Below, piece after piece: positions 1-64,000 of a stretch of DNA of 64,000 nucleotides. The notes under the pieces were generated by a model, which was not told where the DNA came from, did not search any database, and worked only from the letters and a program-made list of their open reading frames with translations. Positions within the stretch are counted from its first letter, which is position 1. Each line of letters begins with the position of its first letter. Source of the DNA: a virus. Position numbers and translations under genes: made by a program. The stretch lies in the IMG/VR virus record IMGVR_UViG_3300048573_000442; one strand, 5' to 3'.

Positions 1-857
1 TGAAATAGGCGCAAATAGTCAAGGTGCGATTTACCGGTCATTTTGATAACAGGCTCTTCTGTCCCGAACTTGTTTGCCATTTCCTTTTTAGGAAGTGGGG
101 CGCCAGGATACTCTAATTTAGCAACAAGTGATTCTCCGCCCATCAGCATTAGTCGTTCATAGATATACGGAAGATCATAGAACTCTGAGTTCCATCCGCA
201 CAAAATATCTGCTTCATTGCATGCAGCAATCATGCGCATAATAAGAGTTGCTTCACTATCGCACAAAACAAATTCAGGCCTGATTCCGGGCCTGAGTAAA
301 CCATTCTTTATGAGGCGGTCGTATTCTACATAGAAGTCATCTACTGTACCGGTAAAATTATCAGGGGGAACTGCGTAAGTTAAAAACTTTTCTGTCCAAG
401 ACTGATAGATTGTTACTGCATTGATAATCGCATATGCATTCGTTGGAGCAGGAAACCCGCCCTCACGGGTATAGTTGGTTTCAATGTCGATTAGCGCATA
501 ATTAACATTCGGGGCTGGAACCCCATAGTAATTTTCCATTAGCACCCGTTTAAGTGGGGCTATATCAGTTTCAAATAGCTTTGGCAGCGCACCATCGAAG
601 TTCTGCGGATTGCGCATGTATTCGAGCGCAGCTTTGAATTCTGAACGAGTTGCAAACTCGGCCTTTGAAACCTTATTATCGAAGATTGTTACGAACTCCC
701 CATCAGGGTCTTCATAATAAAAATAATATGGCGAATTGTAAACAACTCGTTTCGCGTGACCTTCGCTAGTTCGTTCGAGAACCACGACTTTGTCTTGATT
801 AGGGCCCCGACCCCAATCAACCCACGCGGCAACGTAATTAGATTTAGGGGAACTCAT
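1..857 (-). CDS. 43: Family B DNA polymerase, N-terminal and 3'-5' exonuclease part (runs off the left edge; absent from the ORF track)
   Basis: Manual translation from ATG at 857: MSSPKSNYVAAWVDW...ALIDIETNY (ExoI)...LCGWNSEFYDLPYIYER (ExoII)...HLDYLRLF; frame open to position 1. Confidence 0.92.
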   Translation of the reverse strand, partial: MSSPKSNYVAAWVDWGRGPNQDKVVVLERTSEGHAKRVVYNSPYYFYYEDPDGEFVTIFDNKVSKAEFATRSEFKAALEYMRNPQNFDGALPKLFETDIAPLKRVLMENYYGVPAPNVNYALIDIETNYTREGGFPAPTNAYAIINAVTIYQSWTEKFLTYAVPPDNFTGTVDDFYVEYDRLIKNGLLRPGIRPEFVLCDSEATLIMRMIAACNEADILCGWNSEFYDLPYIYERLMLMGGESLVAKLEYPGAPLPKKEMANKFGTEEPVIKMTGKSHLDYLRLF

Positions 858-859
858 TT

Positions 860-1180
860 TTAAGGGTTATTGGTTTGCATCAAGGCGCTAATAGCTTCTT
901 CAAGTTTTTCAAGCTCTGCCCGCTTTTCTTCGAAGTTGTTATTAAAGAATAATGATACCAATTGATTAAACATCTTTGGTTCAATGCATAGTTCATCAAC
1001 TGCTGCATCACGAAGCACCTTAATCGATTCCTGTTCGTCAAGAATCTTTGTTTTGCATCGAATGCTTTCGTCGATATAGTTCTGTAGTTTTGTTCGAAGG
1101 CCTTGATCCTTCAAAATCGTGGAAACTTCAATGTATTGTTTTTTGCCAACAGCGAGTGCATTTTTCATATTTTTCTCCAA
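860..1180 (-). CDS. dsbA: DsbA-like dsDNA-binding protein / late transcription factor
   Basis: 106 aa; IKVLRDAAVDELCIEPKMFNQLVSLFF resembles the T4 DsbA core as recalled (IKDIRIRAKDELGVDGKMFNRLLALYH). Confidence 0.7.
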   Translation of the reverse strand: MEKNMKNALAVGKKQYIEVSTILKDQGLRTKLQNYIDESIRCKTKILDEQESIKVLRDAAVDELCIEPKMFNQLVSLFFNNNFEEKRAELEKLEEAISALMQTNNP

Positions 1181-1250
1181 GGGGTAAATGAGTAAATTCG
1201 ACTGAAGCCGAAGTTATATTGTAACGTAAAAGCGAGGAACTGAAAATATC

Positions 1251-1670
1251 TTACGTATTGATACGTTCGATTTCATCTGGTGAAAGATCTGTCACATTTT
1301 TATCGCATACCGTGTACGCTTCGAAAAGCTTAACAAGTTCGCCTTTTTTAAAGGCTGCTACATCCACAGCGATTGAAATTGTCGCTATTTGTTCTGTCCA
1401 TTCCAAGTCATCGGTATCAAAGGGGGATTCGTTTGTTGTAATAGCCGGGTTTACAATTTTAAAGACTGCAGCATTTTTTCGAGCTTTTGCAGTTGGGAGC
1501 CGGCTAAATAATTCTTTGGCCAAATTATTAAGCTTGCGGTCGCACTCAACGTAGCTGTCAAATGCCTTTGAATCTAGAACCAAAGCCTGTGTATCCAGAC
1601 TTAAAAAATTCTGTGGAAGGAAAAGCTTTGCCTCTTCTATTTCAAGTCTGTATTGATAAAGAGTCGTCAT
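1251..1670 (-). CDS. Hypothetical protein
   Basis: 139-aa ORF packed in the minus-strand operon. Confidence 0.6.
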   Translation of the reverse strand: MTTLYQYRLEIEEAKLFLPQNFLSLDTQALVLDSKAFDSYVECDRKLNNLAKELFSRLPTAKARKNAAVFKIVNPAITTNESPFDTDDLEWTEQIATISIAVDVAAFKKGELVKLFEAYTVCDKNVTDLSPDEIERINT

Positions 1671-1671
1671 T

Positions 1672-2202
1672 TTAGTGTACGGTAATATGAGTTTTTAGAG
1701 ATGACCTGTCAATAGTTTCGTGTCTAGCTAATTGCTCTGTTCCTAAAAACCACATGTATTTGTCAATATCAGCTTGGATCTTGCCCACGATGGAAAAGTT
1801 ATATGACCAATAAGTATGCCTAGATTGGATAAAATCCCCGTCGTCATCAAATGATCTAGACAGCAAGATTGGGATCTTGCCTTCTTCTGCATATTGATCT
1901 GACATTAAGTCAATGTCGGCTTGAGCGGTCGCTTTTTCTTCAGAATTATCTACAGCTCCACCTGGATAGAACCTCCCATTGTACTCTATTGATTTGGTAA
2001 CATGCCCTGTTTCAACATTCAAACCCGTTAAAACTTCGTCCATTACGCGGTTCATTTCATGAGTTGCTTCTATATCAGAATCATACTCATCTGAGACTAT
2101 CGAAATATTATGCAACCCAAAATCACCAGCAAAAAATGACCTAACTATTTCACCAGAGAATTCTATTTCGTAAGCACAAGGAATAACCTGGTCGGCAATC
2201 AT
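1672..2202 (-). CDS. Hypothetical protein, possibly virion structural
   Basis: 176-aa acidic ORF overlapping the upstream gene's stop. Confidence 0.5.
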   Translation of the reverse strand: MIADQVIPCAYEIEFSGEIVRSFFAGDFGLHNISIVSDEYDSDIEATHEMNRVMDEVLTGLNVETGHVTKSIEYNGRFYPGGAVDNSEEKATAQADIDLMSDQYAEEGKIPILLSRSFDDDGDFIQSRHTYWSYNFSIVGKIQADIDKYMWFLGTEQLARHETIDRSSLKTHITVH

Positions 2203-3368
2203 ACTTCTCCTATTAAAAAATTACTCTGCGGCAAATTCTGCTCAATGGTTTCAGCAATCAAAACGCCCTTATCAGAATAGACAATATTTGGTGTGCTTAG
2301 CGCAGCGTTGGGGCCATTATAATACACTTTTATTGCCGGGAAAACACTTGCGACCAATTTTGCAGTTATCGTGAAATCCCTAATCGACCGATTACTGGTA
2401 AGCATTTGAAAGGATTCATTTGCGCTGGTGGCCGGTAAAGTTCCCCATATAAAACGATCAAAATGGGAAAAAGGCTTCTTTGAAAAAAGAAACTCTGTGT
2501 TTTCCAATTGAACAGCTGTAGTCGTAGGGTTATTTGTTTCAATGCGAACTATATCGACCAACCGGGCATAAGATGAGGGCAACATACTAGCAGTCGAAGT
2601 CGCCGTGAACAGCCAGTATTTTGTTTCGGCTTTTGTTACTTTATCAGGCAGAAATACCCATTTCACATTTCCCCAAGCCCCCGCTAAGCTGTTAACAGAT
2701 AGCTTCCAGTTAGGAACAAATTGCAAAGTTCGTTCTTCGACTTCTTTTTCAAAGTAGACAAAAATGTCAACAGTGCTGCCCAAAGTAATTGCTGTAGTAA
2801 ATTGAACAGACGCATTTTGCCCGGGGGTAACAGTAAAATCTTCACGTGTAACTCCGTTGACCTTGATGCGAATTCTGCCATCAGTTACCGCAGCAGAGTC
2901 AATCCTAAGATTTCTCCCACGATTATCCTTACCGCTAATAGTATTAGTTGATGCTGATGCCATAAATGTAAACTGTGCAAACTTGACGCTTTCAGTTCTG
3001 CGTTGTTCAAATTTGACGTTTAGGCTTTCGGCATTTAAAGCTTCAGCATCACTCATTTTTACTGCAAGAGTCAGCGCCCCATTAGAGGAGACTGACATGA
3101 GCGCAATCGGTTCGGAAGTTACAGATGTGATAGTAGATGTATTTTGGCCCCTAGCGACCCAATCAGATTGAGAATCTTGAACATTTTTACCCTGAGTATC
3201 TAAAAGGTTTAATGACCCTGTACAGCCTAGTGTAATAGTGCAGGAATTAGGAACTGCACGAATCGGGTCATTTTGAATGTTTTTAATCTTGTTACAAACC
3301 GTACATTTATAAGCGCGTGTGGTATTCATAGTTAAATTAGTACAGCGCAGAACAGGGAGCGCATTCAC
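2199..3368 (-). CDS. Probable virion structural protein
   Basis: 389 aa, Thr/Ser/beta-rich; N-terminal Cys cluster (CTVCNK...CTITLGC). Confidence 0.45.
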   Translation of the reverse strand: MNALPVLRCTNLTMNTTRAYKCTVCNKIKNIQNDPIRAVPNSCTITLGCTGSLNLLDTQGKNVQDSQSDWVARGQNTSTITSVTSEPIALMSVSSNGALTLAVKMSDAEALNAESLNVKFEQRRTESVKFAQFTFMASASTNTISGKDNRGRNLRIDSAAVTDGRIRIKVNGVTREDFTVTPGQNASVQFTTAITLGSTVDIFVYFEKEVEERTLQFVPNWKLSVNSLAGAWGNVKWVFLPDKVTKAETKYWLFTATSTASMLPSSYARLVDIVRIETNNPTTTAVQLENTEFLFSKKPFSHFDRFIWGTLPATSANESFQMLTSNRSIRDFTITAKLVASVFPAIKVYYNGPNAALSTPNIVYSDKGVLIAETIEQNLPQSNFLIGEV

Positions 3369-3400
3369 CCAAGACGTTACAAAATACGGCTCAAGGCTAT

Positions 3401-3589
3401 TTATCCATTAGAAACAATAAACAGCTCATCATGTTTAACCCATTTTTTCCATCCGTCAGATTCTCCGGCAGGCGTAATTTCCACAAGCACATTATCCCTA
3501 ATTTTTCCATTAAGGGTCTTAATCTGCTGTGTTGCCTGTCTACCGGTTTTTCTAACTTCCTGGCCATCATGCACGAATGTTTCAGCCAT
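3401..3589 (-). CDS. Small hypothetical protein
   Basis: 62-aa ORF coupled to neighbours. Confidence 0.55.
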   Translation of the reverse strand: MAETFVHDGQEVRKTGRQATQQIKTLNGKIRDNVLVEITPAGESDGWKKWVKHDELFIVSNG

Positions 3590-4208
3590 TTAGCGCCTCA
3601 TCGGTAATTGCGCGAATGATCCTACACGCTTCAACAGTCTGCAGTGCATCCTGTAAAGCATTATGGGAACCACGCTCGGCGAACCCGAGTTTATCAAACA
3701 GCAAGTCTGATTTGTGAACGCCAAAATTGATAAACCCTACAGAACTAGTATCTAGCACCACGTGATGTAGTTGAATCCATCCATTACGCTTTGTTACGGC
3801 CTGAATAGAGAACTCGATATCAATTTCTTCGAATAATTGATTCGTAAACAAAATATCAAAGGACGCATTATGGCCGAGGAACATGACTTTTGATGTCGGG
3901 CCCCAATATTTCAGGATGAGTTCTGCTAAATCAACTGCAGCTTCTTCACGTGTTACTCCATTAACTTCAAGATGTTCCCTGGAAAGCCCATGAATTGCCT
4001 GTGCTTCATCGCTCCATTTCCAACGAGTTGAGTCGAATTTGATTTCTCGATATAGTGTTTCAACTACTGAAAAATCAGCAAGCTTAAACACTACTGCGCC
4101 AACTGAAAGACCTTGATGGAGGATAGAGCTATCACCGTTCCATGTAGAACCCGAAGTTTCCCAATCTATACAAAGCCCGAAAGTTTGATTTAATTGTCTA
4201 GTTTTCAT
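3582..4208 (-). CDS. DEDDh 3'-5' exonuclease (DnaQ/RNase T-like)
   Basis: Motifs CIDWETSG, GHNASFD, HNALQDA. Confidence 0.88.
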   Translation of the reverse strand: MKTRQLNQTFGLCIDWETSGSTWNGDSSILHQGLSVGAVVFKLADFSVVETLYREIKFDSTRWKWSDEAQAIHGLSREHLEVNGVTREEAAVDLAELILKYWGPTSKVMFLGHNASFDILFTNQLFEEIDIEFSIQAVTKRNGWIQLHHVVLDTSSVGFINFGVHKSDLLFDKLGFAERGSHNALQDALQTVEACRIIRAITDEALNG

Positions 4209-4776
4209 AATTTTTCAAAAAGCTGCAAATTTCTTTTGCACGTTCTTCTTTACTAACTCCTTTGATTTCGTATTGTTTTGAACCATGTTCCCGAATAAAT
4301 TCCCTAATAAGACTGTCGACTTCATCACGGCTTTCAAAATCCGCCCGATGTGGATCTTTAACAAATGGGATTTCCTTTGCCTGCGGGACCACAACAATGC
4401 AAGAGTACGCTTTTGCCATAAGCTTAAGTGTATTGTAATACTCTTGAGCCCAAGAATCAGTTTCAACCAAGACTTTATTTCTTGCACACCAGATACTAGT
4501 ATAGGCCCACACGTCTGCAGGTGTTCTTTCGACTAATACAATTTCGTTCGACTCGAAATGTTTCATATCTCGTTGGTGCATGGCAGATGCAATTGAAGTT
4601 TGCAACTCCATCATGTTTTTGACAGATTCTTGGGCTCGAGACAGGCTACCCCACCCAAGCTTTTTCTGTGCAGCTCTTGAGAGACTAACGTCTTCTACTA
4701 TAAATCCTGCTGCTTTAGCAGCCTGAAGGATGGTAGATTTGCCAGTGCCCTGTGTTCCAGATAGCCCAATAATCAT
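4198..4776 (-). CDS. P-loop nucleotide kinase-like protein (AAA_28/NadR type)
   Basis: N-terminal Walker A GTQGTGKS; LVERTPAD motif. Confidence 0.75.
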   Translation of the reverse strand: MIIGLSGTQGTGKSTILQAAKAAGFIVEDVSLSRAAQKKLGWGSLSRAQESVKNMMELQTSIASAMHQRDMKHFESNEIVLVERTPADVWAYTSIWCARNKVLVETDSWAQEYYNTLKLMAKAYSCIVVVPQAKEIPFVKDPHRADFESRDEVDSLIREFIREHGSKQYEIKGVSKEERAKEICSFLKNYEN

Positions 4777-5240
4777 GATGCTAGTCTGGATGAAGTCACT
4801 AACTTGATAATGTTGTAAGTCGCATCACCGGGTCCGGTCACAATTGCTGGTTCAACCTTGAACGCATCTTGGAAAATGTAGTTCATGCCATCTGATGCCA
4901 ACTTTGCGCCAAAAATGTACTCTGGGAGAATTACTACAGTGCAAGTATGAAGGCGCTCCAATGAATCTTTATCTTCACAGAATGTTTCAAACGGAAAGCC
5001 AGCATCAAAAATAATGTCGGTCGATTGCGTAAGAGATTTTGAATTACCACCATCCAAAACAATAAACGTTTTATGATCTTTGGCCCAATCATAAACCATG
5101 GTTTTTTGAAAATCCGAATTGTCATTGCCGACACGTCCAGAATATTTCAACATTAAATCGACTGCAGCATGACCGGTTTGGATGCCTTTTTGCATAGGCG
5201 ACAAATAAAAATTTACAAAACTATAAAGACGAAGTTCCAT
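4773..5240 (-). CDS. Peptidyl-tRNA hydrolase 2 (Pth2)-like protein
   Basis: LYSFVNFYLSPMQKGIQTGHAA and HKTFIVLDGG match the Pth2 signature (GK-x-aAQ-xxHA...K-IVL). Confidence 0.55.
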   Translation of the reverse strand: MELRLYSFVNFYLSPMQKGIQTGHAAVDLMLKYSGRVGNDNSDFQKTMVYDWAKDHKTFIVLDGGNSKSLTQSTDIIFDAGFPFETFCEDKDSLERLHTCTVVILPEYIFGAKLASDGMNYIFQDAFKVEPAIVTGPGDATYNIIKLVTSSRLAS

Positions 5241-5608
5241 TATTTTGATCCTTGTTGACTAAGAAACATAATATCTGCGACAAGCTCGCAAGATAAACAA
5301 ATTTCGTGCGGTTGACTATCAATTGTCAGCAAAATGCTTTTTATAGCTTTCTCAATTTGGAACTCAGACCGGTAAGAAGGAGTAATTGAGAAATAAGTAA
5401 AGGCGAAAGATGGAAATGCCTTTAGAAACCAGAAGAGGTTCTCCTTTTTCCACTTCTTTTTGACTTGGCGATATTCCTCATCTTCTTTATCTCGAACATG
5501 TGTACGCCGTGTTAACTCCTTAAGCGCGTTAACGCACTTATTTCGAAGCTCTTGGAAGTTGTGATCTTCTGCGCTTTTAAAAACGCAAAAATTTTCATCA
5601 AATTTCAT
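5240..5608 (-). CDS. Hypothetical protein
   Basis: 122-aa coupled ORF. Confidence 0.55.
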   Translation of the reverse strand: MKFDENFCVFKSAEDHNFQELRNKCVNALKELTRRTHVRDKEDEEYRQVKKKWKKENLFWFLKAFPSFAFTYFSITPSYRSEFQIEKAIKSILLTIDSQPHEICLSCELVADIMFLSQQGSK

Positions 5609-6666
5609 TATTTTTCATCCTGTAAAAATTTGTTAGAAATAACTTTAAAACTGAACTTGCCATCTACACGTTTAAAAACTAGGCCTTCTCGAACTGCGTT
5701 GACAATACTCTTGCCTTCAGCAAATTTAAGAAGCTCCTGAGCGCCATTGATGTCAAAAGTATTGTGCAGATTTGCAGAATATGAAATGATTGGGGCATGG
5801 AAAACAAGTTTTTTATTGACAAACGGCAATAACTTGTTAACAAACTCTAATCTTTCTAGCGGCGCCAAGTAACGCTGTTCATCAATCATAAACACGTCAA
5901 AGATGAAAAACTTGTACGTGCTAAAAGATTCCCGATTGCCCCGAATTGACGGCCCCATAATTTCGCCTTGAACGGCGATATTGCCAAAATTTGATAAAGC
6001 TGTCTGTAATTGGCTATTAATCAGCATTTTTACGTAGACATTTTCTGCATTTTCACCACAGATTTTCAAATCAAGATTTCGGCTGCATGCGCCGATATAC
6101 CCGCTGTCATGATAAAATGTTGCACTGGTGCCATCAAGTTTGATTGTAACCTCATATTCTGAATCAATGTTATCTACGAATATTTCTTCGACAATATTTT
6201 GACAACGCTCCTGACAAGTTTTAGGAATTTTGCTTGGGAAGTTTCCGCGAATAATGCCTGCAAATTTTGCTGGCAACGTAGGTTCCCACTTTTTGATGCC
6301 CAACATTTCAGCTACATCTCGCCGCTCCCCACTTTCTAATAGGCCTGAAATAGCGTTAAGTTCTGGAAACAATGAAAGCGGTAAAGCCAACCCTTGCGAC
6401 AGAACCCGACGCAATTTAACTGTGCGTAGGCGAACGCCGCGTATCCCTTCAAATTCACGAATATTATCCTTCATGAGAAATGAATACCGTGCATCTGCCT
6501 CTGGCAACCAACAATCAATTTCAAAGTATACGCAATGATCGCCAACAGAAAATTCGCCGCGTTTCACGATAACTTTCCATCCGCCGATTGTTGCAACTTC
6601 GATTACATCTGCGCCAGGAATTGGGTCAAGCGCATCAATTTTGCGCAATGTTACAAGCTTTCTCAT
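5608..6666 (-). CDS. RNA ligase, DRB0094/Rnl5 family
   Basis: N-terminal OB-like RKLVTLRKI..IPGADVIEVATIGGW; motif I KLDGTS; VQGEIMG; REGLVFK; FKVIS. Confidence 0.9.
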   Translation of the reverse strand: MRKLVTLRKIDALDPIPGADVIEVATIGGWKVIVKRGEFSVGDHCVYFEIDCWLPEADARYSFLMKDNIREFEGIRGVRLRTVKLRRVLSQGLALPLSLFPELNAISGLLESGERRDVAEMLGIKKWEPTLPAKFAGIIRGNFPSKIPKTCQERCQNIVEEIFVDNIDSEYEVTIKLDGTSATFYHDSGYIGACSRNLDLKICGENAENVYVKMLINSQLQTALSNFGNIAVQGEIMGPSIRGNRESFSTYKFFIFDVFMIDEQRYLAPLERLEFVNKLLPFVNKKLVFHAPIISYSANLHNTFDINGAQELLKFAEGKSIVNAVREGLVFKRVDGKFSFKVISNKFLQDEK

Positions 6667-6667
6667 T

Positions 6668-6877
6668 TCAATCCTTTTTAAAAGGAGAACCTTTAAACGG
6701 TTTCAATCCCATTTGTTGGCGATAACAGTGCTCGAGGTGGCCCTGCATCTCAAAAAATTGCTTACTGATTTCAGCAAATCGTTCCGACCATTCATCGGGG
6801 AGTTCAATTTCTGCTTCTTCATCTGGAGAAAAAGTGAAACACCACATTTCGTGCAAATCAAATTTTACTTTTGACAT
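6668..6877 (-). CDS. Small hypothetical protein
   Basis: 69-aa coupled ORF. Confidence 0.5.
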   Translation of the reverse strand: MSKVKFDLHEMWCFTFSPDEEAEIELPDEWSERFAEISKQFFEMQGHLEHCYRQQMGLKPFKGSPFKKD

Positions 6878-7194
6878 CAGCCTCTCCGCATTTTAGCGAC
6901 ATCAATTGCCGCTTCATGATTAAAAACAGGAACCAGATTGGATTTATGCATTGTGCAAATTCCAACGATTTTATCTCCGGTGTAAACTTTCGGTTCTGAC
7001 TTTGTTGCCAGACCCATCATTCCTTTGGGATTGCTCTTAGGGCGTTGAATCGAGACATGTTCGGTCTTCGGAGGCTTATAAGCGCTTTTGACCCCCATGC
7101 TTTTAGCACCACGCTCTAGAGGCTTTGAATGGGAAGCCATAAGAACTTCCCATTCTTTTTGCAATTGGGCTTGTTTAGTTGTCATCTTTTTCAT
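6877..7194 (-). CDS. Conserved T4-like phage hypothetical protein
   Basis: C-terminal YTGDKIVGICTMHKSNLVPV...MRR motif, recalled from T4-like phages. Confidence 0.6.
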   Translation of the reverse strand: MKKMTTKQAQLQKEWEVLMASHSKPLERGAKSMGVKSAYKPPKTEHVSIQRPKSNPKGMMGLATKSEPKVYTGDKIVGICTMHKSNLVPVFNHEAAIDVAKMRRG

Positions 7195-7406
7195 AACATG
7201 AATTTTTTAATGATTTCGTCTACTTGTGGAAAACTTTCTTCCTTCATTACTGATTCATCAAGAGCAGCAGCAACAATCATATTATACACCACGTGCCCAT
7301 CATGCCCAAATTTTGATACGATTTGGTGCACTTCTGGTAAAGTTTCTGCTGCCCACATGAGTTCTGCAATATCACGTTGGCGCTTATTGATGAAAATGAT
7401 TTCCAT
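7191..7406 (-). CDS. Small hypothetical protein
   Basis: 71-aa coupled ORF. Confidence 0.5.
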   Translation of the reverse strand: MEIIFINKRQRDIAELMWAAETLPEVHQIVSKFGHDGHVVYNMIVAAALDESVMKEESFPQVDEIIKKFML

Positions 7407-7859
7407 TTATTCTTTCTTTAAAGGGCTTCTATTCCATTTGCTAATGGCATCCTGTTTTGATTTACCTGGCATTACGGCTCCGCAGCCTCCAGAAGTTTCG
7501 ACACAGTAAATTGAGTAACACCAGTTTTCTGCGGGTGCTTCATCGAAATCAACATACTCGGTGGAGTCATCTTCTGTCTGAACCCAAGCGGTTCCGTTCG
7601 GGTACATGGTTTCAATGTTTGCTGTATCTGGCACAGTTCCGCAAAATGGGCAGGGTTTTAAATACGCATAATTCCAGAAGTTGCTGTTTGGCTTCAACGA
7701 CTCTTGCAAAATAAATTCGCAAACCTCAGCTAGCGAACAGTTTTGCTCGACTGCTAGAGTCTCAAGAACTCCGACAAGGTCAGCATCTAGCGTAAGATCA
7801 ATAAACGCTTCAGCGTTGTTCATTTTTGTCTTCAAATAAAAGCTTACATGAAGTAACAC
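7407..7859 (-). CDS. Lar-like (restriction alleviation) zinc-ribbon protein
   Basis: LKPCPFCG...C..TSGGCGA...DAISKWNR. Confidence 0.65.
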   Translation of the reverse strand: MLLHVSFYLKTKMNNAEAFIDLTLDADLVGVLETLAVEQNCSLAEVCEFILQESLKPNSNFWNYAYLKPCPFCGTVPDTANIETMYPNGTAWVQTEDDSTEYVDFDEAPAENWCYSIYCVETSGGCGAVMPGKSKQDAISKWNRSPLKKE

Positions 7860-8010
7860 ATATTAGCACGAGGTTTATCAGTGGGAGCAACGACAAGAAT
7901 AATGCGAAATGTCTTGATTCCTGGTCAATTTTTCTAAACCTTCGGCAATCTGCAATCAATAGATGATAGCATGCATAAGCAGCAAATAAGTGTAATACAA
8001 AAGTATTCAT
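7810..8010 (-). CDS. Small membrane protein
   Basis: 66 aa with two hydrophobic stretches. Confidence 0.45.
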   Translation of the reverse strand: MNTFVLHLFAAYACYHLLIADCRRFRKIDQESRHFALFLSLLPLINLVLICVTSCKLLFEDKNEQR

Positions 8011-8273
8011 TTCTGTTCCATTATAGGCGTTTCAATTTGCGCTAAAATCTTTCTAAGTTGGCTGACCGCTTCACTTAATCCTTCATGCTTGCCAAGTAGA
8101 ACATTTGCCTCCTGATGTGCATGATATTCAGCTTGCCCAAAAATGCCTTTACTAGTCTTAAATTCCCACCCAAGGCATTCATCGGACGCAAGCTTCTGAA
8201 GACATTTAATGTAAGCGTGACTGGATAGCGCGTCAAGTTCGTTGATTGTTTGTTGAATTAATTCTTTGTGCAT
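8007..8273 (-). CDS. Hypothetical protein
   Basis: 88-aa coupled ORF. Confidence 0.5.
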   Translation of the reverse strand: MHKELIQQTINELDALSSHAYIKCLQKLASDECLGWEFKTSKGIFGQAEYHAHQEANVLLGKHEGLSEAVSQLRKILAQIETPIMEQK

Positions 8274-8275
8274 TT

Positions 8276-9415
8276 TTAAACAGGGTCTTTAGGAACCATA
8301 GAAAGTTGACGAAGGCTGAATTCCTGCTTTAGGATATTTTTCTCAAAATAGTCCTTGATTGACAATTCCTTGCCACTCATCAAAGACATAAGCAATCCAA
8401 AATATTTGTGTTCTTTATGCTTAATAGCAAAGTCCTTCTTAAGCAGTGTTTTATCGGCTTCATATACCGAATAAATTGAATTAGTAATATCGATCATGCG
8501 TTCAACCACTCGTTTTTCAATCGCCAAGATTTCATCGATATTCACACCTTCGGCAACAAGCTGAGATTTCAAGTCGTCAATGGTTTCATCAATAACTAGT
8601 TGCGCAACATCACGTTCTCGAAGGAACGTCATTGCTCGGTGCAGCTTTAAGTATTGTTCCGTCTTGACCTTGACCATGTCTCCATTTTCAAACTGGATCA
8701 CCCAGCCTTCAATGCCCTCACGAGTTTTTGCAGCATCAAGCATTCGCTGGTAGTTAAAGGTGATTTTATACCCGTTCCCAATTTGCATGTCGAAAAACTC
8801 ATCAACTTCTTCGACTTTATGAAGGTGAAAAACTGAAGAAAGCTTCTCAATTTCTTCAACCGTGAAGTACCGGCCAGTAACATTGCAGCGGATGTGTAAG
8901 AGGCCAAGCTGAGGCGTGGAGTAGAAAATCACGATTCGCGAATCAGGTGCCATCCATTCGAAAATAGCAGTGATGTTATGGCTGACACAATACTCGCAAA
9001 AGTCCTGATAGTTTTTACGTTCAGAAACCCACTTAGTCGCATCGATGGCAACAGAGGAACTAAAAGCCTTCTTAGACTTCAACTTAAAACCGTCAGCGGT
9101 TTTAACAGTATGGATCATCGATCCATCGGCCTTCAGCATTACCCGAACGACCTTAGACCAGTCGATATTTTCTGCGCGGGTAGAAGGTCGTTCGCCAACG
9201 TTAAAGAATTTATGAAGCGGGCGGCCAGAAACTTGACCGGCTTCATTGAATACAATGCCACGACACTCACGAAGCCAGTCAGTGTCAAAAGTTCCTTCTG
9301 CTGAGATCATGTAGCAGAAGGACTTGGCACCATGGCCAATATCCGCTTCGCGGATTTCTTCCTTATGTGAAGTGTGCGAGCGAAACTCTTCGATGCTGGT
9401 GATAGTTGGGAACAT
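8276..9415 (-). CDS. rnlA: T4 Rnl1-type RNA ligase
   Basis: ECRGIVF, PLHKFFN, motif I KADGSMI, TAIFEW, EGIEGWVI, MVKVKT. Confidence 0.9.
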   Translation of the reverse strand: MFPTITSIEEFRSHTSHKEEIREADIGHGAKSFCYMISAEGTFDTDWLRECRGIVFNEAGQVSGRPLHKFFNVGERPSTRAENIDWSKVVRVMLKADGSMIHTVKTADGFKLKSKKAFSSSVAIDATKWVSERKNYQDFCEYCVSHNITAIFEWMAPDSRIVIFYSTPQLGLLHIRCNVTGRYFTVEEIEKLSSVFHLHKVEEVDEFFDMQIGNGYKITFNYQRMLDAAKTREGIEGWVIQFENGDMVKVKTEQYLKLHRAMTFLRERDVAQLVIDETIDDLKSQLVAEGVNIDEILAIEKRVVERMIDITNSIYSVYEADKTLLKKDFAIKHKEHKYFGLLMSLMSGKELSIKDYFEKNILKQEFSLRQLSMVPKDPV

Positions 9416-9432
9416 GTAAGACTCCTTGTGTT

Positions 9433-9468
9433 TGAAGAATTATAACACAAGAAATCTTACTTTTTAAA
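9433..9468 (-). promoter_or_regulatory. Sigma70-like extended -10 promoter for rnlA
   Basis: Minus strand TTTAAA-18-TGT-TATAAT, followed by AAGGAG RBS before ATG 9415. Confidence 0.6.
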
Positions 9469-9668
9469 AAAGGGGGTTATTTTACTAGCGAACCGATAAA
9501 CGAAGGGATATTCTCCTACGCTGAGATTCCTAGGGAACACAATGTCACCGGAACAAAATAAATGTCGCGTTTTAAAAAATTCCACGGCAAATAAACTTAC
9601 ACGATGCGCTAAGGTTTGATCTCTATCAAGATCGTCTTGAAAAATTTTATTAAAGAATTTAATAACCG

Positions 9669-10235
9669 TTAGTTATCAAGACCGTACCATTTTACTACGC
9701 TGTATCTTGCTCCTTTTGTGACAGGCAGAACTTCATGTGGATAGCTTATATTTGAATGGAAAATTATAGTTGAACCAATCGCAGGTTTAATTTTTAACGG
9801 GTTCCTCATTTCATCTTTTTCGAAATGAAGCACTAATTCCCCGCCTTCATACTCAACATTTAAATAGGTAATGGTTGTTATAAATCTCCATGGCGCGGAT
9901 TTTATAAGTGTCCCACTTGCGTCTATAAACTCCGAATCCGTGTGTATCCTAAAATAAGAACTATTACTTTCATCGTATTTTAGAAATTGAATCGGTTCTA
10001 CATTTTTTAATGAGAATAAATTTTGTGTATGCCATTTAACACAAAAATCAATCCGTTCTTCTATGCTTTTGTAAACTTCGGGCGGCACGCATATGTTTTC
10101 TGAAGTCCTGAAAGCTTGTGAGTTTCCTAAATTGTAAACTGTTGATTTTGATTTATCAAATCCCTTAATAGCATTGATAATAGTTTCACATTGCGAAATA
10201 GTAAAAGTTTGAATATTTAGGTGACTTTTAATCAT
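9669..10235 (-). CDS. 2OG-Fe(II) dioxygenase, prolyl-4-hydroxylase-like
   Basis: HTD...YLNVEYEGGEL...HEVLPVTKGARYSVVKW (HxD...H...RxS). Confidence 0.9.
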   Translation of the reverse strand: MIKSHLNIQTFTISQCETIINAIKGFDKSKSTVYNLGNSQAFRTSENICVPPEVYKSIEERIDFCVKWHTQNLFSLKNVEPIQFLKYDESNSSYFRIHTDSEFIDASGTLIKSAPWRFITTITYLNVEYEGGELVLHFEKDEMRNPLKIKPAIGSTIIFHSNISYPHEVLPVTKGARYSVVKWYGLDN

Positions 10236-10236
10236 G

Positions 10237-10896
10237 CTAATTTAATGACCCTTGGTAGTTTATCGGGGCGAAATGGCAAAACATACCAAGTACCCATTCG
10301 AGACTTGTTGGCATTTGCGGTCTACCGTGTAACGTCCTGGTCCCCGAATAAACAAAAGCGTCCCCGGGATTTAAGTTTGCGTTAATTAAACCATTTTGCG
10401 TTTGTAAAATAAGGGGCCATTCTTTTACCTTCGAATTATCAGAAGAATCAATTATTATAGAAACGTTCCATGTACATGCAGGCCTTCCGTCAACGTGAAA
10501 TTGAAGACCCGAACCTTTTTTATAACATGCGGTAAACGTATATGAGGGCTTTGCATCTTCTGGCAGAATGGATTTTATAAACGGTGCTATGAGCTCGTGG
10601 ACAAATCTTGACAGCGGCGCATTGTGGGAAGCAGTTCTATTTGTTTCAACTGTTTCAACTGTTTCAAATACAATTTGCTGATTTCCGAAAAAAGATTGGC
10701 TAATTAAATCGCAACATCCCCGCGTCAAAAGGTTTGGAATAAGAACTCCCCCATTAAGAGCGAGGCCCTGTTTAAGCAAGCTGGTGTCATATAAAGTTCT
10801 TTCCTCTATTAGGTCAGAAGAAGGCAAATTGATTTTTAGGCCATGATGGTACGGCCAATGAACTTCTCGAGATTTCAAGCCATCAAATTTATTCAT
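10237..10896 (-). CDS. 2OG-Fe(II) dioxygenase
   Basis: FHVDGRPAC...LNPGDAFVYSG...LHGR. Confidence 0.8.
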   Translation of the reverse strand: MNKFDGLKSREVHWPYHHGLKINLPSSDLIEERTLYDTSLLKQGLALNGGVLIPNLLTRGCCDLISQSFFGNQQIVFETVETVETNRTASHNAPLSRFVHELIAPFIKSILPEDAKPSYTFTACYKKGSGLQFHVDGRPACTWNVSIIIDSSDNSKVKEWPLILQTQNGLINANLNPGDAFVYSGTRTLHGRPQMPTSLEWVLGMFCHFAPINYQGSLN

Positions 10897-11713
10897 ACAG
10901 GATTTTCTTATAGAAGCTTCTTATGGAGTTGTAATCATCTTTATCAACAAATGCTTTATCTAATGCTTTATGAAAAACAGCGTTTCCCCGTTTTGCACAC
11001 TCGGATTGTATCCTATATATATTATCGCTATTGTTAGGAAGCTGACTCCTTATGGTCTTCAAATAATTTATGGGGAGAAGATCAAAAATCAGATGCGTTC
11101 TATATTCTTTTCCGAAATTTATCGCTGAATGTGGATCCATGTTGTTAATTATATAATTACTATCAACATCGAGGTTATCAAATTCATGGATCTGGAAATT
11201 GATGTCAGTTTTAGTGTTTGAGCAATATTCGTTACTGATTATCGGTATGTGAATTTTTTCTGCCCATTTATGGGCCACGTAGCCATCGACATGTGGCCTT
11301 AGCACTTCTCCGGGACCCAAAACAGATAGGCATACAGAAGAACCCTTCCATTTTTCGCCTGTTGATGATTCAAACAAAACAATAAATTTGCTTATTATTG
11401 ATCTTATTGAAGCCAACAATTCTTCATCAAATTCGAAACCGGCATCACTATATGGAGCGTTTCTATCTAAATTTCCGACTATTTCTTCAATAGCCGGTAT
11501 GATTCTTATCGTACTAGTAAAAGCTTTTTCATTACAAATATCTTTAGAATTAGCAAAATCATAATTTAATAAGAATTTTTTAATACGCTCTTTTTCAGAA
11601 GAGATTTCTACTTCATCAAGTATTTTTATAAATGACGGCTGTTGAGTCAAAAAACTTTGGAAATCGTGATTATGCTTAAACTTATGCTGATGTAAAAATT
11701 TGCTAACTATCAT
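10889..11713 (-). CDS. Asp/Asn beta-hydroxylase-like 2OG-Fe(II) oxygenase
   Basis: PHVD...KIHIPI...HSAINFGKEYRTHLIFD. Confidence 0.85.
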   Translation of the reverse strand: MIVSKFLHQHKFKHNHDFQSFLTQQPSFIKILDEVEISSEKERIKKFLLNYDFANSKDICNEKAFTSTIRIIPAIEEIVGNLDRNAPYSDAGFEFDEELLASIRSIISKFIVLFESSTGEKWKGSSVCLSVLGPGEVLRPHVDGYVAHKWAEKIHIPIISNEYCSNTKTDINFQIHEFDNLDVDSNYIINNMDPHSAINFGKEYRTHLIFDLLPINYLKTIRSQLPNNSDNIYRIQSECAKRGNAVFHKALDKAFVDKDDYNSIRSFYKKILYE

Positions 11714-13307
11714 ATTTCACCTCGTATAGGAAGTCCCCAAAAACAAACCATTTTAAGTTATTTGTTTTGCAGAAGTTGAATAAATCAGAGAGGGTATTTA
11801 TAAAACCGCGCCCATTAAAGTTCAACGATGTATTACAAAGAACGCCGTACCCAGATAGTTCTTTAAAATCTTTTAATAAAAAATAAATTTTTTCATTTTG
11901 AGTTTTCGTGACGGTTTGAATCCTGGCGCTGTTATCTATATGAGTTACGCCAGGAAGCTTGTCAGTTTTTAATTTTTCAAAGAACAGCATATATGGCGAT
12001 TCGTATCCTGTTGGCACGTCAAAGTGCAAACTTGCATCTTCCTGTAAAACCATTGGGGCAACCGGACGGTAAGATTCTCTCTGTTTGATAGTGTTTAGTT
12101 TATTTTTAATGTCAGCATTTAATGGCGACGCAAGTATAGATCTATTTCCGAGAGCTCTCGGACCTATCTCCGCTCTACCTTGAACAACGGGGATTATTTC
12201 CCCATCAAATAAAAGCTTAGCTATTAATTTACTATTATAGTCGCGCTTTGTTATAGAATTTTCATCAATATTATCGTAAAATGGGGCTTCTCCAGCATAA
12301 ACATCCCATTTTATTTTAGCAGACCCTGTTATTCTATACTGCGCCTCAATAGCAGTGCCGATAGATGATCCGGAGTCGTCTGTGCATGGAGCCACAAAAA
12401 CATCAGAGAACAATTTAGTTTCTCTTAATGCTGTATTCCAATCGCAATTTAACCCGCAGCCCCCAGAAATAAGCAGCGGAATATTTTGTTTTACGTAGGG
12501 CCTGATTTCAGTGATAATATGTTCTATTATCATATCAGAAAACAGTTTTGCAAAATCGCAAAAAAGTTGATCAGTTACTTTTAGCGGTAGAATTCCAATA
12601 TGATTTAGCTCATTTAAAACGAATTGTACTTGCTCACTAGTTTTTCTTTTTATCACGAATTGGCGTATCATTAATTTAATAGAGTTTTTATATTTTTCTA
12701 TTAAAGATTTATCCAGTTTGGATAAATCTGCAAATGATATAAGGGCCATCAGTTTACCGGCCCCTCCATTGTCTATTATGGATGGCTTTTTAAACTTTAC
12801 GGTGTTGTAAAGAGCGGAGTAAAGAGTTCCAATTGCATTTATATTTACATCGCACTTGACAATGTTCAAATTTTCGGTTATATAGTAAAAATTGCTTATA
12901 GCTCCCTCATAAACCAGGCAATACGCCCTTTGCCCATTTTCGTAAGGGGACATTCCATATGCTTGCATAATATGGGATAGTTCATGAGTTGATTGAAACA
13001 GCTTTACGTTATTTCCAAACATTTCGACGTCAGTGATGCTGTAATTAGTATTTAAAATATCGGAATTATTTGATACTCTGTATCCAAGCCCCTCTGTTTT
13101 GGTGTCTTCATAATGCCATCCCGAAATACAAAATATATTAGGGAATTTTTTACAATGTTTTGCAGTTTCAACAAATGTAATTGGAGATAAGTTTGTGTAT
13201 CTCAAATTATTATTTTTTTCAGATTCAAACAGGCCTATTAATTTGTTACTGGTTTCATCTATTAATGCGTAACTACCATTATGAGAATTTTTTCCGCTAA
13301 ATATCAT
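11703..13307 (-). CDS. O-carbamoyltransferase (NodU/CmcH/TobZ family)
   Basis: HELSH, GKLMAL, SGGCGLNCDWN, PCTDDSGSSIG, GRAEIGPRALGNRSILA, RESYRPVAP, LCNTSLN. Confidence 0.93.
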   Translation of the reverse strand: MIFSGKNSHNGSYALIDETSNKLIGLFESEKNNNLRYTNLSPITFVETAKHCKKFPNIFCISGWHYEDTKTEGLGYRVSNNSDILNTNYSITDVEMFGNNVKLFQSTHELSHIMQAYGMSPYENGQRAYCLVYEGAISNFYYITENLNIVKCDVNINAIGTLYSALYNTVKFKKPSIIDNGGAGKLMALISFADLSKLDKSLIEKYKNSIKLMIRQFVIKRKTSEQVQFVLNELNHIGILPLKVTDQLFCDFAKLFSDMIIEHIITEIRPYVKQNIPLLISGGCGLNCDWNTALRETKLFSDVFVAPCTDDSGSSIGTAIEAQYRITGSAKIKWDVYAGEAPFYDNIDENSITKRDYNSKLIAKLLFDGEIIPVVQGRAEIGPRALGNRSILASPLNADIKNKLNTIKQRESYRPVAPMVLQEDASLHFDVPTGYESPYMLFFEKLKTDKLPGVTHIDNSARIQTVTKTQNEKIYFLLKDFKELSGYGVLCNTSLNFNGRGFINTLSDLFNFCKTNNLKWFVFGDFLYEVKYDS

Positions 13308-13810
13308 TTAGCCCCCTTGTTATTTTTTATAATCAGTTTCCATGGAGAGATATCTGTTTCATCATGGACGATTACTATGCTTTTTACAGATTTTTTTATA
13401 TTTATCGTGTGCAATAAGGCAGTTTGTTCTTTGGTAAGATTTATAGTTCCACCTTCAGAAATAATGTATTTTTGTTGCCCTATCGTTAATTCCCCCTCAC
13501 CAGATAAAAAGAACAATGTTCTGTTGCAAATCCCATCTAATAAATTGTTTGGGTAAAATGTGGAATTATGAAGTTCTGGATTTGTCGCACTAACGACAAA
13601 GGATTCTTTTATTTTATGATTTTCTGGAATTAGCGATTTGCAAAATTTTTCATACTCTAGAGCTAAACTGTTCGAGTTTGGATCCAAAAAATGAAATAGG
13701 ACTAATGCATGGGCACAATAATTTTTATCGCTCAAAAAGTATCTAGGGACGTGAGGAATATCATCCCTAAAGTATACGGCGCCCAAAATGTTCAGGAAAT
13801 TATCAGCCAT
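13304..13810 (-). CDS. Cupin / oxygenase-like protein
   Basis: LFFLSGEGELTIG...ISEGGTINL double-stranded beta-helix pattern. Confidence 0.45.
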   Translation of the reverse strand: MADNFLNILGAVYFRDDIPHVPRYFLSDKNYCAHALVLFHFLDPNSNSLALEYEKFCKSLIPENHKIKESFVVSATNPELHNSTFYPNNLLDGICNRTLFFLSGEGELTIGQQKYIISEGGTINLTKEQTALLHTINIKKSVKSIVIVHDETDISPWKLIIKNNKGAK

Positions 13811-15356
13811 GCGAAACCAAAGATTTAAAATATGTATTGTACTTAGCGTTCATATGATAAGACAGAAGATGGTAATTTAAAAAGTTTTTGTTAGCTATGA
13901 TTTTTTTATTAGAATACCCTAAAGTATTTAGGTACGGGATGCTGAAAGCAATATCAAATGATCTGCCTATGCTTTTCATGTATGAATTTACTTCTTTATG
14001 AAGATCATTACATCCTTTTTGAGAGGTGCCGTATAATTCGTTTTTCCAATTACCGTCTGGCAGAATTTCATACCCGTATTTTATCGAATTTATTTCAAAT
14101 TCAGATTTGTTGATCGCTTCTCCCCCACTACGTAAACCCAATTCATTAAAGGATACGGTGTGGAGAGGAAAATTAAAATCAACCACTCTTTGTACCCAAG
14201 CCTCCATTGTTTCGTATGTGTCGTACGGAAGCCCTAAAATAAAGCCGCTCATTGTATAAACACTATCCCCCCAGGACTCTCTGCATTTATAAAGTGTTTC
14301 AATATGTTTTTCGATATTTCCGCCTTTTCCTATACAAGCCGCCGCTTTTTGGTTTAATGTTTCCATTCCAAATATTATTGACACGCAGCCCAAGTCTTTT
14401 ATAAGTTGTATTTGTTCGTTATGAGCCCCTATTAAATCTAACCTGGCGTAAGAAGCAAAATTAAAGTCAAATGGCAGTTTTCCAACAACTTTTAAAAGCG
14501 TTTCCAATTTTTTGGTTGAATCATTAAAAGTGTCATCAGAAATTACATATTTCGTTATTCCCCATTTTTCATAATTTTCCATGAGCTCTGAATATAAAAC
14601 ATCAGGTTTTTTTAAATAGTCGTTTTTAGATTTTCCATTTAACGGGAACGCACAAAATTTGCATTTAAAAATACATCCCCTGCTCACTTCAATAGGAAGC
14701 ACTTCCCCTGGTTGAATACAGTCACTCGTTTCATATTTAATAATAGATGAGCAAAAATCAAAACCGTCGGCTTTAGGGTTGTTGTTCACTATTCTTTGAC
14801 CATTTTCTAATTTCGGCATCCAAAAAGGATTTTTTTTGTCTTTATATTTTAGGTAATCAGCTACCTGAGTTTCTGAATACCCTAAAAATTTATAATCAGA
14901 TATATGGCCATCTGATTTATCTGCCTGCGCCCCGCCGATAATAAAGTCGCAATCCGTTTTTTTAGTTTTTACATATCGTTTAAGATCAATCAGCTGATTC
15001 CATGGTAAATAGAAAGGGTTGTCTGATATCACATGAGAAGACTTTAAATTTCTAGTATTATTTTTCTCGGCACGATTAAAATAAATCTTATAGGAATTAG
15101 AAAAAAACGTGGATGAAAAACCGACAAACATAGTGTTTTCATTCATGAACTTATCCAATAATAACTTAACAGGATCCGTATTTTCTAATGTTAATATGTT
15201 CCAACCTTCTATTACCTGAACCTCGATTCCAAGTTTTCTAAATTCGGAAGCTATTCTGTAGGCTCCAGCTGTTCTGTGCCTAATTACGCCAGATAGTTCT
15301 ATGCAATCGTTAAAAATGATGCCATTTTTGGGGGCCATTTCATTTTGTTGGTTCAT
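13803..15356 (-). CDS. B12-binding radical SAM enzyme
   Basis: EVSRGCIFKCKFC (CxxxCxxC), ISDDTFN, FGMETLN, GFILGLPYDT; N-terminal cobalamin-domain-like region (GAYRIAS...VGFS...IIGG). Confidence 0.88.
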   Translation of the reverse strand: MNQQNEMAPKNGIIFNDCIELSGVIRHRTAGAYRIASEFRKLGIEVQVIEGWNILTLENTDPVKLLLDKFMNENTMFVGFSSTFFSNSYKIYFNRAEKNNTRNLKSSHVISDNPFYLPWNQLIDLKRYVKTKKTDCDFIIGGAQADKSDGHISDYKFLGYSETQVADYLKYKDKKNPFWMPKLENGQRIVNNNPKADGFDFCSSIIKYETSDCIQPGEVLPIEVSRGCIFKCKFCAFPLNGKSKNDYLKKPDVLYSELMENYEKWGITKYVISDDTFNDSTKKLETLLKVVGKLPFDFNFASYARLDLIGAHNEQIQLIKDLGCVSIIFGMETLNQKAAACIGKGGNIEKHIETLYKCRESWGDSVYTMSGFILGLPYDTYETMEAWVQRVVDFNFPLHTVSFNELGLRSGGEAINKSEFEINSIKYGYEILPDGNWKNELYGTSQKGCNDLHKEVNSYMKSIGRSFDIAFSIPYLNTLGYSNKKIIANKNFLNYHLLSYHMNAKYNTYFKSLVSHG

Positions 15357-15930
15357 AGATATCCACTATCAAAGAATACCTAGAAAGCTCCGAATGGTTT
15401 TTTACTTCATGAATTCTTAAGTTATCAAAACACCAGACTTCCCCCTTTTTAATAGAAAAATCAGCACCACCAACAGTAAAAATGGCCCGTTCGGTGTTTT
15501 GTAGACCTATCTGTAATCTATGATGGTGGGAATAGTATTCCCCCCGGTCTAAATGGGGAAGAACCTTTGCAAAAGGTTTCATTATTGACAGATAAATTTG
15601 CCCAATATGCTGAGATTTATAAAATCCTTTACAAATTTCAATAATATTGTTTAGTTCTGGGTGAAGATTATAATACTTTTTATCTAGATAAAAAGTATTA
15701 TTCGTTATTTTGCTAAAATTGATCGCTGGATTTTTACCTTCATCCCATACCGAAGACCTCGATAAATTAATAAATGTCCTACCTTCTTTAAGAGCAACAT
15801 CATTAGCTACTCTCCAGTCAGAGTTATTAATTAAATTTATTTTTTCATATAATTGATCTATTAGTCTTTCATCCAGTGTATGGATTAAGTAAAACGGCGT
15901 TTTTTCTTTCATATTTCGCTCACATCGCAA
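15340..15930 (-). CDS. Asp/Asn beta-hydroxylase-like oxygenase
   Basis: PHLDRGEYY..HHRLQI...FDNLRIHEVKN...RYSLIVD. Confidence 0.88.
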   Translation of the reverse strand: MRCERNMKEKTPFYLIHTLDERLIDQLYEKINLINNSDWRVANDVALKEGRTFINLSRSSVWDEGKNPAINFSKITNNTFYLDKKYYNLHPELNNIIEICKGFYKSQHIGQIYLSIMKPFAKVLPHLDRGEYYSHHHRLQIGLQNTERAIFTVGGADFSIKKGEVWCFDNLRIHEVKNHSELSRYSLIVDIYEPTK

Positions 15931-16472
15931 ACTATTGAATACCTAATCGTGCTATCTTTATTTTGAACGCTGTGCGTTTTTTGATTATCAAAACACCAGC
16001 ATTCTCCCGTTTTCATATTTACAATTTCTCCGCCAACACAAAAATCAGCATTTGAATCTGATCCATTTAGCGCTATTTGAATTCGATGATGAGCTAAATA
16101 ATATGGTCCCCGGTCTATGTGCGGGTGAACTATTGAACCCAATTCCATCTTTGAAAGATAAACTTGTCCAAAGTGTTTAGCGCCATACAGATCCTTTATT
16201 TTAAAAATGATTTGTTCGACATTTGGGAGCCTAGTCAATATTTTGCAAAATTGAAATGTTCCAACTGAATCACTTGACGCGCCGCTTTTATAAGGAGTGG
16301 ACACCCATAGTGGAGAATCCGTAATGCTGATGTATTTTCTCCTATCGTTTAATATAGAAAGTTTAGATATTTTCCAATCAGATTCTGTTAACGCTTTGAC
16401 TTCTGATAAAGCAGCGTCAACTAAATCATTGTCTAATTGCGCAACCAGTTTTAAGGGCTTTAATTCTATCAT
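15909..16472 (-). CDS. Asp/Asn beta-hydroxylase-like oxygenase (paralogue of 15340-15930)
   Basis: PHIDRGPYY..HHRIQI...FDNQKTHSVQN...RYSIVCD. Confidence 0.88.
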   Translation of the reverse strand: MIELKPLKLVAQLDNDLVDAALSEVKALTESDWKISKLSILNDRRKYISITDSPLWVSTPYKSGASSDSVGTFQFCKILTRLPNVEQIIFKIKDLYGAKHFGQVYLSKMELGSIVHPHIDRGPYYLAHHRIQIALNGSDSNADFCVGGEIVNMKTGECWCFDNQKTHSVQNKDSTIRYSIVCDVSEI

Positions 16473-17065
16473 AGTGATAATTCTTCTTTTAAGGTGTATG
16501 ATTTATTGGCCAAAGCCCGGTCATTTACTAGCATTTCATGACTTGACGGAGTTGTAAAATCTATAATCATATGTATTCTTACGGAATTATGAGTATTTTT
16601 TGCAGTGTGGATTTTACGATTGTTAATAATCCACACTTCATTTTGTTTCATTTCGCATTCAACTGCGGTGCCATCTTCATTAATATTTGCGTAATAGCTC
16701 CCCTCGCTTTTAAGCACAACATGAGTGCGTCTGCAAAGAGAATGAAAATAAATCCTATCGCTGTGGGGATACACTGCAGAGTTGGGTTTTACAAAACTTA
16801 ACTCTATTCTATATGGAACCAATCCTTTTAAATCATCATATTTTTGCAATTCTTTTAAAATAGGCGCGCACCGTAAAAGCGCAATATTATCATACGGTTT
16901 TCCGTTGGCTACAGGAAGTATTAATCTACAATCGTCTCTATTAAAAACTGTTTCCGTTCTTTTCATCGCGTTATCAACACCTACTGTTTGACAATACGAA
17001 GAAAGATCGTTTATAAGTTCTTCTTCTAATACGCCCAAACGCTTATTGTAAAATGTTTCGTTCAT
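16469..17065 (-). CDS. Asp/Asn beta-hydroxylase-like oxygenase
   Basis: PHSD...RRTHVVL...NNRKIHTAKN...RIHMIID. Confidence 0.85.
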   Translation of the reverse strand: MNETFYNKRLGVLEEELINDLSSYCQTVGVDNAMKRTETVFNRDDCRLILPVANGKPYDNIALLRCAPILKELQKYDDLKGLVPYRIELSFVKPNSAVYPHSDRIYFHSLCRRTHVVLKSEGSYYANINEDGTAVECEMKQNEVWIINNRKIHTAKNTHNSVRIHMIIDFTTPSSHEMLVNDRALANKSYTLKEELSL

Positions 17066-17832
17066 GATAAAAGATTTCTAAATTCATTTGTAAATTTTCC
17101 ATCAATTCTTAAGCTCCAAGTCATTGATGGAAAAGCATCGGCTCCGTGAATATCAAAACTGTTAAACCACGAAGATTGCCCCCTTATATAATGCTTTGTA
17201 TTTGTAGCTTCGTCTAACACATAAAATGGTTTACTATTTTGCTTGGGCCTAATCCATATAAATTCATGCTGATGTGGTTTATCAGCTATATAATCTCTTG
17301 TTCCATTGGCATGATGTAAATCACTGTGTTCAGTTACAACGCAATAATGCTCATTAACAAAAAATAATACTCTTCCTATTTCAGAAAAAGGTAATTTATA
17401 AATCCAGTTTATAAGGTTTGGAAAATATTTCTTATTTTCGTCCCAGTCGGTGTGAAGTTCTTTATCCAATAATTTGTAATCATTGGTCCTGATGTTTCTT
17501 ATGTAGACGCTGTAGCCAGCGTTATACAAATTATATTTTAACTTTAGGTATAACCTTTTTTGATTAAGAGTCATTCCGTTTGTTGCGGCCATAATTGAAT
17601 CGTAATCTTTATGCTTTGGGAGCCCCCCTCTATTATAATAGCTTCCACCCTCTAGATTGTAAAGATCTTCTTCCCTCTTCTCGAAAACGCCAGGGCCCCA
17701 GCTACCAGCAACCGTGCTGCTTCTAGAAAGGCCAGTTATAATTTCTTCGGTAAGGTTGTTAAATTCTTCCACATTGATAAAAGAATCTAATTCTATCATT
17801 GGCTTATTAAAAATGCCTTTCATTTTATCCAC
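17062..17832 (-). CDS. 2OG-Fe(II) oxygenase-like protein
   Basis: EHSD...HEFIW...FNSFDIHGAD...SLRIDG. Confidence 0.65.
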   Translation of the reverse strand: MDKMKGIFNKPMIELDSFINVEEFNNLTEEIITGLSRSSTVAGSWGPGVFEKREEDLYNLEGGSYYNRGGLPKHKDYDSIMAATNGMTLNQKRLYLKLKYNLYNAGYSVYIRNIRTNDYKLLDKELHTDWDENKKYFPNLINWIYKLPFSEIGRVLFFVNEHYCVVTEHSDLHHANGTRDYIADKPHQHEFIWIRPKQNSKPFYVLDEATNTKHYIRGQSSWFNSFDIHGADAFPSMTWSLRIDGKFTNEFRNLLS

Positions 17833-18848
17833 TCCAAATCTATAAAATCGCCATCTACCAACATATCGAACGGGTGTTTTTTCATAAAAAACTCGTTCGA
17901 TTCATATCTGTTAGTTTCCCTATTCAGTTTAAACCACGGGTTTAAACCTATAACTAAAGCTATTCTTATATCCTCTTCTTTATATTTTTTGGAATCGTCC
18001 CATGCGGCCCTATGCAGCTTTGTGGTATCCCAAGAATGCCCTAAAAATTGTTCGAAGTAGAAATTGCCCAGCAATTTATCTTCTAGATAAAAATTGCTAT
18101 TTGTCAATAATGGGATATTGATTCTAAAATTAGTAAAATACGATTCATCGGAGTGCCACAAATATTCTTTGTCGTATTTAGAAGAAGAAAATCCAGGCCT
18201 TAACAGTGCGCATCTGCTTCTTACTATATCACATTTAAATTTAGATAAAAAATCGCCCCAATATCCCGTTGAAACGTTTGGGGTCAATTTGTTAAATCCC
18301 CATGTGTCAAAATAACTATTCTTGACAGTTAAGTCGACGCTGCGGTAAGACGTGTCTGGTGGCAGTTCTATATTAAATCCTTTAGTTCGCGCGTATTTTA
18401 CGCCTTCGAGTATACCTTTTGAAGCGATTAAATTATAAAAATAAGTTGTTTGTTTATATTCTTCCAAATATATAAACAATTTTATCCCTTCCGGAGTATT
18501 AAAAATCGGTTTAAGATTTATTTTTTCCATTCCGAGGGAGCTAACATTTGCGTCTACGTTCATGTCCGGATTATATGTTACGCTAAACCCGCCGTAGGTT
18601 TTGCTTCTATTTTTTGACTGAGAAACGCTAGACGTAAAACCCTGAAACTCATTTTTTTCCAATATCTCATTGGTATGGGATAATACTTTTGAAAAATCTA
18701 CATCCTTAACCTTGTATTGAAAATATCTATCAGGTTTATGAATAGGCTCAAATTTAAAGTTTTTGTCAATTCCGCACTTTTGTTCCATGTAAGTGTGCAA
18801 ATTCAAATTTGCTGGAACTTCATCTTTAGCAAATGAAAATGATTTCAT
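17820..18848 (-). CDS. 2OG-Fe(II) oxygenase-like protein
   Basis: WHSDES...RINIPL...WDTTKLHRA...RIALVIG. Confidence 0.65.
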   Translation of the reverse strand: MKSFSFAKDEVPANLNLHTYMEQKCGIDKNFKFEPIHKPDRYFQYKVKDVDFSKVLSHTNEILEKNEFQGFTSSVSQSKNRSKTYGGFSVTYNPDMNVDANVSSLGMEKINLKPIFNTPEGIKLFIYLEEYKQTTYFYNLIASKGILEGVKYARTKGFNIELPPDTSYRSVDLTVKNSYFDTWGFNKLTPNVSTGYWGDFLSKFKCDIVRSRCALLRPGFSSSKYDKEYLWHSDESYFTNFRINIPLLTNSNFYLEDKLLGNFYFEQFLGHSWDTTKLHRAAWDDSKKYKEEDIRIALVIGLNPWFKLNRETNRYESNEFFMKKHPFDMLVDGDFIDLEWIK

Positions 18849-18849
18849 A

Positions 18850-19611
18850 TTATTTCTTTCTTAATAGGCAAATTACTAAATAAGACAAATCTATTTCATA
18901 CCATTTTTTTGCAAAATTTGGATTGCCTGGGTCCTTATGATGGTTATTATGTAAAGATAGGCCAGCAGTAAAAAACGATAATGTCCAGATATTTCTAGAG
19001 TTATCTTTTGTTTCAAAGGATCTATACCCAAAATGCTTTAAATGACAGACCGTATTAACCAAATAATTTAAATGTGATGAAAAAATAACTGCTAGAATAT
19101 AAGAACCGAAAAAACGTGTTGAGAAAACAGAATCAAGCCCAATTAATAATATTGAAAACCCGTACAAAATTACATATTGATTATTATGCAATTTCATTAG
19201 AAATTTGTCTCTTAGTAAATCTGGGGCTTTTCTATATGCAGAGGTTAAATTTTCTTTCAAGAGCCATAAAAAATAACTATGCAAAACCCCTTTTGTCGGT
19301 GTATGTGGATCCTTTTCTTGGTCTGCATAGGGGTGGTGAACCCCCCTATGAACAGCTGCCCAAAAGAAAGCTGTTCCCTGCCCCCCAAGGCTTCCGATAA
19401 GTATAAGCGCATTTTTAATCCATTCAGGCGTAGAAAAAGCTTTATGGGCAAGAAGGCGATGTATGCCTATTTCTATCGAAAATTGAATTAAGAATAGGAA
19501 TATTAAAGTGGCTACAGTGTTAAAGCTTCCCATGAACGCAACAAATATAAAAATAATGTTAGTAGGAAGAACCCATTTCCAAAAATGGTTCAAATTGAAA
19601 ATAGCTTTCAT
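18850..19611 (-). CDS. Membrane fatty-acid (acyl-CoA delta-9 type) desaturase
   Basis: Three His boxes HRLLAH, HRGVHH, HNNHH; hydrophobic segments; WYEID. Confidence 0.9.
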   Translation of the reverse strand: MKAIFNLNHFWKWVLPTNIIFIFVAFMGSFNTVATLIFLFLIQFSIEIGIHRLLAHKAFSTPEWIKNALILIGSLGGQGTAFFWAAVHRGVHHPYADQEKDPHTPTKGVLHSYFLWLLKENLTSAYRKAPDLLRDKFLMKLHNNQYVILYGFSILLIGLDSVFSTRFFGSYILAVIFSSHLNYLVNTVCHLKHFGYRSFETKDNSRNIWTLSFFTAGLSLHNNHHKDPGNPNFAKKWYEIDLSYLVICLLRKK

Positions 19612-20180
19612 TTTATGCTCAATCTTATTGTCGTGTCTATTGGATAGTATCTTTTTCCGTATAAAGAATCCCAGAAGAAGGAAAATTTTGGTTTTGCCAT
19701 TGCAGGAACATTTTCAATTTCGAAAAGTTTATATTCGGCTCTAGCTGGCAGTTTAGACCATATTTTTTCGTGGGCCGCCTTATATTTAGTAGGTATTAAA
19801 TTGTAATGCTGGTAAAACCCCAATTTTTCAGTTTCTTTTAAAACGTGAGTAAACAATTCCCCCATATAATACAAAGAATTTTCAGAAGATTTATTTTCTT
19901 CGTGTGTTATCATTCTACGTAATATCCAAAATGGCAATGAGTCGCTAAATTGCACATTTATTGAACTCAAAAGGTCACCATTATCATCTATGAGCCCATA
20001 GGACCTGAACAATAAATTGTTATTTAGGAAATAGCAATTTTTTACAGTTTCATTTACGCTTGGATTGTTGATTAGTTCTTTTAGTACTTCTTCGTCTTTT
20101 ATTCCGAAAAAGGATTTTTGCGATTGAACCAAATTAGAGTATTGCAGCCAATTATCGATTGTTAATTGAATTATTTTCAT
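19608..20180 (-). CDS. Hypothetical protein, possible acyltransferase (GNAT-like) fold
   Basis: 190 aa within the cluster; only a weak beta/alpha pattern. Confidence 0.35.
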   Translation of the reverse strand: MKIIQLTIDNWLQYSNLVQSQKSFFGIKDEEVLKELINNPSVNETVKNCYFLNNNLLFRSYGLIDDNGDLLSSINVQFSDSLPFWILRRMITHEENKSSENSLYYMGELFTHVLKETEKLGFYQHYNLIPTKYKAAHEKIWSKLPARAEYKLFEIENVPAMAKPKFSFFWDSLYGKRYYPIDTTIRLSIK

Positions 20181-21081
20181 ATGTTGATATAAGTTGTTTC
20201 ACTGGTATATATGTGGTATCTGGAACACAAAGATCGCATTCATTATAAATTCTCTTATTCGTCATAGACAATCTATCTAATATAGATTCAGTTCCTGTCA
20301 TTTTGTATCTTAAAGATAGGCCCATGGCTTCTCTAAAAATGTAAGGTTTTATAGCAGATGATGTCAAAGTTTCAGACTGACTAAACAAATGCTTCATTCT
20401 TCTAGTATTTATGAAAGAATAAAAAAGCTCAGGCGAGTATAATATAAAGTTTGGACAACCAACCTGCCCATTTAAATAAAATGCTTTCCACCAAGAAAAC
20501 GTGTGCTCTCTTACGCAGTAATACCAATCGAAATCCTCTCCAATTTTTTTACATTCAAATACGGGGTCATCTCCAAGTATAAGATAGGAAGATTTTGATA
20601 ATAATTCTATAGCTTTAAGATAAGGCGCATAACCAGATTGTGAAGACTGATATTTTTTGCATAAGTCAAATGATTCCCCCGAGTCGTGTAAGTTAACAAC
20701 ATCTAATTCTATTACATGCAATTTGAGATTAAAACCTTTAGCAAAACTGATAGCTTTATTTTTGTCATAACTATTAAATCCGAAATCCAAAAAGACTAAA
20801 TCGGGAACCTTTCCGTATAAGAGAAAGGATTTAGCTATGAACTCGCTATCTATTCCGCCAGAATAGAGGATTGACATGTTGGAAACGCCATAGTGCTCGT
20901 CCATTATGTTCGCTGTTATAATAGCTTCTTCATTAAATCCGTAATTTTTTCTAATTGATGGGTTGAATGAGAATTTCATGACATCATTCACATGGGACCT
21001 TTTATTAAAGAATCCATCGTTGTACCCTATTTTAACATAATCATCCCATGTAAAGCTTTGCTTCATAATTTGACAATCCAT
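20152..21081 (-). CDS. PP-loop ATP pyrophosphatase family protein (asparagine synthetase/QueC-like)
   Basis: ILYSGGIDSE PP-loop. Confidence 0.65.
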   Translation of the reverse strand: MDCQIMKQSFTWDDYVKIGYNDGFFNKRSHVNDVMKFSFNPSIRKNYGFNEEAIITANIMDEHYGVSNMSILYSGGIDSEFIAKSFLLYGKVPDLVFLDFGFNSYDKNKAISFAKGFNLKLHVIELDVVNLHDSGESFDLCKKYQSSQSGYAPYLKAIELLSKSSYLILGDDPVFECKKIGEDFDWYYCVREHTFSWWKAFYLNGQVGCPNFILYSPELFYSFINTRRMKHLFSQSETLTSSAIKPYIFREAMGLSLRYKMTGTESILDRLSMTNKRIYNECDLCVPDTTYIPVKQLISTYENNSINNR

Positions 21082-22634
21082 TAAAATTTACCAGTGCCGT
21101 CCCAAGTTGGTGTAGGAGTTGGTGTAGGAGTTGGTGTAGGAGTTGGTGTAGGAGTTGGTGTAGGAGTTGGTGTAGGAGTTGGTGCCGCAACATACGGCCA
21201 AACCTGGACCCACACGTTAGCCACAGTGTAAAGCATTAATCTTCCCTGTGGCGATAATGAAGTGCTACTGTCGTACCAGGTTTGACCTGCTTGAGGATTT
21301 GAGGGGGGCGAACTGTTTGCTTGGTGGTTTATAGCATTTATAGCATTTTTCACAAATGCCGTAGTTGCAATAGTCGTATCATTCGAAGCAATGTTTGGCG
21401 TAGGGGCAGTTGGTGCGCCCAATAATGACACAGTTTCAACTGGTGCACCAAGTATGATCGTGCTAATTTGCGCGTTTTTGCTTTTGGATATTACCTTACC
21501 GTGGGTATTATCATAAATCCCGATTTCATTGTCGCTATTATACAAATACGCTTGAGATGCATTTGTTCCAGTTTTTTCAACCAGCACTCTCGCTTCACTA
21601 TTACCAACTTGCTTAATTACTCCATTAAACGTTTTATTGCCGTCTATCGTCTGATCGCCAGTTAAGTTGACCGTATCTGCATTCACTCCCAAATTCACCC
21701 GCGCAGTTGCTGCATCTGTTGCACCAGTCCCGCCATTAGCGATAGCAACAACGCCGATCACGTTTTCTGAAGTTCCTGGCACATGTGTAACAGCAGAACC
21801 AATTTCTCCCCAAGAAGTAAAAACTTGCTGTGCTTTATCCCTTAGTACCTCAACCTGCGTCAAACTTGCATTAACGCCATCGGGCATTAGTACCTTTAAA
21901 AACATTCTGAAACTTCCGCCAGTAGTACGATTGATAACCGTCCAAACTTTTTTATACGTGTTGGGGAATATCAGCGTCACATCAGAAGTTAAAACGCCAT
22001 TAAATATGAAAATTGGGTCAACTGCGGCTTCAGGGCCTATATAAAGCGTCGGTCCACTATGCGCAGTCAAATCTTGTATCTGAACACCGTTAACGACGCT
22101 ATGAACGAAAGCAGTAGTTGCAACCTGAGTCGTTTCAGTAGTAGCAATCGGTGTGGGAGACGTAGGGATCCCAGTGAGTGCTGGAGAATTGACATCGGCT
22201 TTGGGGGCAACTGCGTCTACAATTGCTTGTTGCAAGATTGCTGCAGAATCTGCAATCTCTTGCTGGAGATCAGAAACAATTGTGCCTAGAGCAGAAGACT
22301 GCCAAGCTCGAACCCAACCTATTGCTCCACTGGTAAAGTAAACATTTGTTTCTGCGGTAACTGTGGCGGTTTCAACACAAAGATACAGCGCTTTGTCCAC
22401 AGGGCTGAACCAAAGCTGACCAATTGTTGGGTTTGATGGCGCAGTATTAGATGCGAAATTTTCAAGCAGCTTAATAAAATTCTCTTGTTGAATTTTACCA
22501 TAACTAGCGGTGCCTTTGCCAGTAAGCTTTAAAGAAGTTGAAGTTGCATCAGTTGTCCTCTCCGGGACAATGATAGAAGATTTTCCAGGAATGCCTTCAG
22601 TTCCGGCACTTTCCCAATCAAGATTGTATGTCAT
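21081..22634 (-). CDS. Tail fibre / baseplate-attached fibre protein with a C-terminal Pro-Thr tail
   Basis: N-terminal TSLKLTGKG...QENFIKLLENFAS..APSNPTIGQLWF; two PTxPTP...ATTAFV fibre motifs; GGTGATDAATARVNLG; ends (PT)13WDGTGKF. Confidence 0.8.
   Translation of the reverse strand: MTYNLDWESAGTEGIPGKSSIIVPERTTDATSTSLKLTGKGTASYGKIQQENFIKLLENFASNTAPSNPTIGQLWFSPVDKALYLCVETATVTAETNVYFTSGAIGWVRAWQSSALGTIVSDLQQEIADSAAILQQAIVDAVAPKADVNSPALTGIPTSPTPIATTETTQVATTAFVHSVVNGVQIQDLTAHSGPTLYIGPEAAVDPIFIFNGVLTSDVTLIFPNTYKKVWTVINRTTGGSFRMFLKVLMPDGVNASLTQVEVLRDKAQQVFTSWGEIGSAVTHVPGTSENVIGVVAIANGGTGATDAATARVNLGVNADTVNLTGDQTIDGNKTFNGVIKQVGNSEARVLVEKTGTNASQAYLYNSDNEIGIYDNTHGKVISKSKNAQISTIILGAPVETVSLLGAPTAPTPNIASNDTTIATTAFVKNAINAINHQANSSPPSNPQAGQTWYDSSTSLSPQGRLMLYTVANVWVQVWPYVAAPTPTPTPTPTPTPTPTPTPTPTPTPTWDGTGKF
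21105..21182 (-). repeat. Perfect 12-bp tandem repeat x6.5 encoding (Pro-Thr)13
   Basis: (AGTTGGTGTAGG)n on the + strand. Confidence 0.97.
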
Positions 22635-22709
22635 TTTTTCTCCTGCGCCGGCTCACAAAAATTGTACAGCTAGGATAGACCGGTACACCACGCTGCGTTT
22701 GCATGATAG

Positions 22710-22717
22710 TATTTATA
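22710..22717 (-). promoter_or_regulatory. T4-type late promoter TATAAATA for the fibre and tailoring operon
   Basis: Exact match about 75 nt upstream of ATG 22634. Confidence 0.7.
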
Positions 22718-22736
22718 TTGGAACCCAAAAACAACA

Positions 22737-22769
22737 CAGGCCGTTGTCCTCCTTTTGAGCAACGGCCTG
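22737..22769 (-). terminator. Hairpin/terminator downstream of phoH
   Basis: 10-bp stem CAGGCCGTTG/CAACGGCCTG followed by TGTTGTTTTT on the minus strand. Confidence 0.6.
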
Positions 22770-22842
22770 GTCCAAGTGATTAATCGAAAAGTCCTTTAAG
22801 GGTTAGAAATGCTTTTTTAATCTGGCAATCTCCTTTCAATGG

Positions 22843-23592
22843 TTAACGTAGGTTGTTTAAAATTGTCTCAATCAATGGATGGCGCTGAATATCTCTCATG
22901 GACAGTTCCACTACACCAATGGAAGAACTTTTCCCACGGAGCGATGAAATCGCCCAATTCAATCCACTGTCTGATTCTCTTGGTAAGTCAATTTGATCTG
23001 TGTCCCCGTTTAGAGACATGATTGAATTTTCTGCAAGTCGAGTCAATAGCAATTTGATACCTTTTCGAGTTAGGTTCTGAGCCTCATCAATTAGGATGAA
23101 GCAGTCCCGTAAATTCCTACCTCGACAGTACGCAGTCGGCAAAAACTCGATTTTACCATCATCGAGCAATTTCTTTGTGACCGCTGGGCCAACGTGCTCT
23201 TCTACGCAGTCTAAGACGGACTGAAAGTGAGGCAAAATTTTATCAGCAACTTCACCAGGTAGAAAGCCAAGTTCTTCTGAACCTGCTTCCAAAATTGGCT
23301 TGGTAACAATAATCTTTTTAACTTTATTTGATGCTAGCATCTCAAGTGCATAGCGAGTGGCGATAGATGTTTTACCGCATCCTGCTGGCCCAGAACAAAA
23401 AGTAATATCGCACTCAGTTAAGAGGTCTAGATAATATTCTTGCCCTGGTGTCCTAGGCGCAAACTCGGAAGAGAAACGAATTTCCTGTTTAATAGGTTGA
23501 GGATATTTCTGCTTTTGCCTTTTTGGTGGCGAGACGTCATAGTCATTTTCAGCAGAATGGCTTCTTGCTCTGGAACCGCGTTTAAATGTCAT
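22843..23592 (-). CDS. phoH: PhoH family ATPase
   Basis: SGPAGCGKT, LGFLPG, RGR, LIDEAQN, GDTDQID, RHPLI. Confidence 0.95.
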   Translation of the reverse strand: MTFKRGSRARSHSAENDYDVSPPKRQKQKYPQPIKQEIRFSSEFAPRTPGQEYYLDLLTECDITFCSGPAGCGKTSIATRYALEMLASNKVKKIIVTKPILEAGSEELGFLPGEVADKILPHFQSVLDCVEEHVGPAVTKKLLDDGKIEFLPTAYCRGRNLRDCFILIDEAQNLTRKGIKLLLTRLAENSIMSLNGDTDQIDLPRESDSGLNWAISSLRGKSSSIGVVELSMRDIQRHPLIETILNNLR

Positions 23593-23683
23593 TGGTATTT
23601 TAGCCTTTTAAAATGTTTAAATGCCCTAACCGTCAACAGAAATTCGACAACTCTTAGATTGGTTCTCCTCTCAATTCTATTTA

Positions 23684-24061
23684 TTAGTCCTGGCTGGCTA
23701 ATACGCTTCTAATCCACGCAAGTGTAGAAACTGATTGTGGCTGATTTTCAGCATCTTCTAGATCAAACATTTTATTCAAGACCATTTGCGCGAGCCTTAC
23801 GTGTTCTTCGTCCTCTAGGGACTTGACCGCTTCAATAGCATCAGAACTAGTATACATGCCTGACGGAATAGCTTCTCTGGGCCAACGGCTTGGCCCACCG
23901 CCTTTAAACATTGATAGCGCGCCCGCAAGAGTAAAAATTTGAACATTATCGGTTACCTTTCCGTCGGTAACGATTTGCTGCAATGGCATATAAATGTATG
24001 GGGGAATTACACCTTCAATTAGGGAATTGCCGACTTTGGGTTTTAATTCATTCAAACGCAT
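23684..24061 (-). CDS. Late hypothetical protein with an MRLNEL N-terminus
   Basis: 125 aa; AGGAG RBS; TATAAATA at 24094-24101. Confidence 0.65.
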   Translation of the reverse strand: MRLNELKPKVGNSLIEGVIPPYIYMPLQQIVTDGKVTDNVQIFTLAGALSMFKGGGPSRWPREAIPSGMYTSSDAIEAVKSLEDEEHVRLAQMVLNKMFDLEDAENQPQSVSTLAWIRSVLASQD

Positions 24062-24093
24062 GAGTTCTCCTTGGGATAAATAATTTCATCAAG

Positions 24094-24101
24094 TATTTAT
24101 A
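24094..24101 (-). promoter_or_regulatory. T4-type late promoter TATAAATA
   Basis: Exact match 33 nt upstream of ATG 24061. Confidence 0.7.
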
Positions 24102-24118
24102 ACACTATAGGAGTAAAA

Positions 24119-24307
24119 ATGACTTCCCATCCGCCTCGTTCAACCTGGTCTTCATTAGAGCCAGCCAAATTGTATGAAGTCAGGTCATATCTCACGACGA
24201 TTTATTATGACATTCATAAATCAAACCCGCAACTAAGTAAACATTACTTAGCGCTCGTAGATGAATTATCAAACCTAATCCAACTCAGAACTGATCAGCA
24301 TTCTTAA
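24119..24307 (+). CDS. Small hypothetical protein
   Basis: AGGAG RBS directly upstream; occupies otherwise non-coding space. Confidence 0.5.
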   Translation: MTSHPPRSTWSSLEPAKLYEVRSYLTTIYYDIHKSNPQLSKHYLALVDELSNLIQLRTDQHS

Positions 24308-24693
24308 TCGGCATCATTTGGAGCAATGCCGAAAAAGTTTAAAACGATCAGCACGCCCCAAAATTGGAACACCCAAGTAATCCATGAAGCTTTCACAAAG
24401 GTGAAGTGCACTGCTAACTTTATTAGATCTATTACTACAAGGAATGGAATTAGTAGGGCTTCGCCCATATTATTCAAGTTGTTGGCGTAAGCATCAGCAT
24501 ACAAAGTTGGAGCTTTGTAGTTTCTAAAATCTGTCCCGAACATGAAGTCAAACAGCAGACCTACTGCAGTACAGACACTCATAATTAGTAAAACTGCGAC
24601 GAACCTGATGAAGAAATTTAAAGTCTTTTCAAGGCCAGCGCTTGCCATAAAGATAAGTGGAAATGCAATCAAAACCATGAAAAATACAAACAT
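24304..24693 (-). CDS. Membrane protein
   Basis: Several hydrophobic helices. Confidence 0.6.
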   Translation of the reverse strand: MFVFFMVLIAFPLIFMASAGLEKTLNFFIRFVAVLLIMSVCTAVGLLFDFMFGTDFRNYKAPTLYADAYANNLNNMGEALLIPFLVVIDLIKLAVHFTFVKASWITWVFQFWGVLIVLNFFGIAPNDAD

Positions 24694-24833
24694 TTTAAGC
24701 TCCTTTAGATAGAATGTTTAAATTCTATTCTACTTGGAGAAAAAAGTACAATTATTGTTGAACAAAATTGAAACTTCAGAAATCGCTTTTTTAGAAAGGC
24801 GACAATTTTGTTTGGACCAGGTTAAATTTTAAT

Positions 24834-25316
24834 TTAAACCCCTAGATAATCTTTGTAAATTTCCCTAAATGCGGACTTCTCAAATGAATTTCCGCCGATA
24901 GAAACATCTATGTCGGCTATATGCGAAAGGCGATGAAACTTGCCATTTTCATCCTTAAAGAACAAGCCTTTATTCACCCCCAACATTTTTGACTTCAGCT
25001 TTAGCCCATGAACATCTAGGTAACCGGTGCGGTCTTCTGAAGTCTTTACTGAAACTTTATCATCTGGTTGCGGTAAATGCTGCGCCCGATCTATTTTACC
25101 CAAAGCGTTGAATACTTTGCTCGAGGTAGAATATTCTACTTTGACTCCATTGATTTCGTCAATGTCAAAGAAGTATACAAGGATCAAGTCTTTAGAATTT
25201 GGAGAGCGAGCATAAACTGCAGGTCCACCACTTTTATAGTTAGTGTACTCGACTACTTTAAGCTTTTGTTTATCCTTAGTTAGGATAATGTCTTTTTGGA
25301 TTGGTACCACTAGCAT
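24834..25316 (-). CDS. Hypothetical protein
   Basis: 160-aa ORF. Confidence 0.6.
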   Translation of the reverse strand: MLVVPIQKDIILTKDKQKLKVVEYTNYKSGGPAVYARSPNSKDLILVYFFDIDEINGVKVEYSTSSKVFNALGKIDRAQHLPQPDDKVSVKTSEDRTGYLDVHGLKLKSKMLGVNKGLFFKDENGKFHRLSHIADIDVSIGGNSFEKSAFREIYKDYLGV

Positions 25317-25317
25317 G

Positions 25318-25503
25318 TTAATAATCCTCGTCTAGGTCATGTTCTTTAATGTCACGGAGATAATTTTTAAAATTGACGCGGCTTGAACGCTGTTCCAGTT
25401 TATCTTCAGTGATTTCGCGTTTTTTCTTTTTAGGCTTCCTACGCTTTTCTTGGGCATCATAGTCTTGTTCAAAATTTGCGTCAGGTCGATACGGGTGTTT
25501 CAT
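25318..25503 (-). CDS. Small charged hypothetical protein
   Basis: 61 aa, Lys/Arg and Asp/Glu rich. Confidence 0.55.
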   Translation of the reverse strand: MKHPYRPDANFEQDYDAQEKRRKPKKKKREITEDKLEQRSSRVNFKNYLRDIKEHDLDEDY

Positions 25504-25642
25504 TTCTGTTATGTTTGTTGATTTGGGGCAAAATTATCCATTATTGTCAGGGCAAGTCTTATTTTGGCATGTTTGAAAATGCAGAATGGTCGTTCCATTA
25601 TTTTAACGGGCAAAAACGCGTTAAACTTAAAAGTCGGCAAAT

Positions 25643-26713
25643 TCATTTTTTGAACATTTTCATTTTTAAATCTTTTGGTTTAATTTGCCCTGAAGGATTT
25701 CGTATTTCTAATTTAATCAGGCATTTTTCTGATTCGCACTTTATATTTATCTGTTTTCTTCTAATTGACGGATAAGTAAAACTTTTTATCACCATGTCTT
25801 CTAGCAGCGATGATAGAAAGCGTTCATCAATAATAACAGAATCAAATCCAGTTCGAGTTTTTCTTAAGTAGATGTAATCTGAACCAAACAATTTTCGAAT
25901 TGCAAGTTGACATGCTTCAGAAGTTCTTACATCTATAAGATGTTCATCTCGATCTTCAGTTGGGATTCTATGCTTGTATTCACGTAGGCCGTTCGTGACT
26001 AATTCTGGTTCGACCATAAACGGGGCAATCCATTCAATCCATTCAGATGAATTGACGTTCACTGAAAGATCTTCATTGAATGCTTTACTGATCCCAAAAT
26101 TTGCAACAGTAGACCCATTTTCATCTTTAACAGAAATGAACTTTTTGTCGTTCTGCATGCTAATAACTATGTCGGCAATAATTTCAGCGCTACTCAGCTT
26201 TGAACTTCTTCTCGTTGAACCTGTTCTTCTATCTATAGAAACAATTGATGGCAACAGTATTGTCGAATCTGCTTTCTGCAGTGCTTTTAAGGCACTCTCG
26301 CCAAGTAAATTATGTTCCCCTTTTAGACAGGCATTCATGCTGTTAAACAGTTCTAACTCAAATGATTCGCCTTTATTTGCTCCTGCAGCAATAACCAAGC
26401 CAAAGTTGGCGCCGCAATATTCCAGAAGAACTGACGAAAATTTTGAAGAATGCATCTTTGCATAAACTGAGCAAAACTTTATGCCAGATGTAGCAGCAAG
26501 GTCTGATTGAATTAGATCCCTGGTCGTTGATAATAAATCGCAGTTTGAAGTTGGCGCAATCCGTATTGGGTAAAACCCCGTTTGCTGCATTTTTAAATGC
26601 GCGGAAGTTTCATTAATTTGCTTAACAGGGATGTTAGCGGAAATGAAGCTAACAAGTTCTGAACATAAGCGGCCGATTCTTTGTTTTTCTGTTTTTGATA
26701 GGCTGTTAGACAT
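25643..26713 (-). CDS. Putative PD-(D/E)xK-type endonuclease
   Basis: GESFELEL...IADIVI...KFISVKD pattern (E...D...xSxK variant). Confidence 0.45.
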   Translation of the reverse strand: MSNSLSKTEKQRIGRLCSELVSFISANIPVKQINETSAHLKMQQTGFYPIRIAPTSNCDLLSTTRDLIQSDLAATSGIKFCSVYAKMHSSKFSSVLLEYCGANFGLVIAAGANKGESFELELFNSMNACLKGEHNLLGESALKALQKADSTILLPSIVSIDRRTGSTRRSSKLSSAEIIADIVISMQNDKKFISVKDENGSTVANFGISKAFNEDLSVNVNSSEWIEWIAPFMVEPELVTNGLREYKHRIPTEDRDEHLIDVRTSEACQLAIRKLFGSDYIYLRKTRTGFDSVIIDERFLSSLLEDMVIKSFTYPSIRRKQINIKCESEKCLIKLEIRNPSGQIKPKDLKMKMFKK

Positions 26714-26757
26714 TGACGAGAATGCGCTTTACTAGCGCTTATTATTTTAAATGCTAA

Positions 26758-26781
26758 AATGCCCCTTAAAATAGGGGCATT
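26758..26781 (-). terminator. Intrinsic terminator
   Basis: AATGCCCCT-TAAAAT-AGGGGCATT hairpin right after the macrodomain gene. Confidence 0.65.
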
Positions 26782-26784
26782 CTT

Positions 26785-27279
26785 TTATTCTAGGATCCAG
26801 AGATAATGGCTTAAGTGTGGGTACCTATTCATGTTCACATCAATGATGTCAGAAATGATGGCCCAATCCCCGCCTCCTAACCCAGCCCCAATTAGGGGAT
26901 AGTGGACAGCAACCGACCTAAATCCGCTTGCAATTTGTGCAATAGAATTGAATGAGGTATTTACTGCGCTGTAGCTCACGTACCTCTTCCCGTCCTTACC
27001 GAAATTTATCTGTGTAATAGCATTTGCTATTAGTAGATTTTCTTCCTCAATAGCATAAGGAATTACCTTACCTAATAGCTCTGATTGCGAGCCAGTAAAA
27101 TTGCGAACGAATGCATGGTATTCTTCAAAAGCTCCAGGCCATTTCTGTTTTACTCCAAGAGCGACGCCACTTCCCATTACTCCTTGAGCATTGCACCCGT
27201 GGACGATAATGTTGTAATCGTTATCTTTATAGACTGGTAAAGATGTGTCTAATAAATTCCCAAATTGTATTTGTTTCAT
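26785..27279 (-). CDS. Macrodomain (Appr-1''-p processing / ADP-ribose hydrolase) protein
   Basis: IIVHGCNAQGVMGSGVALGVKQKWP; PLIGAGLGGGDW. Confidence 0.9.
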   Translation of the reverse strand: MKQIQFGNLLDTSLPVYKDNDYNIIVHGCNAQGVMGSGVALGVKQKWPGAFEEYHAFVRNFTGSQSELLGKVIPYAIEEENLLIANAITQINFGKDGKRYVSYSAVNTSFNSIAQIASGFRSVAVHYPLIGAGLGGGDWAIISDIIDVNMNRYPHLSHYLWILE

Positions 27280-27608
27280 TTATGCGTTTTTATTATTTTG
27301 TCAATTAGCACATCTATTTCGCTGTGGAGGTCCTTTTGGGAAACTGCAGATGTGCAAAGGTTTTCAATTAGCGGAGTGCCATCTAATACTACTTCTCCCC
27401 ATGGCATAACACCAGCAGCTCTGCTTTTTCTTAGATTGAAAATGGCCGCTTTATGGGAGAAGGTCACATTTAACGGGCACAAATACACCCAGTAATCTGC
27501 AACCTGTCCGCGCCGAATTGCTAAGAATGAAACCCCTCCTTTGGGATCATTCTTAGCAAATGGCCACGTCCCTATTTTCGGCCGTAGATGGCGAAAAATT
27601 TCATTCAT
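27276..27608 (-). CDS. Hypothetical protein
   Basis: 110-aa coupled ORF. Confidence 0.55.
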   Translation of the reverse strand: MNEIFRHLRPKIGTWPFAKNDPKGGVSFLAIRRGQVADYWVYLCPLNVTFSHKAAIFNLRKSRAAGVMPWGEVVLDGTPLIENLCTSAVSQKDLHSEIDVLIDKIIKTHK

Positions 27609-28012
27609 TTAAACATTGAATAAATCGAAGCCTCGCAGTCAGTGAAAAATTGTAAGTTGTTCACTGCATCTAGTAGTAACGGGGAAGAACTGGTAATATA
27701 GTGAACTGCGAATTCTAAGGTATTAGTATCCCCCTTAACGACTAGTTCGCCGTCCCATTCTAGGGTCACGGAAATGGGCTCACCTTCTCCATATGGAGGC
27801 GCTGAAACCTCAAAAGCAATCCACCCAGAATCAAGTTCTAAATGCCATGAACCGTTCTCAGCTTCCCCTGAAGATAAAACTTGATTCAGTTCCCCTGTTT
27901 CTGGAGGATCTTCATCTTCTGGTGTATCACATGCTAAGTGACTTGCCAATACAATGTTATATAGTTTCCTTGGAATACTATGTAATAAATTCTTTGAAAT
28001 GTCTACTATCAT
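27605..28012 (-). CDS. Hypothetical protein
   Basis: 135-aa acidic coupled ORF. Confidence 0.55.
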   Translation of the reverse strand: MIVDISKNLLHSIPRKLYNIVLASHLACDTPEDEDPPETGELNQVLSSGEAENGSWHLELDSGWIAFEVSAPPYGEGEPISVTLEWDGELVVKGDTNTLEFAVHYITSSSPLLLDAVNNLQFFTDCEASIYSMFK

Positions 28013-28014
28013 TT

Positions 28015-28965
28015 TTAAACCGCCATTGTTGCTTTTATTACTGGATGATGTTTATACCCGATGATTTCAAAGTCTGACATTTTAAAATCATCGATGTTCT
28101 TGATACTCTTATTAATTGATAATGCGGGGGGTTCGAGAATAGTTCTAGATAACTGTTCTTCGACTTGAGGCAAATGATTTTTGTAGATGTGTGCGTCACC
28201 AATCGTCAAGATTAATTCGCCAGGTTCTAAATCAGTAACTTGCGCAATCATATGCGTCAATAGAGCATATGAAGCAATATTGAACGGGCACCCTAGAAAC
28301 AAGTCTTGGCTTCTAATATAGACTAAACAGTTTAGTCGGCCTTTTGCGCTAACATTAAAATTGGCAAACATATGACACGGAGGTAAAGCCATCTGATTTA
28401 ATTCGCCGACGTTATACGCTGTTAAAATCATCCGACGATCTTGTGGGTTAGTTTTAATCGTCTGAATAATATTGGCAACTTGATCGATATTGCGAACTTT
28501 TACCTTTGCCCCAAGGTAAGTATTCCCGCTTTCACCAGATGAAATATGATGATCGAAGCTTTCGATTTCATGCGACCTCCATTGCCTCCACTGCAACCCG
28601 TAAACTCGACCCAAATCATCTTCACCGAGCCGGTATTTATTCTTTAGCCAAGCATTTTCAGAGCCGGGTAAACCTGCTCCATTAGCATTGCCGCTCCAGA
28701 TAGTTGAACGCGTCTTATCCCCATAGGTAGTAAGGGCTAGATCTTTATTGTCTCGACTACTGCTTAAGAACCAAAGCAATTCGCCGGCGACAGGTTTCCA
28801 AAAAACCTGCTTAGTCGTCAAAAGTGGAAAACCTTCTTGCAAATCGCCGCGAATCTGGCGGCCAAATAATTTTCTGGTACCGACTCCAGTCCGATCCATA
28901 ACATCGTCGCCAGAGGTATAAACGTCCCGTAATAGGGATAGATATTCTTTTTCTAATTGATGCAT
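28015..28965 (-). CDS. thyA: Thymidylate synthase
   Basis: DRTGVGT, GFPLLTTK, ELLWFL, ALPPCH, RSQDLFLGCPFN, GDAHIYKNH. Confidence 0.97.
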   Translation of the reverse strand: MHQLEKEYLSLLRDVYTSGDDVMDRTGVGTRKLFGRQIRGDLQEGFPLLTTKQVFWKPVAGELLWFLSSSRDNKDLALTTYGDKTRSTIWSGNANGAGLPGSENAWLKNKYRLGEDDLGRVYGLQWRQWRSHEIESFDHHISSGESGNTYLGAKVKVRNIDQVANIIQTIKTNPQDRRMILTAYNVGELNQMALPPCHMFANFNVSAKGRLNCLVYIRSQDLFLGCPFNIASYALLTHMIAQVTDLEPGELILTIGDAHIYKNHLPQVEEQLSRTILEPPALSINKSIKNIDDFKMSDFEIIGYKHHPVIKATMAV

Positions 28966-28967
28966 TT

Positions 28968-29693
28968 TTATTCCTGTGTTTTAAAATCTTCTCGCGCCTT
29001 AAGGAATTGATCGACTTCCTCTTGACTGTATTCGTGTGGCTTTAATACATTTGGCACCACACGTAGTAAACAATCTCCCCTTGAAACAGTTCGCGAATCC
29101 TTCCAGAGCCCACGACCTTTCACCTTTAACAAAGTAAGAGGCTTTATGCCAGATGGAATACGAACTTGCATAGTTGCCCCATCAACCGTCTTAAAGTGTG
29201 TAAAACCTCCTGACATCATCATAAAGGGCGAAACTTCAATGTTTGAATAGATATTGCCGATTTGATTGGGGTCGACTTCAAACTCTGGGTCATCAATTTC
29301 TACTGTTATCCAGAAAAGCGTGTTATCACATTCAAACGGCGGCAAAAGTTCATTTTGTCTAGCCCCCGCGGGGATTTGAATGCTCTCGATTCGCGAAGCA
29401 CCAATTTGAATCTTTTTAGCACATCCCGTAAAAGCTTCAAGCGCTGTTATCTTTACGCGCATTCCGGTGGTAAAGGCGGGGAATGCATTACGGGATTGTC
29501 GCGGCTTTGCCGTTAAACTTTCATAAGCTTCTGAAATCTCCTTAAAGGTTTCAGCATCACCGCCTTTATCAGGGTGATGTTTACTTGCTAGTTTGCGATA
29601 CGCCGCTTTAATTTCATCTGCGGTCGCATCCTTTTCAATGCCTAGAATTCGATAATAATTTTTCATTTCAGAAGTCCACAAGGCTTGATACAA
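28968..29693 (-). CDS. dnaJ: DnaJ-like protein (J-domain plus C-terminal domain)
   Basis: YYRILG...[16 protein letters not shown]; LKVKGRGL...GDCLLRV. Confidence 0.88.
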
Positions 29694-31041
29694 GAGCCTT
29701 TAATTCGCGCGAATACATTTTGTCAGCAGTGTCTTTTTCAAGTGAAGCTAAATGGTCTTTAAACCCGAGCAGCTCTTTTTCCAGTTCACTTATTTTGTCT
29801 TTAGTCAGATTCCAAATGCTCATGGCAAGTAGCCGCTCATATTCCGTAAACTTGTTACTAATAAGAAGTTCTATTAGATCTTTTTTGCCGGTATTTTTGA
29901 AAAGATTAGTATTCTTCAGGTAGAAGTTGATAAATCTAATCCGTTCAGATGCCCACGCAATATCAGCCTTGGCAACATCGATTAATTTCTGTCGACGGAT
30001 TTCAAACATTGAACTGCGCCAAGTTACGAATTCATTGACAACTTCTTCAGCATATTGCATTCGCCGAAGGATCCCGTCAATTCCCCACAGCGTAAAGTTT
30101 TCTGTGTCACGAGCAACCAATTTAAATTTCTTGTACAGCTCTTCAAGAGGTAATGCAGAAGTTGTTCGTGGGACTATGACAGTAAAGTCGAAACCATCTT
30201 CAGTTGAACGATCTTCATAGTCCTTAATGAATTCCTCATCCTCAAGCTTATTGAGATGTTCTTTATACTGGTCAAGATAAACGCCGATTGGCAATTCACT
30301 GATTTTGATAGTGGTAGTATTTACTACTTCCATTTTACCAGTGATAACGACTTGACCATTAATCTGATTGCGTTCGATGGAGCCTTTAAACCCCTTATAC
30401 CATGGGGTTAAACCCCCGTTAGTCAGGTTTTTGCCCTGTAAGACCGCCAGACACGCTGCAGCGATTTCTTTAGGGTTATAAGCCATAACCAAACAAGCGT
30501 GACCGGTGCCTGTTCCTTGCGCTCCATTGACTAATGTAATAGGCAACAGGGGCAAATAAGTTACTGGCTCAATTTTCTCACCATCTGTCTGATTGTATTC
30601 GAGAATGCAATCATCTGCCTTAGGGAATAGCATTCGGAAATAAGGTGTCAGCTTGGTCTCGATATATCGTGCAGCTGCTGGGTCAGCAGTGAGTCGCGAA
30701 CCAAATTGGCCTTCAGGTTCAAATAGGTTCATGTTATTGGAGCCAGCATACTTATTTGCTAAGCCGATAATAGTCGATTGCATCGACCCTACCCCGTGAT
30801 GGTAGTCAGTCGACGCAGCACAATGTGCAGAAAGCCGTTCGACTGAAAGTAAACCGGCATTTTCACCACGAACTTGGGTCCCGTGAATAGCTTTACGCTG
30901 GCTTGGCTTTAAGCCATCAGTCAATTTCGGAATGCTCCGAACGTTGTCATAAAGCGAAAATTCTTTAAAAGCGGTGTTAACGAAATTCCTCGCAGCAATT
31001 CTACGAATTCCAGAAGATTGGGGTTTCGGTTTGGCAACCAT
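29668..31041 (-). CDS. 52: Type II topoisomerase medium subunit (gp52/GyrA-like)
   Basis: [43 protein letters not shown]. Confidence 0.95.
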
Positions 31042-31186
31042 TTGATTTCCTTTTTATTGATTTTAATCCCGATGCTAGATAATGAAAACAAAATCTATTG
31101 GATTAGATGTGTCCCTTATGAACACTTTTGCGCAAGAGAAAGATGAACCGGCTTTGGAATTGCGTTGTTCCTAAAGCCGTGAGAAT

Positions 31187-31796
31187 TTATTTCTTTGGTT
31201 GCGAAACAAAATCTTCAAAATTTCCAGCTGGAGTTTCCAACCAAGCTTTGCGATCATCTGCGCGATCGCCGCTAAATGCGAGGTCAATAGATTCTCGATC
31301 TTCTGGATCATCCATTGTGATCTGAAACAGGTACTTATCTGGATTTTCCATGTAAGGGATAAAATCTACAGTCTTAGTAGTTCCTAACCCCTTATAGTAA
31401 CGATGAGACCATCCTTTATTTTTTGAACCGGTTGTTTCTGACCAGTCTTTAAATTCTCGCTCAGTAAAGAATTCTAATACGCTTTTGTCCTTTAAGGTAA
31501 CTTTTACGACAGGGGTTCTAAGGATATGAACGAAACCCATGTCAAATAATTCTGGCCAGAATTTGTCAAACAAATTCATAAGGAGACCTGAAATATGTGC
31601 GCCAAAAATCCTAATATATTTTAAGTATGTAGATGGTTAGCCGAAGCTAACCATCTACATCGGAATCCGTTGCGAAAATGACCTTACCAAAATTAAGTTT
31701 TGGTGCACGACAGCGACTTACACCCTTAGTTTGTTTATAACCTGCCATTTGTGTTGCTGTAGGCTTGAGATTCCGTGATGTAACTTTGATTTGCAT
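31187..31796 (-). CDS. 60: Type II topoisomerase small subunit (gp60-like), interrupted by a 49-nt coding gap; predicted 186 aa via ribosomal bypassing
   Basis: 31796-31650 encodes MQIK...VIFATDSDVDG then TAG; after a 49-nt gap 31600-31187 resumes AHISGLLMNLFDKFWPEL...YYKGLGT...DDRKAWL, restoring the TOPRIM DxDxDG-x-HI motif. Confidence 0.9.
31601..31660 (-). promoter_or_regulatory. Translational bypassing (hop) cassette
   Basis: Take-off GGT 31652-31650, TAG 31649-31647, perfect 15-bp stem with C-UUCG-G loop (31627-31660), AGGA 31612-31609, landing GGC 31603-31601. Confidence 0.85.
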
Positions 31797-31824
31797 ATTT
31801 TACCCCTAAAAATTCTTAATACTA

Positions 31825-33450
31825 TTATAACAGCGAACTGATTTTAACTAGTGCTCCATCCACTTCAATAGAATCATTCTCGTTTACCAACTTCTTCACC
31901 CCATTAATTTCGATTTCAACCCATTCGCCGTCTGGCATTGGTTCAGTTTCTACTTTTTCTCCTATTTTCAAACCAATGATCGTTAAAATCTTTTGGATTT
32001 CATTAGGTTCAGTCTTACCTTCTTTTTTCTTGTCAAGCCCAAGAACGCGGGCAATCTCCTTTTGGCGTACATTAAGAAGCTTTCCTCGCAGGGGGTATGT
32101 TCCGATGTAGGGAGTTTTGCCACGCGCTGCAAACAAGCTTTTTGCGGCCGAATCCCCCTCCGCCAGCATCAAATTACAACGATATCGATCTTTCTTTTCC
32201 AGTGCATCGCAAAATTTATTTACTCGGCGATAATTTGTCTTCTCTACATCTTTATTCAGCTTGCGAAGTTCCTTCATTTCTTCTTGATGCTGCTTAGCTG
32301 CAGCCCAGTCCAAAATATTCTGAATAATACTCGACTTGATAATTTTGCTGATCATCTTGTCTGGAACTGCCCAACTTGTTTTGTAGTCTTTTACTTCCGT
32401 GATTAGATCATCTTTGGTTTGACTAGAATAGCGAGGATTAACAATAGAGCAATCAATGAACAATGTCATATGCTGACGCAATTCGGATGGTTTAATATCC
32501 GTTTTGAACTTCTTCTTTATATGCTCTCGAATTCGTTCCCAAATCTGCATTCCAGTATACATGACATGGGTCCCGCCGGATTTCGTATTAGTTCCGTTCA
32601 CAAATGAAATCTGCTGGAATCCGTCTTCAGAACTAGCAACTGCAATTTTCCAATGTTCAGTTTCATCATACGCATAGTCCTCGCCTTCAGGAATATACAT
32701 TTCGATATAATCTTTGAAACTTTTAGTTGGAATTCGTTCCCCATTCCAATACACTTTTAGATAGGGATTTAAACCTGCAACATCAGCTACACGCTTTTGT
32801 AGCATTGCCATGTTATCATCTGTTAAAGTGGTTCCCAAACGTGCCCAATCAGGGTAATATGTAATTCGCGTATAACCCTTAGAATCGGCCGCAGGAGTAA
32901 TTTTTGCAGTAGACCGACTTTGCGAATTTTCAGTAAACACCATTTTAAATTTGTTTTTGCTGTCGCATGTTTCAACGATGAACTTTGTTGAAAAGATGCA
33001 TGAAAGTGCCGAGCCCTCACCATTCTGCCCCGTGAGCATCGATTCATCGCTATCATCAAAATTTGAACCAGCACGCAGTTCAAAAATCATTTCTGGAATC
33101 CATTGGCCGTATTCTGCATGCTTGATAACGGGAATTCCACCATTATCGAAAATGCTGATAGATCCTTCTTCCTGATTTACATCAACTCGAATCGTATCGA
33201 GGCCTTTCCCCTCTGGCCGCTTAGAATGATCTACTGAATTAGAAATAATTTCATCAAACAGCTTAATGAAGCCAGGATTATATGTTACTTCGCGTTTTAA
33301 CATCCTCTTAGATAAAGGGTCATATGTAAACGCGTTTTCTGTATGAGGAGTGATCGCCCCAATATATCGACCAGGTCGAGTTAGAACGTGTTCAACTTCG
33401 TTTAGTTTTCGATATTTTTGTTCTAAGCTTTTATTCTTTTGCTGTGTCAT
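31825..33450 (-). CDS. 39: Type II topoisomerase large subunit (gp39; ATPase plus first half of TOPRIM)
   Basis: EHVLTRPGRYIG, FDEIISNSVD, DNGGIP, GQNGEG, AEGDSA, PLRGKLLN; ends before the DxD motif. Confidence 0.95.
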   Translation of the reverse strand: MTQQKNKSLEQKYRKLNEVEHVLTRPGRYIGAITPHTENAFTYDPLSKRMLKREVTYNPGFIKLFDEIISNSVDHSKRPEGKGLDTIRVDVNQEEGSISIFDNGGIPVIKHAEYGQWIPEMIFELRAGSNFDDSDESMLTGQNGEGSALSCIFSTKFIVETCDSKNKFKMVFTENSQSRSTAKITPAADSKGYTRITYYPDWARLGTTLTDDNMAMLQKRVADVAGLNPYLKVYWNGERIPTKSFKDYIEMYIPEGEDYAYDETEHWKIAVASSEDGFQQISFVNGTNTKSGGTHVMYTGMQIWERIREHIKKKFKTDIKPSELRQHMTLFIDCSIVNPRYSSQTKDDLITEVKDYKTSWAVPDKMISKIIKSSIIQNILDWAAAKQHQEEMKELRKLNKDVEKTNYRRVNKFCDALEKKDRYRCNLMLAEGDSAAKSLFAARGKTPYIGTYPLRGKLLNVRQKEIARVLGLDKKKEGKTEPNEIQKILTIIGLKIGEKVETEPMPDGEWVEIEINGVKKLVNENDSIEVDGALVKISSLL

Positions 33451-33501
33451 AAATTTTTAAAAAGTTGAAAATTAGATTTTACCAATAAAGTGATCAAAAA
33501 G

Positions 33502-34188
33502 TTATCTTACCTTTTCTGCAACGTCAAAGAAATTTGACCCGTCGCGCCTAAGTTCGCCAATTTTGTGCCCGTCTATTTTGTAAGCTGCAGAAGGGATTAA
33601 TTTCCCAGTGTGGGCAACATGTGCTCCTAGAGAAATAAGTTGAAGTTTTTGTTCATCTGTCATTAACGGCAAAAGCTTTTTGCCAGCATGGGCAAACATG
33701 ACATACTCACCGCCTATGAGTTGCGCCCATTGCTTATCGGTTAGTTTTCGTCTTGCCAGAACGTAAAGCCATTGAAGTTTATTTTCAAACTGTTTTTCGG
33801 TTGCTAGTTTAAAGATCATTTCCCCGATGCTATCTTCATCGGGTTGAATATCGACTAAATCTTTGCCGCTAATAATAAAAAGGTAACCAATTCTTTCTTT
33901 CCATCGTAAAGCCATGCTTTTAGACCCTGCAACATCACCTCCCAACGCGTATATTTGGGCGTAGCCTATATCAGGGGTTATATACACTTTACCACTAACA
34001 GGGACGAGGTTTGGTTTTTTAGATGGCGACCTATTAGGCATTACCACATTGCCAGGCTCAATTCCATTTTTTAGAATGGATATGCCAGCTTCTTCTGATG
34101 AAGTGCCGTGATAGTAAACTATTTCCCGATGTGATTCTAATGGCTTAGCCATTTCCATCAGTTCATGTATTAGCATAAATTGCCCCAT
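33502..34188 (-). CDS. ADP-ribosyltransferase-like protein (H-Y-x clade); probable start at 34176 (MLIHELMEM)
   Basis: YYHGTS...ILKNGI...VYITPDIGYAQIYA. Confidence 0.6.
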   Translation of the reverse strand: MGQFMLIHELMEMAKPLESHREIVYYHGTSSEEAGISILKNGIEPGNVVMPNRSPSKKPNLVPVSGKVYITPDIGYAQIYALGGDVAGSKSMALRWKERIGYLFIISGKDLVDIQPDEDSIGEMIFKLATEKQFENKLQWLYVLARRKLTDKQWAQLIGGEYVMFAHAGKKLLPLMTDEQKLQLISLGAHVAHTGKLIPSAAYKIDGHKIGELRRDGSNFFDVAEKVR

Positions 34189-34236
34189 TAATCCGTTAAA
34201 TGGATATTTATGCTTTAGAAGCGCATTATGAAACTT

Positions 34237-34302
34237 GGACTTGGGCCTGCTTTAAAAAGCGCTGAAACAAGACCTCCTACGGCGCTAGGCTAAGTCCTTT
34301 TT
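34237..34302 (+). ncRNA. Candidate structured small RNA or terminator with an anti-SD-like loop
   Basis: Nested stems GGACTT/AAGTCC, GGCCT/AGGCT, AGCGCTG/CGGCGCT; loop contains GACCTCCTA; followed by T5. Confidence 0.35.
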
Positions 34303-34307
34303 CAACC

Positions 34308-34757
34308 TTAAGAAATTGCTAAAAGCTCAAGGTAAAAGGCAAAGTATTTTTCCATGCGTTCCATATCCTTTTTTGATACTACTTTGAGGCGGCGAATATC
34401 TGTATTGTGCGTCAAGTCTGCTTTCTTGACCGTAATGGCATCAGCATTACTTTTCACCTTTTCTTTGTATTCTTCATAGCTTTCTCCTGGAACTTTAGTC
34501 AAGCACCTAATTCCATCAATAACGCGCTCGGAAAACCCAAGTTCCCGAAGTTCGCTATACGAAACGCCGCAATCTTCCACGATATCATGGCCTATAGCTA
34601 TACAGCGAAGTTCTTCATCCACATCACCAAGCAGGTACATTACCGAAAGTGGGTGCAATACGTAAGGATTACCGCCTTTATCAAATTGGCCAGCGTGCTT
34701 GTTGGTTGCAAGTACCAACATTTTGGAAAGTTGTTCGCCCTTCATAATTTTCTCCAT
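34308..34757 (-). CDS. HD-domain (p)ppGpp hydrolase-like protein (SpoT-HD/Mesh1 type)
   Basis: HAGQFDKGGNPYVLHPLSV...AIGHDIVED...VKKADLTHN. Confidence 0.85.
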   Translation of the reverse strand: MEKIMKGEQLSKMLVLATNKHAGQFDKGGNPYVLHPLSVMYLLGDVDEELRCIAIGHDIVEDCGVSYSELRELGFSERVIDGIRCLTKVPGESYEEYKEKVKSNADAITVKKADLTHNTDIRRLKVVSKKDMERMEKYFAFYLELLAIS

Positions 34758-35007
34758 TTAATATTCACCACCGAATGCACGCCCCAGAATCAAAAATTGC
34801 AAAAAGCACAAAAATAAAACCAATAATGAACATTATACCGGCAATAGATGTAGTTACTACATCTAAGTTGTTAGGTTCGAAAATAATAGAGGCCAAAATT
34901 AGCATAGAACCGATTATTGAATTGGTATATTTTTCATATGACAATATAGTTTTGTGTGGTGCATATGAAAATTATACTACGAAAGCCAGCATGTTTATGT
35001 GCCAAGT

Positions 35008-35015
35008 TATAAATA
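35008..35015 (+). promoter_or_regulatory. T4-type late promoter TATAAATA
   Basis: Exact match 30 nt upstream of ATG 35045. Confidence 0.7.
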
Positions 35016-35044
35016 TTATAACTTGGCAACTACACTAACAATCT

Positions 35045-35584
35045 ATGAAACTACTACAACTACTCGAAAACATGACTTCACAATTTCCTACTTCTAAAGA
35101 AGAGGTTGAAATTGTTCTTAAGAAACACAATATCGAAAATTACAAAATCAACGGCGACCTGTCCGTTGATGTAGATGGAGATGTAGTTTTATTCAACGAC
35201 AAGAAGTTGGTTTCAATTCCTGTCAATTTCGGCAAAGTCAGCGGGCGTTTTAATTGCTATAATAGCCGATTGACTTCTTTAAAGGGCGCACCTAGAGAAG
35301 TTGGTGGGGATTTTTGGTGCGCTGGCAACAAATTAACTTCTTTAAAAGGTGCACCTTTGGAAGTAGGCGGGAATTTTTCGTGCTATAGCAACGAATTAAC
35401 GTCCTTACAAGGTGCACCTAGAGAGATAGTTGGGAATTTTGATTGCTCTCATAACCAATTAACATCCTTACAAGGTGCACCTAGAGAAGTCGGTGGGCAT
35501 TTTGATGCTTTAAAAAACCCGAATTTAAAATCTCTTGACGGAATTGGTACAGTCTATGGAGGAATTTTAACCGATTTAAAATGA
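35045..35584 (+). CDS. 21-residue LRR-like repeat protein (4 repeats plus cap)
   Basis: GGxFxCxxNxLTSLxGAPREV repeats. Confidence 0.85.
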   Translation: MKLLQLLENMTSQFPTSKEEVEIVLKKHNIENYKINGDLSVDVDGDVVLFNDKKLVSIPVNFGKVSGRFNCYNSRLTSLKGAPREVGGDFWCAGNKLTSLKGAPLEVGGNFSCYSNELTSLQGAPREIVGNFDCSHNQLTSLQGAPREVGGHFDALKNPNLKSLDGIGTVYGGILTDLK

Positions 35585-35612
35585 ATGCTGGTTAAACTGC
35601 ATTTGGGACATT

Positions 35613-36047
35613 ATGAAAATTTCAGAACTTTTTGAATCAAGAGACGAAGCGCAAGTCAAAAAGGATTACATCAGATGGAAACAGCTTGTCAACTTACAGA
35701 CTAAAACGCTTGAAAAATTCCTCGATAGTGAAGAAGGTCGCAAGGCAGGTTTAAGCCCAAAAGAGGCTAAAGCTGCAGGCAACATTAAAACTGGGCGAGG
35801 TTCCGCCCGAGCAATTCTAAGAATGCGCTCTAAGCCATTTAGCGAATGGTCAACTGAAGACATCAATTGGATGTACAGGCAGATTAGCTTTGTGTCAAGG
35901 ATGAGCGGCATGGAAGGCGCACTTTTTAAAGTTGATAAGCACGGAAACAAAAACCCCACACGCAAGCTAACAAGCTTATTGGTGTGGGGTCATAAACCTA
36001 CGGGGATCAAATTTCGGATCGTTGACGGTAAAGTTAAAGTTCTTTAA
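35613..36047 (+). CDS. DUF3140-like protein
   Basis: WKQLVNL...LEKFL...GRGSARAILRM...RQISFVSRM resembles the DUF3140 pattern as recalled. Confidence 0.4.
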   Translation: MKISELFESRDEAQVKKDYIRWKQLVNLQTKTLEKFLDSEEGRKAGLSPKEAKAAGNIKTGRGSARAILRMRSKPFSEWSTEDINWMYRQISFVSRMSGMEGALFKVDKHGNKNPTRKLTSLLVWGHKPTGIKFRIVDGKVKVL

Positions 36048-36575
36048 TCTTTAGTAAGCTTGATTGCTTCAAGGGTAAGTTTAATGTCTGCCCAAGAAAC
36101 GGGCGCATAGATGTTAGCATCGACGCCAACATCGTAACGCCGGTTGGTTCCATTAGTCGGCTCAGAACTATGAACGTGACCGTGTAGCATAAAGGATCCG
36201 TAGAACGCACGATTCCAAGATAACATTGGATAATGACACATCACCACCGGAATGTTATCAATTTTATCCTCATGTAGATCAGGATAAATTTTCTCAAATA
36301 GTTTTTGAATCGGGAACTGATTGCGAATCATTCTATCATGATTGCCAAAGACTAAATGCTTCTTGCCATTTAGGCGACTTAGGATTTCTGAAGCTCTGCT
36401 TGCGCTGCAAAAGAAAATATCCCCTAGCAGCCAAACCTTCCCATCAGCAGGAACCTTTAGGTTCCAATTTGCGATAAGGGCTTCGTCCATTTCTTCAACG
36501 GTTGAGAATGGTCGATTGCAGTATTGAATAATTTTTTCATGCCCAAAATGCAAATCCGAAGTAAAAAACAATTCA
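36044..36575 (-). CDS. Calcineurin-like metallophosphoesterase (start probably at the second Met, MSELFF)
   Basis: TSDLHFGH, LLGD, GNHD, HYP, HGHVH, DVGVD. Confidence 0.9.
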
Positions 36576-37058
36576 CTCATTATTTTCCTCTTCGATGGAT
36601 TTTGCAACCAGGGCACAAAGCTCGCTCGCATTCATCTGTTCTGCGCCCTCAATACCTGCCAAAAAAGCTTGATGGTTGAGCTTATCTCGATAATTTGACA
36701 TTAGCGCAATGCCTTCACATTTCATGACTGCCGACATCCAAACCGGACCAAATGAATATCGAATGCCGTTCGGAGCTGGTGTAAGAATTCGCTTACCTTT
36801 AAGAGTGATCTTAATCTTGGGAGGAATGTCCTCTTTAGGTGTAGGAACTGCAGTTAGTGAACGAACCAATGAAACAATTGCCATATCTCCTTCTGCATCA
36901 ACAGCCTTTTCGGCCTCAAAGCAAGCTGAAGAAAAGCCTTCGTCTTCCGGTTTCATGCCAATCGGAAGTTGATCAATAATACGCTGTAGCAAGGTATTCA
37001 TGACGGTGTCATGTGGACGGAGTGGAAGGTTGAGAGCATTGGCAACTTGTTGAAACAT
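36573..37058 (-). CDS. Hypothetical protein
   Basis: 161-aa ORF. Confidence 0.55.
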   Translation of the reverse strand: MFQQVANALNLPLRPHDTVMNTLLQRIIDQLPIGMKPEDEGFSSACFEAEKAVDAEGDMAIVSLVRSLTAVPTPKEDIPPKIKITLKGKRILTPAPNGIRYSFGPVWMSAVMKCEGIALMSNYRDKLNHQAFLAGIEGAEQMNASELCALVAKSIEEENNE

Positions 37059-37130
37059 ATTTTTCCTAAATGTGAATTAAATTACTATTAGCGTGAAGAA
37101 CTTTTAAAACCCGAATTTGGAAACTTATCG

Positions 37131-37418
37131 TTAGTACTTGATAAGTTTCACCAGCTTAAAGCCGTCCCGAACACTTTTTTCAAACACCTTGACAGGAGTA
37201 AACAGCCCTTCATCAAGGTCAGGGTCGCACTGAAATATAGTGTATGTGATGCGGTTCACGCAGACAAAAATCCCCTCATTTTCCCTAATTTGAATAGCTT
37301 CTAATGGCAGTAGCTCATTATCCCATAGCAAAATAGCGCTCTCAGATTTTGCAGTTTTGATGAGAGCTTCGAATAAACCTTTTGCCGCTAGCCATCGTTT
37401 AGTATGTTGCTTGTTCAT
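37131..37418 (-). CDS. Hypothetical protein
   Basis: 95-aa ORF. Confidence 0.55.
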   Translation of the reverse strand: MNKQHTKRWLAAKGLFEALIKTAKSESAILLWDNELLPLEAIQIRENEGIFVCVNRITYTIFQCDPDLDEGLFTPVKVFEKSVRDGFKLVKLIKY

Positions 37419-37449
37419 TTTTCAGTTTCTATAAAAATTTAGAACATTT

Positions 37450-37692
37450 TTACAATGCTCCGATAGGAGCAATCGAACACCGAAAACATTCGACAACGCT
37501 ATCGTCTTCGGCAAAAGTAAACCCGAGGCGGCCAGTCTGTTCATGTTCGACCACCCCAGTTACAGTGTTGACTTTTAAACCAGATTTAAATGGCTTTGGT
37601 TGAAATTGGCTGGCAGTTTTATGGTTTTTCCAAACCTTACTGCCGATCATGGCATTCCATTTAGCAACATCTTGTTCTGTAAATTGTTTCAT
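37450..37692 (-). CDS. Hypothetical protein
   Basis: 80-aa ORF. Confidence 0.55.
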   Translation of the reverse strand: MKQFTEQDVAKWNAMIGSKVWKNHKTASQFQPKPFKSGLKVNTVTGVVEHEQTGRLGFTFAEDDSVVECFRCSIAPIGAL

Positions 37693-37702
37693 GTTTAACC
37701 TT

Positions 37703-38695
37703 TTAGGCCGAGGTCAACAAATACTCTGCGCGGTTTTCCCATTCGCCGCCACGAGCAGCCACGCGGGTCACTGAAATCAGGGTTCGAAGGTTCAAATCGC
37801 CTGCTTTGTTTTTCATCTTGTCCAGGAATTTCAGAGCATTTTCTTTGACTTCCATATCATATTGTGGCATAAATTCCTCAGCTTTGATAATCGTGCCCAT
37901 GCGTTCAATTTTCTGAGAAGCCGTCATGGACAAATCAACACAGATTGCACGGCTGCGAATAGCTTGGTCAATTTTATAAATTGGGCGGTTAGAGATGAAA
38001 ATAACTCCGCCGGTGAATTCGAACGAACGAGGCAGATCGTCGTCGCCACCAAACGACTCAGAGTTCCAAGTGATGATACGACGGTCATATGAATCCAGTG
38101 CAGCCTTCAAAAGATTGACAGCAGTGGAATTTTCCAAAACTGAATCGCAATCATCAAAAACTACAATACGGTGGCGGTTTTCGTATAGCGTGCGGAACAA
38201 ACCTTTTGCAGTTGAGTAACCCTTGACGACAGCGTATTGTTTTTCATTTTCGCCACGGCTAAAAGCTGCAGATTTTGGTTCTTCGCCTTCTTCCTCCTCA
38301 AAGGAGAGAAGATCTTGCATGTTGGTCAAACCCGAATCGCGCAGGGTCTTGTTAACGACAAAAGTTTTACCAAGTCCACCTTCACCAGTAACAACCAAAG
38401 AAGGGGAAGTTTTGTCTGCTACCATTTTTACAAAATCTTCCAAGAAAGCAAAACGGTCGTTAATGCCAAATTTGTCAGCAGAAGTTTCGATTTTTTCGGT
38501 TTCGCCGTCAGCTGTAATAACAAACTCTCCGACTTCGCGAGCATCAATAATTTTAGCTTTGTTTGCACGAGCGCATTGACCGCTCTTAATGTAACCAACG
38601 ACATAATCTTTGCTACCGCTGGAAGAAATGACTTGCCCCTGAAACATAGCAGTCCATTTACCGTTGATCAGGGAGAGTGTTGCAACATTTGACAT
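37703..38695 (-). CDS. AAA+ ATPase
   Basis: Walker A GEGGLGKT, Walker B VVFDDCD, FISN, AIRSR. Confidence 0.85.
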   Translation of the reverse strand: MSNVATLSLINGKWTAMFQGQVISSSGSKDYVVGYIKSGQCARANKAKIIDAREVGEFVITADGETEKIETSADKFGINDRFAFLEDFVKMVADKTSPSLVVTGEGGLGKTFVVNKTLRDSGLTNMQDLLSFEEEEGEEPKSAAFSRGENEKQYAVVKGYSTAKGLFRTLYENRHRIVVFDDCDSVLENSTAVNLLKAALDSYDRRIITWNSESFGGDDDLPRSFEFTGGVIFISNRPIYKIDQAIRSRAICVDLSMTASQKIERMGTIIKAEEFMPQYDMEVKENALKFLDKMKNKAGDLNLRTLISVTRVAARGGEWENRAEYLLTSA

Positions 38696-38720
38696 CGTGT
38701 AGTTCCTAGAGTTGTTTAGC

Positions 38721-38781
38721 CGATGGGTGAATTATACCATCGTTTTTAGAGATTTTGGGGGAATCTAGAAAATCTCTAAAA
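38721..38781 (-). promoter_or_regulatory. Sigma70-like promoter enclosed in two inverted repeats
   Basis: TGGTATAAT within the CGATGG/CCATCG IR; 13-bp IR TTTTAGAGATTTT/AAAATCTCTAAAA over the -35 region. Confidence 0.55.
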
Positions 38782-38856
38782 TTTTTATCACGGCAGTTTT
38801 TCGACATCCATCTACTGTAAGTATGCGATGTGTGTTATACAGCAAATTCTCAAAGA

Positions 38857-38878
38857 AAAAGGGGCCGAAGCCCCTTTT
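38857..38878 (-). terminator. Intrinsic terminator (UUCG loop)
   Basis: AAAAGGGGC-CGAA-GCCCCTTTT. Confidence 0.85.
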
Positions 38879-40185
38879 CATGTTTTACTTTCTTTAACTA
38901 CAATCTGCTGTATCATGCCCCTAGCATGCTCACTGTCTAACCATGCTAGTAGGCAATCATTGCTAGGAACACTCAACATCTTAAAAATATGCCCAACATC
39001 TTTCGGCGCAGTACCTGTCTGTCTGAGGGCGTATTTAACTGACGCTGTTTGAATTTTGTCGCCATTGATAAATGTTGGGCAAAAAGCCCTATGATAGGTA
39101 CTTGTGGATTTGGGCAAATACTGCTCTATTTCGCCCCAGAGCATGTCATCTTGCCCATTAACTGTTAATCCAATGGGCAGTTTAGATCGCGGATTAAAAT
39201 TGCCAAAAAGATAAGACACGTTTTTACTGCGAATGAACTCGTTTCGAATGTTTAGAAAGGTTGTTTCATCAATTGGTTCTAAACCAAATGACAGTTTATT
39301 TGGCTGTTTCCTAGAAATGTGAAAATGCCTTGAGTATTTTCCACTTGCGCCGAAACTGACGTTGCCCATTTCGATGCGATTCATGATTTCAGATTCAGAT
39401 AGCGCATCCTTATCATCAGCCCATGAAACCAGTTTCACTTTTTTATAGAGCTTTATAAGATTTCCGCCAAGATCGATGGCTTCAAGAACGCCTTGGTCGA
39501 CAATTTGCTGGGTTCCCAAATCTGCAAAAATTTTATCTGATCGCGGAGTCATGATCGTAACATGATCATTCTGGGCATGCTGTAATGTATGCACATGAAA
39601 CTTCCCAAGATAAATCGCCGTTCCCCCATTTTGGAGAATATATTTTGCACCGACAACAACGTCTTTTTGGCTAACGCCTTTTGACAGCTTCAGGTCTTCA
39701 GCATTCTTGAACGAGTTTTGATAAACATCGCTGCTCTCATGTAGCAAAATATTATTTGCACCATCACGTCCCCAGCAGCAGTTGCCATTAATTATTCCGC
39801 CTGGTTGAATTCCACAGACTTGAATAATTGCCATCAAATTTGCCGATGAAATCTCCAGTTCAAATCCGGCTGGGTCAAAGACTCGCCACACGATGTTACC
39901 TCCGCCCCAATAAATTCGGCGAACATCGTCTGTAACTTTAAACCCGGGTCGGAGTTCATTCGAAACTACGTTCGCATGAGCAACAGTTTGTTCATATTTT
40001 TTGGTTTCTGGATTATATGCGTTAGTTTTTGCCCAATTATCTACGGTAGATTTCCTTTTAATAAAGGCCGCACCTTTTTCAAGAGGAGTCGCAAATCCTA
40101 GTTTTGGGCTGTTAATTCCCTGGTCTTTTAGGCCTACATACAATTCGCTAAAAATTTTAATGTTTGTATTAAGCTGTGAGTTCAT
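38878..40185 (-). CDS. Hypothetical protein
   Basis: 435-aa ORF with no recognised motif. Confidence 0.65.
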   Translation of the reverse strand: MNSQLNTNIKIFSELYVGLKDQGINSPKLGFATPLEKGAAFIKRKSTVDNWAKTNAYNPETKKYEQTVAHANVVSNELRPGFKVTDDVRRIYWGGGNIVWRVFDPAGFELEISSANLMAIIQVCGIQPGGIINGNCCWGRDGANNILLHESSDVYQNSFKNAEDLKLSKGVSQKDVVVGAKYILQNGGTAIYLGKFHVHTLQHAQNDHVTIMTPRSDKIFADLGTQQIVDQGVLEAIDLGGNLIKLYKKVKLVSWADDKDALSESEIMNRIEMGNVSFGASGKYSRHFHISRKQPNKLSFGLEPIDETTFLNIRNEFIRSKNVSYLFGNFNPRSKLPIGLTVNGQDDMLWGEIEQYLPKSTSTYHRAFCPTFINGDKIQTASVKYALRQTGTAPKDVGHIFKMLSVPSNDCLLAWLDSEHARGMIQQIVVKESKT

Positions 40186-40924
40186 TATAGTGTTTTAAAA
40201 TATCATTGCGAAAAAGTTTATCATCAGCTGAAAGATAGGAACCGGGATGGGAAGCACCTTCCTGAAGAAACTGAATCACTGAATAATTGATGTCCGTAAT
40301 CGGATCATACAGCATTTCGTTTGTAACTAGTTTTGTGGCCTCGACTCCATGTTTACCACCAAGCAGATTTCCAAATAGTAGCATATGGAGCATAAAGTTT
40401 TTTCGCAGGGCATAACACTCTTTAACAATCACGTCTTCTATTTTGCTACTCGAATTTCGGGGGCGAACAATCTTGGAAATTACGCGCAAAGCGACCATTG
40501 CAGTTTCAGCTGCAATGAAATTCTTTTTCGCTTGCTTATATGCAGAAAGCAGAGTGGGCGACGTAACTTGGGAAGAATTTTGCTCAATGCCCATTTGTTC
40601 ACAAAATAGCTGCGTCGGTTCTGCAGAACAAATAAAGATTGGGCTAAGCTCTTTACTTCGCAAAAAATTCTGTTCAATTTTGAAAAGCTCTGCTAATTCA
40701 ATAATGTCATCATCTTGCGTAAGGTCTAGATATGACACACCTTTCAAATTGTATTCTGCAAACTTAAACAGTTCGGCTTTTATGTCCTGTTGGTACAGCT
40801 TTCGCATATCCTCATGTTCAGGGCGAATTACATCTAGTACGTAACTCACCAACGAATCAACGATTTTAAAACGCCGCGTTTTCACTTCGCATGGATGCCC
40901 CAGTTGCAAAAAATCCTGCCTCAT
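40169..40924 (-). CDS. Hypothetical protein
   Basis: 251-aa ORF. Confidence 0.6.
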   Translation of the reverse strand: MRQDFLQLGHPCEVKTRRFKIVDSLVSYVLDVIRPEHEDMRKLYQQDIKAELFKFAEYNLKGVSYLDLTQDDDIIELAELFKIEQNFLRSKELSPIFICSAEPTQLFCEQMGIEQNSSQVTSPTLLSAYKQAKKNFIAAETAMVALRVISKIVRPRNSSSKIEDVIVKECYALRKNFMLHMLLFGNLLGGKHGVEATKLVTNEMLYDPITDINYSVIQFLQEGASHPGSYLSADDKLFRNDILKHYNELTA

Positions 40925-41088
40925 TTAAAATCCCCATGTTTAAAGTTGTGCGCGGCAACGCGGTTGCGATGTTTTTGCTTGTCTTCAGCTCGGTCCTCTT
41001 TAACAGGCTTAATTTTTTGTTTTTGCTTATGGCGTACTTCGACGGCATCATCAAAATCATAGAGATCAACAAATTTTTTGAAATTCAT
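40921..41088 (-). CDS. 55-aa basic protein (missing from the ORF track)
   Basis: Manual translation MNFKKFVDLYDFDDAVEVRHKQKQKIKPVKEDRAEDKQKHRNRVAAHNFKHGDFK*; ATGA overlap with the next gene. Confidence 0.6.
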   Translation of the reverse strand: MNFKKFVDLYDFDDAVEVRHKQKQKIKPVKEDRAEDKQKHRNRVAAHNFKHGDFK

Positions 41089-41171
41089 TCGGCTATAGTA
41101 AAAGTTGTTAAAAGAAACGGTAAAGTTATTGTACTACAAAAGGTTTTGAAAAATACTCTTTGCAAAAAAGT

Positions 41172-41189
41172 GGGCAACAAATGTTGCCC
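41172..41189 (-). terminator. Intrinsic terminator
   Basis: GGGCAAC/GTTGCCC stem followed by a T-run on the minus strand. Confidence 0.7.
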
Positions 41190-41196
41190 GAAGTTT

Positions 41197-41571
41197 TTAT
41201 CTAGAAGACCATCCGTCAATATCGTCCGTCAGGCCTGGGACCCTACCTCCAACAGCATTCGCCCAAGCGTCACCTTCAAAACTTCTGCGGCTACTGTGTT
41301 CTGGTTCTACGAGGCTGTGCTCTTCTGCATAATCTTGTGCAAGCTCAAAAATATGTGTGCCAAGACCTAACCGTCGAATCTTGTCCCCAACAAATATTTT
41401 TTGAATTTCTCCATCATCAATATCCCACTCAATATATCCTAGTGCGCCAGTATTATTGAAAACATCAATTCGATGAACATTATAATTTTCATCCTTAGAG
41501 TATTTTGTCTTGATTGAATCCCAATCAAGTTGCTCTTTGATAAACTGTCTGAATGATTTACTATTAGTCAT
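41197..41571 (-). CDS. GNAT acetyltransferase
   Basis: KIFVGDKIRRLGLGTHIF (motif A)...HSSRRSFEGDAW. Confidence 0.8.
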   Translation of the reverse strand: MTNSKSFRQFIKEQLDWDSIKTKYSKDENYNVHRIDVFNNTGALGYIEWDIDDGEIQKIFVGDKIRRLGLGTHIFELAQDYAEEHSLVEPEHSSRRSFEGDAWANAVGGRVPGLTDDIDGWSSR

Positions 41572-41580
41572 AAGAACCTG

Positions 41581-43086
41581 TTAACAATACAACTCAACGA
41601 GTTTTCGCCAATTTCCTGCACCAGATGCAGCTAAGTTTAGAGCGCGAACTAGTTTACGCAGCGAAACATCGCCAGGCCGTTTAGAAGATTTAACAACTTC
41701 AAGAACATCAAGGCGTTCTTCACGGGTCAAAGATAGACCATCTTCAAGACGAATATCGAATAGAATTTTTCCCATATACTCGAACATTTCGGCTGGAGTT
41801 GGGTCCACGTTGATAATGAATGCCCGCGTACGTAAGGCTCCATCTGGGTCAAGCTTTTCCAGGGGCAAATTGGAAATGAATATTATGCGGCCTTCAAAAT
41901 CAAAATATTTTGGTGCCATATTGGTATCATCGCTGAGTTCTGCCGAAAGCTCACGATCTTCCGGGTCATAGATAAAAGATGAACGTTTATTCCACGAAAG
42001 CTTTCTCTTCTTCTTAGTGTCAGTAGCGGCTTTGATAAGGTTGCGAGCATCTTGATCCGCAAGCGCTCCATCACAATCATCGAACAGCACAATATTCTTT
42101 CGATTGTGATATAGCAGCGTGAATACGCCAGGGCCAGATGCAGTTCCCGTATTTTTGTAGTACCCATTGCCATCAGAAAGGCCGAACTCTTCTAGAACCC
42201 GTTCTACCGTCTGTGTTTTGCCCGTTCCTCCTTTTCCGCCAACGAATAGGGCATTAAATGCCCCTTTAACAACTCCAGTTACTAGACCTTCTAAATGTTC
42301 GAGCGTATCACTAAAAGATACCCGTTCATTAGTCAGTTCTTGGGCATCAGCTTCTGCCTTGGTTTCTTCGTAGGTTTCGTTGGTTCCACCGACTTCAACT
42401 TCTATAACCCCGGCAACTGTCATGATTTCATTTTTCAACTGCTTTAGGCGAATAGGATCACCTAGATTAGCAGCATGAACCCCGCCCAAACTGATTCTTC
42501 GCCCGTTGATTTCAACCTGATCAGAAAAATCTGCAAGAATGGTATCAAAAATGCCTACGTGCACAATGTGGTATTGAATAATAAAGTCAGAGCGGGTCAT
42601 CGTGCGACCCCTAATTAATAGTGAAAAGAAGTGTTCTAACACCTGCTCTGGAGTGTAGTCATCTCGCTTTGCTTCTGTCAATTCTTCTGTTAGCGCTTCA
42701 CTCGGATTCACGGGGAACACCTTCTTTTTCCCAAGCGTTGGGGAATGCAGAATTGCGACCAATGCCGGCAGGGTTTTAACAAGCGAAATTTTCTGTGCAG
42801 AAACCGTAAATGAGGGGCTCTTTTTACCAGCGAAAATGTCAATTGACATGATTTCGCCAGCATTACCGGTTTTTGTTTTTGTAGACCAATTGAAACGTAG
42901 CATTCGCAACGTGCCATTAATCGCATAACGATAACCATACCCTGTTTCTTTTGAGTTGGCATAGTGCTCAACTCCGGGAATCTTGATTAATTTTGCTCCT
43001 AATTTTCTCTCGATGTAGGTGACCATTTTAGATAATGCAACGTGCACGTTGCCGACTTTTGATTCATGTAGGTCTATAAGCTTCAT
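41581..43086 (-). CDS. AAA+ ATPase with an N-terminal extension (paralogue of 37703-38695)
   Basis: GGKGGTGKT, VLFDDCD, IFISN, ALRTR, DVSLRKL. Confidence 0.85.
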   Translation of the reverse strand: MKLIDLHESKVGNVHVALSKMVTYIERKLGAKLIKIPGVEHYANSKETGYGYRYAINGTLRMLRFNWSTKTKTGNAGEIMSIDIFAGKKSPSFTVSAQKISLVKTLPALVAILHSPTLGKKKVFPVNPSEALTEELTEAKRDDYTPEQVLEHFFSLLIRGRTMTRSDFIIQYHIVHVGIFDTILADFSDQVEINGRRISLGGVHAANLGDPIRLKQLKNEIMTVAGVIEVEVGGTNETYEETKAEADAQELTNERVSFSDTLEHLEGLVTGVVKGAFNALFVGGKGGTGKTQTVERVLEEFGLSDGNGYYKNTGTASGPGVFTLLYHNRKNIVLFDDCDGALADQDARNLIKAATDTKKKRKLSWNKRSSFIYDPEDRELSAELSDDTNMAPKYFDFEGRIIFISNLPLEKLDPDGALRTRAFIINVDPTPAEMFEYMGKILFDIRLEDGLSLTREERLDVLEVVKSSKRPGDVSLRKLVRALNLAASGAGNWRKLVELYC

Positions 43087-43119
43087 TTCATTCCTTTAAA
43101 TAACGCCCTTTACAAAGAG

Positions 43120-43149
43120 CTACGGCCTGCTATTTATGGCAGGCCGTAG
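43120..43149 (-). promoter_or_regulatory. Hairpin whose loop is a late-promoter-like CATAAATA
   Basis: 11-bp stem CTACGGCCTGC/GCAGGCCGTAG, loop TATTTATG. Confidence 0.55.
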
Positions 43150-43161
43150 TGTTATTTGTTT

Positions 43162-43617
43162 TTAGCTAAAGGCTTTTGCTAGAAGCCCGATATTATCAGC
43201 ATGTGTTGGAGGAGTCCAGCCCGGGGGCTTAATAAGATCTGGTAGCCCTAGCGGGTTAGGTCGACCAGGTTTAACCCCCGGTTCTTTCTGCATGTTCTTA
43301 TCATGGACGCGCTCCCATGCAAGATTTGAATCCACATTAAAAGCGTCTAGTGTACCTTCTGCAACAACCATCAAGTCGATCATAGCATCAACAACATCTT
43401 CTGCATCTTCAATAGAAGCCTCAGATTGTTTGCTTGCGTTAAATTCGACTTTATACCCTGCTGCCACATAAGCTTCGACTAGCTCTTCACGTAAAAAATC
43501 AAGACGGAATTTAAGAAACGTCTGCAACTTATCTTTGTCAAAAGTTTGGATAACTTCACGTACCCCAAATTTAGTGTGCATTTCGTGAATGTCGTTTACC
43601 ATGTCTACATTTTTCAT
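43162..43617 (-). CDS. MazG-like / all-alpha NTP pyrophosphohydrolase
   Basis: FLREELVEA...DVVDAMIDL...VHDKNMQK...DLIKPPGW. Confidence 0.8.
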   Translation of the reverse strand: MKNVDMVNDIHEMHTKFGVREVIQTFDKDKLQTFLKFRLDFLREELVEAYVAAGYKVEFNASKQSEASIEDAEDVVDAMIDLMVVAEGTLDAFNVDSNLAWERVHDKNMQKEPGVKPGRPNPLGLPDLIKPPGWTPPTHADNIGLLAKAFS

Positions 43618-43630
43618 ATTTTCCCCTGTG

Positions 43631-44266
43631 TTAATTTTGAACGATTGCTTTATCTATGTCAGCAAGAATGATTTCTAAGTTTTCTTTGGGGGTAGAAGTC
43701 CCATTTAATACACGATCCCACTGAGCCTGTTCAAACCAGCGACGTTCATGTGTCAACATCGCTTTATGACGGGACATATAAGTTTCAACGGTCGTTAGCG
43801 TTTTAGCTGCATCTTTGGATTCTAGCGATGATAGCACATCAGTTCGCATTCGTTGCATGAACCTTTCCATTCTAACATCTGCGTCAGTATGAATAAAGTA
43901 TTTTAGCCAAGTGACACCGGCTTTCATTGTTGGAATTACATAGTTTTGAATCCCTGATGGTTCAACGATCAAGAATACTATTTTACCCGGCTGTAATTTA
44001 CCAAACCATTCATCTTTGGTAATTCCGTATCGTGCGCCATTGTAAGTAACTAGTTCTGCAAATTGATCAGTTGATTCTAAGACTTCTGAAATTTCTCGCG
44101 AAATGAAATAATAGTCAATTCCGTCAACTTCGCCATCACGTGGGGCTCTGGTAGTGGTCGAAATGAAACAGGGAAGTTTGGCAACATCTCTAATATAGTT
44201 AAATAAGTAAGATTTTCCTGCTGCAGTCGGAGATGTCAGCGTTATTAAAATTGGTGGTTTATTCAT
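43631..44266 (-). CDS. gmk: Guanylate kinase-like protein
   Basis: SPTAAGKS; STTTRAPRDGEVDGIDYYFIS; YNGARYG. Confidence 0.85.
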   Translation of the reverse strand: MNKPPILITLTSPTAAGKSYLFNYIRDVAKLPCFISTTTRAPRDGEVDGIDYYFISREISEVLESTDQFAELVTYNGARYGITKDEWFGKLQPGKIVFLIVEPSGIQNYVIPTMKAGVTWLKYFIHTDADVRMERFMQRMRTDVLSSLESKDAAKTLTTVETYMSRHKAMLTHERRWFEQAQWDRVLNGTSTPKENLEIILADIDKAIVQN

Positions 44267-44732
44267 TTGTCTCCTTCGTTAAAAATGTGTAGTGGTTCCA
44301 AAATATAAAATAAAATTCCCCATGAGCTTCTATAAGCGATGGAGGGTGTGGTCCAATGATTAGCAGTTTATCTGCTGAAGGATTATCTGTGTAAGCTGAT
44401 TGCGAGTATGGGCTTAATTTGCCGGTGGCCGTATCAACTACTGAAACCGTATAGCGCTGACTTAAGGATTTCCAAACTTTTGAAGCCAGTTCGGTTTGAT
44501 GTTCATCACTGTAAATTGCCACCTTAACGAACTGTAGTGCAATAACAAATAAATTCTGAGCAATTCCGTTACCGCGTAACAATTCAGGAACAAAGATTCT
44601 TCGGCAAATAAATCCTTGCAAATGCGCAGAATTTACTGGTTGAAGGCAAACAAAGGATTCAACATTTTTCTTAATGGTGAAGAACCAATGCAATTCTTGA
44701 AAAACTGCAAAGTAGACAAGTTTACCATTCAA
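44259..44732 (-). CDS. GNAT acetyltransferase
   Basis: RRIFVPELLRGNGIAQNLF...YSDEHQTELASKVWKSL. Confidence 0.75.
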   Translation of the reverse strand: MNGKLVYFAVFQELHWFFTIKKNVESFVCLQPVNSAHLQGFICRRIFVPELLRGNGIAQNLFVIALQFVKVAIYSDEHQTELASKVWKSLSQRYTVSVVDTATGKLSPYSQSAYTDNPSADKLLIIGPHPPSLIEAHGEFYFIFWNHYTFLTKETNE

Positions 44733-44772
44733 CCTTGAAACCGAAACAGCGTTAAAAATAACACTGGTAACT

Positions 44773-45417
44773 TCAATTTAGCGCTTCTCGAAGAATTTCC
44801 CTTTTGGGCCTAAAGGCTCCAGTGTTTTTATCAGTAACGCAGATAACTCGCTTGTCCCCGATTATACTTTTACTAAAAGCCGACATAAATCTATTTTGCT
44901 CTTCTTGTCGCTTTGTTACTGGGCCCAAACTTTCGCCATCATCCACAAAGTGCGCAGATGAACTAAAATCTTCAGTTAGCAAGATTAGTCGAATATCCCC
45001 AAGGTGGTCAATGGTATGTTTTCGCTCTAGATCAAAAACATATTCGCCAGAATAACTCCTATAGAGAGGAGAATACACGAATTCCCCGAGATGAGAACGG
45101 TCAAAAATAATTTTAGCTTTACTGGTTAGCAGCTTCATCATATTTTCAAACCCGTTATATTGATAACGATAGTAGCTCTGTAGCTTATTATACTCCCCGT
45201 CGTTGGTCGACAACTCGTCATATATTGCGAGGGATTGGGGCTTGCTAAAATGAACAATTTCAAAATACCCCAATTCATCCCGAATTGATTTTATTAGCGT
45301 CGACTTACCAAGGCGGTCAAGCCCATCGATTATTATTTTATTTGGTACTGGCATAATATTTAAATCAAGAACATTATTCGTTGCACCATCCATCGCTCGA
45401 ATCGTCAGTGTTCGCAT
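44773..45417 (-). CDS. dNMP/thymidylate kinase-like protein
   Basis: IIDGLDRLGKST; IIFDRSHLGEFVY. Confidence 0.8.
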   Translation of the reverse strand: MRTLTIRAMDGATNNVLDLNIMPVPNKIIIDGLDRLGKSTLIKSIRDELGYFEIVHFSKPQSLAIYDELSTNDGEYNKLQSYYRYQYNGFENMMKLLTSKAKIIFDRSHLGEFVYSPLYRSYSGEYVFDLERKHTIDHLGDIRLILLTEDFSSSAHFVDDGESLGPVTKRQEEQNRFMSAFSKSIIGDKRVICVTDKNTGAFRPKREILREALN

Positions 45418-45697
45418 ACCGCGTTTCGATAATTAGTTCATCATTAGCGATTAGATAAACTGCTCTCCCTGTTTGGCTATCTTCCCGTACAGCAGTGATT
45501 TCAATCGCGTCGGTGTACAACAAATGTGAAGCCGGTCCACGTTCAATTGCATCCACTATTTCACCTGCAGCCTTTTCAAGGGGATTGTTAGTTCCGAGTC
45601 GAATATATGAAAACACTTTTGCAATCAAATGCATTTGCTCCTCATTCACTTTGAGCTTATACATTCCGGACTCTTTATCAAATTTGACTTTTGCCAT
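45374..45697 (-). CDS. Hypothetical protein
   Basis: 107-aa ORF. Confidence 0.55.
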   Translation of the reverse strand: MAKVKFDKESGMYKLKVNEEQMHLIAKVFSYIRLGTNNPLEKAAGEIVDAIERGPASHLLYTDAIEITAVREDSQTGRAVYLIANDELIIETRYANTDDSSDGWCNE

Positions 45698-45708
45698 ATT
45701 TTCCCCTT

Positions 45709-47442
45709 TTAAATAAAACTAGTAAAACTTTGACTAAATTCATCTTTCCAAATATTCGCCTTTGATGTCCAAAGGCGTTCTGCATTCTTATCTAATACAT
45801 AGGTTACAGCGTGATCGTCAATCGATCGAACTGATCTTCCTGCACCCTGAACTAATTTCATGAGCGCTATTAAGGAATAAATGGAGTTGTGCTTGTCAAG
45901 AATGAACTTCATTCTCTTGTCCCCTAGAGAAGGGAACGGTGCTTTAACCAACACTTGAAATCTCGACATATCATCTGGTAAATCGACCCCTTCAAACATA
46001 GAAGGGGAAATCAATACTGCGTTATCGCCTTGATATGATTTAAAAGCTATAAGCACATCTGCAAGCTTTTCGCCTTGGCGGTGTTCAAATAGTTTTAGCT
46101 GTTTAGACTTGATGAATGGTTGAAGGGATTCAACTATGATAGATTGTAACTTGAAACTCGGCGTCAGAATAATTCCTCGCTCTTTAAGAGCTAAATGTTT
46201 CTTGACAATCTTTGCCACATTTTTGCCCAAGCGAACGCCTGTTTCTGGGTTCTGCAAGCTTGTGTAGTTTAATGACAGCGGGTCAAAGAAGACAATTTGT
46301 TTATTCTCTTTACTAAAGGTTGGGCCCAACTTAATGAACTTGGTCTTTTCTGGGTCAAGCATGAGCGTGGTAGTTAAAAACTCATCACTCAATGTTGCTG
46401 ACATAAACAAGTTTTTATCTGATGCCTGAAGCGCTTCCATCATAGTCCCGACGAACACTGGTTTGACACTGACCGCAGCTTCATCTTCTTTTGCCTCAAA
46501 TACGTGATCGTATTGATACTTAAAGAAATCATCGATCTTACAAAACAGGCCTTCATACTTCTTTGTAAACTTCACTAACTTACTGTATCGATCAGCTTTA
46601 CCAGAACGCAAAGAATTTTCTGCCGCTTCATTCCCAGCGTCCCGTGCATACGCGTAAACCTTCATTAAGGCGCGCATATAAGTTTCATAGTTGCTGTCAT
46701 TAATTTTGTCTTTGATCCCGCAGTCAGAAGACACAGACTTAATAATTTTTGCAATTTCTACATCGGTAATGCGAATATTTTCTGAAATTTCTTCAGCCAT
46801 TGACTGCATTCGCTTTTGGGAAAAATAGATTGCATTGTGTTCTGAGAACAGATCATTGAGCAAATGCGCTTCGTCCCAAATGACTAGATCGCGGCTTTCA
46901 AATTTGCCAGTATACATTCGGTCAATAAAGAAGTAGGAGTAATTCGTCGTGATGTGACGAACTGTATTCTTCAGTTTCTTTGTGTTAAGGTATTCACATT
47001 TATTACAATGCTCATTGATTACTGAGGAAAATTCATTACTTTTGACCATTGTGAACCATGCGCAGGAATCTGCTTGTTGAGGTTCACTGGGTTGACTCAA
47101 TGCGGAGCAGTCGTAATTATTAGCACCCTTAATCATGATGAATTTTTTATCATCCTTAAGTGCTTCAAATGTATTGCCGTATTGTTCTGCCAAAACGTTT
47201 GAAGAAACAAGACTGATGGAGCTTTTAATTCCATCTGGATTATTTTTAATTCGACTTAACGTTTCTGCTGTTACCGCGCCAATAATCGATTTGCCAGTCC
47301 CTGTCGGCGCCGACAAAATTATGTTCGACATTTGTTCATCGACAAAAGCAGTAACAATTTTATTAACAGCTTCTACTTGACCAGCACGCGGTTTGAATCC
47401 AAGATGCTCAAAAGCATCATTTATATGTGTTTCGTATTTCAT
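45709..47442 (-). CDS. DinG/XPD-family superfamily 2 helicase
   Basis: APTGTGKS, WDEAH, MSATL, EGVDLPDD, QGAGRSVR; Cys cluster C...C...C..C. Confidence 0.88.
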   Translation of the reverse strand: MKYETHINDAFEHLGFKPRAGQVEAVNKIVTAFVDEQMSNIILSAPTGTGKSIIGAVTAETLSRIKNNPDGIKSSISLVSSNVLAEQYGNTFEALKDDKKFIMIKGANNYDCSALSQPSEPQQADSCAWFTMVKSNEFSSVINEHCNKCEYLNTKKLKNTVRHITTNYSYFFIDRMYTGKFESRDLVIWDEAHLLNDLFSEHNAIYFSQKRMQSMAEEISENIRITDVEIAKIIKSVSSDCGIKDKINDSNYETYMRALMKVYAYARDAGNEAAENSLRSGKADRYSKLVKFTKKYEGLFCKIDDFFKYQYDHVFEAKEDEAAVSVKPVFVGTMMEALQASDKNLFMSATLSDEFLTTTLMLDPEKTKFIKLGPTFSKENKQIVFFDPLSLNYTSLQNPETGVRLGKNVAKIVKKHLALKERGIILTPSFKLQSIIVESLQPFIKSKQLKLFEHRQGEKLADVLIAFKSYQGDNAVLISPSMFEGVDLPDDMSRFQVLVKAPFPSLGDKRMKFILDKHNSIYSLIALMKLVQGAGRSVRSIDDHAVTYVLDKNAERLWTSKANIWKDEFSQSFTSFI

Positions 47443-47538
47443 TAATTTTAGTTAAATTTGCGATCGATTTCCATGCGCCTAAGAGTTTGCAAAAAAATTT
47501 GCTTTTGCAAACCCAAATCTCATTACTTTCTTTCAGTT

Positions 47539-48060
47539 TTAAACGAACGCTTCGACTACATAATACCAATAGGCATCTGAATCTGTTTCATCCGCATCCC
47601 CTGGATCGTCAGGTTCATAAATTTTAATAACGCGTCCTTTTACGCCTTTACGCATCATGAATTCATCCTGTACATTCTCGGGATGACCCGGACTGCTATG
47701 TTTTATCGATCTTCCCCATGAATGACCAGATGGCAACCTAATTTCAAAAATTGCCACATTTTCACTCGGCGTATCAAAATTGCCAGGTAGAATTACGCCT
47801 TGAATAACTCCATCTACACTGTTGCTGGTAGATTGAGCAAACTGCCACACTCCCCCAATTTTTAATTCTTGGATTGCACGTTTAGCCTTTTTACCAATTT
47901 CGGCACGGTAAACCACGCGAGGTTCTTTAAGAGGCGGTGATTCGTCAATCCATTTATCTAACTCTTGGCTTGGTATCGCTGCCTCAATCCATTTATCTAT
48001 AAAGTCTTGAATGTTTTCTGATTCAGTTACAGTTCGTAGGAGTTGATATTTTTTAATCAT
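47539..48060 (-). CDS. R-S-E clade ADP-ribosyltransferase (Alt/Mod-like catalytic domain)
   Basis: VVYRA, QSTSNS, IFEI, QDEFMMRKG. Confidence 0.7.
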   Translation of the reverse strand: MIKKYQLLRTVTESENIQDFIDKWIEAAIPSQELDKWIDESPPLKEPRVVYRAEIGKKAKRAIQELKIGGVWQFAQSTSNSVDGVIQGVILPGNFDTPSENVAIFEIRLPSGHSWGRSIKHSSPGHPENVQDEFMMRKGVKGRVIKIYEPDDPGDADETDSDAYWYYVVEAFV

Positions 48061-48812
48061 TTGAATTGGGAAGTTGGATAAAGTTTGGCGTAAGCTTCTT
48101 TAGAGATATGGATTTCCCCGGTCTTACTAAAATGATCTACTAAATAATAGTGCCGTGCATAAATGTGTAAGCTGGTAACAGTCCAATAAATTTTGCCGAC
48201 TTCTACGTTCAACTCAGCAGCCAGCCTTTCAAGGACATGTTGCTGCCATGCCAAATCATTTCGAAACCCAAATATAGAATCGTTGCTTCTCATTTGGACA
48301 TGTGCATTTAACGCCCCATTTCTAATAACGTATCCTACAGCATTAGTGCAAATAAAATCGCTGCGACCATTGAGATTATATTCTGACCACATTGTCGGGC
48401 GAGTATAAATCATAACAGCCCGTCGGGATTCTGGGTTCTGCTTGAGCTCCTTTAAACAATTTTCATATTGGTTGCCATTCCAATCAGAGAAAATAATTGC
48501 CCCGTAATTCGAATTGATAAACCCGTCTTTATCTGCGACAGCTTTCCAAATAGCTGGAGCACCTCCGGGAATGTCATTAACATTTAATGACAATGAGTTA
48601 TACCATTGTTCTTCACGCTTAACATAGTCCCAATTAACTTCGCCGAAAATTGCTTCTTCATCTGCAACAAATGAAGCCCCAACAATTTCGATCGTTGTGT
48701 TACCAGTCAACCCGGTCATTGAAGCTTCGCGATTGACTGTTGTGAATTGCTTTTCGGCCAAAAGGCGGGCGAATTCATTACGAATGTCTGAGACATTATT
48801 TTTATAAAGCAT
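48057..48812 (-). CDS. 42: dCMP hydroxymethyltransferase (T4 gp42-like)
   Basis: INSNYG, SRRAVMIYTRP, DFICTN, QMRSNDSIFGFRNDLAWQ (Asp at the TS-Asn177-equivalent position), SLHIYARH. Confidence 0.82.
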   Translation of the reverse strand: MLYKNNVSDIRNEFARLLAEKQFTTVNREASMTGLTGNTTIEIVGASFVADEEAIFGEVNWDYVKREEQWYNSLSLNVNDIPGGAPAIWKAVADKDGFINSNYGAIIFSDWNGNQYENCLKELKQNPESRRAVMIYTRPTMWSEYNLNGRSDFICTNAVGYVIRNGALNAHVQMRSNDSIFGFRNDLAWQQHVLERLAAELNVEVGKIYWTVTSLHIYARHYYLVDHFSKTGEIHISKEAYAKLYPTSQFK

Positions 48813-48856
48813 TTTTTATCCTTACTGGTTTAAAACAGTAATTTTAACACACAATT

Positions 48857-49033
48857 TCAGTGCCACTTATCTTCTTTTCCGCTTGGATCCGTCAGACGGA
48901 GATCTACGTACTCTGTAGATCCTTTATCGAAGCCCTTAATAAAGGCTATACATTCGGAACGCGTGCCAGAGAAAATCTTCTTTTCATTTGATTGCTGAAT
49001 TACTGAAAAAGCTGCCAGTTCTTTTAGCTTCAT
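48857..49033 (-). CDS. Small protein MKLKEL... (start revised to 49033)
   Basis: ATGA overlap with the upstream gene and a GGAG RBS. Confidence 0.55.
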   Translation of the reverse strand: MKLKELAAFSVIQQSNEKKIFSGTRSECIAFIKGFDKGSTEYVDLRLTDPSGKEDKWH

Positions 49034-49626
49034 ATGTCTCCATCCGTAAAGACGATAAACGGGATCAACACTGGATCTACCCATTCTTTTACATTCTTTT
49101 TAGTATTTGGAACGAATCTTCTATCTTTTGTTCCTATCGATTCTATAATCAGTCTAAATGATGGCTCCGAATATGCGTCGATGTCCAAAATTTTATTATT
49201 GAATAAGTCTAAGGTCCTAACGCTAAATTTTTTCCGAAGACTTTCCCAAAATGCTTTTGATGATGCAGTTTGTAAATCATCTGAAACGACTTGCATTTTC
49301 ATGAACTCTTTTAGGAATCTGACAAGAGCTGACAGAAAACCTTTATTCCTCACGTCTGGCCTTGTCCAACTTCTAGCAATTATCGCGGAATCTCTTCCTA
49401 AGATCACTTGTTCTTTTATTATTAAGTATGAAGAAACGCCCTTCTCATCCTCATTGAAGAAAACATAATGGTCTTCTTCATTATAAATGGTGCTCATAGC
49501 ATAAATTTCACGATGATCTGATTCGCCCATGAATTTTTTATTTGCTGCCATCTCTTTTGTTATCTGAAAAAATGAATCTGATGCCTGTGGGATCATTGCT
49601 ATTTCCTTTAATTCATATGTCTCCAT
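49030..49626 (-). CDS. GNAT acetyltransferase, paralogue 1 (start ambiguous)
   Basis: RSWTRPDVRNKGFLSAL...VVSDDLQTASSKAFWESL. Confidence 0.78.
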   Translation of the reverse strand: METYELKEIAMIPQASDSFFQITKEMAANKKFMGESDHREIYAMSTIYNEEDHYVFFNEDEKGVSSYLIIKEQVILGRDSAIIARSWTRPDVRNKGFLSALVRFLKEFMKMQVVSDDLQTASSKAFWESLRKKFSVRTLDLFNNKILDIDAYSEPSFRLIIESIGTKDRRFVPNTKKNVKEWVDPVLIPFIVFTDGDI

Positions 49627-50203
49627 CTGTAAAGACGATTAACGGGATCAACACTGGGTCTACCCATTTATTAGTATTTTTCTTCGTATTGGGTTTTAAC
49701 CCCTCGCGCATTATAGAACTTCTCGACTCTATAATAAGACGGTAGGATGGGAGCGAATAAGCATCCGCATCTATGATTGCATTGCTATTAACATCCAGCG
49801 TTTTAACTTCAAATTTTTTCTTAAGGCTGTCCCAAAACATTTTTGAGGACAGTGTTTGAAGATTATCAGAAACAACTTGCATTTTCAAAAAATCTCTGAT
49901 AAATTTTACAATCGCTGATAAGTATCCCTTATTTCTAACATCCGGTCTAGTCCAGCTCCTAGCAATGATAGCTGCATCTCTACCAAAGATATTATCTTCT
50001 CGAACTATCAAATATGAAGAGACGCCCTTCTCATCCTCATTGAAGAAAACAAAATGCGGTTCACTTTCATGAATTATAGAGGTAGAGTAAATTTCACGAT
50101 GATCTGATTTGCCCATGAACATCTTATTTGAGACCATATCTTTGGTTACCTGAAAAAATGAATCTGATGCCTGTGGGATCATTGTTATTTCCCTTAAATT
50201 CAT
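49613..50203 (-). CDS. GNAT acetyltransferase, paralogue 2
   Basis: RSWTRPDVRNKGYLSAI...VVSDNLQTLSSKMFWDSL. Confidence 0.78.
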   Translation of the reverse strand: MNLREITMIPQASDSFFQVTKDMVSNKMFMGKSDHREIYSTSIIHESEPHFVFFNEDEKGVSSYLIVREDNIFGRDAAIIARSWTRPDVRNKGYLSAIVKFIRDFLKMQVVSDNLQTLSSKMFWDSLKKKFEVKTLDVNSNAIIDADAYSLPSYRLIIESRSSIMREGLKPNTKKNTNKWVDPVLIPLIVFTDGDI

Positions 50204-50796
50204 ATGTCTCCATCACCAAAATAAATATACGGCTTCAGAAATGGTTCTTTCCATTGGCCACTATGTTTTTTATTATGGTGTATAAATCCTTCTCCCAATC
50301 TAATAGTTCCAGACTCAATTATTAGTCTATAATTATCATGTTTATAAGCTGAGTAGATATCGCCATCAAATATCCCCTTCGTTGTGAAATTTAACAATCT
50401 GACTTTGAATTTTTTAGATAATGAAACCCAAAAAGCTTGTGAAGATGGTGTATGTTCGCTGTCAGAAACAACTTGCATTTTCAAAAAATCTCTGATAAAT
50501 TTTACGAGTGCCGAAAGATACCCCTTATTTCTTAGCGCTTTTCTTGTCCAACTCCTCACTATAATGGCTGCATCCCTGTCATTAATAGCTTCTTCGTAAA
50601 GAACCAAGTAAGAAGAAATACCATCTTCATCTTTATTAAAAAAGATGAAATATTTCCTATCATTTGTAAACGAACAAGAATAAATTTCACGATGATCTGA
50701 TTTGCCAATGAATTCACCGTGATTGGCAATTGTTTCTGGCAAATCAAAAACATGTTCCGAATTACCCGGAATTAATTTTATTTCATCAAGCTTCAT
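50200..50796 (-). CDS. GNAT acetyltransferase, paralogue 3
   Basis: RSWTRKALRNKGYLSAL...VVSDSEHTPSSQAFWVSL. Confidence 0.78.
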   Translation of the reverse strand: MKLDEIKLIPGNSEHVFDLPETIANHGEFIGKSDHREIYSCSFTNDRKYFIFFNKDEDGISSYLVLYEEAINDRDAAIIVRSWTRKALRNKGYLSALVKFIRDFLKMQVVSDSEHTPSSQAFWVSLSKKFKVRLLNFTTKGIFDGDIYSAYKHDNYRLIIESGTIRLGEGFIHHNKKHSGQWKEPFLKPYIYFGDGDI

Positions 50797-51680
50797 TCTA
50801 ATTCTGTGGGAATCGGCAAATTATTTTTCTTTAACTCCTTAGAAGCCTTTTCAAGTATTTTATCAGCGCCTTCCATTTTATCCTTGATCTGCTTGATAAC
50901 GTCTTCGGCAGTCATTATATCTTTTGCTTTGACGCCGTCACCAAAGATAAATGCTGCGACTTTGTCTGGCACGTTGATAATACCAGCATCTTTTTCAAAT
51001 TCGATATTTTTTCCAACCTGTTTCAAGTGTGAAGCCAATTCATCGGCTGTCACTTTCTCCAGCGTTTTGTTTGTCTTCCCAGTCTTTGGGTTATATTTTG
51101 CCCGTTTAAATAAGCGCTCCATGCCTGTATCAAGTTTAATTGACCTGGATGCCCTTGCAGTAATGTTTCCATCTGCATCACGCTCAACGAAATCTTTTCC
51201 AACTTCCTGAACAAATGACAACGCAGTAAACAGGATAATATTTCTCACTGCTCCAGGATATTTTGATCCTCGACCATCTGCAGAATGATAAATGAACTTC
51301 GCCCATTCTTTACTGCTAACAAACATCAGGTCTACTTGAACTTTTTTGCCATTTACTGGAACTGCATAAGATCCAATTTTTGAACCTTGATTCCAATAGC
51401 CGTTGTTATCTACTGCTGCCAACATTTTCTTGTTGATTTCAGAATAATTATCTCCATCAATTTCCACGGCAATATCAACATCGCCAGATGACTCTCGTTT
51501 GCCAAGCAGAGTAAGCTCTGTGGAACCGAGTAATGAAGATTTTAATTCCTGTTCTGGAATTTTAATAATAGACGAAACATATTTTAAAGCTGCAGAAATA
51601 TCTGCCTGTTTTGCACGCGAAGTTCCGTACTTCTCCGTTGCGTGGCCGCCTTCTGTGAGGAATTGTTTAAATGAAATCAT
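50793..51680 (-). CDS. Pol-beta superfamily nucleotidyltransferase
   Basis: LLGS...SGDVDIAV...KVQVDLMF (hGS, DxD, third Asp). Confidence 0.72.
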   Translation of the reverse strand: MISFKQFLTEGGHATEKYGTSRAKQADISAALKYVSSIIKIPEQELKSSLLGSTELTLLGKRESSGDVDIAVEIDGDNYSEINKKMLAAVDNNGYWNQGSKIGSYAVPVNGKKVQVDLMFVSSKEWAKFIYHSADGRGSKYPGAVRNIILFTALSFVQEVGKDFVERDADGNITARASRSIKLDTGMERLFKRAKYNPKTGKTNKTLEKVTADELASHLKQVGKNIEFEKDAGIINVPDKVAAFIFGDGVKAKDIMTAEDVIKQIKDKMEGADKILEKASKELKKNNLPIPTELE

Positions 51681-51731
51681 TTATTGCCCAAGTGTTCTTA
51701 AAACACTATTTATTGTGCGGTATTGCAATTA

Positions 51732-52295
51732 CTACATTATGCCAAATTTATTGCAAATTTCGAACCAGGCAAACTTGATCGCCCGCGCATCTGACAGGGC
51801 ATTATGACGGCTCTCAGCATTAGCCACAAAATACGAATCAACGCATTTTTGAAAATGCGTGTTTGCAAGTATAAATGAATTTCCCATTATCCCCAAATGA
51901 GCTGCGATGGCAGAGCTTTCACGCGAAATAATTTGGGGGATTACTTCAAACGACACAATTTTTGGGTGTTTGTCGTTTCTAAAAAGCTCTTTTAAAATGT
52001 CGATATCGATACTGTGATCGCTAGTAATAATAATCTCATCAGCTTCGAGTTCAATAAGCCAACACCAAAAGCGCGCAGATAATTCCAGTCTGCGCATTCC
52101 GAATTTGCCAAAATTCAGAGTAGGAATGATGTTTTCTCGAACCCAAGCTGAAGCCATGTTCTTATAGTACTCAGAATTTTCTGCGTAAAATTCTTCTCCT
52201 GTGGATGCAACAGCGCCTAAAGAAATCAAATCACAGTTGATAAAATCAGTAAACTCTGTGTCTATGAAAACGCGAATAGTTTTAATGTCGTTCAT
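51732..52295 (-). CDS. DEDDh 3'-5' exoribonuclease-like protein
   Basis: FIDTEFT, ISLGAV, HNALSDARA. Confidence 0.82.
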   Translation of the reverse strand: MNDIKTIRVFIDTEFTDFINCDLISLGAVASTGEEFYAENSEYYKNMASAWVRENIIPTLNFGKFGMRRLELSARFWCWLIELEADEIIITSDHSIDIDILKELFRNDKHPKIVSFEVIPQIISRESSAIAAHLGIMGNSFILANTHFQKCVDSYFVANAESRHNALSDARAIKFAWFEICNKFGIM

Positions 52296-52338
52296 AATTA
52301 CCTAAAAGTTGAATAATGCCAAATCGTAACGTGTATTT

Positions 52339-53046
52339 TTAAATCACACCTTCAATTCGACCGGCAACATTGCCGATTCCGTCGAGAGAGGTCAAATTTG
52401 GATTACAACGGCAATTAAAAGTCCCACCGACTTCTCTAGGCGCACCCTGTAAAGAAGTTAATTGGTTATAAGAGCAGTTAAAATCCCCACTCACTTCTCT
52501 AGGCGCTCCTTGTAAAGAAGTCAGATAGTTAGCAGAGCAATTAAAATGCCCTCCTACTTCCCTAGGAGAACCTTGTAAGGATGCTAATTGGTTATGATAA
52601 CAGTAAAAATCTTCACCGACTTCTTTAGGAGAACCATGTAAGGATGTTAATTGGTTATGAGAGCAATCAAAATCTTTACCAACTTCTCTAGGCGAACCCT
52701 GTAAAGAAGTTAATTGGTTATGATAGCACCAAAAACTCCCGCCTACTTCTCTTGGTGCATCTTGCAAAGAAGTTAATTGGTTGGCAGAGCACCAAAAATC
52801 CCCACCAACTTCTTTGGGAGCACCTCCCAAAGAAGTTAATTCGTTGCTATAGCACCAAAAATGCCCGCTGACTTTGCCGAAATTGACAGGAATTTGTTCT
52901 AATTGCCTATGATGCAAATCCACACCCCCATCAACATCAACAGACATGTCATCATTGATGGTGTAGTTCTCAATCCCGTGTTTCTTTAGGATAGATTCTA
53001 CTTCTTGTTTAGAAGCAACTGATTCAAATACCTGTTTTAATTTCAT
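52339..53046 (-). CDS. LRR-like repeat protein (7 repeats plus cap)
   Basis: 21-aa / 63-bp repeats GGxFxCxxNxLTSLQGAPREV. Confidence 0.85.
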   Translation of the reverse strand: MKLKQVFESVASKQEVESILKKHGIENYTINDDMSVDVDGGVDLHHRQLEQIPVNFGKVSGHFWCYSNELTSLGGAPKEVGGDFWCSANQLTSLQDAPREVGGSFWCYHNQLTSLQGSPREVGKDFDCSHNQLTSLHGSPKEVGEDFYCYHNQLASLQGSPREVGGHFNCSANYLTSLQGAPREVSGDFNCSYNQLTSLQGAPREVGGTFNCRCNPNLTSLDGIGNVAGRIEGVI

Positions 53047-53813
53047 GATAGGTCGCCTTCAATTCGACCAGCTACATAGCCTATTCCGCCAAGTGAGGCC
53101 AAATCTGAGTTATCAGAGTAAATAAAATCTCCGCCTACTTCCTTAGGAGCGCCCTGCAAAGAGGTTAATTCGTTGCTGCGGCAGAAAAAATGCCCACCCA
53201 CTTCTCTAGGCGCGCCTTCTAGGGATGTTAATTGGTTGTAAGAGCAATTGAAGCTCCCACCAACTTCTCTAGGTGCACCTTGTAAGGACATTAATTCATT
53301 ATAAGAGCAATCAAAAACCCTACCAACTTCCCTAGATGCGCCTTGTAAAGAAGTTAATTTGTTGTGATAACAATAAAAACTTCCACCTACTTCCCTAGGT
53401 GCACCTTGTAGGGATGTTAATTGGTTGCCAGAGCAATTAAAAGCCCCGCCTACTTCTCTCGGTGCACCTTGCAAAGAAGTTAATTTGTTGTGATAGCAAT
53501 CAAAACTCCCTCCGACTTCTCTTGGCGCGCCTTGTAAAGAAGTTAATTGGTTATGATAGCAGTAAAAATGCCCGCCTACTTCTCTAGGTGAACCTTGTAA
53601 AGAAGTTAATTGGTTATGAGTGCAATCAAAATGCCCACTGACTTTGCCGAAATTTACAGGAATCGAGCTCAGCTCCACGCTGCGTAAATCCACGTCCCCA
53701 TCAACATCAACAGACATGTCATCATTGATGGTGTAGTTCTTAATCCCGTGTTTCTTTAGGATAGATTCTACATCCTGCTTAGACGCTGATTCAAATACTT
53801 GTTTTAATTTCAT
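53043..53813 (-). CDS. LRR-like repeat protein (8 repeats plus cap)
   Basis: Same 21-aa repeat. Confidence 0.85.
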   Translation of the reverse strand: MKLKQVFESASKQDVESILKKHGIKNYTINDDMSVDVDGDVDLRSVELSSIPVNFGKVSGHFDCTHNQLTSLQGSPREVGGHFYCYHNQLTSLQGAPREVGGSFDCYHNKLTSLQGAPREVGGAFNCSGNQLTSLQGAPREVGGSFYCYHNKLTSLQGASREVGRVFDCSYNELMSLQGAPREVGGSFNCSYNQLTSLEGAPREVGGHFFCRSNELTSLQGAPKEVGGDFIYSDNSDLASLGGIGYVAGRIEGDLS

Positions 53814-54499
53814 GATAGGTCACTTTTAATTTGTCCAGCTACATTGCCGATTCCGTCAAGTGAGGTCAAATTTGGGTTATCAGAGCAATTAAAATCACCA
53901 CCGACTTCTTTAGGCGCACCCTGTAAAGAAGTTAATTGGTTATAAGAGCAATTAAAATCCCCACTCACTTCTCTAGGCCCGCCTTGTAAGGAAGTTAATT
54001 GGTTATGATAGCACCAAAAACTCCCGCCTACTTCCCTAGGTGAACCGTGTAAAGAGGTCAATTTGTTACTATTACAGTAAAAATCCCCGCCGACTTCTCT
54101 AGGTGCGCCTTGTAAAGATGTTAATTGGTTGTGAGAGCAAATAAAATCTCCATCGACTTCTCTTGGTGCGCCTTGCAAAGAGGTTAATTCGTTACTATAG
54201 CACCAAAAACTCCCGCCTACTTCCCCAGGTGAACCTTGCAAGGATGTTAATTTGTTGGCAGAGCAGTTAAAATCCCCACCTACTTCTTTAGGTACACCTT
54301 GTAAAGCGGACAATTGGTTGCTATAGCACCAAAAATGCCCGCTGACTTTGCCGAAATTGACAGGAATTTGTTCTAATTGCCTATGATGCAAATCCACGTT
54401 TCCATTAACATCAACCGACAAGTCATCGTTAATGACATAGTTCTTAATCCTGTATTTCTTAAGGATAGATTCTACATTTTGCTTAGAAGGTGCTGTCAT
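53810..54499 (-). CDS. LRR-like repeat protein (7 repeats plus cap)
   Basis: Same 21-aa repeat. Confidence 0.85.
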   Translation of the reverse strand: MTAPSKQNVESILKKYRIKNYVINDDLSVDVNGNVDLHHRQLEQIPVNFGKVSGHFWCYSNQLSALQGVPKEVGGDFNCSANKLTSLQGSPGEVGGSFWCYSNELTSLQGAPREVDGDFICSHNQLTSLQGAPREVGGDFYCNSNKLTSLHGSPREVGGSFWCYHNQLTSLQGGPREVSGDFNCSYNQLTSLQGAPKEVGGDFNCSDNPNLTSLDGIGNVAGQIKSDLS

Positions 54500-54573
54500 A
54501 TTTTGTCTCTAAATTGTTCAGTGGGTAGTCTTGATTTTACTGCCAAAAATCAACTATAGTCAAGCTTTTTTGA

Positions 54574-55128
54574 CTATGCCCTCAGTTCTTTTTGAGTAGT
54601 ATTCGCAAATTTTACGAATTGGTATTGTACCCCAGAAACCGATGTAAAAACTTCAGATCGAGATTCTTCTGAAAATTTGTAGCATCCTTGGTAGAAATAT
54701 TCTGCTTTTGCCGTTCTACCCGATATAGGAAAAATAACATCACCGGCAGGTTCATCAAAAATGATTGTGAGGTACAGCGCTCTTGGTCCATATCGCATGG
54801 CTTCTTGAAAAATATGTTGTCCCCCAATCACCATTGCGCCTGATTCAACTGACTTCCAGGCCTCGGTAAAACTGTTGAAAATTTCATCGGGCACATCACC
54901 ATTCTCAAGCTGTATTTGTTTGCCGCGAGTAATGACGATGTTGTTCCGATTAGGCAGTTTCCTACCAATGCTCGAAAAGGTTCGAGATCCCATGATCACC
55001 GTCTTATTCTGAGTGATGCTCTTAAAGTGCGCAAGATCCTCTGGAACATACCAAGGCATTGAGTTTGTGACAGAATCACCAATTACGCCATTTAGTCCAA
55101 CGGCACAAATCATATCAAATTGTTTCAT
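54574..55128 (-). CDS. folA: Dihydrofolate reductase
   Basis: GVIGD...MPWYVPEDLAHFK...VIMGSRTF...LPNRNNIVIT...VIGG. Confidence 0.93.
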   Translation of the reverse strand: MKQFDMICAVGLNGVIGDSVTNSMPWYVPEDLAHFKSITQNKTVIMGSRTFSSIGRKLPNRNNIVITRGKQIQLENGDVPDEIFNSFTEAWKSVESGAMVIGGQHIFQEAMRYGPRALYLTIIFDEPAGDVIFPISGRTAKAEYFYQGCYKFSEESRSEVFTSVSGVQYQFVKFANTTQKELRA

Positions 55129-55361
55129 GGATCTACTCTAGTATTGGTCATTTTTTCAATTAGCCCCAGGATATATTTCTTTGATGCTTGGCATGATTGA
55201 ATATACGAAGTTTTCTGCTCGTCAGTCAAATCAGTTCGAAGCAGACAATCTAAAATGTTTTCATCTTCGATTCCAGCAGAGGTCTGAACAGCTCGGATAA
55301 GATTTTCGGCATCTGCGTCCCCTAGAACAAATTCAAATTTTACTGCCATTTTATTCCCCAT
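55125..55361 (-). CDS. Hypothetical protein
   Basis: 78-aa coupled ORF. Confidence 0.5.
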   Translation of the reverse strand: MGNKMAVKFEFVLGDADAENLIRAVQTSAGIEDENILDCLLRTDLTDEQKTSYIQSCQASKKYILGLIEKMTNTRVDP

Positions 55362-55875
55362 CTTCGGGAATGTAGATTATTCCAGGGCTAATAATTAAAC
55401 ATTTTGGCGGAAGCCAATTCATTTCTTCGCCTTCACGAATTGTTCCAAAAAACTCATAGCGGAGAGTATTGCCAGCTGCATCAGTCATATCAATCCAATC
55501 AAAGATATCGCTTCCGCAAAACTTGCCAACCGCTTCCGATTTTTCGCCAATAACCATTTCTGTTTCTTGTGCATAAATCTCTTCACTGTCCTCGTCAGCA
55601 TCTTCAAACTGACTCCCGTCAACTTCAGATTGTAGGTCGATATTGGGATCTGACATCTTCGCCATGATCACAGAAATTGATAAGGAATAAAGGCCTATTG
55701 AAATGACATGCGTTACTACCGCTGCTGCAAGCACCTGCCAAACAATCCAATCTAGTTCAAGGAGCAGCACGAATAGAATGGCGAGACCCCCTGAAATAAC
55801 CGTGTTAATAGCAATGCCCTTTACAGAGAATACAGTTTGGGCTGCCTGCAGATACAATTTTTCAACTTGCTTCAT
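55351..55875 (-). CDS. Membrane-anchored hypothetical protein
   Basis: Two N-terminal hydrophobic helices and an acidic C-terminal domain. Confidence 0.6.
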   Translation of the reverse strand: MKQVEKLYLQAAQTVFSVKGIAINTVISGGLAILFVLLLELDWIVWQVLAAAVVTHVISIGLYSLSISVIMAKMSDPNIDLQSEVDGSQFEDADEDSEEIYAQETEMVIGEKSEAVGKFCGSDIFDWIDMTDAAGNTLRYEFFGTIREGEEMNWLPPKCLIISPGIIYIPEDGE

Positions 55876-56071
55876 AAAGTTCCTTTAGTGCTAAAGATTT
55901 TGCCTGATGATTTCTGAGATGGATGCCAACTGCGTCCTCAGTAGTAGGAAAGCCGCCACTGACAAAAAATGGATCTTGCTCGCTACCTATGTTTCGTTCA
56001 TAAGCGATCCAATGTGTATATCCAGCCCGGAGGTAACGAGCAACTTGGCATTCGGTGGGTTTGGTTTCCAT
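55862..56071 (-). CDS. Hypothetical protein
   Basis: 69-aa ORF. Confidence 0.45.
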   Translation of the reverse strand: METKPTECQVARYLRAGYTHWIAYERNIGSEQDPFFVSGGFPTTEDAVGIHLRNHQAKSLALKELYEAS

Positions 56072-56076
56072 AACGT

Positions 56077-56403
56077 TTATGTCTTGGCGTTCGTTTGCGA
56101 TGTTACCATTCCCATAAAATAAGCGGCAACTACCTCAAGAGAAACATACAAATTCAAGCTGGTTCCAGAACCCGCTTTATAAAAGTTAATTTGCTGCCAA
56201 GGCCCGATGCCGCCTACATAAACATAAACGCCGTATAGCGTATTATACTGCGTTTTAAACCACTTCCTTGAACTAAAGGTAATTGGCACTACTTGCCAAT
56301 CCTCACCGGTTTGCTGTCTTGCTAGATCGAGAAATTCCTGAACTTCAGCATTCGGAAGCGGCTGATTTAGTTCACTATCGTGGAGAAATGTAGTACACGC
56401 CAT
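56077..56403 (-). CDS. Hypothetical protein
   Basis: 108-aa ORF. Confidence 0.55.
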   Translation of the reverse strand: MACTTFLHDSELNQPLPNAEVQEFLDLARQQTGEDWQVVPITFSSRKWFKTQYNTLYGVYVYVGGIGPWQQINFYKAGSGTSLNLYVSLEVVAAYFMGMVTSQTNAKT

Positions 56404-56418
56404 TTTATGCCTTATATG

Positions 56419-56928
56419 TTATTTTTGTGTAAAAAGTTTCAATTTGCTTTCAGTATTCTCAAAATCAGTATGCAAAATGCCGATACCTTTGCCCATTGTT
56501 TCCCACTCATGAATATTGCTAACCCGATCATCTACGAGGATATCACCAGGTTTAGCATGTTTCCATTTATCCCTTGAATGGGGGCCAAAGTTTACAATTG
56601 CTTGCGAACCAAAATATTTTTCAACCCAACGCAACTTGTCATTTTCTGCAGTGGGTATTGTGCTTCGTCTTGGTAAAGCAGTGAGAATTTCAACGCGTTC
56701 AGATAGTTGATGTGCGAGATTCCACAGTTCAAAGCAGCATTCTGTTGGCGGCAACCGAAAATAAAGTTCGGGGATCGTCATTAAGAAATTCCACATTTCC
56801 TTATCGCCTACAGGGCCAACAGAATGTGGAAATGTTCGGCCCATTTCTTGCATAAGAAACGCATCAAAGTCGGCTAAAACTCCATCAAGGTCAAGATAGA
56901 TAATGTTTACTTTAGTATTAAAATTCAT
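56419..56928 (-). CDS. HAD-family 5'(3')-deoxyribonucleotidase (NT5C-like)
   Basis: YLDLDGVLADF; ILVDDRVSNI. Confidence 0.85.
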   Translation of the reverse strand: MNFNTKVNIIYLDLDGVLADFDAFLMQEMGRTFPHSVGPVGDKEMWNFLMTIPELYFRLPPTECCFELWNLAHQLSERVEILTALPRRSTIPTAENDKLRWVEKYFGSQAIVNFGPHSRDKWKHAKPGDILVDDRVSNIHEWETMGKGIGILHTDFENTESKLKLFTQK

Positions 56929-57398
56929 GATTGTAAAAAATTAACAGCTGCAGAAATAATGCCCGCATGTGAAGACCGACCTTTTTTATAAAACTGTTTT
57001 GCGGTCATCCATACCGTATGTGAAGTTTCATAATGTGGAATTAGAAAATCGATTTTGCTTTTGACTTCACCAACAAAAATAATCATGCTGTAGTCTTCGG
57101 TCATTCCCGAGGTGTTTTGAAACCACACCGGCTTAATATCGCCAACAAGGTTTTCTTCTTTCAGGCCAAGTTCCTCAACAGCTTCGCGAATAGCCGCAAT
57201 GGCTTCTGTTTCGCCTTCATCAATACCGCCTTTAGAGACCATTGGCTTATCGCCCCCGTATGCAGGATCTGATGAAACCATAAACAGAAATTCTACACTC
57301 CCGTCAGGGTTTACAAAGTATGGGATCAATCCTGCTTTAGATAGTTTCGTCATAAAAGTTCCAGTGCCGTAAGTTAAGTTCTTCTGTGTTCTTAGCAC
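56925..57398 (-). CDS. NUDIX hydrolase (T4 NudE-like; true start probably the internal MTKLS)
   Basis: KGGIDEGETEAIAAIREAVEELGL. Confidence 0.9.
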   Translation of the reverse strand: MLRTQKNLTYGTGTFMTKLSKAGLIPYFVNPDGSVEFLFMVSSDPAYGGDKPMVSKGGIDEGETEAIAAIREAVEELGLKEENLVGDIKPVWFQNTSGMTEDYSMIIFVGEVKSKIDFLIPHYETSHTVWMTAKQFYKKGRSSHAGIISAAVNFLQS

Positions 57399-57633
57399 TA
57401 TAGGAATAATGCACAGTGAATTTTAACACATAATTTGCATCTGAACACATCTTCCAAAGCACATGCGAACGAATAAATTTTGAAGAGATTGAATCGACTG
57501 ACAGAAAAAAGCTAACGTCTTTGTTCCAGTCTTGAAGATAAGCGGTAACAAACATGGATTGATTACGAACACGTCCATCAGTTAAAGTTATCAACCCGCA
57601 TGCAATGTTATTAAGCAGTGAGAACTTTTCCAA
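57337..57633 (-). CDS. Hypothetical protein
   Basis: 98-aa ORF. Confidence 0.4.
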   Translation of the reverse strand: MEKFSLLNNIACGLITLTDGRVRNQSMFVTAYLQDWNKDVSFFLSVDSISSKFIRSHVLWKMCSDANYVLKFTVHYSYSAKNTEELNLRHWNFYDETI

Positions 57634-57685
57634 ATCGGTGCTCCAGATAGACGAGGTGACATTATTTATCTAGCAGGCAAAAATA

Positions 57686-57704
57686 AAGGCACCTTAGGTG
57701 CCTT
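57686..57704. terminator. Intrinsic terminator
   Basis: AAGGCACC-TTA-GGTGCCTT with flanking A/T runs. Confidence 0.7.
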
Positions 57705-57715
57705 AACATTGATGC

Positions 57716-58363
57716 TTAAAGTAGTCCTGGGACAGATTCACGGTGCCTTCGTAGGCTAAATGATGAACGTACATTTAACAAGTTTGTGACATCCTCAGAC
57801 AGCACAAATTGGTATCTTGCAAAATCAGTATCATTTGCAAAAAATAAAGTTAATTCGTCTGCGTTATCAAAAGTCTTAAATGATTTGCCTGGATCTTCCG
57901 CATCATAAACTGAAATTCTGTGGCCGCGTTTAACTAAACTCTTCCAGACGTTAAAACCCTCATCACTTAAAAATTTATCACTTTTGATACGTAAGCTTTC
58001 TGAAGAATCTTTTAAAATGGCCGCATACAAATCACTTGCAAATGGTGCTTGTCCTTTTAAGTTTCGGTCTTTACCAAGCATCGTAACAACGAGTGCTTCA
58101 CTTTCTTTTTTAAGCTCGACAGCAATTTTTGTTTCTTTGCCATCAGAAGAACCTATCCAATAAAGCATGGTAGTTCCGACATCTATAACGAAAAGATTAT
58201 CTTTTACTAAACGCGGTATTATTCCGAATTTTAAAAAGTCTTTAATAGAATAAGTAAGAGCATCCAAAGTTTCAAACTGGCCTAGGCCAGATGGCATTTC
58301 TTTTAGCCAAGTTTCAACAAATGATTTCCTTGAGTCTATGTTGAAGATTTCATTTAGGTTCAT
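57716..58363 (-). CDS. Divergent GNAT-like protein
   Basis: LGKDRNLKGQ...ASDLY...KSDKFLSDEGFNVWKSL shares the SD-x3-T/S-x2-G-x2-vW-x2-L motif. Confidence 0.55.
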   Translation of the reverse strand: MNLNEIFNIDSRKSFVETWLKEMPSGLGQFETLDALTYSIKDFLKFGIIPRLVKDNLFVIDVGTTMLYWIGSSDGKETKIAVELKKESEALVVTMLGKDRNLKGQAPFASDLYAAILKDSSESLRIKSDKFLSDEGFNVWKSLVKRGHRISVYDAEDPGKSFKTFDNADELTLFFANDTDFARYQFVLSEDVTNLLNVRSSFSLRRHRESVPGLL

Positions 58364-58693
58364 TTAAAATTGCTGGTTTTTTAACTTTTTGCCTATAGTC
58401 GCTTGTTTATTTTTATTTGGCGGTTGACCAGTTCCGATGTCATCATGGGAAAATACCCCATACAAATAGCAAAACCCGCCCTCAATTTTATAAATGATGC
58501 TTATATCAAAAGAAAGCTTTGCATGCCAGAAGCCTGCAAAATGACCTGACGCAGAAAAAGCATAATCACTTGACCCAAACTTGTCCCGAGGCGTCGCATG
58601 TTTGAAAACCATGAATTCTTTAATCTTATTCTTGACAGATGCCTCCTGCTTGCCAAGCGTCTTTTCATAAAATTTACAAGTTTTGAAAATCAT
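58364..58693 (-). CDS. RelE/YafQ-like mRNA interferase toxin
   Basis: DYAFSASGHFAGFWHAKLSFDISIIYKI...LYGVFSHDD. Confidence 0.65.
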   Translation of the reverse strand: MIFKTCKFYEKTLGKQEASVKNKIKEFMVFKHATPRDKFGSSDYAFSASGHFAGFWHAKLSFDISIIYKIEGGFCYLYGVFSHDDIGTGQPPNKNKQATIGKKLKNQQF

Positions 58694-58839
58694 TACAGGC
58701 CAAGCTCTTCAATCATCTGCTCAAGAGTTTTGCCTTCAGACCATTCAATAGGTTCCTGCATAAGCTCAGGCGCATTCAATCCTTCTTTTTCCAAGGCTTG
58801 GACAATTTTAGATTCCTGAAGAAAGTGATCGAAGTTCAT
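58693..58839 (-). CDS. 48-aa acidic protein, candidate antitoxin (missing from the ORF track)
   Basis: MNFDHFLQESKIVQALEKEGLNAPELMQEPIEWSEGKTLEQMIEELGL*; AGGA RBS; TAATG overlap with the toxin. Confidence 0.55.
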   Translation of the reverse strand: MNFDHFLQESKIVQALEKEGLNAPELMQEPIEWSEGKTLEQMIEELGL

Positions 58840-58882
58840 GAGTTGTTCCTAAAAATTGCGTATGAAGAATTATAACACCTAT

Positions 58883-59446
58883 TTATTGCAGGTGGAAGTA
58901 AACCTGTTTGCGTCGCTGCAATATTTCGTGTTCAAGTGCTTTCTTTTTTACTGTGCCGAGTAATTCTTTGGTTGCTACTAAAGCTGTGCCTCCAAACCAC
59001 TTAATCGAAAAACGATATTCCCATGGCCGTAACCCATAAATCTTAGACAGTAGAATGCGCTTGTAGAAAGAAATCCTATTTTCTTGACCGGCTTCAACTA
59101 AAAACACGATAGCATCTATTTGCATGGTTCGGGAAAGTTCTTCGACCTTATCTGTTAATGCAGAAACAACTGCGCCGATCTGTTTCGATTGGCTTGTCCG
59201 GGTATTTAGCATTGCCTGAGTAGCTTCCCCGTCAACAATCCTGGCAAACGCAATGTTTAAAAAAATTAAAGGTTCCCCGTCAACAGAGAAAGAAGACCCC
59301 TCTAAGTACAAGCGAAACTCCTCTTTGTTTATGACTGCTTTTGCTTGATAATTACCGCTGTAAGTTTCCCACTCTATAGAATCAAATTTAGTGTCAAATG
59401 CTTCATTAAGGTTGACGAAGTCGCCAAATAAATTTGAAAGTTTCAT
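58883..59446 (-). CDS. Hypothetical protein, paralogue family A copy 1
   Basis: NEAF.T.F.SI.W...LNIAFAR...QSKQIGAV...IDAIVF...GLRPWEYRFSI. Confidence 0.7.
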   Translation of the reverse strand: MKLSNLFGDFVNLNEAFDTKFDSIEWETYSGNYQAKAVINKEEFRLYLEGSSFSVDGEPLIFLNIAFARIVDGEATQAMLNTRTSQSKQIGAVVSALTDKVEELSRTMQIDAIVFLVEAGQENRISFYKRILLSKIYGLRPWEYRFSIKWFGGTALVATKELLGTVKKKALEHEILQRRKQVYFHLQ

Positions 59447-59546
59447 TAGAAGTTCTCAATCATTTTTGTTTTTCTGTCTGTTCGAGTAGCAAATAAGATG
59501 CTGGTTACATCTTTCGGGAGATTATAGTTTAGAAGATTTCTTAGTT

Positions 59547-60087
59547 TTATTTATTAGTAATTATCTCTTGCTTCATTGCTTCTATAAATTGCGGGCCTAA
59601 ATCTTTTTCGGTTGCAATCAACGCAGTTCCATTTTTCAACTCAATCGAGAATCTGTACTGCCAAGGTTTAATGCCGTAAATTTTGGACAACATGATTCGT
59701 TTATAAAGGGGGTATTCTTTTCTCTTCGCCGCTTTTAACCGTAAAAACAACTGCATCAATTTCAAATTCAGAAACCAGTTCTCGTAATTTTCTATTAAGT
59801 GCGTTAATTACTGCACCAAGCTGTCGTGATTGATTTTGCCCAGTCGGGAACAAATCCTGCTTAAATTCTCCATCCACTTTTCTCGAAAAGGCAACATTTA
59901 CCCAATACCTTTTTGAGCCGTTTATTATAGTAGCTGATGGCTCTATGTACAGGCCGAATTCTTCATCATTCAATACCCCAGCCCCGATTAATCCAGTTGG
60001 GGTGTTATCCCATAAAATAGATGTGAAGTCCGTGTTAAACGCTTCCGTTATGTTTATTAAGTCTGGGAATAATGTGGTAAGTTTCAT
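59547..60087 (-). pseudogene. Family A copy 2, split by a +1 frameshift at 59708-59712
   Basis: Both halves align to copy 3; AGA ATA CCC CCT TTA TAA has one extra base versus AGA ATT TCC ATT TAT AAA. Confidence 0.75.
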
Positions 60088-60626
60088 TTGGTTCCAGAAG
60101 TTATCTCTTGCTTCATTGCATCTATAAATTGCGGGGCTAAATCTCTTTCGGTTGCAATCAACGCCGTTCCTCTGTCCCACTCAATCGAAAACCTGTACTG
60201 CCATGGCCTTATGCCGTAAATTTTGGACAACATAATCTGTTTATAAATGGAAATTCTCTTTTCCTGTCCCTTCTCGACAGTAAAAACAACTGCATCAATT
60301 TCAAATTCAGAGACCAGTTCTCGTAATTTTCTATTAAGTGCCTTAATCACGGCTCCGAGTTGCCTTGATTGATTAGAGCCAGTAGAAAACAAATCCTGTT
60401 TTAATATACCATCTACTTTTCTCGAAAAGGCGACATTTACCCAATTTTTTTGAATACCATTTAGCACGAACATTGAAGGCTGCAAATAAAGTTCAAATTC
60501 TTCTTCATCTAAAATTGCTGAACCAATTAATCCAGTATCGGTATTTTTCCAATTGATTGAAGCGAAGTCTGTGTTAAAAACTTCGGTTATGTTTATCATG
60601 TTTGGGAATAATGTGGTAAGTTTCAT
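60084..60626 (-). CDS. Family A copy 3
   Basis: MKLTTLFP.INITE...QSRQLGAV...YGIRPWQYRFSIEW. Confidence 0.75.
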   Translation of the reverse strand: MKLTTLFPNMINITEVFNTDFASINWKNTDTGLIGSAILDEEEFELYLQPSMFVLNGIQKNWVNVAFSRKVDGILKQDLFSTGSNQSRQLGAVIKALNRKLRELVSEFEIDAVVFTVEKGQEKRISIYKQIMLSKIYGIRPWQYRFSIEWDRGTALIATERDLAPQFIDAMKQEITSGTK

Positions 60627-60642
60627 TAGCATCTTTCAACGA

Positions 60643-60999
60643 CTATTTTGCTGTATTTGCTTGGTCTTTAGGCTTCCACATCTTTGCAAATTTTAAAACG
60701 TTTGGGATTATCTCACTTGGCAAAACTACAGCACAAGCGGGTTCAGCGTTCAGCGTATTGTTTTCATGGCCTAAATGACATTCAAGCTTACTGATCTTTT
60801 CAAACTCTTTTCTATTAACGCGCAACACTACCTTCTTAAAACTTTCATTTAGCCACCTGTCATAATCTTCGTTTCCCGAAAATTTAAGATGTGCTGCCAA
60901 AACTGAATGCGCAACAAGAGTTGGAACCATAAAATCTGGAAATTCGTCTAGAACGGCGATATACATTTTAATCGTGCTCATAATTATCCTTAATCCCAT
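60643..60999 (-). CDS. Pth2-like peptidyl-tRNA hydrolase
   Basis: KMYIAV...TLVAHSVL...WLNESFKKVVLRV. Confidence 0.7.
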   Translation of the reverse strand: MGLRIIMSTIKMYIAVLDEFPDFMVPTLVAHSVLAAHLKFSGNEDYDRWLNESFKKVVLRVNRKEFEKISKLECHLGHENNTLNAEPACAVVLPSEIIPNVLKFAKMWKPKDQANTAK

Positions 61000-61580
61000 G
61001 TAGGTAGTGAGTTGCAGCCTCTAAATTTTCGCATTTCTTTGACTATAGGATGTTCGAACATGTCGTTATAAGTCGACCATCCGCCGATTATCGCAATCTG
61101 TAATTCATTAGGAAAAGAAAATAATCTTTTTGAGTCTATTTCTACTATTGCACCATTATCAATCATCGCCATTTTAAATGATTTGCGCTCTATCATTTTC
61201 TTGAAAAGCTTTTCACCGTCTCCTGTGACTAACGGGCCAGATGTTAGTGCAAGTTTCATTTTGCTAACAATAAAACCAATTATGCAAACTATAAGGGCTT
61301 TACCTCGATGTTTTTCATGTACCCAAACTTTTACAATTTCTGAAAATCTCTGCCCATTAATTATTTTCGCATCGGTGGAAATAACCACCATTGCGATCGG
61401 CATGATTCCGTTTTCGCTGATACAAAACGTATCCATTTTGTCGCCATACGCCCTAGACCCCCAAATTTCAAAACCATCGAAGGTTCCGATTATTTTGGAA
61501 TAAGATTGAAGATTTGGCAAATCCCGTTCCCCAAATTCAAAATCTACTGCGCGTTCTTCGAATATGTCAGATAGTTTCAT
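60990..61580 (-). CDS. GNAT acetyltransferase (start revised to MKLSDIFEE)
   Basis: KVWVHEKHRGKAL...SGPLVTGDGEKLFKKM. Confidence 0.7.
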   Translation of the reverse strand: MKLSDIFEERAVDFEFGERDLPNLQSYSKIIGTFDGFEIWGSRAYGDKMDTFCISENGIMPIAMVVISTDAKIINGQRFSEIVKVWVHEKHRGKALIVCIIGFIVSKMKLALTSGPLVTGDGEKLFKKMIERKSFKMAMIDNGAIVEIDSKRLFSFPNELQIAIIGGWSTYNDMFEHPIVKEMRKFRGCNSLPTWD

Positions 61581-61666
61581 GTTTACTAATTCGTGTTTGA
61601 GCAAAACGGCAGCTTCTTCCTCCGTCAAGCATTTTGCTGTTTAAATAACATCTGCTAAAACAAAAA

Positions 61667-61686
61667 GGGACCCTCCGAAGGGTCCC
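61667..61686. terminator. Intrinsic terminator (UCGG loop on the minus strand)
   Basis: GGGACCCT-CCGA-AGGGTCCC with flanking A/T runs. Confidence 0.8.
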
Positions 61687-61715
61687 CTTATTTATCTTCT
61701 GATTTTGAGCTTTTA

Positions 61716-61826
61716 TCAAGCGTATTCGGCGCCTTTGTAAAGGTCCGCTAAATGTTCCTTATGGCATACGACAATCTCTTGTCCATAATGGCAAGAGCTA
61801 TTTGCATGTTGGCGATAGAAGCTCAT
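61716..61826 (-). CDS. Putative 36-aa peptide
   Basis: AAGGA RBS then MSFYRQHANSSCHYGQEIVVCHKEHLADLYKGAEYA*. Confidence 0.35.
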   Translation of the reverse strand: MSFYRQHANSSCHYGQEIVVCHKEHLADLYKGAEYA

Positions 61827-61906
61827 TGTCGTTCCTTAACAATTGGAAATTAGCTTAAGCGAAATTTAGACATTGTTTTTATTTTTCGCCCTAGTGTTAA
61901 AGAACT

Positions 61907-62449
61907 TTAACGAAACTGCTTGAGCGCAGTGTTAGCTCCATCGATATATACTTTGAAATATGGATTGGGATATTCCTTGTTCGCTGGCCGATTAAAAACT
62001 TGCAACTTAACTTTATTAAGTTTATTTTGCTTGTTCCATTCCTTTGTGCTTGCTTTTACTGCATCCAATTCTTCTTGGGAAACAATTGTTTTTATAAGCC
62101 TCGTTCCAATTTCTTCATCAGTATCATGCCGTCGCATAGCATCATTTAAGGTCTTACGAAGATCTTGAACCAATTTCAAAAAATCGGCCCTAGAAACAAC
62201 TTTTTCACCTGCCATGACTGTTTTAATGTCACTTGCCTGGATTAGTTCCTGAGCAGCAAGCGAATGCATATTTGCAAAACGTTCTATCGCGTCAATCGCC
62301 TTTTTGGAGTTGATTCCGTTTTTAGCACCCCATTCGCGTTTTACGGCTTCTTTGTCAAAAGTGCTATTAACGATTTGTGAAATATAATCGGTCGCTTCAA
62401 GCATACTAGGATTTTTATATGCCTCATTCAATTCGCGCAATAATTTCAT
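61907..62449 (-). CDS. Hypothetical protein with an MKLLRELNE N-terminus
   Basis: 180-aa helical ORF. Confidence 0.65.
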   Translation of the reverse strand: MKLLRELNEAYKNPSMLEATDYISQIVNSTFDKEAVKREWGAKNGINSKKAIDAIERFANMHSLAAQELIQASDIKTVMAGEKVVSRADFLKLVQDLRKTLNDAMRRHDTDEEIGTRLIKTIVSQEELDAVKASTKEWNKQNKLNKVKLQVFNRPANKEYPNPYFKVYIDGANTALKQFR

Positions 62450-62471
62450 TTTTGTCTTTCAAAGTTAAGAG

Positions 62472-62855
62472 TTAAGAACCGTCTGCTTCCATGACTTCAG
62501 TATCCAGCGGCCAAGGACCGGTAAATTTCTGATACTGCTTAATGTGATCGTAGCGGTCATTTGCAGCGGCATGTTGAGTAATTTTGTTTGCAACAGTTTC
62601 TGCAACGTCATTTGAAGCATAAGTTGCAACACATGCCCAACCTCCTTTATGGGCTCGCATCATGCGCTCTTGGGCCTTTGCTGATGATAGACCAACTGAA
62701 GACATTAGCGCTTCCTGAACCACCTGAAACGGTGTTACGGGGTTGTTTAGGATCATTACGTTAAAGCCGCCAGGTTTATTGAGTTCGACCTCTTTGGGGC
62801 TGGCAGTCATTTTTGGCGGGCGGATAATAGTTTCAAGTTCTTGAAGTAGTTTCAT
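62472..62855 (-). CDS. clpS: ClpS-like adaptor protein
   Basis: VMILNNPVTPFQVVQEAL...AQERMMRAHKGGWACVATY...AET. Confidence 0.72.
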   Translation of the reverse strand: MKLLQELETIIRPPKMTASPKEVELNKPGGFNVMILNNPVTPFQVVQEALMSSVGLSSAKAQERMMRAHKGGWACVATYASNDVAETVANKITQHAAANDRYDHIKQYQKFTGPWPLDTEVMEADGS

Positions 62856-62884
62856 GGTGTTTCCTGGTTATTTAATTTGGGATG

Positions 62885-63475
62885 TTACGGAAGTGTTCGT
62901 TTTCTGGCTTCATTTGCCTTTTTATAAAATTGCGCTAATGGACCGCTTACGTTTTTTGCAGCCTTTGCCAATTCTACTACATTTTTTGCAACAAACATCG
63001 CAGCAACAATCGGCGCCAAAATTGGAAAAATGATCGAAACGATCCAGACTATAATTTTTTCTGTGACTTCATTTTCAAAAACCTGTTTGATTACAGCCTT
63101 AATTGCCCTGTTCACAGAAACTAACAACTTCAATACTGCCAGTTTTTTGATATTATTTCTTGATAACTCTACGCCATCTAACTTTACCTTATTTATCATA
63201 AGAATTTTATCATACATTTCCTTAATTTTTGGGTATTTCATATCAGAATACATGACGTTAAATTCTTCTTTGGCCTTACGGTATTCAACTCCGATGACTC
63301 TATCATTCAGCTCGCTCTTTTTTCCAGAGGATGCCATAATGGCCCGCATAGTTTTAAAAAAATCTATGAAGCCATCGCCCAAACCTTCACAAAGGACGTT
63401 TAATTCTTTAGAGCCGTTTGTAGCCTCATTTATCTCTTTAAAACCCCCAGGATCAATAATTTCACGTAATAGCAT
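62885..63475 (-). CDS. Hypothetical protein with a C-terminal hydrophobic segment
   Basis: 196 aa; TATAAATA at 63504-63511. Confidence 0.65.
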   Translation of the reverse strand: MLLREIIDPGGFKEINEATNGSKELNVLCEGLGDGFIDFFKTMRAIMASSGKKSELNDRVIGVEYRKAKEEFNVMYSDMKYPKIKEMYDKILMINKVKLDGVELSRNNIKKLAVLKLLVSVNRAIKAVIKQVFENEVTEKIIVWIVSIIFPILAPIVAAMFVAKNVVELAKAAKNVSGPLAQFYKKANEARKRTLP

Positions 63476-63503
63476 AAGGCCCCTTTATAAATAAGATTGG
63501 CCG

Positions 63504-63511
63504 TATTTATA
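63504..63511 (-). promoter_or_regulatory. T4-type late promoter TATAAATA
   Basis: Exact match 29 nt upstream of ATG 63475. Confidence 0.7.
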
Positions 63512-63674
63512 GGATTTTCGCCCCTTAATTATTTTCCAGTTCGCCGATTCTATTTTCTGCCGCTTCAAGAGAATCTGATTATCTATCAGAGAATTTTCTA
63601 TGACAGATTTGCGATTAGCGGCATTGTGTCTTATATGTGCACGGATTCTCAGTTTTTGTGGGAGCGCCTATTCT

Positions 63675-63905
63675 TTAAATTGTCGCATTATTATTTTCTA
63701 CCCATTTTATGTCTAAGGCCGATTGCGCTTTTAAGCCATTAATGCTTACATACTTGCCCCGCACAGGTCTATTTTTCGCCGCAGGCACTTCTGATGACAA
63801 TTTTATTACATTAGATGTTGTAAGATTAAAATCTGGCTTGTATTTCAGCCGCCAATGAAGAAGCCAATGAACGTGAAGCAAAAATCCACACTTCAGGAGA
63901 CGCAT
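63675..63905 (-). CDS. Hypothetical protein
   Basis: 76-aa ORF overlapping the end of an upstream ORF that enters from the right edge. Confidence 0.4.
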   Translation of the reverse strand: MRLLKCGFLLHVHWLLHWRLKYKPDFNLTTSNVIKLSSEVPAAKNRPVRGKYVSINGLKAQSALDIKWVENNNATI

Positions 63906-64000
63906 TCTTTCTTCTTCTCTTTTACAGGTAGAGGTGGCGGATCAATTCGTTTCAGCCAAGACTGGGCAAAATCTAGATAACCGCCAGGAATCTTTGGATT

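Follow-up and report, generated by a model that had tools for sequence, protein, structure and literature searches.

The question raised by this locus is what the products of 14 genes, encoded directly behind a fibre-like gene in the uncultured T4-like phage IMGVR_UViG_3300048573_000442, might act on. The window, that is, the whole 64,000-nt stretch analyzed, contains 15 co-oriented minus-strand ORFs from position 22634 to 9669 (Table 1), with the fibre-like g01 first and the enzyme-block genes g02-g15 after it. As an earlier note on this DNA had described, all 14 junctions overlap or abut (-29 to +1 nt). Elsewhere in the window, with the cluster excluded, 33 of 71 same-strand junctions measure 1 nt or less, and at this rate a run of 14 is unusually long (0.46^14, about 2e-5). 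Gene overlap in itself is common in this phage genome.

The unit starts behind a terminator-like hairpin with a U-tract, which sits just upstream of a TATAAATA box. Since the TATAAATA motif is not enriched across the window (6 observed versus 4.9 expected), late timing is taken from the position of the box and from T4 precedent, and it is only by inference that we assign g01-g15 to a single late operon. The G+C content is 34.2% in the enzyme genes, 40.2 +/- 2.5% in the backbone and 44.5% in g01. Given the lower value of the enzyme block, it was probably joined to the fibre gene by insertion beside the latter, and the vicinity of fibre genes is a known insertion hot spot (PMC7029224). In the explanation preferred below, the cluster would be an accessory cassette of the structural module.

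Table 1. Features of the gene run and of its upstream border, in the direction of transcription
Feature	Position	Strand	Evidence or remark
Terminator-like hairpin and U-tract	22722..22775	-	after phoH, closes the upstream unit; RNA fold dG -22.5 kcal/mol, z -3.0 vs shuffles
TATAAATA, T4-type late-promoter-like box	22710..22717	-	75 nt upstream of g01 ATG; putative function
g01, fibre-like virion protein, 517 aa	21081..22634	-	PHROG tail-fibre families, 5e-17 to 1e-9
Perfect 12-bp x 6.7 tandem repeat encoding (Pro-Thr)13	21105..21184	-	TRF, 100% matches
g02, stand-alone AsnB/QueC-like PP-loop ATP-dependent ligase, 309 aa	20152..21081	-	SGGIDS motif
g03, GNAT-fold acyltransferase, 190 aa	19608..20180	-	AF2 pLDDT 93.3 (28-sequence alignment)
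g04, membrane delta9-type fatty-acid desaturase-like protein, 253 aa	18850..19611	-	PF00487 (FA_desaturase) 1.4e-18
g05, PF05118-like cupin oxygenase, 342 aa	17820..18848	-	hhalign probability 97.8 to g13 family
g06, PF05118-like cupin oxygenase, 256 aa (253 aa from ATG at 17823)	17062..17832	-	hhalign probability 93 to g09 family; HSD...H motif
g07, Asp/Asn beta-hydroxylase-family oxygenase, 198 aa	16469..17065	-	PF05118 1.6e-8
g08, Asp/Asn beta-hydroxylase-family oxygenase, 187 aa	15909..16472	-	PF05118 4.8e-13
g09, Asp/Asn beta-hydroxylase-family oxygenase, 196 aa (190 aa from ATG at 15912)	15340..15930	-	PF05118 9.3e-16
g10, class-B-like radical SAM enzyme, 517 aa	13803..15356	-	PF04055 1.5e-16; CxxxCxxC as CIFKCKFC
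g11, 168-aa protein	13304..13810	-	only Cupin_2, E 0.034; AF2 pLDDT 42
g12, NodU/TobZ-type O-carbamoyltransferase, 534 aa	11703..13307	-	PF16861 (Carbam_trans_C) 2e-53, PF02543 1e-27, NodU 2e-77
g13, PF05118-family oxygenase, 274 aa	10889..11713	-	PF05118 1.7e-6; hhalign probability 98 to g09 family
g14, cyanophage 'ferrochelatase-domain' family protein, 219 aa	10237..10896	-	phrog_2954 4e-20
g15, prolyl-hydroxylase-like 2OG-Fe(II) oxygenase, 188 aa	9669..10235	-	PF13640 2.3e-16

The motif and profile matches in Table 1 bear out the earlier calls of a PP-loop enzyme, a His-box desaturase and a carbamoyltransferase. Structural matches in the Atlas place g02 with viral AsnB/QueC-like families of about 300 aa (TM 0.81-0.85) and, at 0.6-0.7, with Asn-synthase domains; it has 377 representative homologues, and its residues S74, G75, G76 and D78 are invariant. 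The gene that had been listed as GNAT-like with a question mark, g03, does have this fold, with a Foldseek probability of 1.0 to SpeG/RimI-type GNATs in the PDB. The desaturase-like g04 matches the DesA family at 4e-23, below the cutoff, and carries the His boxes HRLLAH, HRGVHH and HNNHH, the HRxxxH form being kept in 124 of 127 homologues.

Six PF05118-like cupin oxygenases follow (g05-g09 and g13), four by direct matches (g07, g08, g09 and g13), while g05 and g06 were assigned by profile-profile comparison and the Atlas, which gives g05 features of 0.92-0.94 and matches it by structure to Asp_Arg_Hydrox clusters. The genes g08 and g09 are paralogues (36% identical; blastp 1e-39). A probable oxygenase is g14, to judge from its HxD...H motif (FHVDGR...H); hhalign found no profile link between it and the other oxygenases of the cluster. 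The best PDB relative of g15 is collagen prolyl 3-hydroxylase 1 (3.7e-6), followed weakly by HIF prolyl hydroxylases. The claim of a B12 radical SAM enzyme stands in its radical SAM part: the best NCBIfam matches of g10 are PhpK, HpnJ and RiPP C-methyltransferases (class B), all far below cutoffs, and a B12-binding domain gives a weak signal, seen only in the 39.5%-identical homologue in locus L020. For g11, which the earlier note had listed as a cupin, that label stays tentative (Table 1), and no homologue of it was found in any fetched locus. Finally, g12 matches PDB carbamoyltransferases at 8.5e-35 to 1.7e-25 and is about 45% identical to a bacterial family of about 520 aa.

The core of ligase, GNAT protein and desaturase turns up again in over 120 distinct loci of uncultured phages, which is new in this analysis. 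Among 129 distinct loci with a ligase relative, the partners are a desaturase (74%), a GNAT protein (57%), PF05118-like genes (53%) and a radical SAM enzyme (29%). In 24% of the loci of this wider family, the ligase is immediately preceded by a carrier-like ORF of 72-81 aa (GLDSLDxVEL; PP-binding, 18.8 bits); otherwise the core has no obvious substrate beside it, and fibre-like neighbors are rare. The earlier note had seen natural-product or RiPP logic in the cluster; the acyl-carrier-like protein points instead to carrier-tethered or lipid chemistry, and not to a classical RiPP.

The picture is different for the closest relatives. The window's g02 forms one clade (SH-aLRT 99) with the ligases of L023, L024, L025 and L109, and in all five members the ORF directly upstream of the ligase is fibre-like with a proline-rich or collagen-like low-complexity tail, so that the idea of a decorated fibre, which was to fall if homologous clusters were never linked to fibre genes, survives. 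These tails consist of (PT)13, (PTGSPA)n, collagen-like GPQ, (SPVP)n and (SP/VGSP)n, whereas in the fetched loci as a whole a proline-rich flag falls on about 1% of ORFs. One more syntenic locus, L191, which is absent from the ligase tree and brings the group to six, has a 64-aa proline-rich peptide ending in EGGK at the position of the fibre. A C-terminal GGK is found in 3 of 2,886 called ORFs, all three being upstream ORFs of the clade, and with L191 it occurs in four of the six upstream ORFs, that of the window included in the six. The L025 tails end in PPG and the window's g01, with AA(PT)13WDGTGKF, in GTGKF; the end motif is therefore not uniform. In support of a virion protein, g01 carries two ATTAFV-type fibre motifs, the upstream ORF of L109 is a tail-collar fibre (7e-30) preceded by baseplate hub and wedge genes, and head genes come after the L024 cassette. 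The fibre bodies are mostly non-homologous under low-complexity filtering, with a match only between L025 and L109. Furthermore, prolyl-hydroxylase-like genes are restricted to this clade and the neighboring locus L153, and the solved structures closest to them are those of protein prolyl hydroxylases.

Because the relatives keep the core beside a protein with a proline-rich, mostly GGK-ended tail, the enzymes may well modify this tail. The explanation that we tentatively prefer, at slightly less than an even chance, is that they tailor, late in infection, the flexible C-terminal tail of the product of the preceding gene, here g01; the unbroken gene chain behind the hairpin and the TATAAATA box counts in its favor. 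Transcription starting at the late-type box behind the phoH terminator would yield fibre and enzymes together. The g15 protein and the six diverged PF05118-type enzymes would place hydroxyl groups on the (Pro-Thr)13 residues of the tail or on an attached group, while g02, g03 and g04 might amide-link an acyl or amino-acyl group to the Gly-x-Gly-Lys end, where it would be tailored. A radical-SAM step, perhaps C-methylation, could be added by g10, and g12 could O-carbamoylate a new hydroxyl; both are counted as additions of the window phage to the conserved core. The fibre tip would thereby gain an unusual and possibly lipid-like adduct that would affect adsorption or stability. As sister cassettes put the acyl-carrier-like protein at the place of the fibre, the tail may be both carrier and final acceptor. 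Operons of beta-hydroxylase-family dioxygenases have likewise been predicted to act on co-encoded collagen-like or tail-collar proteins (PMC2938197). The earlier suggestion that the cluster decorates a virion component, most simply the fibre, or makes a small molecule is thus supported in part, by the fibre linkage within the clade; since the wider family has a carrier-like protein or no obvious substrate instead, the core chemistry need not target fibres. Moreover, the five fibre-linked loci are a single clade, so the linkage may have been inherited once, L191 holds a free peptide, not a fibre, and the lower G+C of the enzyme block, with its probable arrival by insertion, also counts against a fibre target.

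Membrane desaturases and hydroxylases of the LpxO/OlsC family are classically lipid enzymes, which also weighs against tailoring of the tail. The lipid hydroxylases LpxO and OlsC belong to PF05118, and an enzyme of the FA_hydroxylase family, a gene for which is present in sister loci, takes part in the Ols pathway as well. The product could accordingly be a free lipid, an acyl chain on a phage or host ACP being amide-joined to an amine, as in aminolipids, and then desaturated, hydroxylated, methylated and carbamoylated, or host lipid A or membrane lipids could be altered during infection. The purpose would be superinfection exclusion or membrane fitness, and the proximity to the fibre would merely reflect insertion into a hypervariable host-recognition region. 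The carrier-like ORF upstream of the ligase, the rank of the desaturase as commonest partner, and the proven delta9 lipid activity of cyanophage desaturases of the g04 type (PMC5776448) agree with this, as do the comparable island that adjoins tail fibres in the cultured phage Mosig and the reading of such enzymes by the pelagimyophage authors as host-envelope modifiers (PMC7029224). However, neither the 64-kb window nor L020 and L023-L025 contain an ACP-like ORF, enzymes for head groups, glycerolipids or lipid A are missing, and the clade-wide proline-rich tails, GGK ends and prolyl-hydroxylase-like genes are left unexplained; we hold this lipid reading to be rather unlikely. The stand-alone GGK-ended peptide that replaces the fibre in L191, and the carrier-like protein used in sister clades, would suit a small molecule built on the C-terminal residues of the tail or peptide, then cleaved and released as a diffusible agent against host or competitors. 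The closest relatives of g12 lie in bacterial small-molecule contexts (MFS exporters, nitroreductase, carbamoyl-phosphate synthase or methyltransferases), and the Syn9 dioxygenase array was proposed by Iyer et al. (2010) to make secondary metabolites (PMC2938197). Still, the cluster lacks a protease, an exporter and a leader-recognition protein, four of the six tails form part of a large virion-type protein, and a virion end product better fits the location within tail modules; we regard release as distinctly unlikely.

It is very improbable that the cluster serves DNA hypermodification, with g12 converting the 5-hydroxymethylcytosine of the phage DNA to 5-carbamoyloxymethylcytosine and its neighbors being unrelated or further base modifiers; that g12 alone does so, leaving the cluster unexplained, is distinctly unlikely as well. 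The window does encode a T4 gp42-type dCMP hydroxymethylase (48812-48057; 3e-78 to the T4 enzyme), a thymidylate-synthase-like gene adjoins one 45%-identical bacterial homologue of g12, and a phage carbamoyltransferase of the same superfamily, which co-occurs with thymidylate-synthase homologues on modified contigs, makes 5cmdC (PMC8670742). That TobZ/NodU-type enzyme likewise belongs to uncultured phages with a dCMP hydroxymethylase, but 35 kb separate g12 from the hydroxymethylase gene, and it overlaps its neighbors within a cassette for the tailoring of proteins or lipids. In addition, the conserved core does without g12, no relative of it was found in any sister locus, its family is spread over many unrelated contexts, and a role in DNA is not known for any of the other 13 enzymes.

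The statement that no characterized system has this composition is correct for experiments, although the literature has descriptions or predictions of related arrays (PMC2938197, PMC3037559, PMC7029224). In bacterial operons, diverged Asp/Asn-beta-hydroxylase-type dioxygenases and an acetyltransferase stand beside a low-complexity or tail-collar protein, the proposed substrate, whose hydroxyl groups are then derivatized, much as envisaged here; these operons are predictions only and pair hydroxylation with sulfation (PMC2938197), whereas the present cassette is phage-borne, is centered on an AsnB-like ligase, GNAT and desaturase, and has a carbamoyltransferase, a radical SAM enzyme and a proline-rich, mostly GGK-ended tail. 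T4-like cyanophages (Syn9 gp41-54) also carry many diverged small oxygenases in one array, with scattered 2OG-Fe(II) oxygenase, 'ferrochelatase-domain' (the g14 family, phrog_2954) and recurrent carbamoyltransferase genes, for which secondary metabolites, DNA repair or 2OG-level control have been proposed (PMC2938197, PMC3037559). Their arrays differ by halogenases and JmjC-type enzymes, and neither the ligase-GNAT-desaturase core nor a tailed fibre has been reported in them. The cyanophage vFADs share with g04 the phage-borne membrane desaturase with delta9-type His boxes, but are described as stand-alone auxiliary metabolic genes for host C16 lipids (PMC5776448), whereas g04 is a fixed partner of ligase and GNAT. 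The hypervariable island of Pelagibacter phage Mosig EXVC030M (52-74 kb), an example of the host recognition cluster of pelagimyophages, places tail fibres beside Asp_Arg_Hydrox, GNAT, TauD, FA_desaturase, radical SAM, carbamoyltransferase and methyltransferase genes, and its authors favor host O-chain modification (PMC7029224). It differs by sugar aminotransferase and epimerase genes and by its location in the structural region, the cluster here being in the early, DNA-metabolism arm, and no g02 relative was detected in it.

For a tail that would act as carrier, the GGK-ended tail or peptide at the position of the ACP-like protein of sister cassettes recalls two known pathway types, although tethering is putative here. 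In the LysW amino-group carrier protein and PEARL scaffold-peptide pathways, the C-terminus of a small protein bears the intermediate and several enzymes tailor it; their ligases are ATP-grasp and LanB-like, whereas here the ligase is of the PP-loop type and the carrier is usually fused to a virion fibre. The prolyl 4-hydroxylase of chlorovirus PBCV-1 acts on viral proline-rich repeat proteins, and thus also combines a virus-encoded P4H-type oxygenase with virus-encoded Pro-X repeats, but as a single enzyme of a eukaryotic virus, unaccompanied by a ligase, GNAT, desaturase, radical SAM enzyme or carbamoyltransferase; in sequence, g15 is closer to collagen P3H1. The (Pro-Thr) repeat itself varies in length in the population, as the variant L017 has one more 12-bp unit, giving (PT)15.

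The cluster consists of fifteen minus-strand ORFs, of which g01 encodes a fibre-like protein and g02 to g15 encode enzymes. The fibre gene and the 14 genes behind it had been described in the earlier note as having overlapping or abutting start and stop codons, and indeed each of the 14 junctions has a spacing of -29 to +1 nt. Spacing this tight is found at 33 of the 71 same-strand junctions (46%) in the rest of the window, so the run is exceptional in length and not in kind, and tight spacing alone was dropped as proof of an operon. Upstream of g01, a stable hairpin together with a U-tract marks the end of phoH (dG -22.5 kcal/mol, z -3.0), and a TATAAATA box comes after it, 75 nt 5' of the g01 ATG; across the window this octamer occurs about as often as chance would give (6 copies against 4.9 expected). 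From this position and from T4 biology we infer that the cluster would be expressed late. Scans for sigma-70 promoters and terminators inside the cluster gave chance-level signals only, and the RNA ligase gene that comes next downstream is provided with a sigma-70-like box of its own. Within g12 there is another copy of TATAAATA, which might serve g13-g15 as an internal late promoter or be there by chance. The 14 enzyme genes have a mean G+C of 34.2%, against 40.2 +/- 2.5% for the backbone and 44.5% for the fibre gene, which points to different histories of the enzyme block and the fibre.

The g01 protein has many matches to PHROG tail-fibre families, contains two ATTAFV-type fibre motifs, and ends in AA(PT)13WDGTGKF; the repeat is encoded by a perfect 12-bp array, with one extra unit in one population variant. 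The enzyme that follows, g02, has a PP-loop, SGGIDS, that is invariant in 25 homologues, and its fold matches viral families of about 300 aa (TM 0.8) and Asn_synthase domains (TM 0.6-0.7) in the Atlas, the structure and feature database used for matching. The SGGxDS loop and the AsnB/QueC-type fold place it among the PP-loop ATP pyrophosphatase/asparagine-synthetase-like proteins; it has no glutaminase domain and no Pfam or NCBIfam match. Further calls made from the sequence alone have been borne out. The tentative GNAT assignment of g03 is supported by a GNAT alpha/beta fold (AF2 pLDDT 93), with many GNATs matched at a target-normalized TM of 0.6-0.78 and a Foldseek probability of 1.0. The His-box desaturase, g04, matches PF00487 (1.4e-18), has the boxes HRLLAH, HRGVHH and HNNHH and a hydrophobic N-terminus, and is predicted to be a membrane fatty-acid desaturase-like protein of the delta9 type. 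The carbamoyltransferase, g12, matches PF02543 (1e-27) in its N-terminal and PF16861 (2e-53) in its C-terminal part, with TobZ, GdmN and the novobiocin enzyme as PDB matches; thus it has the full NodU/TobZ architecture, a Kae1-like N domain and a YrdC-like C domain, and its NodU score is 261 bits, below the equivalog cutoff of 1000.

Most of the remaining enzymes are oxygenase-like. Six proteins resemble PF05118: g07, g08, g09 and g13 exceed the cutoff of 22.6 bits with scores of 28-58, and g05 and g06 are tied to the family solely via profile comparison and the Atlas. All six contain HxD...H and are old paralogues, the best pair being 36% identical, a divergence that implies different specificities. 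The g14 product is a member of a cyanophage 'ferrochelatase-domain' family and carries an HxD..H motif, and g15 matches PF13640 (2e-16), a family that also includes enzymes other than prolyl hydroxylases, with the collagen prolyl 3-hydroxylase P3H1 as its nearest solved relative (3.7e-6). The radical SAM core of g10 is clear (PF04055, 1.5e-16; CxxxCxxC as CIFKCKFC); its best NCBIfam matches are class B families, far below cutoff, and the B12-binding domain PF02310 is not detected in it, but reaches 6e-4 in the 39.5%-identical homologue of locus L020. No family could be assigned to g11, whose model, folded without an alignment, has a pLDDT of 42.

In a maximum-likelihood tree of 164 ligases, the window ligase groups with those of four retrieved loci, L023, L024, L025 and L109 (SH-aLRT 99). 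In every member of this clade a fibre-like ORF with a low-complexity tail lies zero to two genes upstream of the ligase (see the table for the tails), so the outcome that the earlier note named as refuting, homologous clusters never linked to fibre genes, was not observed. The upstream protein of L109 is a tail-collar fibre (7e-30) that comes after baseplate hub and wedge genes, and in L024 head genes come after the cassette. With low-complexity filtering, the fibre bodies are homologous only between L025 and L109, which indicates that the tail sits on unrelated fibre bodies. By a crude flag, about 1% of the ORFs in the fetched loci are proline-rich or collagen-like, and a 'GGK' C-terminus occurs in 3 of 2,886 ORFs, all three being upstream ORFs of this clade. 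An out-of-sample check took in three further close ligase relatives, two of them on contigs too short to judge. The cassette of L191 is syntenic with that of the window (ligase, GNAT, desaturase, g06, g05 and two hydroxylases, 31-50% identity) and is preceded by a 64-aa proline-rich peptide ending in EGGK. Prolyl-hydroxylase-like genes were found only in the window's clade and in L153, a neighbouring locus truncated on its upstream side. Synteny in the fibre-linked clade persists with ligases 31-39% identical and G+C contents ranging over 34-53%; as the five fibre-linked loci form one clade, a single origin of the linkage is possible. The conserved partner of this cassette clade is a flexible proline-rich C-terminal tail, mostly Gly-Gly-Lys-ended and usually fused to a virion fibre.

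Features of the window and of retrieved loci, with coordinates in the window unless a locus is named
Feature	Coordinates	Strand	Details
Cluster g01 to g15	22634-9669	-	
dCMP hydroxymethylase, T4 gp42-type	48057-48812	-	3e-78 to T4 enzyme
True thymidylate synthase	28015-28965		
Second TATAAATA, inside g12	11795-11802	-	82-89 nt 5' of g13 start
In-frame 24-nt deletion in g08, variant L019	15968-15991		FDNQKTHS lost, including distal metal-binding His
1-nt deletion in g10, variant L016	15107		gene split into 97 + 409 aa
Four clustered radical SAM genes, L001	10004-19380		
Sulfotransferase-like protein, L192	734-1495		
Five-gene set with carbamoyltransferase, L009/L010	7567-13078		
Tail of window g01			(PT)13, end WDGTGKF
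Tail, L023			(PTGSPA)n, end VGGK
Tail, L024			collagen-like GPQ repeat, end CGGK
Tails, L025			two fibre genes with (SPVP)n, end PPG
Tail, L109			(SP/VGSP)n, end VGGK

The clade belongs to a wider family. An exhaustive HMMER search gave 377 representative homologues of g02, and 80 IMG/VR and 80 metagenome loci were retrieved with a 6-sequence ligase alignment, a 25-sequence one being too divergent. Their ORFs, which were called crudely, were labelled by profiles made from the cluster proteins, and co-occurrence was counted over 129 distinct loci of at least 8 ORFs each. The ligase is accompanied by the desaturase in 74% of these, the GNAT in 57%, a PF05118-like protein in 53% and a g10-like radical SAM protein in 29%, frequencies which indicate that ligase, GNAT and desaturase form the core of a widespread phage cassette; no published description of this core was found in the literature. 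Furthermore, in 24% of the 129 loci an ORF of 72-81 aa with the phosphopantetheine-site motif GLDSLDxVEL lies directly 5' of the ligase. These carrier-linked loci form a separate clade in the ligase tree, and the window, L020 and L023-L025 all lack a carrier-like ORF. Other neighbours in the fetched loci included TauD, Rieske, FA_hydroxylase, NMO-type and further GNAT proteins.

Some relatives have arrangements of their own. In a sub-group of the carrier clade (L041-L044, L152 and L174), a protein of about 850 aa, encoded three or four genes 5' of the ligase, has a weak baseplate-wedge match, a near-C-terminal proline-rich stretch and a conserved CNCDCWNL-type end, and may be a second kind of substrate. 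In L192, a 253-aa protein with a sulfotransferase-like RTGTSS motif stands beside a 431-aa ligase relative, an arrangement reminiscent of the hydroxylase-sulfotransferase operons in Iyer et al. 2010. The radical SAM relatives found first in IMG/VR (L001-L005) contain no other gene of the cluster and were set aside; in the phage contig L001, four clustered radical SAM genes lie beside a DNA ligase, and the first of the four is the sole relative of g10 (35% identity).

A conserved tail partner is the pattern expected if the tail is a substrate or a carrier, and for this reason post-translational tailoring of the fibre tail by the cluster enzymes is favoured, at a little under even chances; we infer all functions from sequence, fold and synteny. 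The tail would be hydroxylated by g15 and the PF05118 enzymes, and an amide-linked group would be put on and tailored by the ligase, the GNAT and the desaturase, while the window phage would have added steps of its own, by the radical SAM enzyme and the carbamoyltransferase. A complex predicted for g02 and the C-terminal 63 residues of g01 scored 0.02, which speaks neither for nor against binding. Since the sister clade has a carrier-like protein in this position, the chemistry may be carrier-tethered, with the fibre tail replacing the carrier in the window's clade. More speculatively, and in our judgement rather improbably, the GGK-ended proline-rich fibre tail (a free 64-aa peptide in one relative) might be a new kind of carrier, to which the ligase amide-tethers a building block that the GNAT, the membrane desaturase, eight or so hydroxylases, the radical SAM enzyme and the carbamoyltransferase would elaborate in place, so that the fibre ends in a complex, possibly lipid-like adduct. 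If so, both the protein-tethered biosynthesis and the virion post-translational modification would be undescribed.

A free lipid or a host-envelope product would account for the desaturase, for the carrier-like protein of the sister cassettes and for the PF05118 hydroxylases, whose family includes the lipid enzymes LpxO and OlsC. Desaturases of this kind are proven on lipids in cyanophages (PMC5776448), and a host-envelope role is the published reading of pelagimyophage host-recognition clusters, including Mosig (PMC7029224). Of the ornithine-lipid or aminolipid markers, the window has GNAT and PF05118 proteins and neither an OlsA-like acyltransferase nor an ACP, and by Foldseek g03 resembles small GNATs and not any lipid enzyme specifically. 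A lipid product accounts for neither the tails nor the GGK ends and seems rather unlikely; if it were true, the cassette would be a widespread phage pathway to an unknown amide-linked lipid. Release of a small molecule built on the tail, which would fit the free peptide of L191 and the settings in which the carbamoyltransferase family occurs in bacteria, is in our view unlikely, as the cluster contains no protease or exporter. The logic of natural-product or RiPP tailoring clusters had been invoked in the earlier note, but a classical RiPP cluster was rejected as the main reading: in the window it is the tail of a 517-aa protein, the fibre, that is the candidate substrate, and not a short precursor, no protease, RRE or exporter is found among the 15 genes, and a short peptide (64 aa) occurs only in L191. 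DNA carbamoylation has a precedent (PMC8670742), and the window encodes a dCMP hydroxymethylase, 35 kb from g12. Yet none of the sister cassettes contains g12, whose neighbours here have no DNA link, so modification of DNA was discarded as the main reading of the whole cluster, for which it is highly improbable; for g12 alone it is perhaps merely unlikely.

Comparable systems have been proposed. In bacteria, operons with beta-hydroxylase-family genes were predicted by Iyer et al. to modify collagen-like or tail-collar proteins encoded alongside, and the same authors described a ten-dioxygenase array in cyanophage Syn9 (PMC2938197); Sullivan et al. reported cyanomyoviruses with multiple 2OG oxygenases, 'ferrochelatase-domain' proteins and carbamoyltransferases (PMC3037559), and Zaragoza-Solas et al. 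pelagimyophage islands of fibre and enzyme genes (PMC7029224). None of these proposals has experimental support, and none of the systems was reported to have the ligase-GNAT-desaturase core, the carrier-like protein or the GGK-ended tail. The kind of system is thus known so far by prediction only.

The host range of a phage is set by its fibres, which, to our knowledge, are assumed to be plain polypeptides, rare glycosylation aside. A conserved enzyme set that hydroxylates, acylates and carbamoylates the fibre tail would, if confirmed, add a chemical layer to host recognition, provide a role for the many small 'orphan' oxygenases in the genomes of marine and freshwater T4-like phages, and reveal an uncharacterised ligase-GNAT-desaturase chemistry. 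The low-complexity, mostly GGK-ended tail 5' of the cassette in every close relative makes a vague idea directly testable.

The window covers the early, DNA-metabolism arm of the genome of an uncultured T4-like myovirus, with genes for both topoisomerase II subunits, thymidylate synthase, a UvsW-type helicase, two RNA ligases and PhoH. Its dCMP hydroxymethylase makes it probable that the phage DNA contains hydroxymethylcytosine. Among cultured phages the nearest are the Xanthomonas phages BUDD and X1 (large topoisomerase subunit about 60% identical), and the annotation of the 41 kb around the topoisomerase genes of BUDD shows no comparable cluster. Among 50,697 GenBank phages there was no match to the whole cluster by megablast, nor to g10 or g02 by tblastn. 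Five JGI metagenomes and one SRA run contain the same phage at 99.5-100% identity, with contigs reaching 147 kb; for the protein cluster of the g02 ligase, recorded contigs are as long as 198 kb. Two population variants, L019 and L016, carry lesions in g08 and g10, respectively, which mean either that these accessory enzymes are dispensable or that the assemblies contain errors.

Two carbamoyltransferase leads were set aside: MT837218, the best 'phage' match of g12, looks bacterial (alginate lyase, nitroreductase, MFS), and the XacN1 carbamoyltransferase sits among glycosyltransferases, a different context. In the Salmonella contigs L009 and L010, a 45%-identical carbamoyltransferase belongs to a five-gene set on a plasmid-like contig, and its partners, a thymidylate-synthase-like protein, NTPase_I-T, an amidohydrolase and an MFS transporter, make the set look like a pathway to a modified pyrimidine nucleoside.

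Follow-up and report, generated by a model that had tools for sequence, protein, structure and literature searches.

A putative T4-type head-loading tag on about fifteen families of accessory proteins in an uncultured phage, with probable packaging and injection of the tagged proteins

Introduction

Phage T4 loads three internal proteins (IPI, IPII and IPIII) into its head by means of an N-terminal capsid targeting sequence (CTS, of the type MKTYQEFIAE), which is removed by gp21. Targeting depends on CTS residues 4 and 7, and processing, in which gp21 cuts after L/I-x-E, on residues 8 and 10; fusion of the CTS alone suffices for packaging and delivery (PMC9026906). T4 Alt is a head-packaged, injected ADP-ribosyltransferase (ART), trimmed by gp21 at both ends, whose N-terminus reads MELITELFDE. 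In phiKZ, 201phi2-1 and SPN3US, ejection or inner-body head proteins carry propeptides that a distant homologue of gp21 cleaves after Glu (about 19 proteins are cleaved in 201phi2-1), and these proteins are ejected into the cell (PMC9026906, PMC5694885). Phage P1 packages injected anti-defence (anti-restriction) proteins in a DarA/Hdf-dependent manner (PMC9024508, PMC12810830).

Here we describe an uncultured T4-like phage in which about two dozen accessory proteins carry what, on sequence comparison, reads as a close variant of the T4 head-loading tag. The window, i.e. the whole stretch of DNA analysed, is 64,000 nucleotides long. As in the T4 internal proteins, the tags are N-terminal, span roughly 5 to 20 residues, end in (L/I)-x-E and have hydrophobic residues at i and i+3; the mature proteins are otherwise unrelated, and the genes lie scattered in accessory regions with late-promoter-like motifs upstream. 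However, in the window around 15 families carry the tag within 40 kb, compared with three internal proteins in T4; the dominant tag is one residue shorter with Leu/Ile in place of Tyr/Phe, and the putative cargo is mostly enzymes and binders, whereas that of T4 consists of small basic proteins. The Alt N-terminus resembles the MK-x-x-ELFE tags of the window, which include ART-like candidates, but these are small (173 and 224 aa), have no sequence match to Alt and are assigned only from motifs seen by eye and an embedding look-alike. The P1 proteins are head-packaged and injected, as is proposed for the tagged proteins here; that lineage is unrelated to this phage. Loading in the Dar system follows a hierarchy of partner proteins and is not known to use a common cleavable peptide. 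The phiKZ group uses S/A-x-E, has no short universal N-terminal tag and its head modules are not T4-like. A phiKZ-like inner-body or ejection class was rejected, since the window tags use L/I/V at P3 and relatives carry the T4 families Portal_T4, Peptidase_S77 and Gp23.

Materials and methods

N-termini were scored with a matrix trained solely on G001, an independent related genome of 368 kb. The threshold was the score at the 99th percentile among 9-mers that begin at internal Met residues, with a strict cut-off at a score of at least 7. The tagged set comprised 24 ORFs, namely 23 proposed in a preliminary description plus 49626 (METYELKE/I), which that list had omitted. Genes are referred to by start coordinate, and a slash marks a predicted cut.

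Results

Tagged genes and their products

The genes concerned are as follows.

23684-24061, minus strand: 125-aa protein, MRLNE/LK with a second L-I-E/G at residues 14-16; TATAAATA at 24094-24101
33502-34176, minus: 224-aa protein, MLIHE/LME/M; matrix score 14.0; CATAAATA about 35 nt upstream
35045-35584, plus: 179-aa LRR-family paralogue, MKLLQLLE/N; matrix score 12.7; TATAAATA at 35008-35015
35613-36047, plus: 144-aa DUF3140 protein, MKISELFE/S; Pfam PF11338 from residue 22; matrix score 16.3
40921-41088, minus: 55-aa ORF, a doubtful member, starting MNFKKFVD; no [LIV]-x-E in residues 1-22; fails matrix
41197-41571, minus: 124-aa GNAT, T4-pattern tag MTNSKSFRQFIKE/Q; Pfam Acetyltransf_10, E=4.8e-6
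41581-43086, minus: 501-aa ATPase (phrog_1250), MKLIDLHE/S; CATAAATA 51 nt upstream
47539-48060, minus: 173-aa protein, weak tag MIKKYQLLRTVTE/S; fails matrix; Y-R-A, S-T-S and Q-D-E motifs (R-S-E ART-like by eye)
48857-49033, minus: 58-aa ORF starting MKLKE/L, directly after the last family B copy; matrix score 5.9
49030-50796, minus: family B, a tandem of three paralogues (198, 196 and 198 aa) with a GNAT-like motif A; METYELKE/I, MNLRE/I, MKLDE/I
50793-51680, minus: 295-aa pol-beta-type nucleotidyltransferase, T4-type CTS MISFKQFLTE/G; AATAAATA 33 nt upstream
52339-53813, minus: two LRR paralogues (235 and 256 aa), MKLKQVFE/S; matrix score 11.3
53810-54499, minus: untagged LRR paralogue, 229 aa, starting MTAPSKQ
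57716-58363, minus: 215-aa ORFan, MNLNE/IF; matrix score 11.9
58693-58839, minus: 48-aa protein, T4-pattern tag MNFDHFLQE/S; AATAAATA 47 nt upstream
58883-60626, minus: family C, comprising 59446 (187 aa), a broken copy 60087 (59701-60087 plus a piece at 59547-59756) and 60626 (180 aa); long tag MKL..LF......[LI]-[NT]-E/[AV]
60990-61580, minus: 196-aa GNAT-like protein, MKLSDIFE/E; motif A by eye; matrix score 16.5, the highest
61907-62449, minus: 180-aa ORFan, MKLLRE/LNE/A; matrix score 1.0 (weak)
62472-62855, minus: 127-aa ClpS-like protein, MKLLQE/LE; Pfam ClpS, E=6.7e-13, domain from residue 27
62885-63475, minus: 196-aa protein, MLLRE/II; matrix score 7.8; TATAAATA at 63504-63511

All 23 start coordinates of the preliminary description exist, and each (23/23) yields the N-terminus quoted for it. 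Its view of these as 23 unrelated proteins with a common leader stands for the leader. It does not stand for their independence, since three paralogue families are present among the tagged ORFs, namely the LRR family (35045, 53046, 53813), family B (49626, 50203, 50796) and family C (59446, 60087, 60626), one copy being broken. The number of independent families is therefore about 15, with 41088 and 48060 weak members. The 61580 protein is a distant relative of family B, with which the 49033 ORF has only the leader in common.

Around 15 accessory families thus appear to bear the tag, including GNAT-like, ART-like, pol-beta-type nucleotidyltransferase, LRR, ClpS and ATPase proteins as well as ORFans. 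The identities first proposed for the cargo are reasonable for the GNAT 41571 and ClpS 62855 (Pfam), the ATPase 43086 (phrog_1250), the nucleotidyltransferase 51680 (fold) and the LRR proteins (weak Pfam/PHROG matches), as well as for the two ART-like candidates. That at 34176 is possibly of the Arr/DarT/PARP type (YYHGTS), with Atlas look-alikes at 0.92-0.94 serving as a lead only and no match in Pfam, PHROGs or, by sequence, PDB; that at 48060 is recognised from motifs by eye. Family searches with the 58363 ORFan gave no match. The 63475 protein has a hydrophobic, membrane-like C-terminal segment, which counts against its being head cargo.

Enrichment of the tag

The G001-trained matrix flagged 23 of the 110 window N-termini, where 1.1 were expected, and so the enrichment over ORF N-termini on which the earlier proposal depended was borne out. 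At the strict cut-off, 10 N-termini were flagged within 23.6-64 kb. None was flagged among the 34 at 1-23.6 kb, the 221 of T4 or the 309 of Xanthomonas phage BUDD (530 T4 and BUDD controls). In the reverse test, a matrix built from 13 window family representatives flagged 23/570 G001 N-termini against 0.6 expected. Both 41088 and 48060 fail the G001-trained matrix. The bare [LIV]-x-E motif ends at residue 5-16 in 23/24 tagged ORFs, the exception being 41088; by itself it is poorly informative, as 12-19% of random windows contain it and its frequency of 17/70 is only about twice the 12% background. As had been claimed, neither the core enzymes (topoisomerase, thymidylate synthase, DHFR, helicase, RNA ligases) nor the cluster at 9.7-22.6 kb carry the tag. 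The tags have no DNA repeat in common, the sole repeats found being paralogues, and the likeness therefore lies at the peptide level. Codons differ between tags while residues are kept, which points to selection on the peptide.

Moreover, the tag behaves as a separable module that is gained or lost between orthologues and kept where the mature parts diverge. Pfam domains begin beyond it (ClpS at residue 27, DUF3140 at residue 22). The AlphaFold model of the nucleotidyltransferase, which has Foldseek matches to family X polymerases, reaches a pLDDT of 89.9 and its sole low-confidence segment is residues 1-10, at 44. Among DUF3140 homologues, 45/51 start M-[KR]-[ILV]-x-[EQ]-[LIV]-[LF] with a tag-to-domain spacer of varying length, and one (P0179) has no tag. 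The G001 orthologue of the 43086 ATPase starts MKLFDIFE/A even though the N-terminal halves no longer align, and that in L003 starts MKLLAF...ELKE/A. Window genes 38695 and 57353 are untagged but have tagged G001 orthologues. What is missing from the LRR paralogue 54499 is exactly the tag: its start aligns with residue 9-10 of the tagged copies, just past the predicted cut. Further G001 orthologues start MKLTEIK (24061) and MRKLHFKEFVE/L (the ClpS-like 62855), and across 12 homologues of the 24061 protein M1, L3, E5, K7, L14 and E16 are invariant.

Relation to the T4 capsid targeting sequence

All tags begin at Met1, and the lineage appears to use two forms. One, the classical aromatic-x-x-aromatic-[LI]-x-E, is seen in 51680, 41571 and 58839, all with aromatics at CTS positions 4 and 7 (F..F); in the 41571 GNAT the pattern (F..FI.E) is shifted by three residues. 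The T4 pattern itself fits these three window genes and six BUDD genes, and a regex for it also recovers T4 ipII and ipIII. Conservation across 120 homologues of the 295-aa nucleotidyltransferase is 98% at F4, 93% at K5, 93% at F7, 94% at L8 and 99% at E10, against 25% at position 9. The positions F4, F7, L8 and E10 are exactly those found by T4 mutagenesis, with position 9 free. The commoner and seemingly derived form is M-[KNRL]-[LI]-x-[EDQ]-[LIV]-[FLH]-E, with Leu/Ile at positions 3 and 6 in the same i, i+3 spacing as the T4 CTS. We infer its equivalence to the CTS from position and context, because these residues replace the aromatics 4 and 7 singled out in T4. The preliminary comparison with the T4 CTS was apt: the three classical genes follow the T4 pattern itself, and the majority form, which lacks the T4 aromatics, is also found on small head-module genes of relatives that encode a gp21-type protease. 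Against it, several window tags are predicted to be cut after residue 5 and are thus shorter than the 10-residue minimum of T4. The long tag of family C resembles that of IPI (MKTFKEF...ITE/A).

A gp21-family protease (Peptidase_S77) and a T4-type head module are present in G001, BUDD and 38 related contigs. In G001 and other relatives, the module that contains the tagged small genes combines portal, protease, scaffold and capsid. In G001, a complete and syntenic relative, Portal_T4, Peptidase_S77 and Gp23 lie at 351-360 kb, and small ORFs among or just after the head genes start MLVCELLE, MLIQDLLNISE/A, MLVRELLE/A and MLVRELLQE. Matches to the tag are 10-fold enriched in this region (window-trained matrix, p=7e-4). 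At least seven further related head modules have such starts (MKLTDLHE, MKIKELVE, MKVAELFE, MLIKQLL, MKLLQEML, MILRELIALTE), and in BUDD, MKFEDYLAE and MRFEEYLAE flank the gp21 gene. The tagged head-module ORFs of relatives match no known family, and their role as core proteins is therefore positional only.

Late-promoter-like motifs accompany part of the set. ATAAATA at -15 to -60 precedes 7/23 tagged genes and 2/81 others (Fisher p=3e-4), NATAAATA sitting 23-51 nt upstream of seven tagged genes. ATAAATA also precedes the window tail-fibre gene (82 nt upstream) and the G001 protease gene. Two orthologue pairs have both tag and late-promoter-like motif in common, one being 24061 and its G001 counterpart. 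The majority of tagged genes are not preceded by a motif of this kind and may be transcribed together with their neighbours. Some are closely packed into operons alongside enzymes whose T4 genes are early, which counts against late timing; 48060, whose gene overlaps a thymidylate-synthase-like gene, is an example.

Discussion

The close likeness of the tags to the T4 head-loading tag makes it probable that the tagged accessory proteins are packaged in the head and injected with the phage DNA. Each tag would be a short propeptide by which the protein docks on the scaffolding core while the prohead assembles. A gp21-family prohead protease would then remove it after the Glu of (L/I/V)-x-E, and the mature protein would stay in the head until ejected with the DNA. 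We place the probability that these peptides are T4-type capsid targeting sequences, so cut and with their mature proteins so ejected, at about 65%.

The tags might instead be recognised by the core or protease on proteins that are not delivered, either transient core or scaffold-like components, broken down and expelled in the manner of T4 gp22, gp67 and gp68, or zymogens whose propeptide times late activation. The same tag does occur on small head-module ORFs whose T4 counterparts are degraded core proteins (PMC9026906), and additional [LIV]-x-E sites lie inside many of the tagged proteins. However, a single N-terminal tag before an intact domain, on folded enzymes (GNAT, ClpS, nucleotidyltransferase, ATPase), is the architecture of the T4 internal proteins and Alt and not of a scaffold, and in T4 the CTS alone is enough for delivery (PMC9026906); we regard non-delivery as unlikely. 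Improbable, too, is an N-terminal signal peculiar to this lineage that serves another purpose, such as a late-mRNA or translation-initiation feature, a degradation or N-degron signal tied to the phage ClpS, or some other intracellular targeting. The presence of a ClpS gene in the tagged set and the missing T4 aromatics in the commoner tag would fit such a signal. So would its start, because a Lys codon in second position and an A-rich beginning are common translation enhancers. Yet residues are kept while codons vary, and the conserved positions are hydrophobics and Glu in protease register around a free middle position. The motif is also generally absent from T4 and BUDD N-termini and enriched in head modules, while many late structural genes (tail fibre, portal, capsid) do without it.

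There is very little chance that the shared tag is an illusion created by some duplicated families together with a low-complexity motif chosen by eye. Nine of the listed ORFs do belong to the three paralogue families, the bare L-x-E is just 2-fold enriched and two members are weak. However, some 13 non-homologous families still score, their tags have no common DNA repeat, and the cross-genome matrices run 20- to 40-fold over controls with 0 strong matches in 530 control N-termini. Both matrix tests and the T4/BUDD controls largely refute this explanation.

Counting against capsid targeting, the tagged set looks big for a contig of about 198 kb. More tentatively, and at somewhat less than even odds, large uncultured T4-like phages of a widespread lineage may have made the T4 head-loading tag a general delivery signal, by which enzymes and binders would be packaged and injected by the dozen (acetyltransferases, ADP-ribosyltransferases, a nucleotidyltransferase, LRR proteins, ClpS and an ATPase). 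If so, the injected proteome of such a phage would be readable from its sequence, much as secretion signals mark bacterial effectors.

Enrichment of the N-terminal tag

The preliminary description proposed that about 23 unrelated proteins of the window share an N-terminus resembling the T4 capsid targeting sequence (CTS), which is cleaved by the gp21 prohead protease. Every N-terminus that it quoted is present. The proteins are not all unrelated, as paralogy reduces the independent cases to approximately 15 families. Genes are named here by their start coordinates.

Paralogue families among the tagged ORFs
LRR family: 35045, 53046, 53813
Family B: 49626, 50203, 50796
Family C: 59446, 60087 (a broken copy), 60626

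Because these proteins had been picked by eye, the tag was tested with models built on other sequence. A position matrix was derived solely from G001, a complete, terminally repetitive IMG/VR genome of 368 kb that is syntenic with the window; the cut-off was the 99th percentile of the scores of internal peptides beginning with Met. This matrix flagged 23 of 110 window N-termini against 1.1 expected, bearing out the proposed enrichment. All but three of the 23 lie to the right of 23.6 kb, and 18 of those 20 were on the original list. Gene 49626 is an additional tagged member, while 41088 and 48060, both on that list, failed the matrix. At a score of at least 7, ten window N-termini matched, compared with 0/221 from T4 (bases 1-135,000, which include all known head and IP genes, the last 34 kb being left out) and 0/309 from the control Xanthomonas phage BUDD. 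With zero strong matches in either phage, a generic N-terminal composition bias was rejected. Conversely, when the matrix was built on 13 representatives of the window families, 23 of 570 G001 N-termini were flagged (0.6 expected). Chance combined with paralogy is thus largely excluded as the source of the tags.

A shared 5′ DNA cassette was also considered and rejected. No DNA repeat is common to unrelated tagged genes and the codons of their tags differ, which argues that the likeness is selected at the peptide level.

Forms of the tag

Three window genes carry a classical form, aromatic-x-x-aromatic-[LI]-x-E, which is the T4 pattern (51680, MISFKQFLTE; 41571, ..SFRQFIKE; 58839, MNFDHFLQE). 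IPIII residues 1-10 are sufficient for packaging in T4, where targeting depends on CTS residues 4 and 7 and processing on residues 8 and 10, and gp21 cleaves after L/I-x-E (PMC9026906). The 51680 protein was compared with 120 homologues of 50-100% identity, in which F4, K5, F7, L8 and E10 are 93-99% conserved and position 9 only 25%. A regular expression for this form also finds T4 ipII and ipIII, as well as six BUDD proteins, two of them products of small genes flanking gp21 (MKFEDYLAE, MRFEEYLAE). Separately, T4 gene 61.1 (NC_000866 18966-19130) encodes a 54-aa protein, annotated in the record as hypothetical only, whose start, MKTFKEFIKE, is a near-perfect copy of the T4 CTS.

A derived form, M-[KNRL]-[LI]-x-[EDQ]-[LIV]-[FLH]-E, is commoner (e.g. 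MKISELFES, MKLKQVFES, MKLIDLHES, MKLSDIFEE) and is without the aromatics of the T4 CTS. Of 51 DUF3140 homologues, 45 begin with it, followed by a spacer of ~15 to 50 residues before the conserved domain. Variants (e.g. MKVAELLTE/A and MKLHELFE/A, where a slash marks the predicted cut) show a one-residue difference, and so link the derived form with that of T4. Several predicted propeptides are just five residues long, whilst family C carries a long form, MKLTTLFPDLINITE/A, which parallels T4 IPI (MKTFKEF...ITE/A).

The tag as a separable module

MKL..[LI].E begins both the ATPase 43086 and its orthologue in G001, although alignment between the two has been lost over the first 130-260 residues; in a third orthologue MKL is retained, with an L-K-E site at another distance. 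Genes 38695 and 57353 are untagged in the window and their G001 orthologues are tagged (MSSLFELLEIAE/V.. and MKLLEIAMP..). The start of LRR gene 54499, first of a tandem trio, falls just past the predicted cut of its sisters. Moreover, an AlphaFold model of the 295-aa 51680 protein (pLDDT 89.9) has low confidence at residues 1-10 only.

Two of the paralogue families have further features. The LRR paralogues (window 52339-54499 and 35235-35486) are made of repeats of 63 nt (21 residues), of which the three tandem genes together hold 16 copies in register. The middle copy of family C (window 59547-60087) is split into a 128-aa ORF from 60087 and an ORF at 59547-59756; the frameshift or stop relative to neighbouring copies points to a pseudogene or an assembly error.

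Relatives of the window and their head modules

The window (~39% G+C, minus strand predominating) encodes T4-type topoisomerase II subunits, a UvsW-type helicase, PhoH, thymidylate-synthase-family enzymes, and RnlA/gp63-like and RnlB-like RNA ligases. At window 31187-33450, the large topoisomerase II subunit is divided among three ORFs of 541 aa, 49 aa (31647-31796) and 130 aa (31187-31579), and a single 684-aa protein of G001 aligns with each of them. Two 20-kb stretches searched by megablast gave no close relative at the DNA level among GenBank phages, and an exact 46-mer had no copy in IMG/VR or the JGI metagenome contigs. One window protein is recorded on a contig of 198 kb. The gp39 homologue is closest to those of Xanthomonas phages BUDD and X1 (60% identity), and in BUDD the head genes follow the order of T4, namely portal, core proteins, gp21, scaffold and capsid. 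Virion proteomics of phage XacN1 was set aside as a test set, its structural genes being Rak2-like and its identifications available as gel bands in a figure only.

In G001, Portal_T4, Peptidase_S77 and Gp23 lie at 351-360 kb, with the gp21 homologue at 353265-353912. ORFs that sit among the portal, protease, scaffold and capsid genes or closely follow them begin MLVCELLE, MLIQDLLNISE/A, MLVRELLE/A, MLVRELLQE, MLLEELK and MLTRELLSE. The window-trained matrix flagged 5 of 20 N-termini in this head region against 18 of 550 elsewhere (~10x, p=7e-4). These small ORFs match no Pfam or PHROG family, and a role for them is therefore suggested by position. Tags of the same kind occur in the head modules of other related IMG/VR phages.

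Tagged N-termini in head modules of related phages
L036: MKIKELVE, MLLNEIK
L038: MKLTDLHE
L040 and L041: MLIKQLL, immediately 3′ of the protease
L043 and L044: MKVAELFE, MLINEIF, MKLLKELMVLSE, MKVSQLLNE
L057: MKLLQEMLALVE
L064: MILRELIALTE

The proteases in these modules start ..ILIE/H or ..LLIE/H, resembling the LLIE-9 site of T4 gp21 (PMC9026906), which suggests that protease specificity is conserved.

A second N-terminal motif is conserved on many protease-to-scaffold ORFs in the head modules of L036-L063 and G001; it reads ..L-(R/K)-(K/R/Q)-L-A-G-(I/L)-P.. and has an (L/I/V)-x-E after it (e.g. L030:15023-16360, L041:8000-8722, L045:7612-8246, L048:7606-8991). It may be another core-docking peptide; the L-(R/K)-(K/R/Q)-L-A-G-(I/L)-P motif was found in no window protein.

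Late-promoter-like motifs

Late promoters of T4 read TATAAATA, and the window holds six exact copies. Tagged genes 24061, 35045 and 63475 each have one ~30 nt upstream, and another lies upstream of the tail-fibre gene. At -15 to -60, NATAAATA precedes 7/23 tagged genes versus 2/81 others in the window (p=3e-4), and 7/47 tagged versus 33/523 others in G001 (p=0.04), where such a motif also lies upstream of the protease gene. Most tagged genes follow these motif sites in closely packed arrays, from which co-transcription would be possible. A perfect 9-bp stem, ACGGCCTGC with GCAGGCCGT, is present at window 43105-43150, just upstream of the tagged ATPase 43086; its loop holds the late-promoter-like CATAAATA.

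Predicted cargo

Predicted functions by gene start, with basis
41571: GNAT (Pfam)
62855: ClpS (Pfam)
35613: DUF3140 (Pfam)
LRR family: LRR proteins (weak Pfam/PHROG matches)
43086: ATPase (phrog_1250)
51680: pol-beta-type nucleotidyltransferase (GS...DxD signature and structural matches)
34176: candidate Arr/DarT/PARP-type ADP-ribosyltransferase (resemblance in embedding, no more than a lead)
48060: R-S-E ART-like (motifs by eye)
Family B and 61580: GNAT-like (motif A by eye)

The best structural matches of 51680 are family X polymerases (E ~5e-5, TM only 0.31-0.35). Sequence search gave no PDB match for 34176, no relatives of family B were found in IMG/VR, and most tagged ORFans matched neither Pfam nor PHROGs. 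The 63475 protein has a membrane-like segment. Just 4 tagged genes have a G001 homologue, against a share of ~40% among the untagged genes of that stretch, which fits fast-turnover accessory genes.

Interpretation

Judging from sequence, we consider it probable (roughly 65% for the whole set) that the tags are capsid targeting propeptides. Most of these proteins would then be loaded into the prohead, trimmed there by a gp21-type protease, whose gene is read here in the relatives, and injected. For the three classical tags we informally hold the same reading to be very probable. It is less likely that the proteins are recognised by the protease but not delivered, and likewise less likely that the tag is an N-terminal signal of a different kind.

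The principle of capsid targeting propeptides is known from T4, whose diverse internal proteins have just the CTS in common (PMC3012670, PMC9026906), and phiKZ-like phages are known to have numerous ejection proteins that undergo cleavage (PMC9026906, PMC5694885). The literature searched yielded no description of a T4-like phage that carries tagged enzymes by the dozen. Relative to T4, the predicted novelty is one of scale, cargo and tag variant.

Capsid targeting peptides are used for loading foreign proteins into T4 heads, and the derived form, if truly one of them, would widen their known sequence range. If the tags act as in T4, they would also provide a simple sequence rule for recognising injected phage proteins in metagenomes. 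Moreover, a large and diverse set of ready-made enzymes would be delivered at infection, far above the handful of T4. Injected proteins of this kind, many of them ORFans here, probably serve in early host takeover and in countering host defences.

Follow-up and report, generated by a model that had tools for sequence, protein, structure and literature searches.

The 64,000-nucleotide stretch analyzed here (IMG/VR virus record IMGVR_UViG_3300048573_000442; hereafter the window) carries, on its minus strand, a split gene for the large subunit of topoisomerase II. Its first part, ORF1 (31825-33450, minus strand), encodes a gp39-like N-terminal portion of 541 aa, C-terminal extension included, and matches phrog_543 over positions 17-504 of 661 (E 1.8e-129). 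The C-terminal extension (CTE) itself, 39 aa (31828-31944, minus strand), has no counterpart in unsplit relatives and is homologous to the gp39 tails of phages T4 and S16; over the last 50 aa, identity is 43% to T4 and 37% to S16, with invariant G-E-W, V-N-x-N-D and G. ORF1 and ORF2 are separated by a spacer of merely 28 nt (31797-31824, minus strand), in which an AGGGG ribosome-binding site can be read at 31807-31803, and no endonuclease gene lies between the two ORFs of the window. ORF2 opens at ATG 31796-31794 and, at exactly the coordinates originally predicted, runs for 49 codons to GGT 31652-31650, which is followed by TAG 31649-31647. This leader divides into 32 + 17 aa: an N-terminal extension (NTE; residues 1-32, 31701-31796, minus strand), identified by alignment to T4 gp60 as the nascent-peptide signal region (Y20-K21, V26, R28), and a segment termed homR (residues 33-49, 31650-31700, minus strand), which ends in DVDG and is homologous to parental TOPRIM residues about 503-519. 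The resumed part of ORF2 (31187-31600, minus strand; 137 aa plus stop) supplies the rest of TOPRIM together with TOPRIM_C, equivalent to parental residues about 520-653, and its homologues are recorded with PF16898.

The partner of the split large subunit, a gp52-like topoisomerase II medium subunit, is encoded at 29668-31041 (minus strand; phrog_551, E 1.1e-123). A DnaJ-like J-domain protein (28968-29693) overlaps the end of the gp52-like gene, and a small HD-domain phosphohydrolase (phrog_990; 34308-34757) is found upstream of the topoisomerase genes. Conservation of these two proteins extends to the related assemblies L001 and L002, and the L001 homologue of the HD protein gives a weak HD_4 match. 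For the 228-aa ORF directly upstream of ORF1 (33502-34188) we obtained no PHROG match at E <= 1e-5, and no tRNA genes were found in the window.

The leader and the resumed frame meet at an elaborate junction. The take-off codon GGU (Gly49; 31650-31652, minus strand) specifies the invariant Gly of DxDxDG, and the UAG stop codon (31647-31649, minus strand) is directly 3′ of it. Both codons are enclosed by a take-off stem-loop (31627-31660, minus strand), and the prediction of a perfect 15-bp hairpin at 31660-31627, with a UUCG loop closed by C-G, was borne out by reading as well as by folding. The landing codon GGC (31601-31603, minus strand) is located at the predicted distance of 49 nt and is preceded, again as predicted, by a mini Shine-Dalgarno AGGA (31609-31612, minus strand), 5 nt 5′ of it, and by five U. 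Counted by the T4 convention, from the stop codon through the landing codon, the coding gap is 49 nt (31601-31649, minus strand). GGU and GGC are both decoded by tRNA-Gly(GCC). After GGC the frame continues with the AHISGLL codons, reading AHISGLLMNLFD..., and is open to the stop at 31189-31187; reading this resumed frame confirmed that the joined parts complete the TOPRIM motif DVDG-AHISGLL.

A 91-nt region around the stem-loop has a minimum free energy (MFE) of -28.8 kcal/mol (z = -5.7), and 0 of 200 dinucleotide shuffles folded equally well. [quoted passage not shown] Across the whole gap, cognate triplets (GGU/GGC) occur only at position 8, inside the hairpin, and at position 47, the landing codon; the triplet buried in the hairpin has UAA directly after it. 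The window, L001 and L002, the latter two from samples SRR13225483 and SRR24908243, are independent assemblies, and all three have this structure, which excludes the assembly artifact that the original prediction had raised as a concern. A frameshift joining the two parts in the window was rejected, as the landing frame meets TAA four codons past take-off, with a stop at codon 9 in the third frame. An intrinsic terminator was likewise rejected as an identity for the hairpin, a terminator scan having found none. Folding of the flanks in search of a T4-like 5′ stem-loop or forward-slippage barrier gave nothing better than shuffles (z = +0.26 and -0.91), in agreement with the report that neither element of T4 is conserved (10.1101/2022.08.31.505936).

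Unsplit relatives define where this junction was inserted. In nine IMG/VR relatives (L003-L011), the topoisomerase II large-subunit gene is unsplit, about 645-667 aa long, and continuous through DVDG-(A/S)HI(S/A)GLL at the insertion point. ORF1 residues 1-502 align with unsplit residues 1-500 (at 77% for L007), and the joined ORF2 aligns from residue 33 with parental residues 503-653. The cassette is inserted at the invariant Gly of the TOPRIM DxDxDG, and the cassettes of T4 and S16 sit at the same aligned Gly. A further arrangement is seen in L032 (882-3058), where a 519-aa homing-endonuclease-like ORF (DUF7487) is intact between a CTE-bearing ORF1 and an NTE-bearing ORF2 of 185 aa; L032 has no bypass gap, and its junction reads GAT GGC GCT CAC.

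A search of 5.8 billion proteins with the 49-aa ORF returned two close relatives, and the corresponding search with the 130-aa ORF returned 47 proteins. About 25 of the latter are 113-132 aa long and mostly start at the Met of GLLMN, i.e. are cut as in the window, and about eight, of 183-189 aa, have the NTE and no gap. Searching 50,697 phage records at the DNA level gave no match to the window, and scanning the 49-aa leader against IMG/VR and JGI metagenome contigs gave no relative. The 18-nt hairpin core had seven matches in IMG/VR, none of them in a topoisomerase gene; these were set aside as terminator-like hairpins after tRNA or other genes.

We compared the cassettes of the window and of ten metagenomic relatives, taken from their contigs (n = 11). 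In all ten relatives the leader ORF is 49-52 codons long with a Gly codon and UAG at its end, and a hairpin, an A/U-rich stretch and a resumed (A/S/F)HI frame follow. UAG comes after the take-off Gly codon in 11 of 11 cassettes, and AGGA or AGAG stands 4-6 nt before the Gly landing codon in 11 of 11. The gaps measure 49, 49, 44, 49, 50, 45, 47, 44, 44, 46 and 45 nt and fall into all three frame phases, so that only a frame-blind mechanism, either a hop or physical removal, could serve all of them, and no joint frameshift could. In L002 (2084-2130), where the gap is 44 nt, no stop codon closes the -1 frame between the take-off codon and the resumed ORF; in that phage the parts could in principle be joined by a -1 frameshift as well, with about 15 extra residues, which is impossible in the window or L001.

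MAFFT misplaced the 3′ arm of hairpins with an extra C-G pair, and the stem pairs were therefore scored with a script that takes UAG/CUA as its anchor. The three take-off bases are paired in the stem in 10-11 of 11 cassettes, the pair at the take-off wobble base co-varies (U-A, A-U, G-C), and the second stem pair flips from A-U to U-A in L002. An inner stem is universal, and the outer stem, which brings the window to 15 bp, is common only to L001, L002, L021 and L029. [quoted passage not shown] A GGG take-off codon occurs with a GGC landing codon in L024 (2432-2479) and likewise in L025, from two independent runs, and with a GGU landing codon in L028 (2433-2479). Standard wobble rules would not let a single tRNA-Gly read both codons of the GGG/GGC and GGG/GGU pairs. 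Either a mismatch at the third base is tolerated on landing in these phages, or their hosts have a tRNA-Gly with four-way reading. All pairs known previously are identical or differ by G/A or U/C wobble (10.1101/2022.08.31.505936).

Relatives of the window also show other mobile elements at this locus. A homing-endonuclease-like ORF of 353-509 aa lies between ORF1 and ORF2 in L021, L023, L024 and L029. In L026 (2914-5390) and L030 (3649-5236), the gp52-like genes contain an intein (PF14890) with an adjoining endonuclease-like ORF, and L026 gives a faint NUMOD3 signal. Together, the gp52-like inteins and their adjoining ORFs mark the topoisomerase locus of this phage group as a hot spot for several kinds of homing element.

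The sequence of the gap has changed far less than the codons around it. Between the window and L001, 1 of 49 gap positions differs, against a flanking coding pS of 0.47-0.53; between the window and L002, 5 of 44 aligned gap positions differ, against a flanking pS of 0.65-0.74. A rough binomial test of gap conservation against flank divergence gives P < 1e-11. Judged by these comparisons, the gap is under nucleotide-level constraint, and a recent gene conversion, as opposed to selection, could explain part of the near-identity between the window and L001. The NTE and the downstream ORF show purifying selection, with pN/pS of 0.04-0.19 against L001 and L002, and pN/pS for the downstream ORF is 0.08-0.35 against relatives. 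These values weigh on the idea that what remains of a homing element here is in decay, with bypassing no longer efficient and the C-terminal part of the subunit on its way to loss. Decay would fit the disappearance of the endonuclease gene and the lack of conservation at some residues that are important in T4. It does not fit purifying selection on the NTE and the downstream ORF, nor a gap conserved far below neutral divergence between flanks that are near saturation at synonymous sites; moreover, no second copy of the C-terminal subunit part was seen in the ORF list of the 64-kb window. We consider decay highly improbable.

The start of the resumed frame raises another alternative. As originally described, the landing frame is closed upstream by TAA 31639-31637 and contains no ATG, GTG or TTG before ATG 31579. 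The accompanying statement that this ATG lacks a Shine-Dalgarno sequence was slightly too strong, since a weak AGG, made by Ser-Gly codons, is located 7 nt upstream. With ATG 31579 as the first canonical start in its frame and the weak AGG before it, the gene could be split in three, a 49-aa peptide ending at UAG and a 130-aa protein starting from ATG 31579, or from a non-canonical codon after AGGA, and then assembling non-covalently. This is how gene callers annotate the relatives, and split topoisomerases do assemble, as T4 gp39 and gp60 illustrate (10.1101/2022.08.31.505936). However, the seven codons from the landing site to ATG 31579 keep their peptide while changing synonymously (Ser as TCA, TCC, TCT or AGT; Leu as CTC, TTG or CTG), a pattern of drift indicating that they are translated. 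Position 31579 is itself occupied by TTG (Leu) in L002 and by Ile or Leu in the unsplit L008 and L009, which points to an internal residue and not to a start codon. The separate product would be without part of the invariant TOPRIM motif, no start codon occurs at a workable distance after AGGA, and a three-way split gives no role to the co-variation of take-off and landing codons. As the sole route to the subunit, such a split is very unlikely; some independent initiation of the 130-aa fragment, helped by the weak AGG, is possible.

Loss of the 49 nt before translation, through RNA splicing or processing, or their absence from part of the DNA population, would also repair the gene. Excising exactly these 49 nt restores the frame, and cassette-free alleles do occur in nature, namely in L032 and in MGS50, a virome sequence described below. 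Gaps of 44-50 nt are nevertheless too small for a self-splicing intron, Rfam returned only two sub-threshold chance matches with no curated family and no intron, and the gap is present in all three independent assemblies. The conserved UAG, the mini Shine-Dalgarno and the matched Gly codons are specific to a ribosomal mechanism. In addition, Huang et al. reportedly found in 1988 that the T4 mRNA retains the homologous gap and that ribosomes skip it. We consider removal extremely improbable.

The leader peptide resembles that of T4 in part. The window NTE aligns to T4 gp60 residues 1-29, with the Tyr-Lys of T4 KYK (Y16/K17) invariant, and leader residues Y20, V26, R28, F36 and T43 match Y16, V22, R24, Y33 and T40 of T4 gp60. 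Two T4 residues implicated in bypassing, Q19 and M39, are unmatched in the window (T23 and A42), and a Gln occurs one position earlier. The residues reported as conserved in the nascent peptide are, in T4 numbering, Y16, Q19, V22, R24, Y/F33, M39 and T/S40 (10.1101/2022.08.31.505936). The leader Tyr is invariant across all 11 cassette-bearing sequences. At the T40-equivalent position, reported as Thr or Ser throughout bypass sequences (10.1101/2022.08.31.505936), the leaders of L029 (2289-2435), L030 (2136-2282) and L031 (2285-2434) have Ala, reading AAD and not ATD.

The closest comparison is with T4 gene 60 and its mobA element. It is the same gene, interrupted at the same Gly codon of DxDxDG, with a homologous gp39 CTE and gp60 NTE; T4 also has the UAG, a UUCG hairpin enclosing take-off and stop codons, an A/U spacer, a mini Shine-Dalgarno some 5-6 nt 5′ of the landing codon and landing by the same tRNA-Gly that took off. 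The two differ in codon pair (GGU/GGC in the window, implying tRNA-Gly(GCC), versus GGA/GGA and tRNA-Gly(UCC) in T4), in gap length (49 versus 50 nt), in the stem obtained by the same fold calculation (15 versus 10 bp, with 4 versus 5 bp from UAG to the loop) and in the leader (49 versus 46 aa, 32% identical). Unlike T4, the window has no endonuclease remnant between the ORFs, and gp52 is directly downstream. Salmonella phage S16 gene 60 shares with the window a GGU take-off codon, UAG, a UUCG hairpin and a GGC landing codon, so a non-identical synonymous pair was already known; it differs in its 48-nt gap and MobA (HNH) endonuclease, and its NTE is 41% identical. Translational bypassing is also found at the mitochondrial 'byp' elements of Magnusiomyces capitatus, which are not homologous to the window cassette. 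The 'byp' elements have matched take-off and landing codons and a hairpin, and are unrelated elements in unrelated hosts with many insertion sites. To our knowledge, they have no Shine-Dalgarno or nascent-peptide signal.

The T4 family as described by Manning & Atkins (bioRxiv 2022) comprises 28 genomic and 13 metagenomic cassettes (10.1101/2022.08.31.505936). Their elements consist of a CTE, an endonuclease, an NTE (about 30 aa), homR (about 15 aa) and the cassette, inserted at the TOPRIM Gly or the preceding Asp. GGU/GGC pairs are listed for S16, Stupor, Abraxas, MGS1 and MGS12, gaps range from 20 to about 50 nt, and loops are UUCG, UUUG or GNRA. A mini Shine-Dalgarno (GAG/GGG/GGA/AGG) stands 5-7 nt before the landing codon, in A/U-rich surroundings free of premature landing triplets. 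MobA is replaced by GIY-YIG or VSR endonucleases in some elements, others have lost the endonuclease cleanly, and an endonuclease gene between the ORFs was not treated as obligatory (10.1101/2022.08.31.505936). The window agrees with this family in insertion site, CTE, NTE and homR, codon pair, UAG, stem-loop and mini Shine-Dalgarno, and not in an endonuclease. The original prediction of a rare variant with very few known examples therefore did not hold, as GGU/GGC pairs, other gap lengths and other nascent peptides had all been described in that preprint (10.1101/2022.08.31.505936), although the window sequence itself is absent from its files.

Two of the published metagenomic sequences stand nearest to the window. 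The published cassette closest to that of the window belongs to MGS11 (clade 11, Lake Kivu sediment metagenome), with a 24-nt stem-loop core identical to window 31655-31632, a UAG, an A/U-rich spacer, a purine mini Shine-Dalgarno and an NTE that is 43% identical, including Y-K-Q. It differs in having a 43-nt gap, a GGU/GGU pair, a shorter stem, a VSR-type endonuclease that has been kept, and a much more divergent ORF2 body. Weak Vsr/DUF559 signals in the endonuclease ORFs of the window's relatives recall those reported for clade 11 (10.1101/2022.08.31.505936). MGS50 ('clade 20', Pacific Ocean virome) is from nearly the same phage lineage as the window, with the same split, CTE, NTE type and gp52 neighbor; its ORF1 tail and ORF2 body scarcely differ from their counterparts in the window and L001. 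In contrast to the window, it is gap-free ('healed' according to the authors), and its ORF2 reads ...DVDG-AHISGLLMNLFD..., exactly the junction predicted for the window. Its leader is 69% identical to that of the window over 49 aa, with divergence far higher in NTE residues 1-32 than elsewhere in the protein. Compared across window positions 31825-32400 and 31187-31600, MGS50 and the window form a mosaic, in which the last ~160 ORF1 residues and the ORF2 body are almost identical and the N-terminal part of MGS50 ORF1 resembles a different parental type (like L004). Such a mosaic suggests recombination or co-conversion around the homing site.

Taken together, homology, the insertion site, cassette-free relatives and gap phases support the original reading of a take-off and landing bypass of the T4 gene 60 type. 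Our best explanation, to which we give a probability of roughly 87%, is that the window comes from an uncultured T4-like phage with a functional bypass cassette of the T4 gene 60 family in its split gene for the topoisomerase II large subunit; on this view, the cassette is what is left of a homing-endonuclease element after loss of the endonuclease gene. Anatomy, homologies of every part, conservation and covariation are there to be read, and from them we infer the hop and its efficiency. Translation would start at ATG 31796 and proceed through 49 codons, with the nascent peptide (Y20-K21, V26, R28, F36, T43) probably acting in the exit tunnel. Once GGU occupies the P site and UAG the A site, a hairpin tip of 4 bp and UUCG would form in the A site, and peptidyl-tRNA-Gly(GCC) would let go of the mRNA. 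The ribosome would then slide past the remaining hairpin and the A/U-rich spacer until AGGA pairs with the 16S anti-Shine-Dalgarno, setting the P site over GGC 5 nt downstream, where the same tRNA-Gly(GCC) could re-pair. Decoding would restart at GCA and yield one gp60-like protein of 186 aa with an intact DxDxDG-xHI TOPRIM motif, predicted to assemble with ORF1 and the gp52-like subunit and so complete the TOPRIM fold. The 15-bp stem, being longer than that of T4, could lower or change the efficiency of bypassing.

What is new here is limited but genuine: the published set does not contain this clade of at least eleven distinct cassettes, in which published generalizations meet two apparent exceptions, the GGG pairs and L032. 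The window, L001 and L002 are cassette-bearing sisters of the 'healed' clade 20 and are not in the preprint (10.1101/2022.08.31.505936), and the take-off stem of the window is the longest seen so far. For annotation, the 49-aa and 130-aa ORFs should become one gp60-like protein. Few recoding events are as extreme as programmed bypassing, and nearly all that is understood of how it works comes from a single sequence, T4 gene 60. The window and its ten relatives offer natural variants for the established T4 reporter and cryo-EM systems; their stems range from 7 to 15 bp and their gaps from 44 to 50 nt, and they include three Gly take-off codons, several tetraloops and divergent nascent peptides. 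The window lineage and the 'healed' MGS50 additionally form a before/after pair for following how the nascent peptide changes once bypassing is unneeded. A bolder possibility, which we advance tentatively and consider rather doubtful, is that these sequences represent an uncatalogued, species-rich clade of Topo2L cassettes that breaks published rules, by combining GGG with GGC or GGU, by having an endonuclease without a cassette and by keeping the cassette near-invariant long after loss of the endonuclease. If this were true, landing could rely on two base pairs, and selection on the cassette would reflect a function of its own, such as control of how much gp60-like subunit is made, in addition to protection of the homing site.
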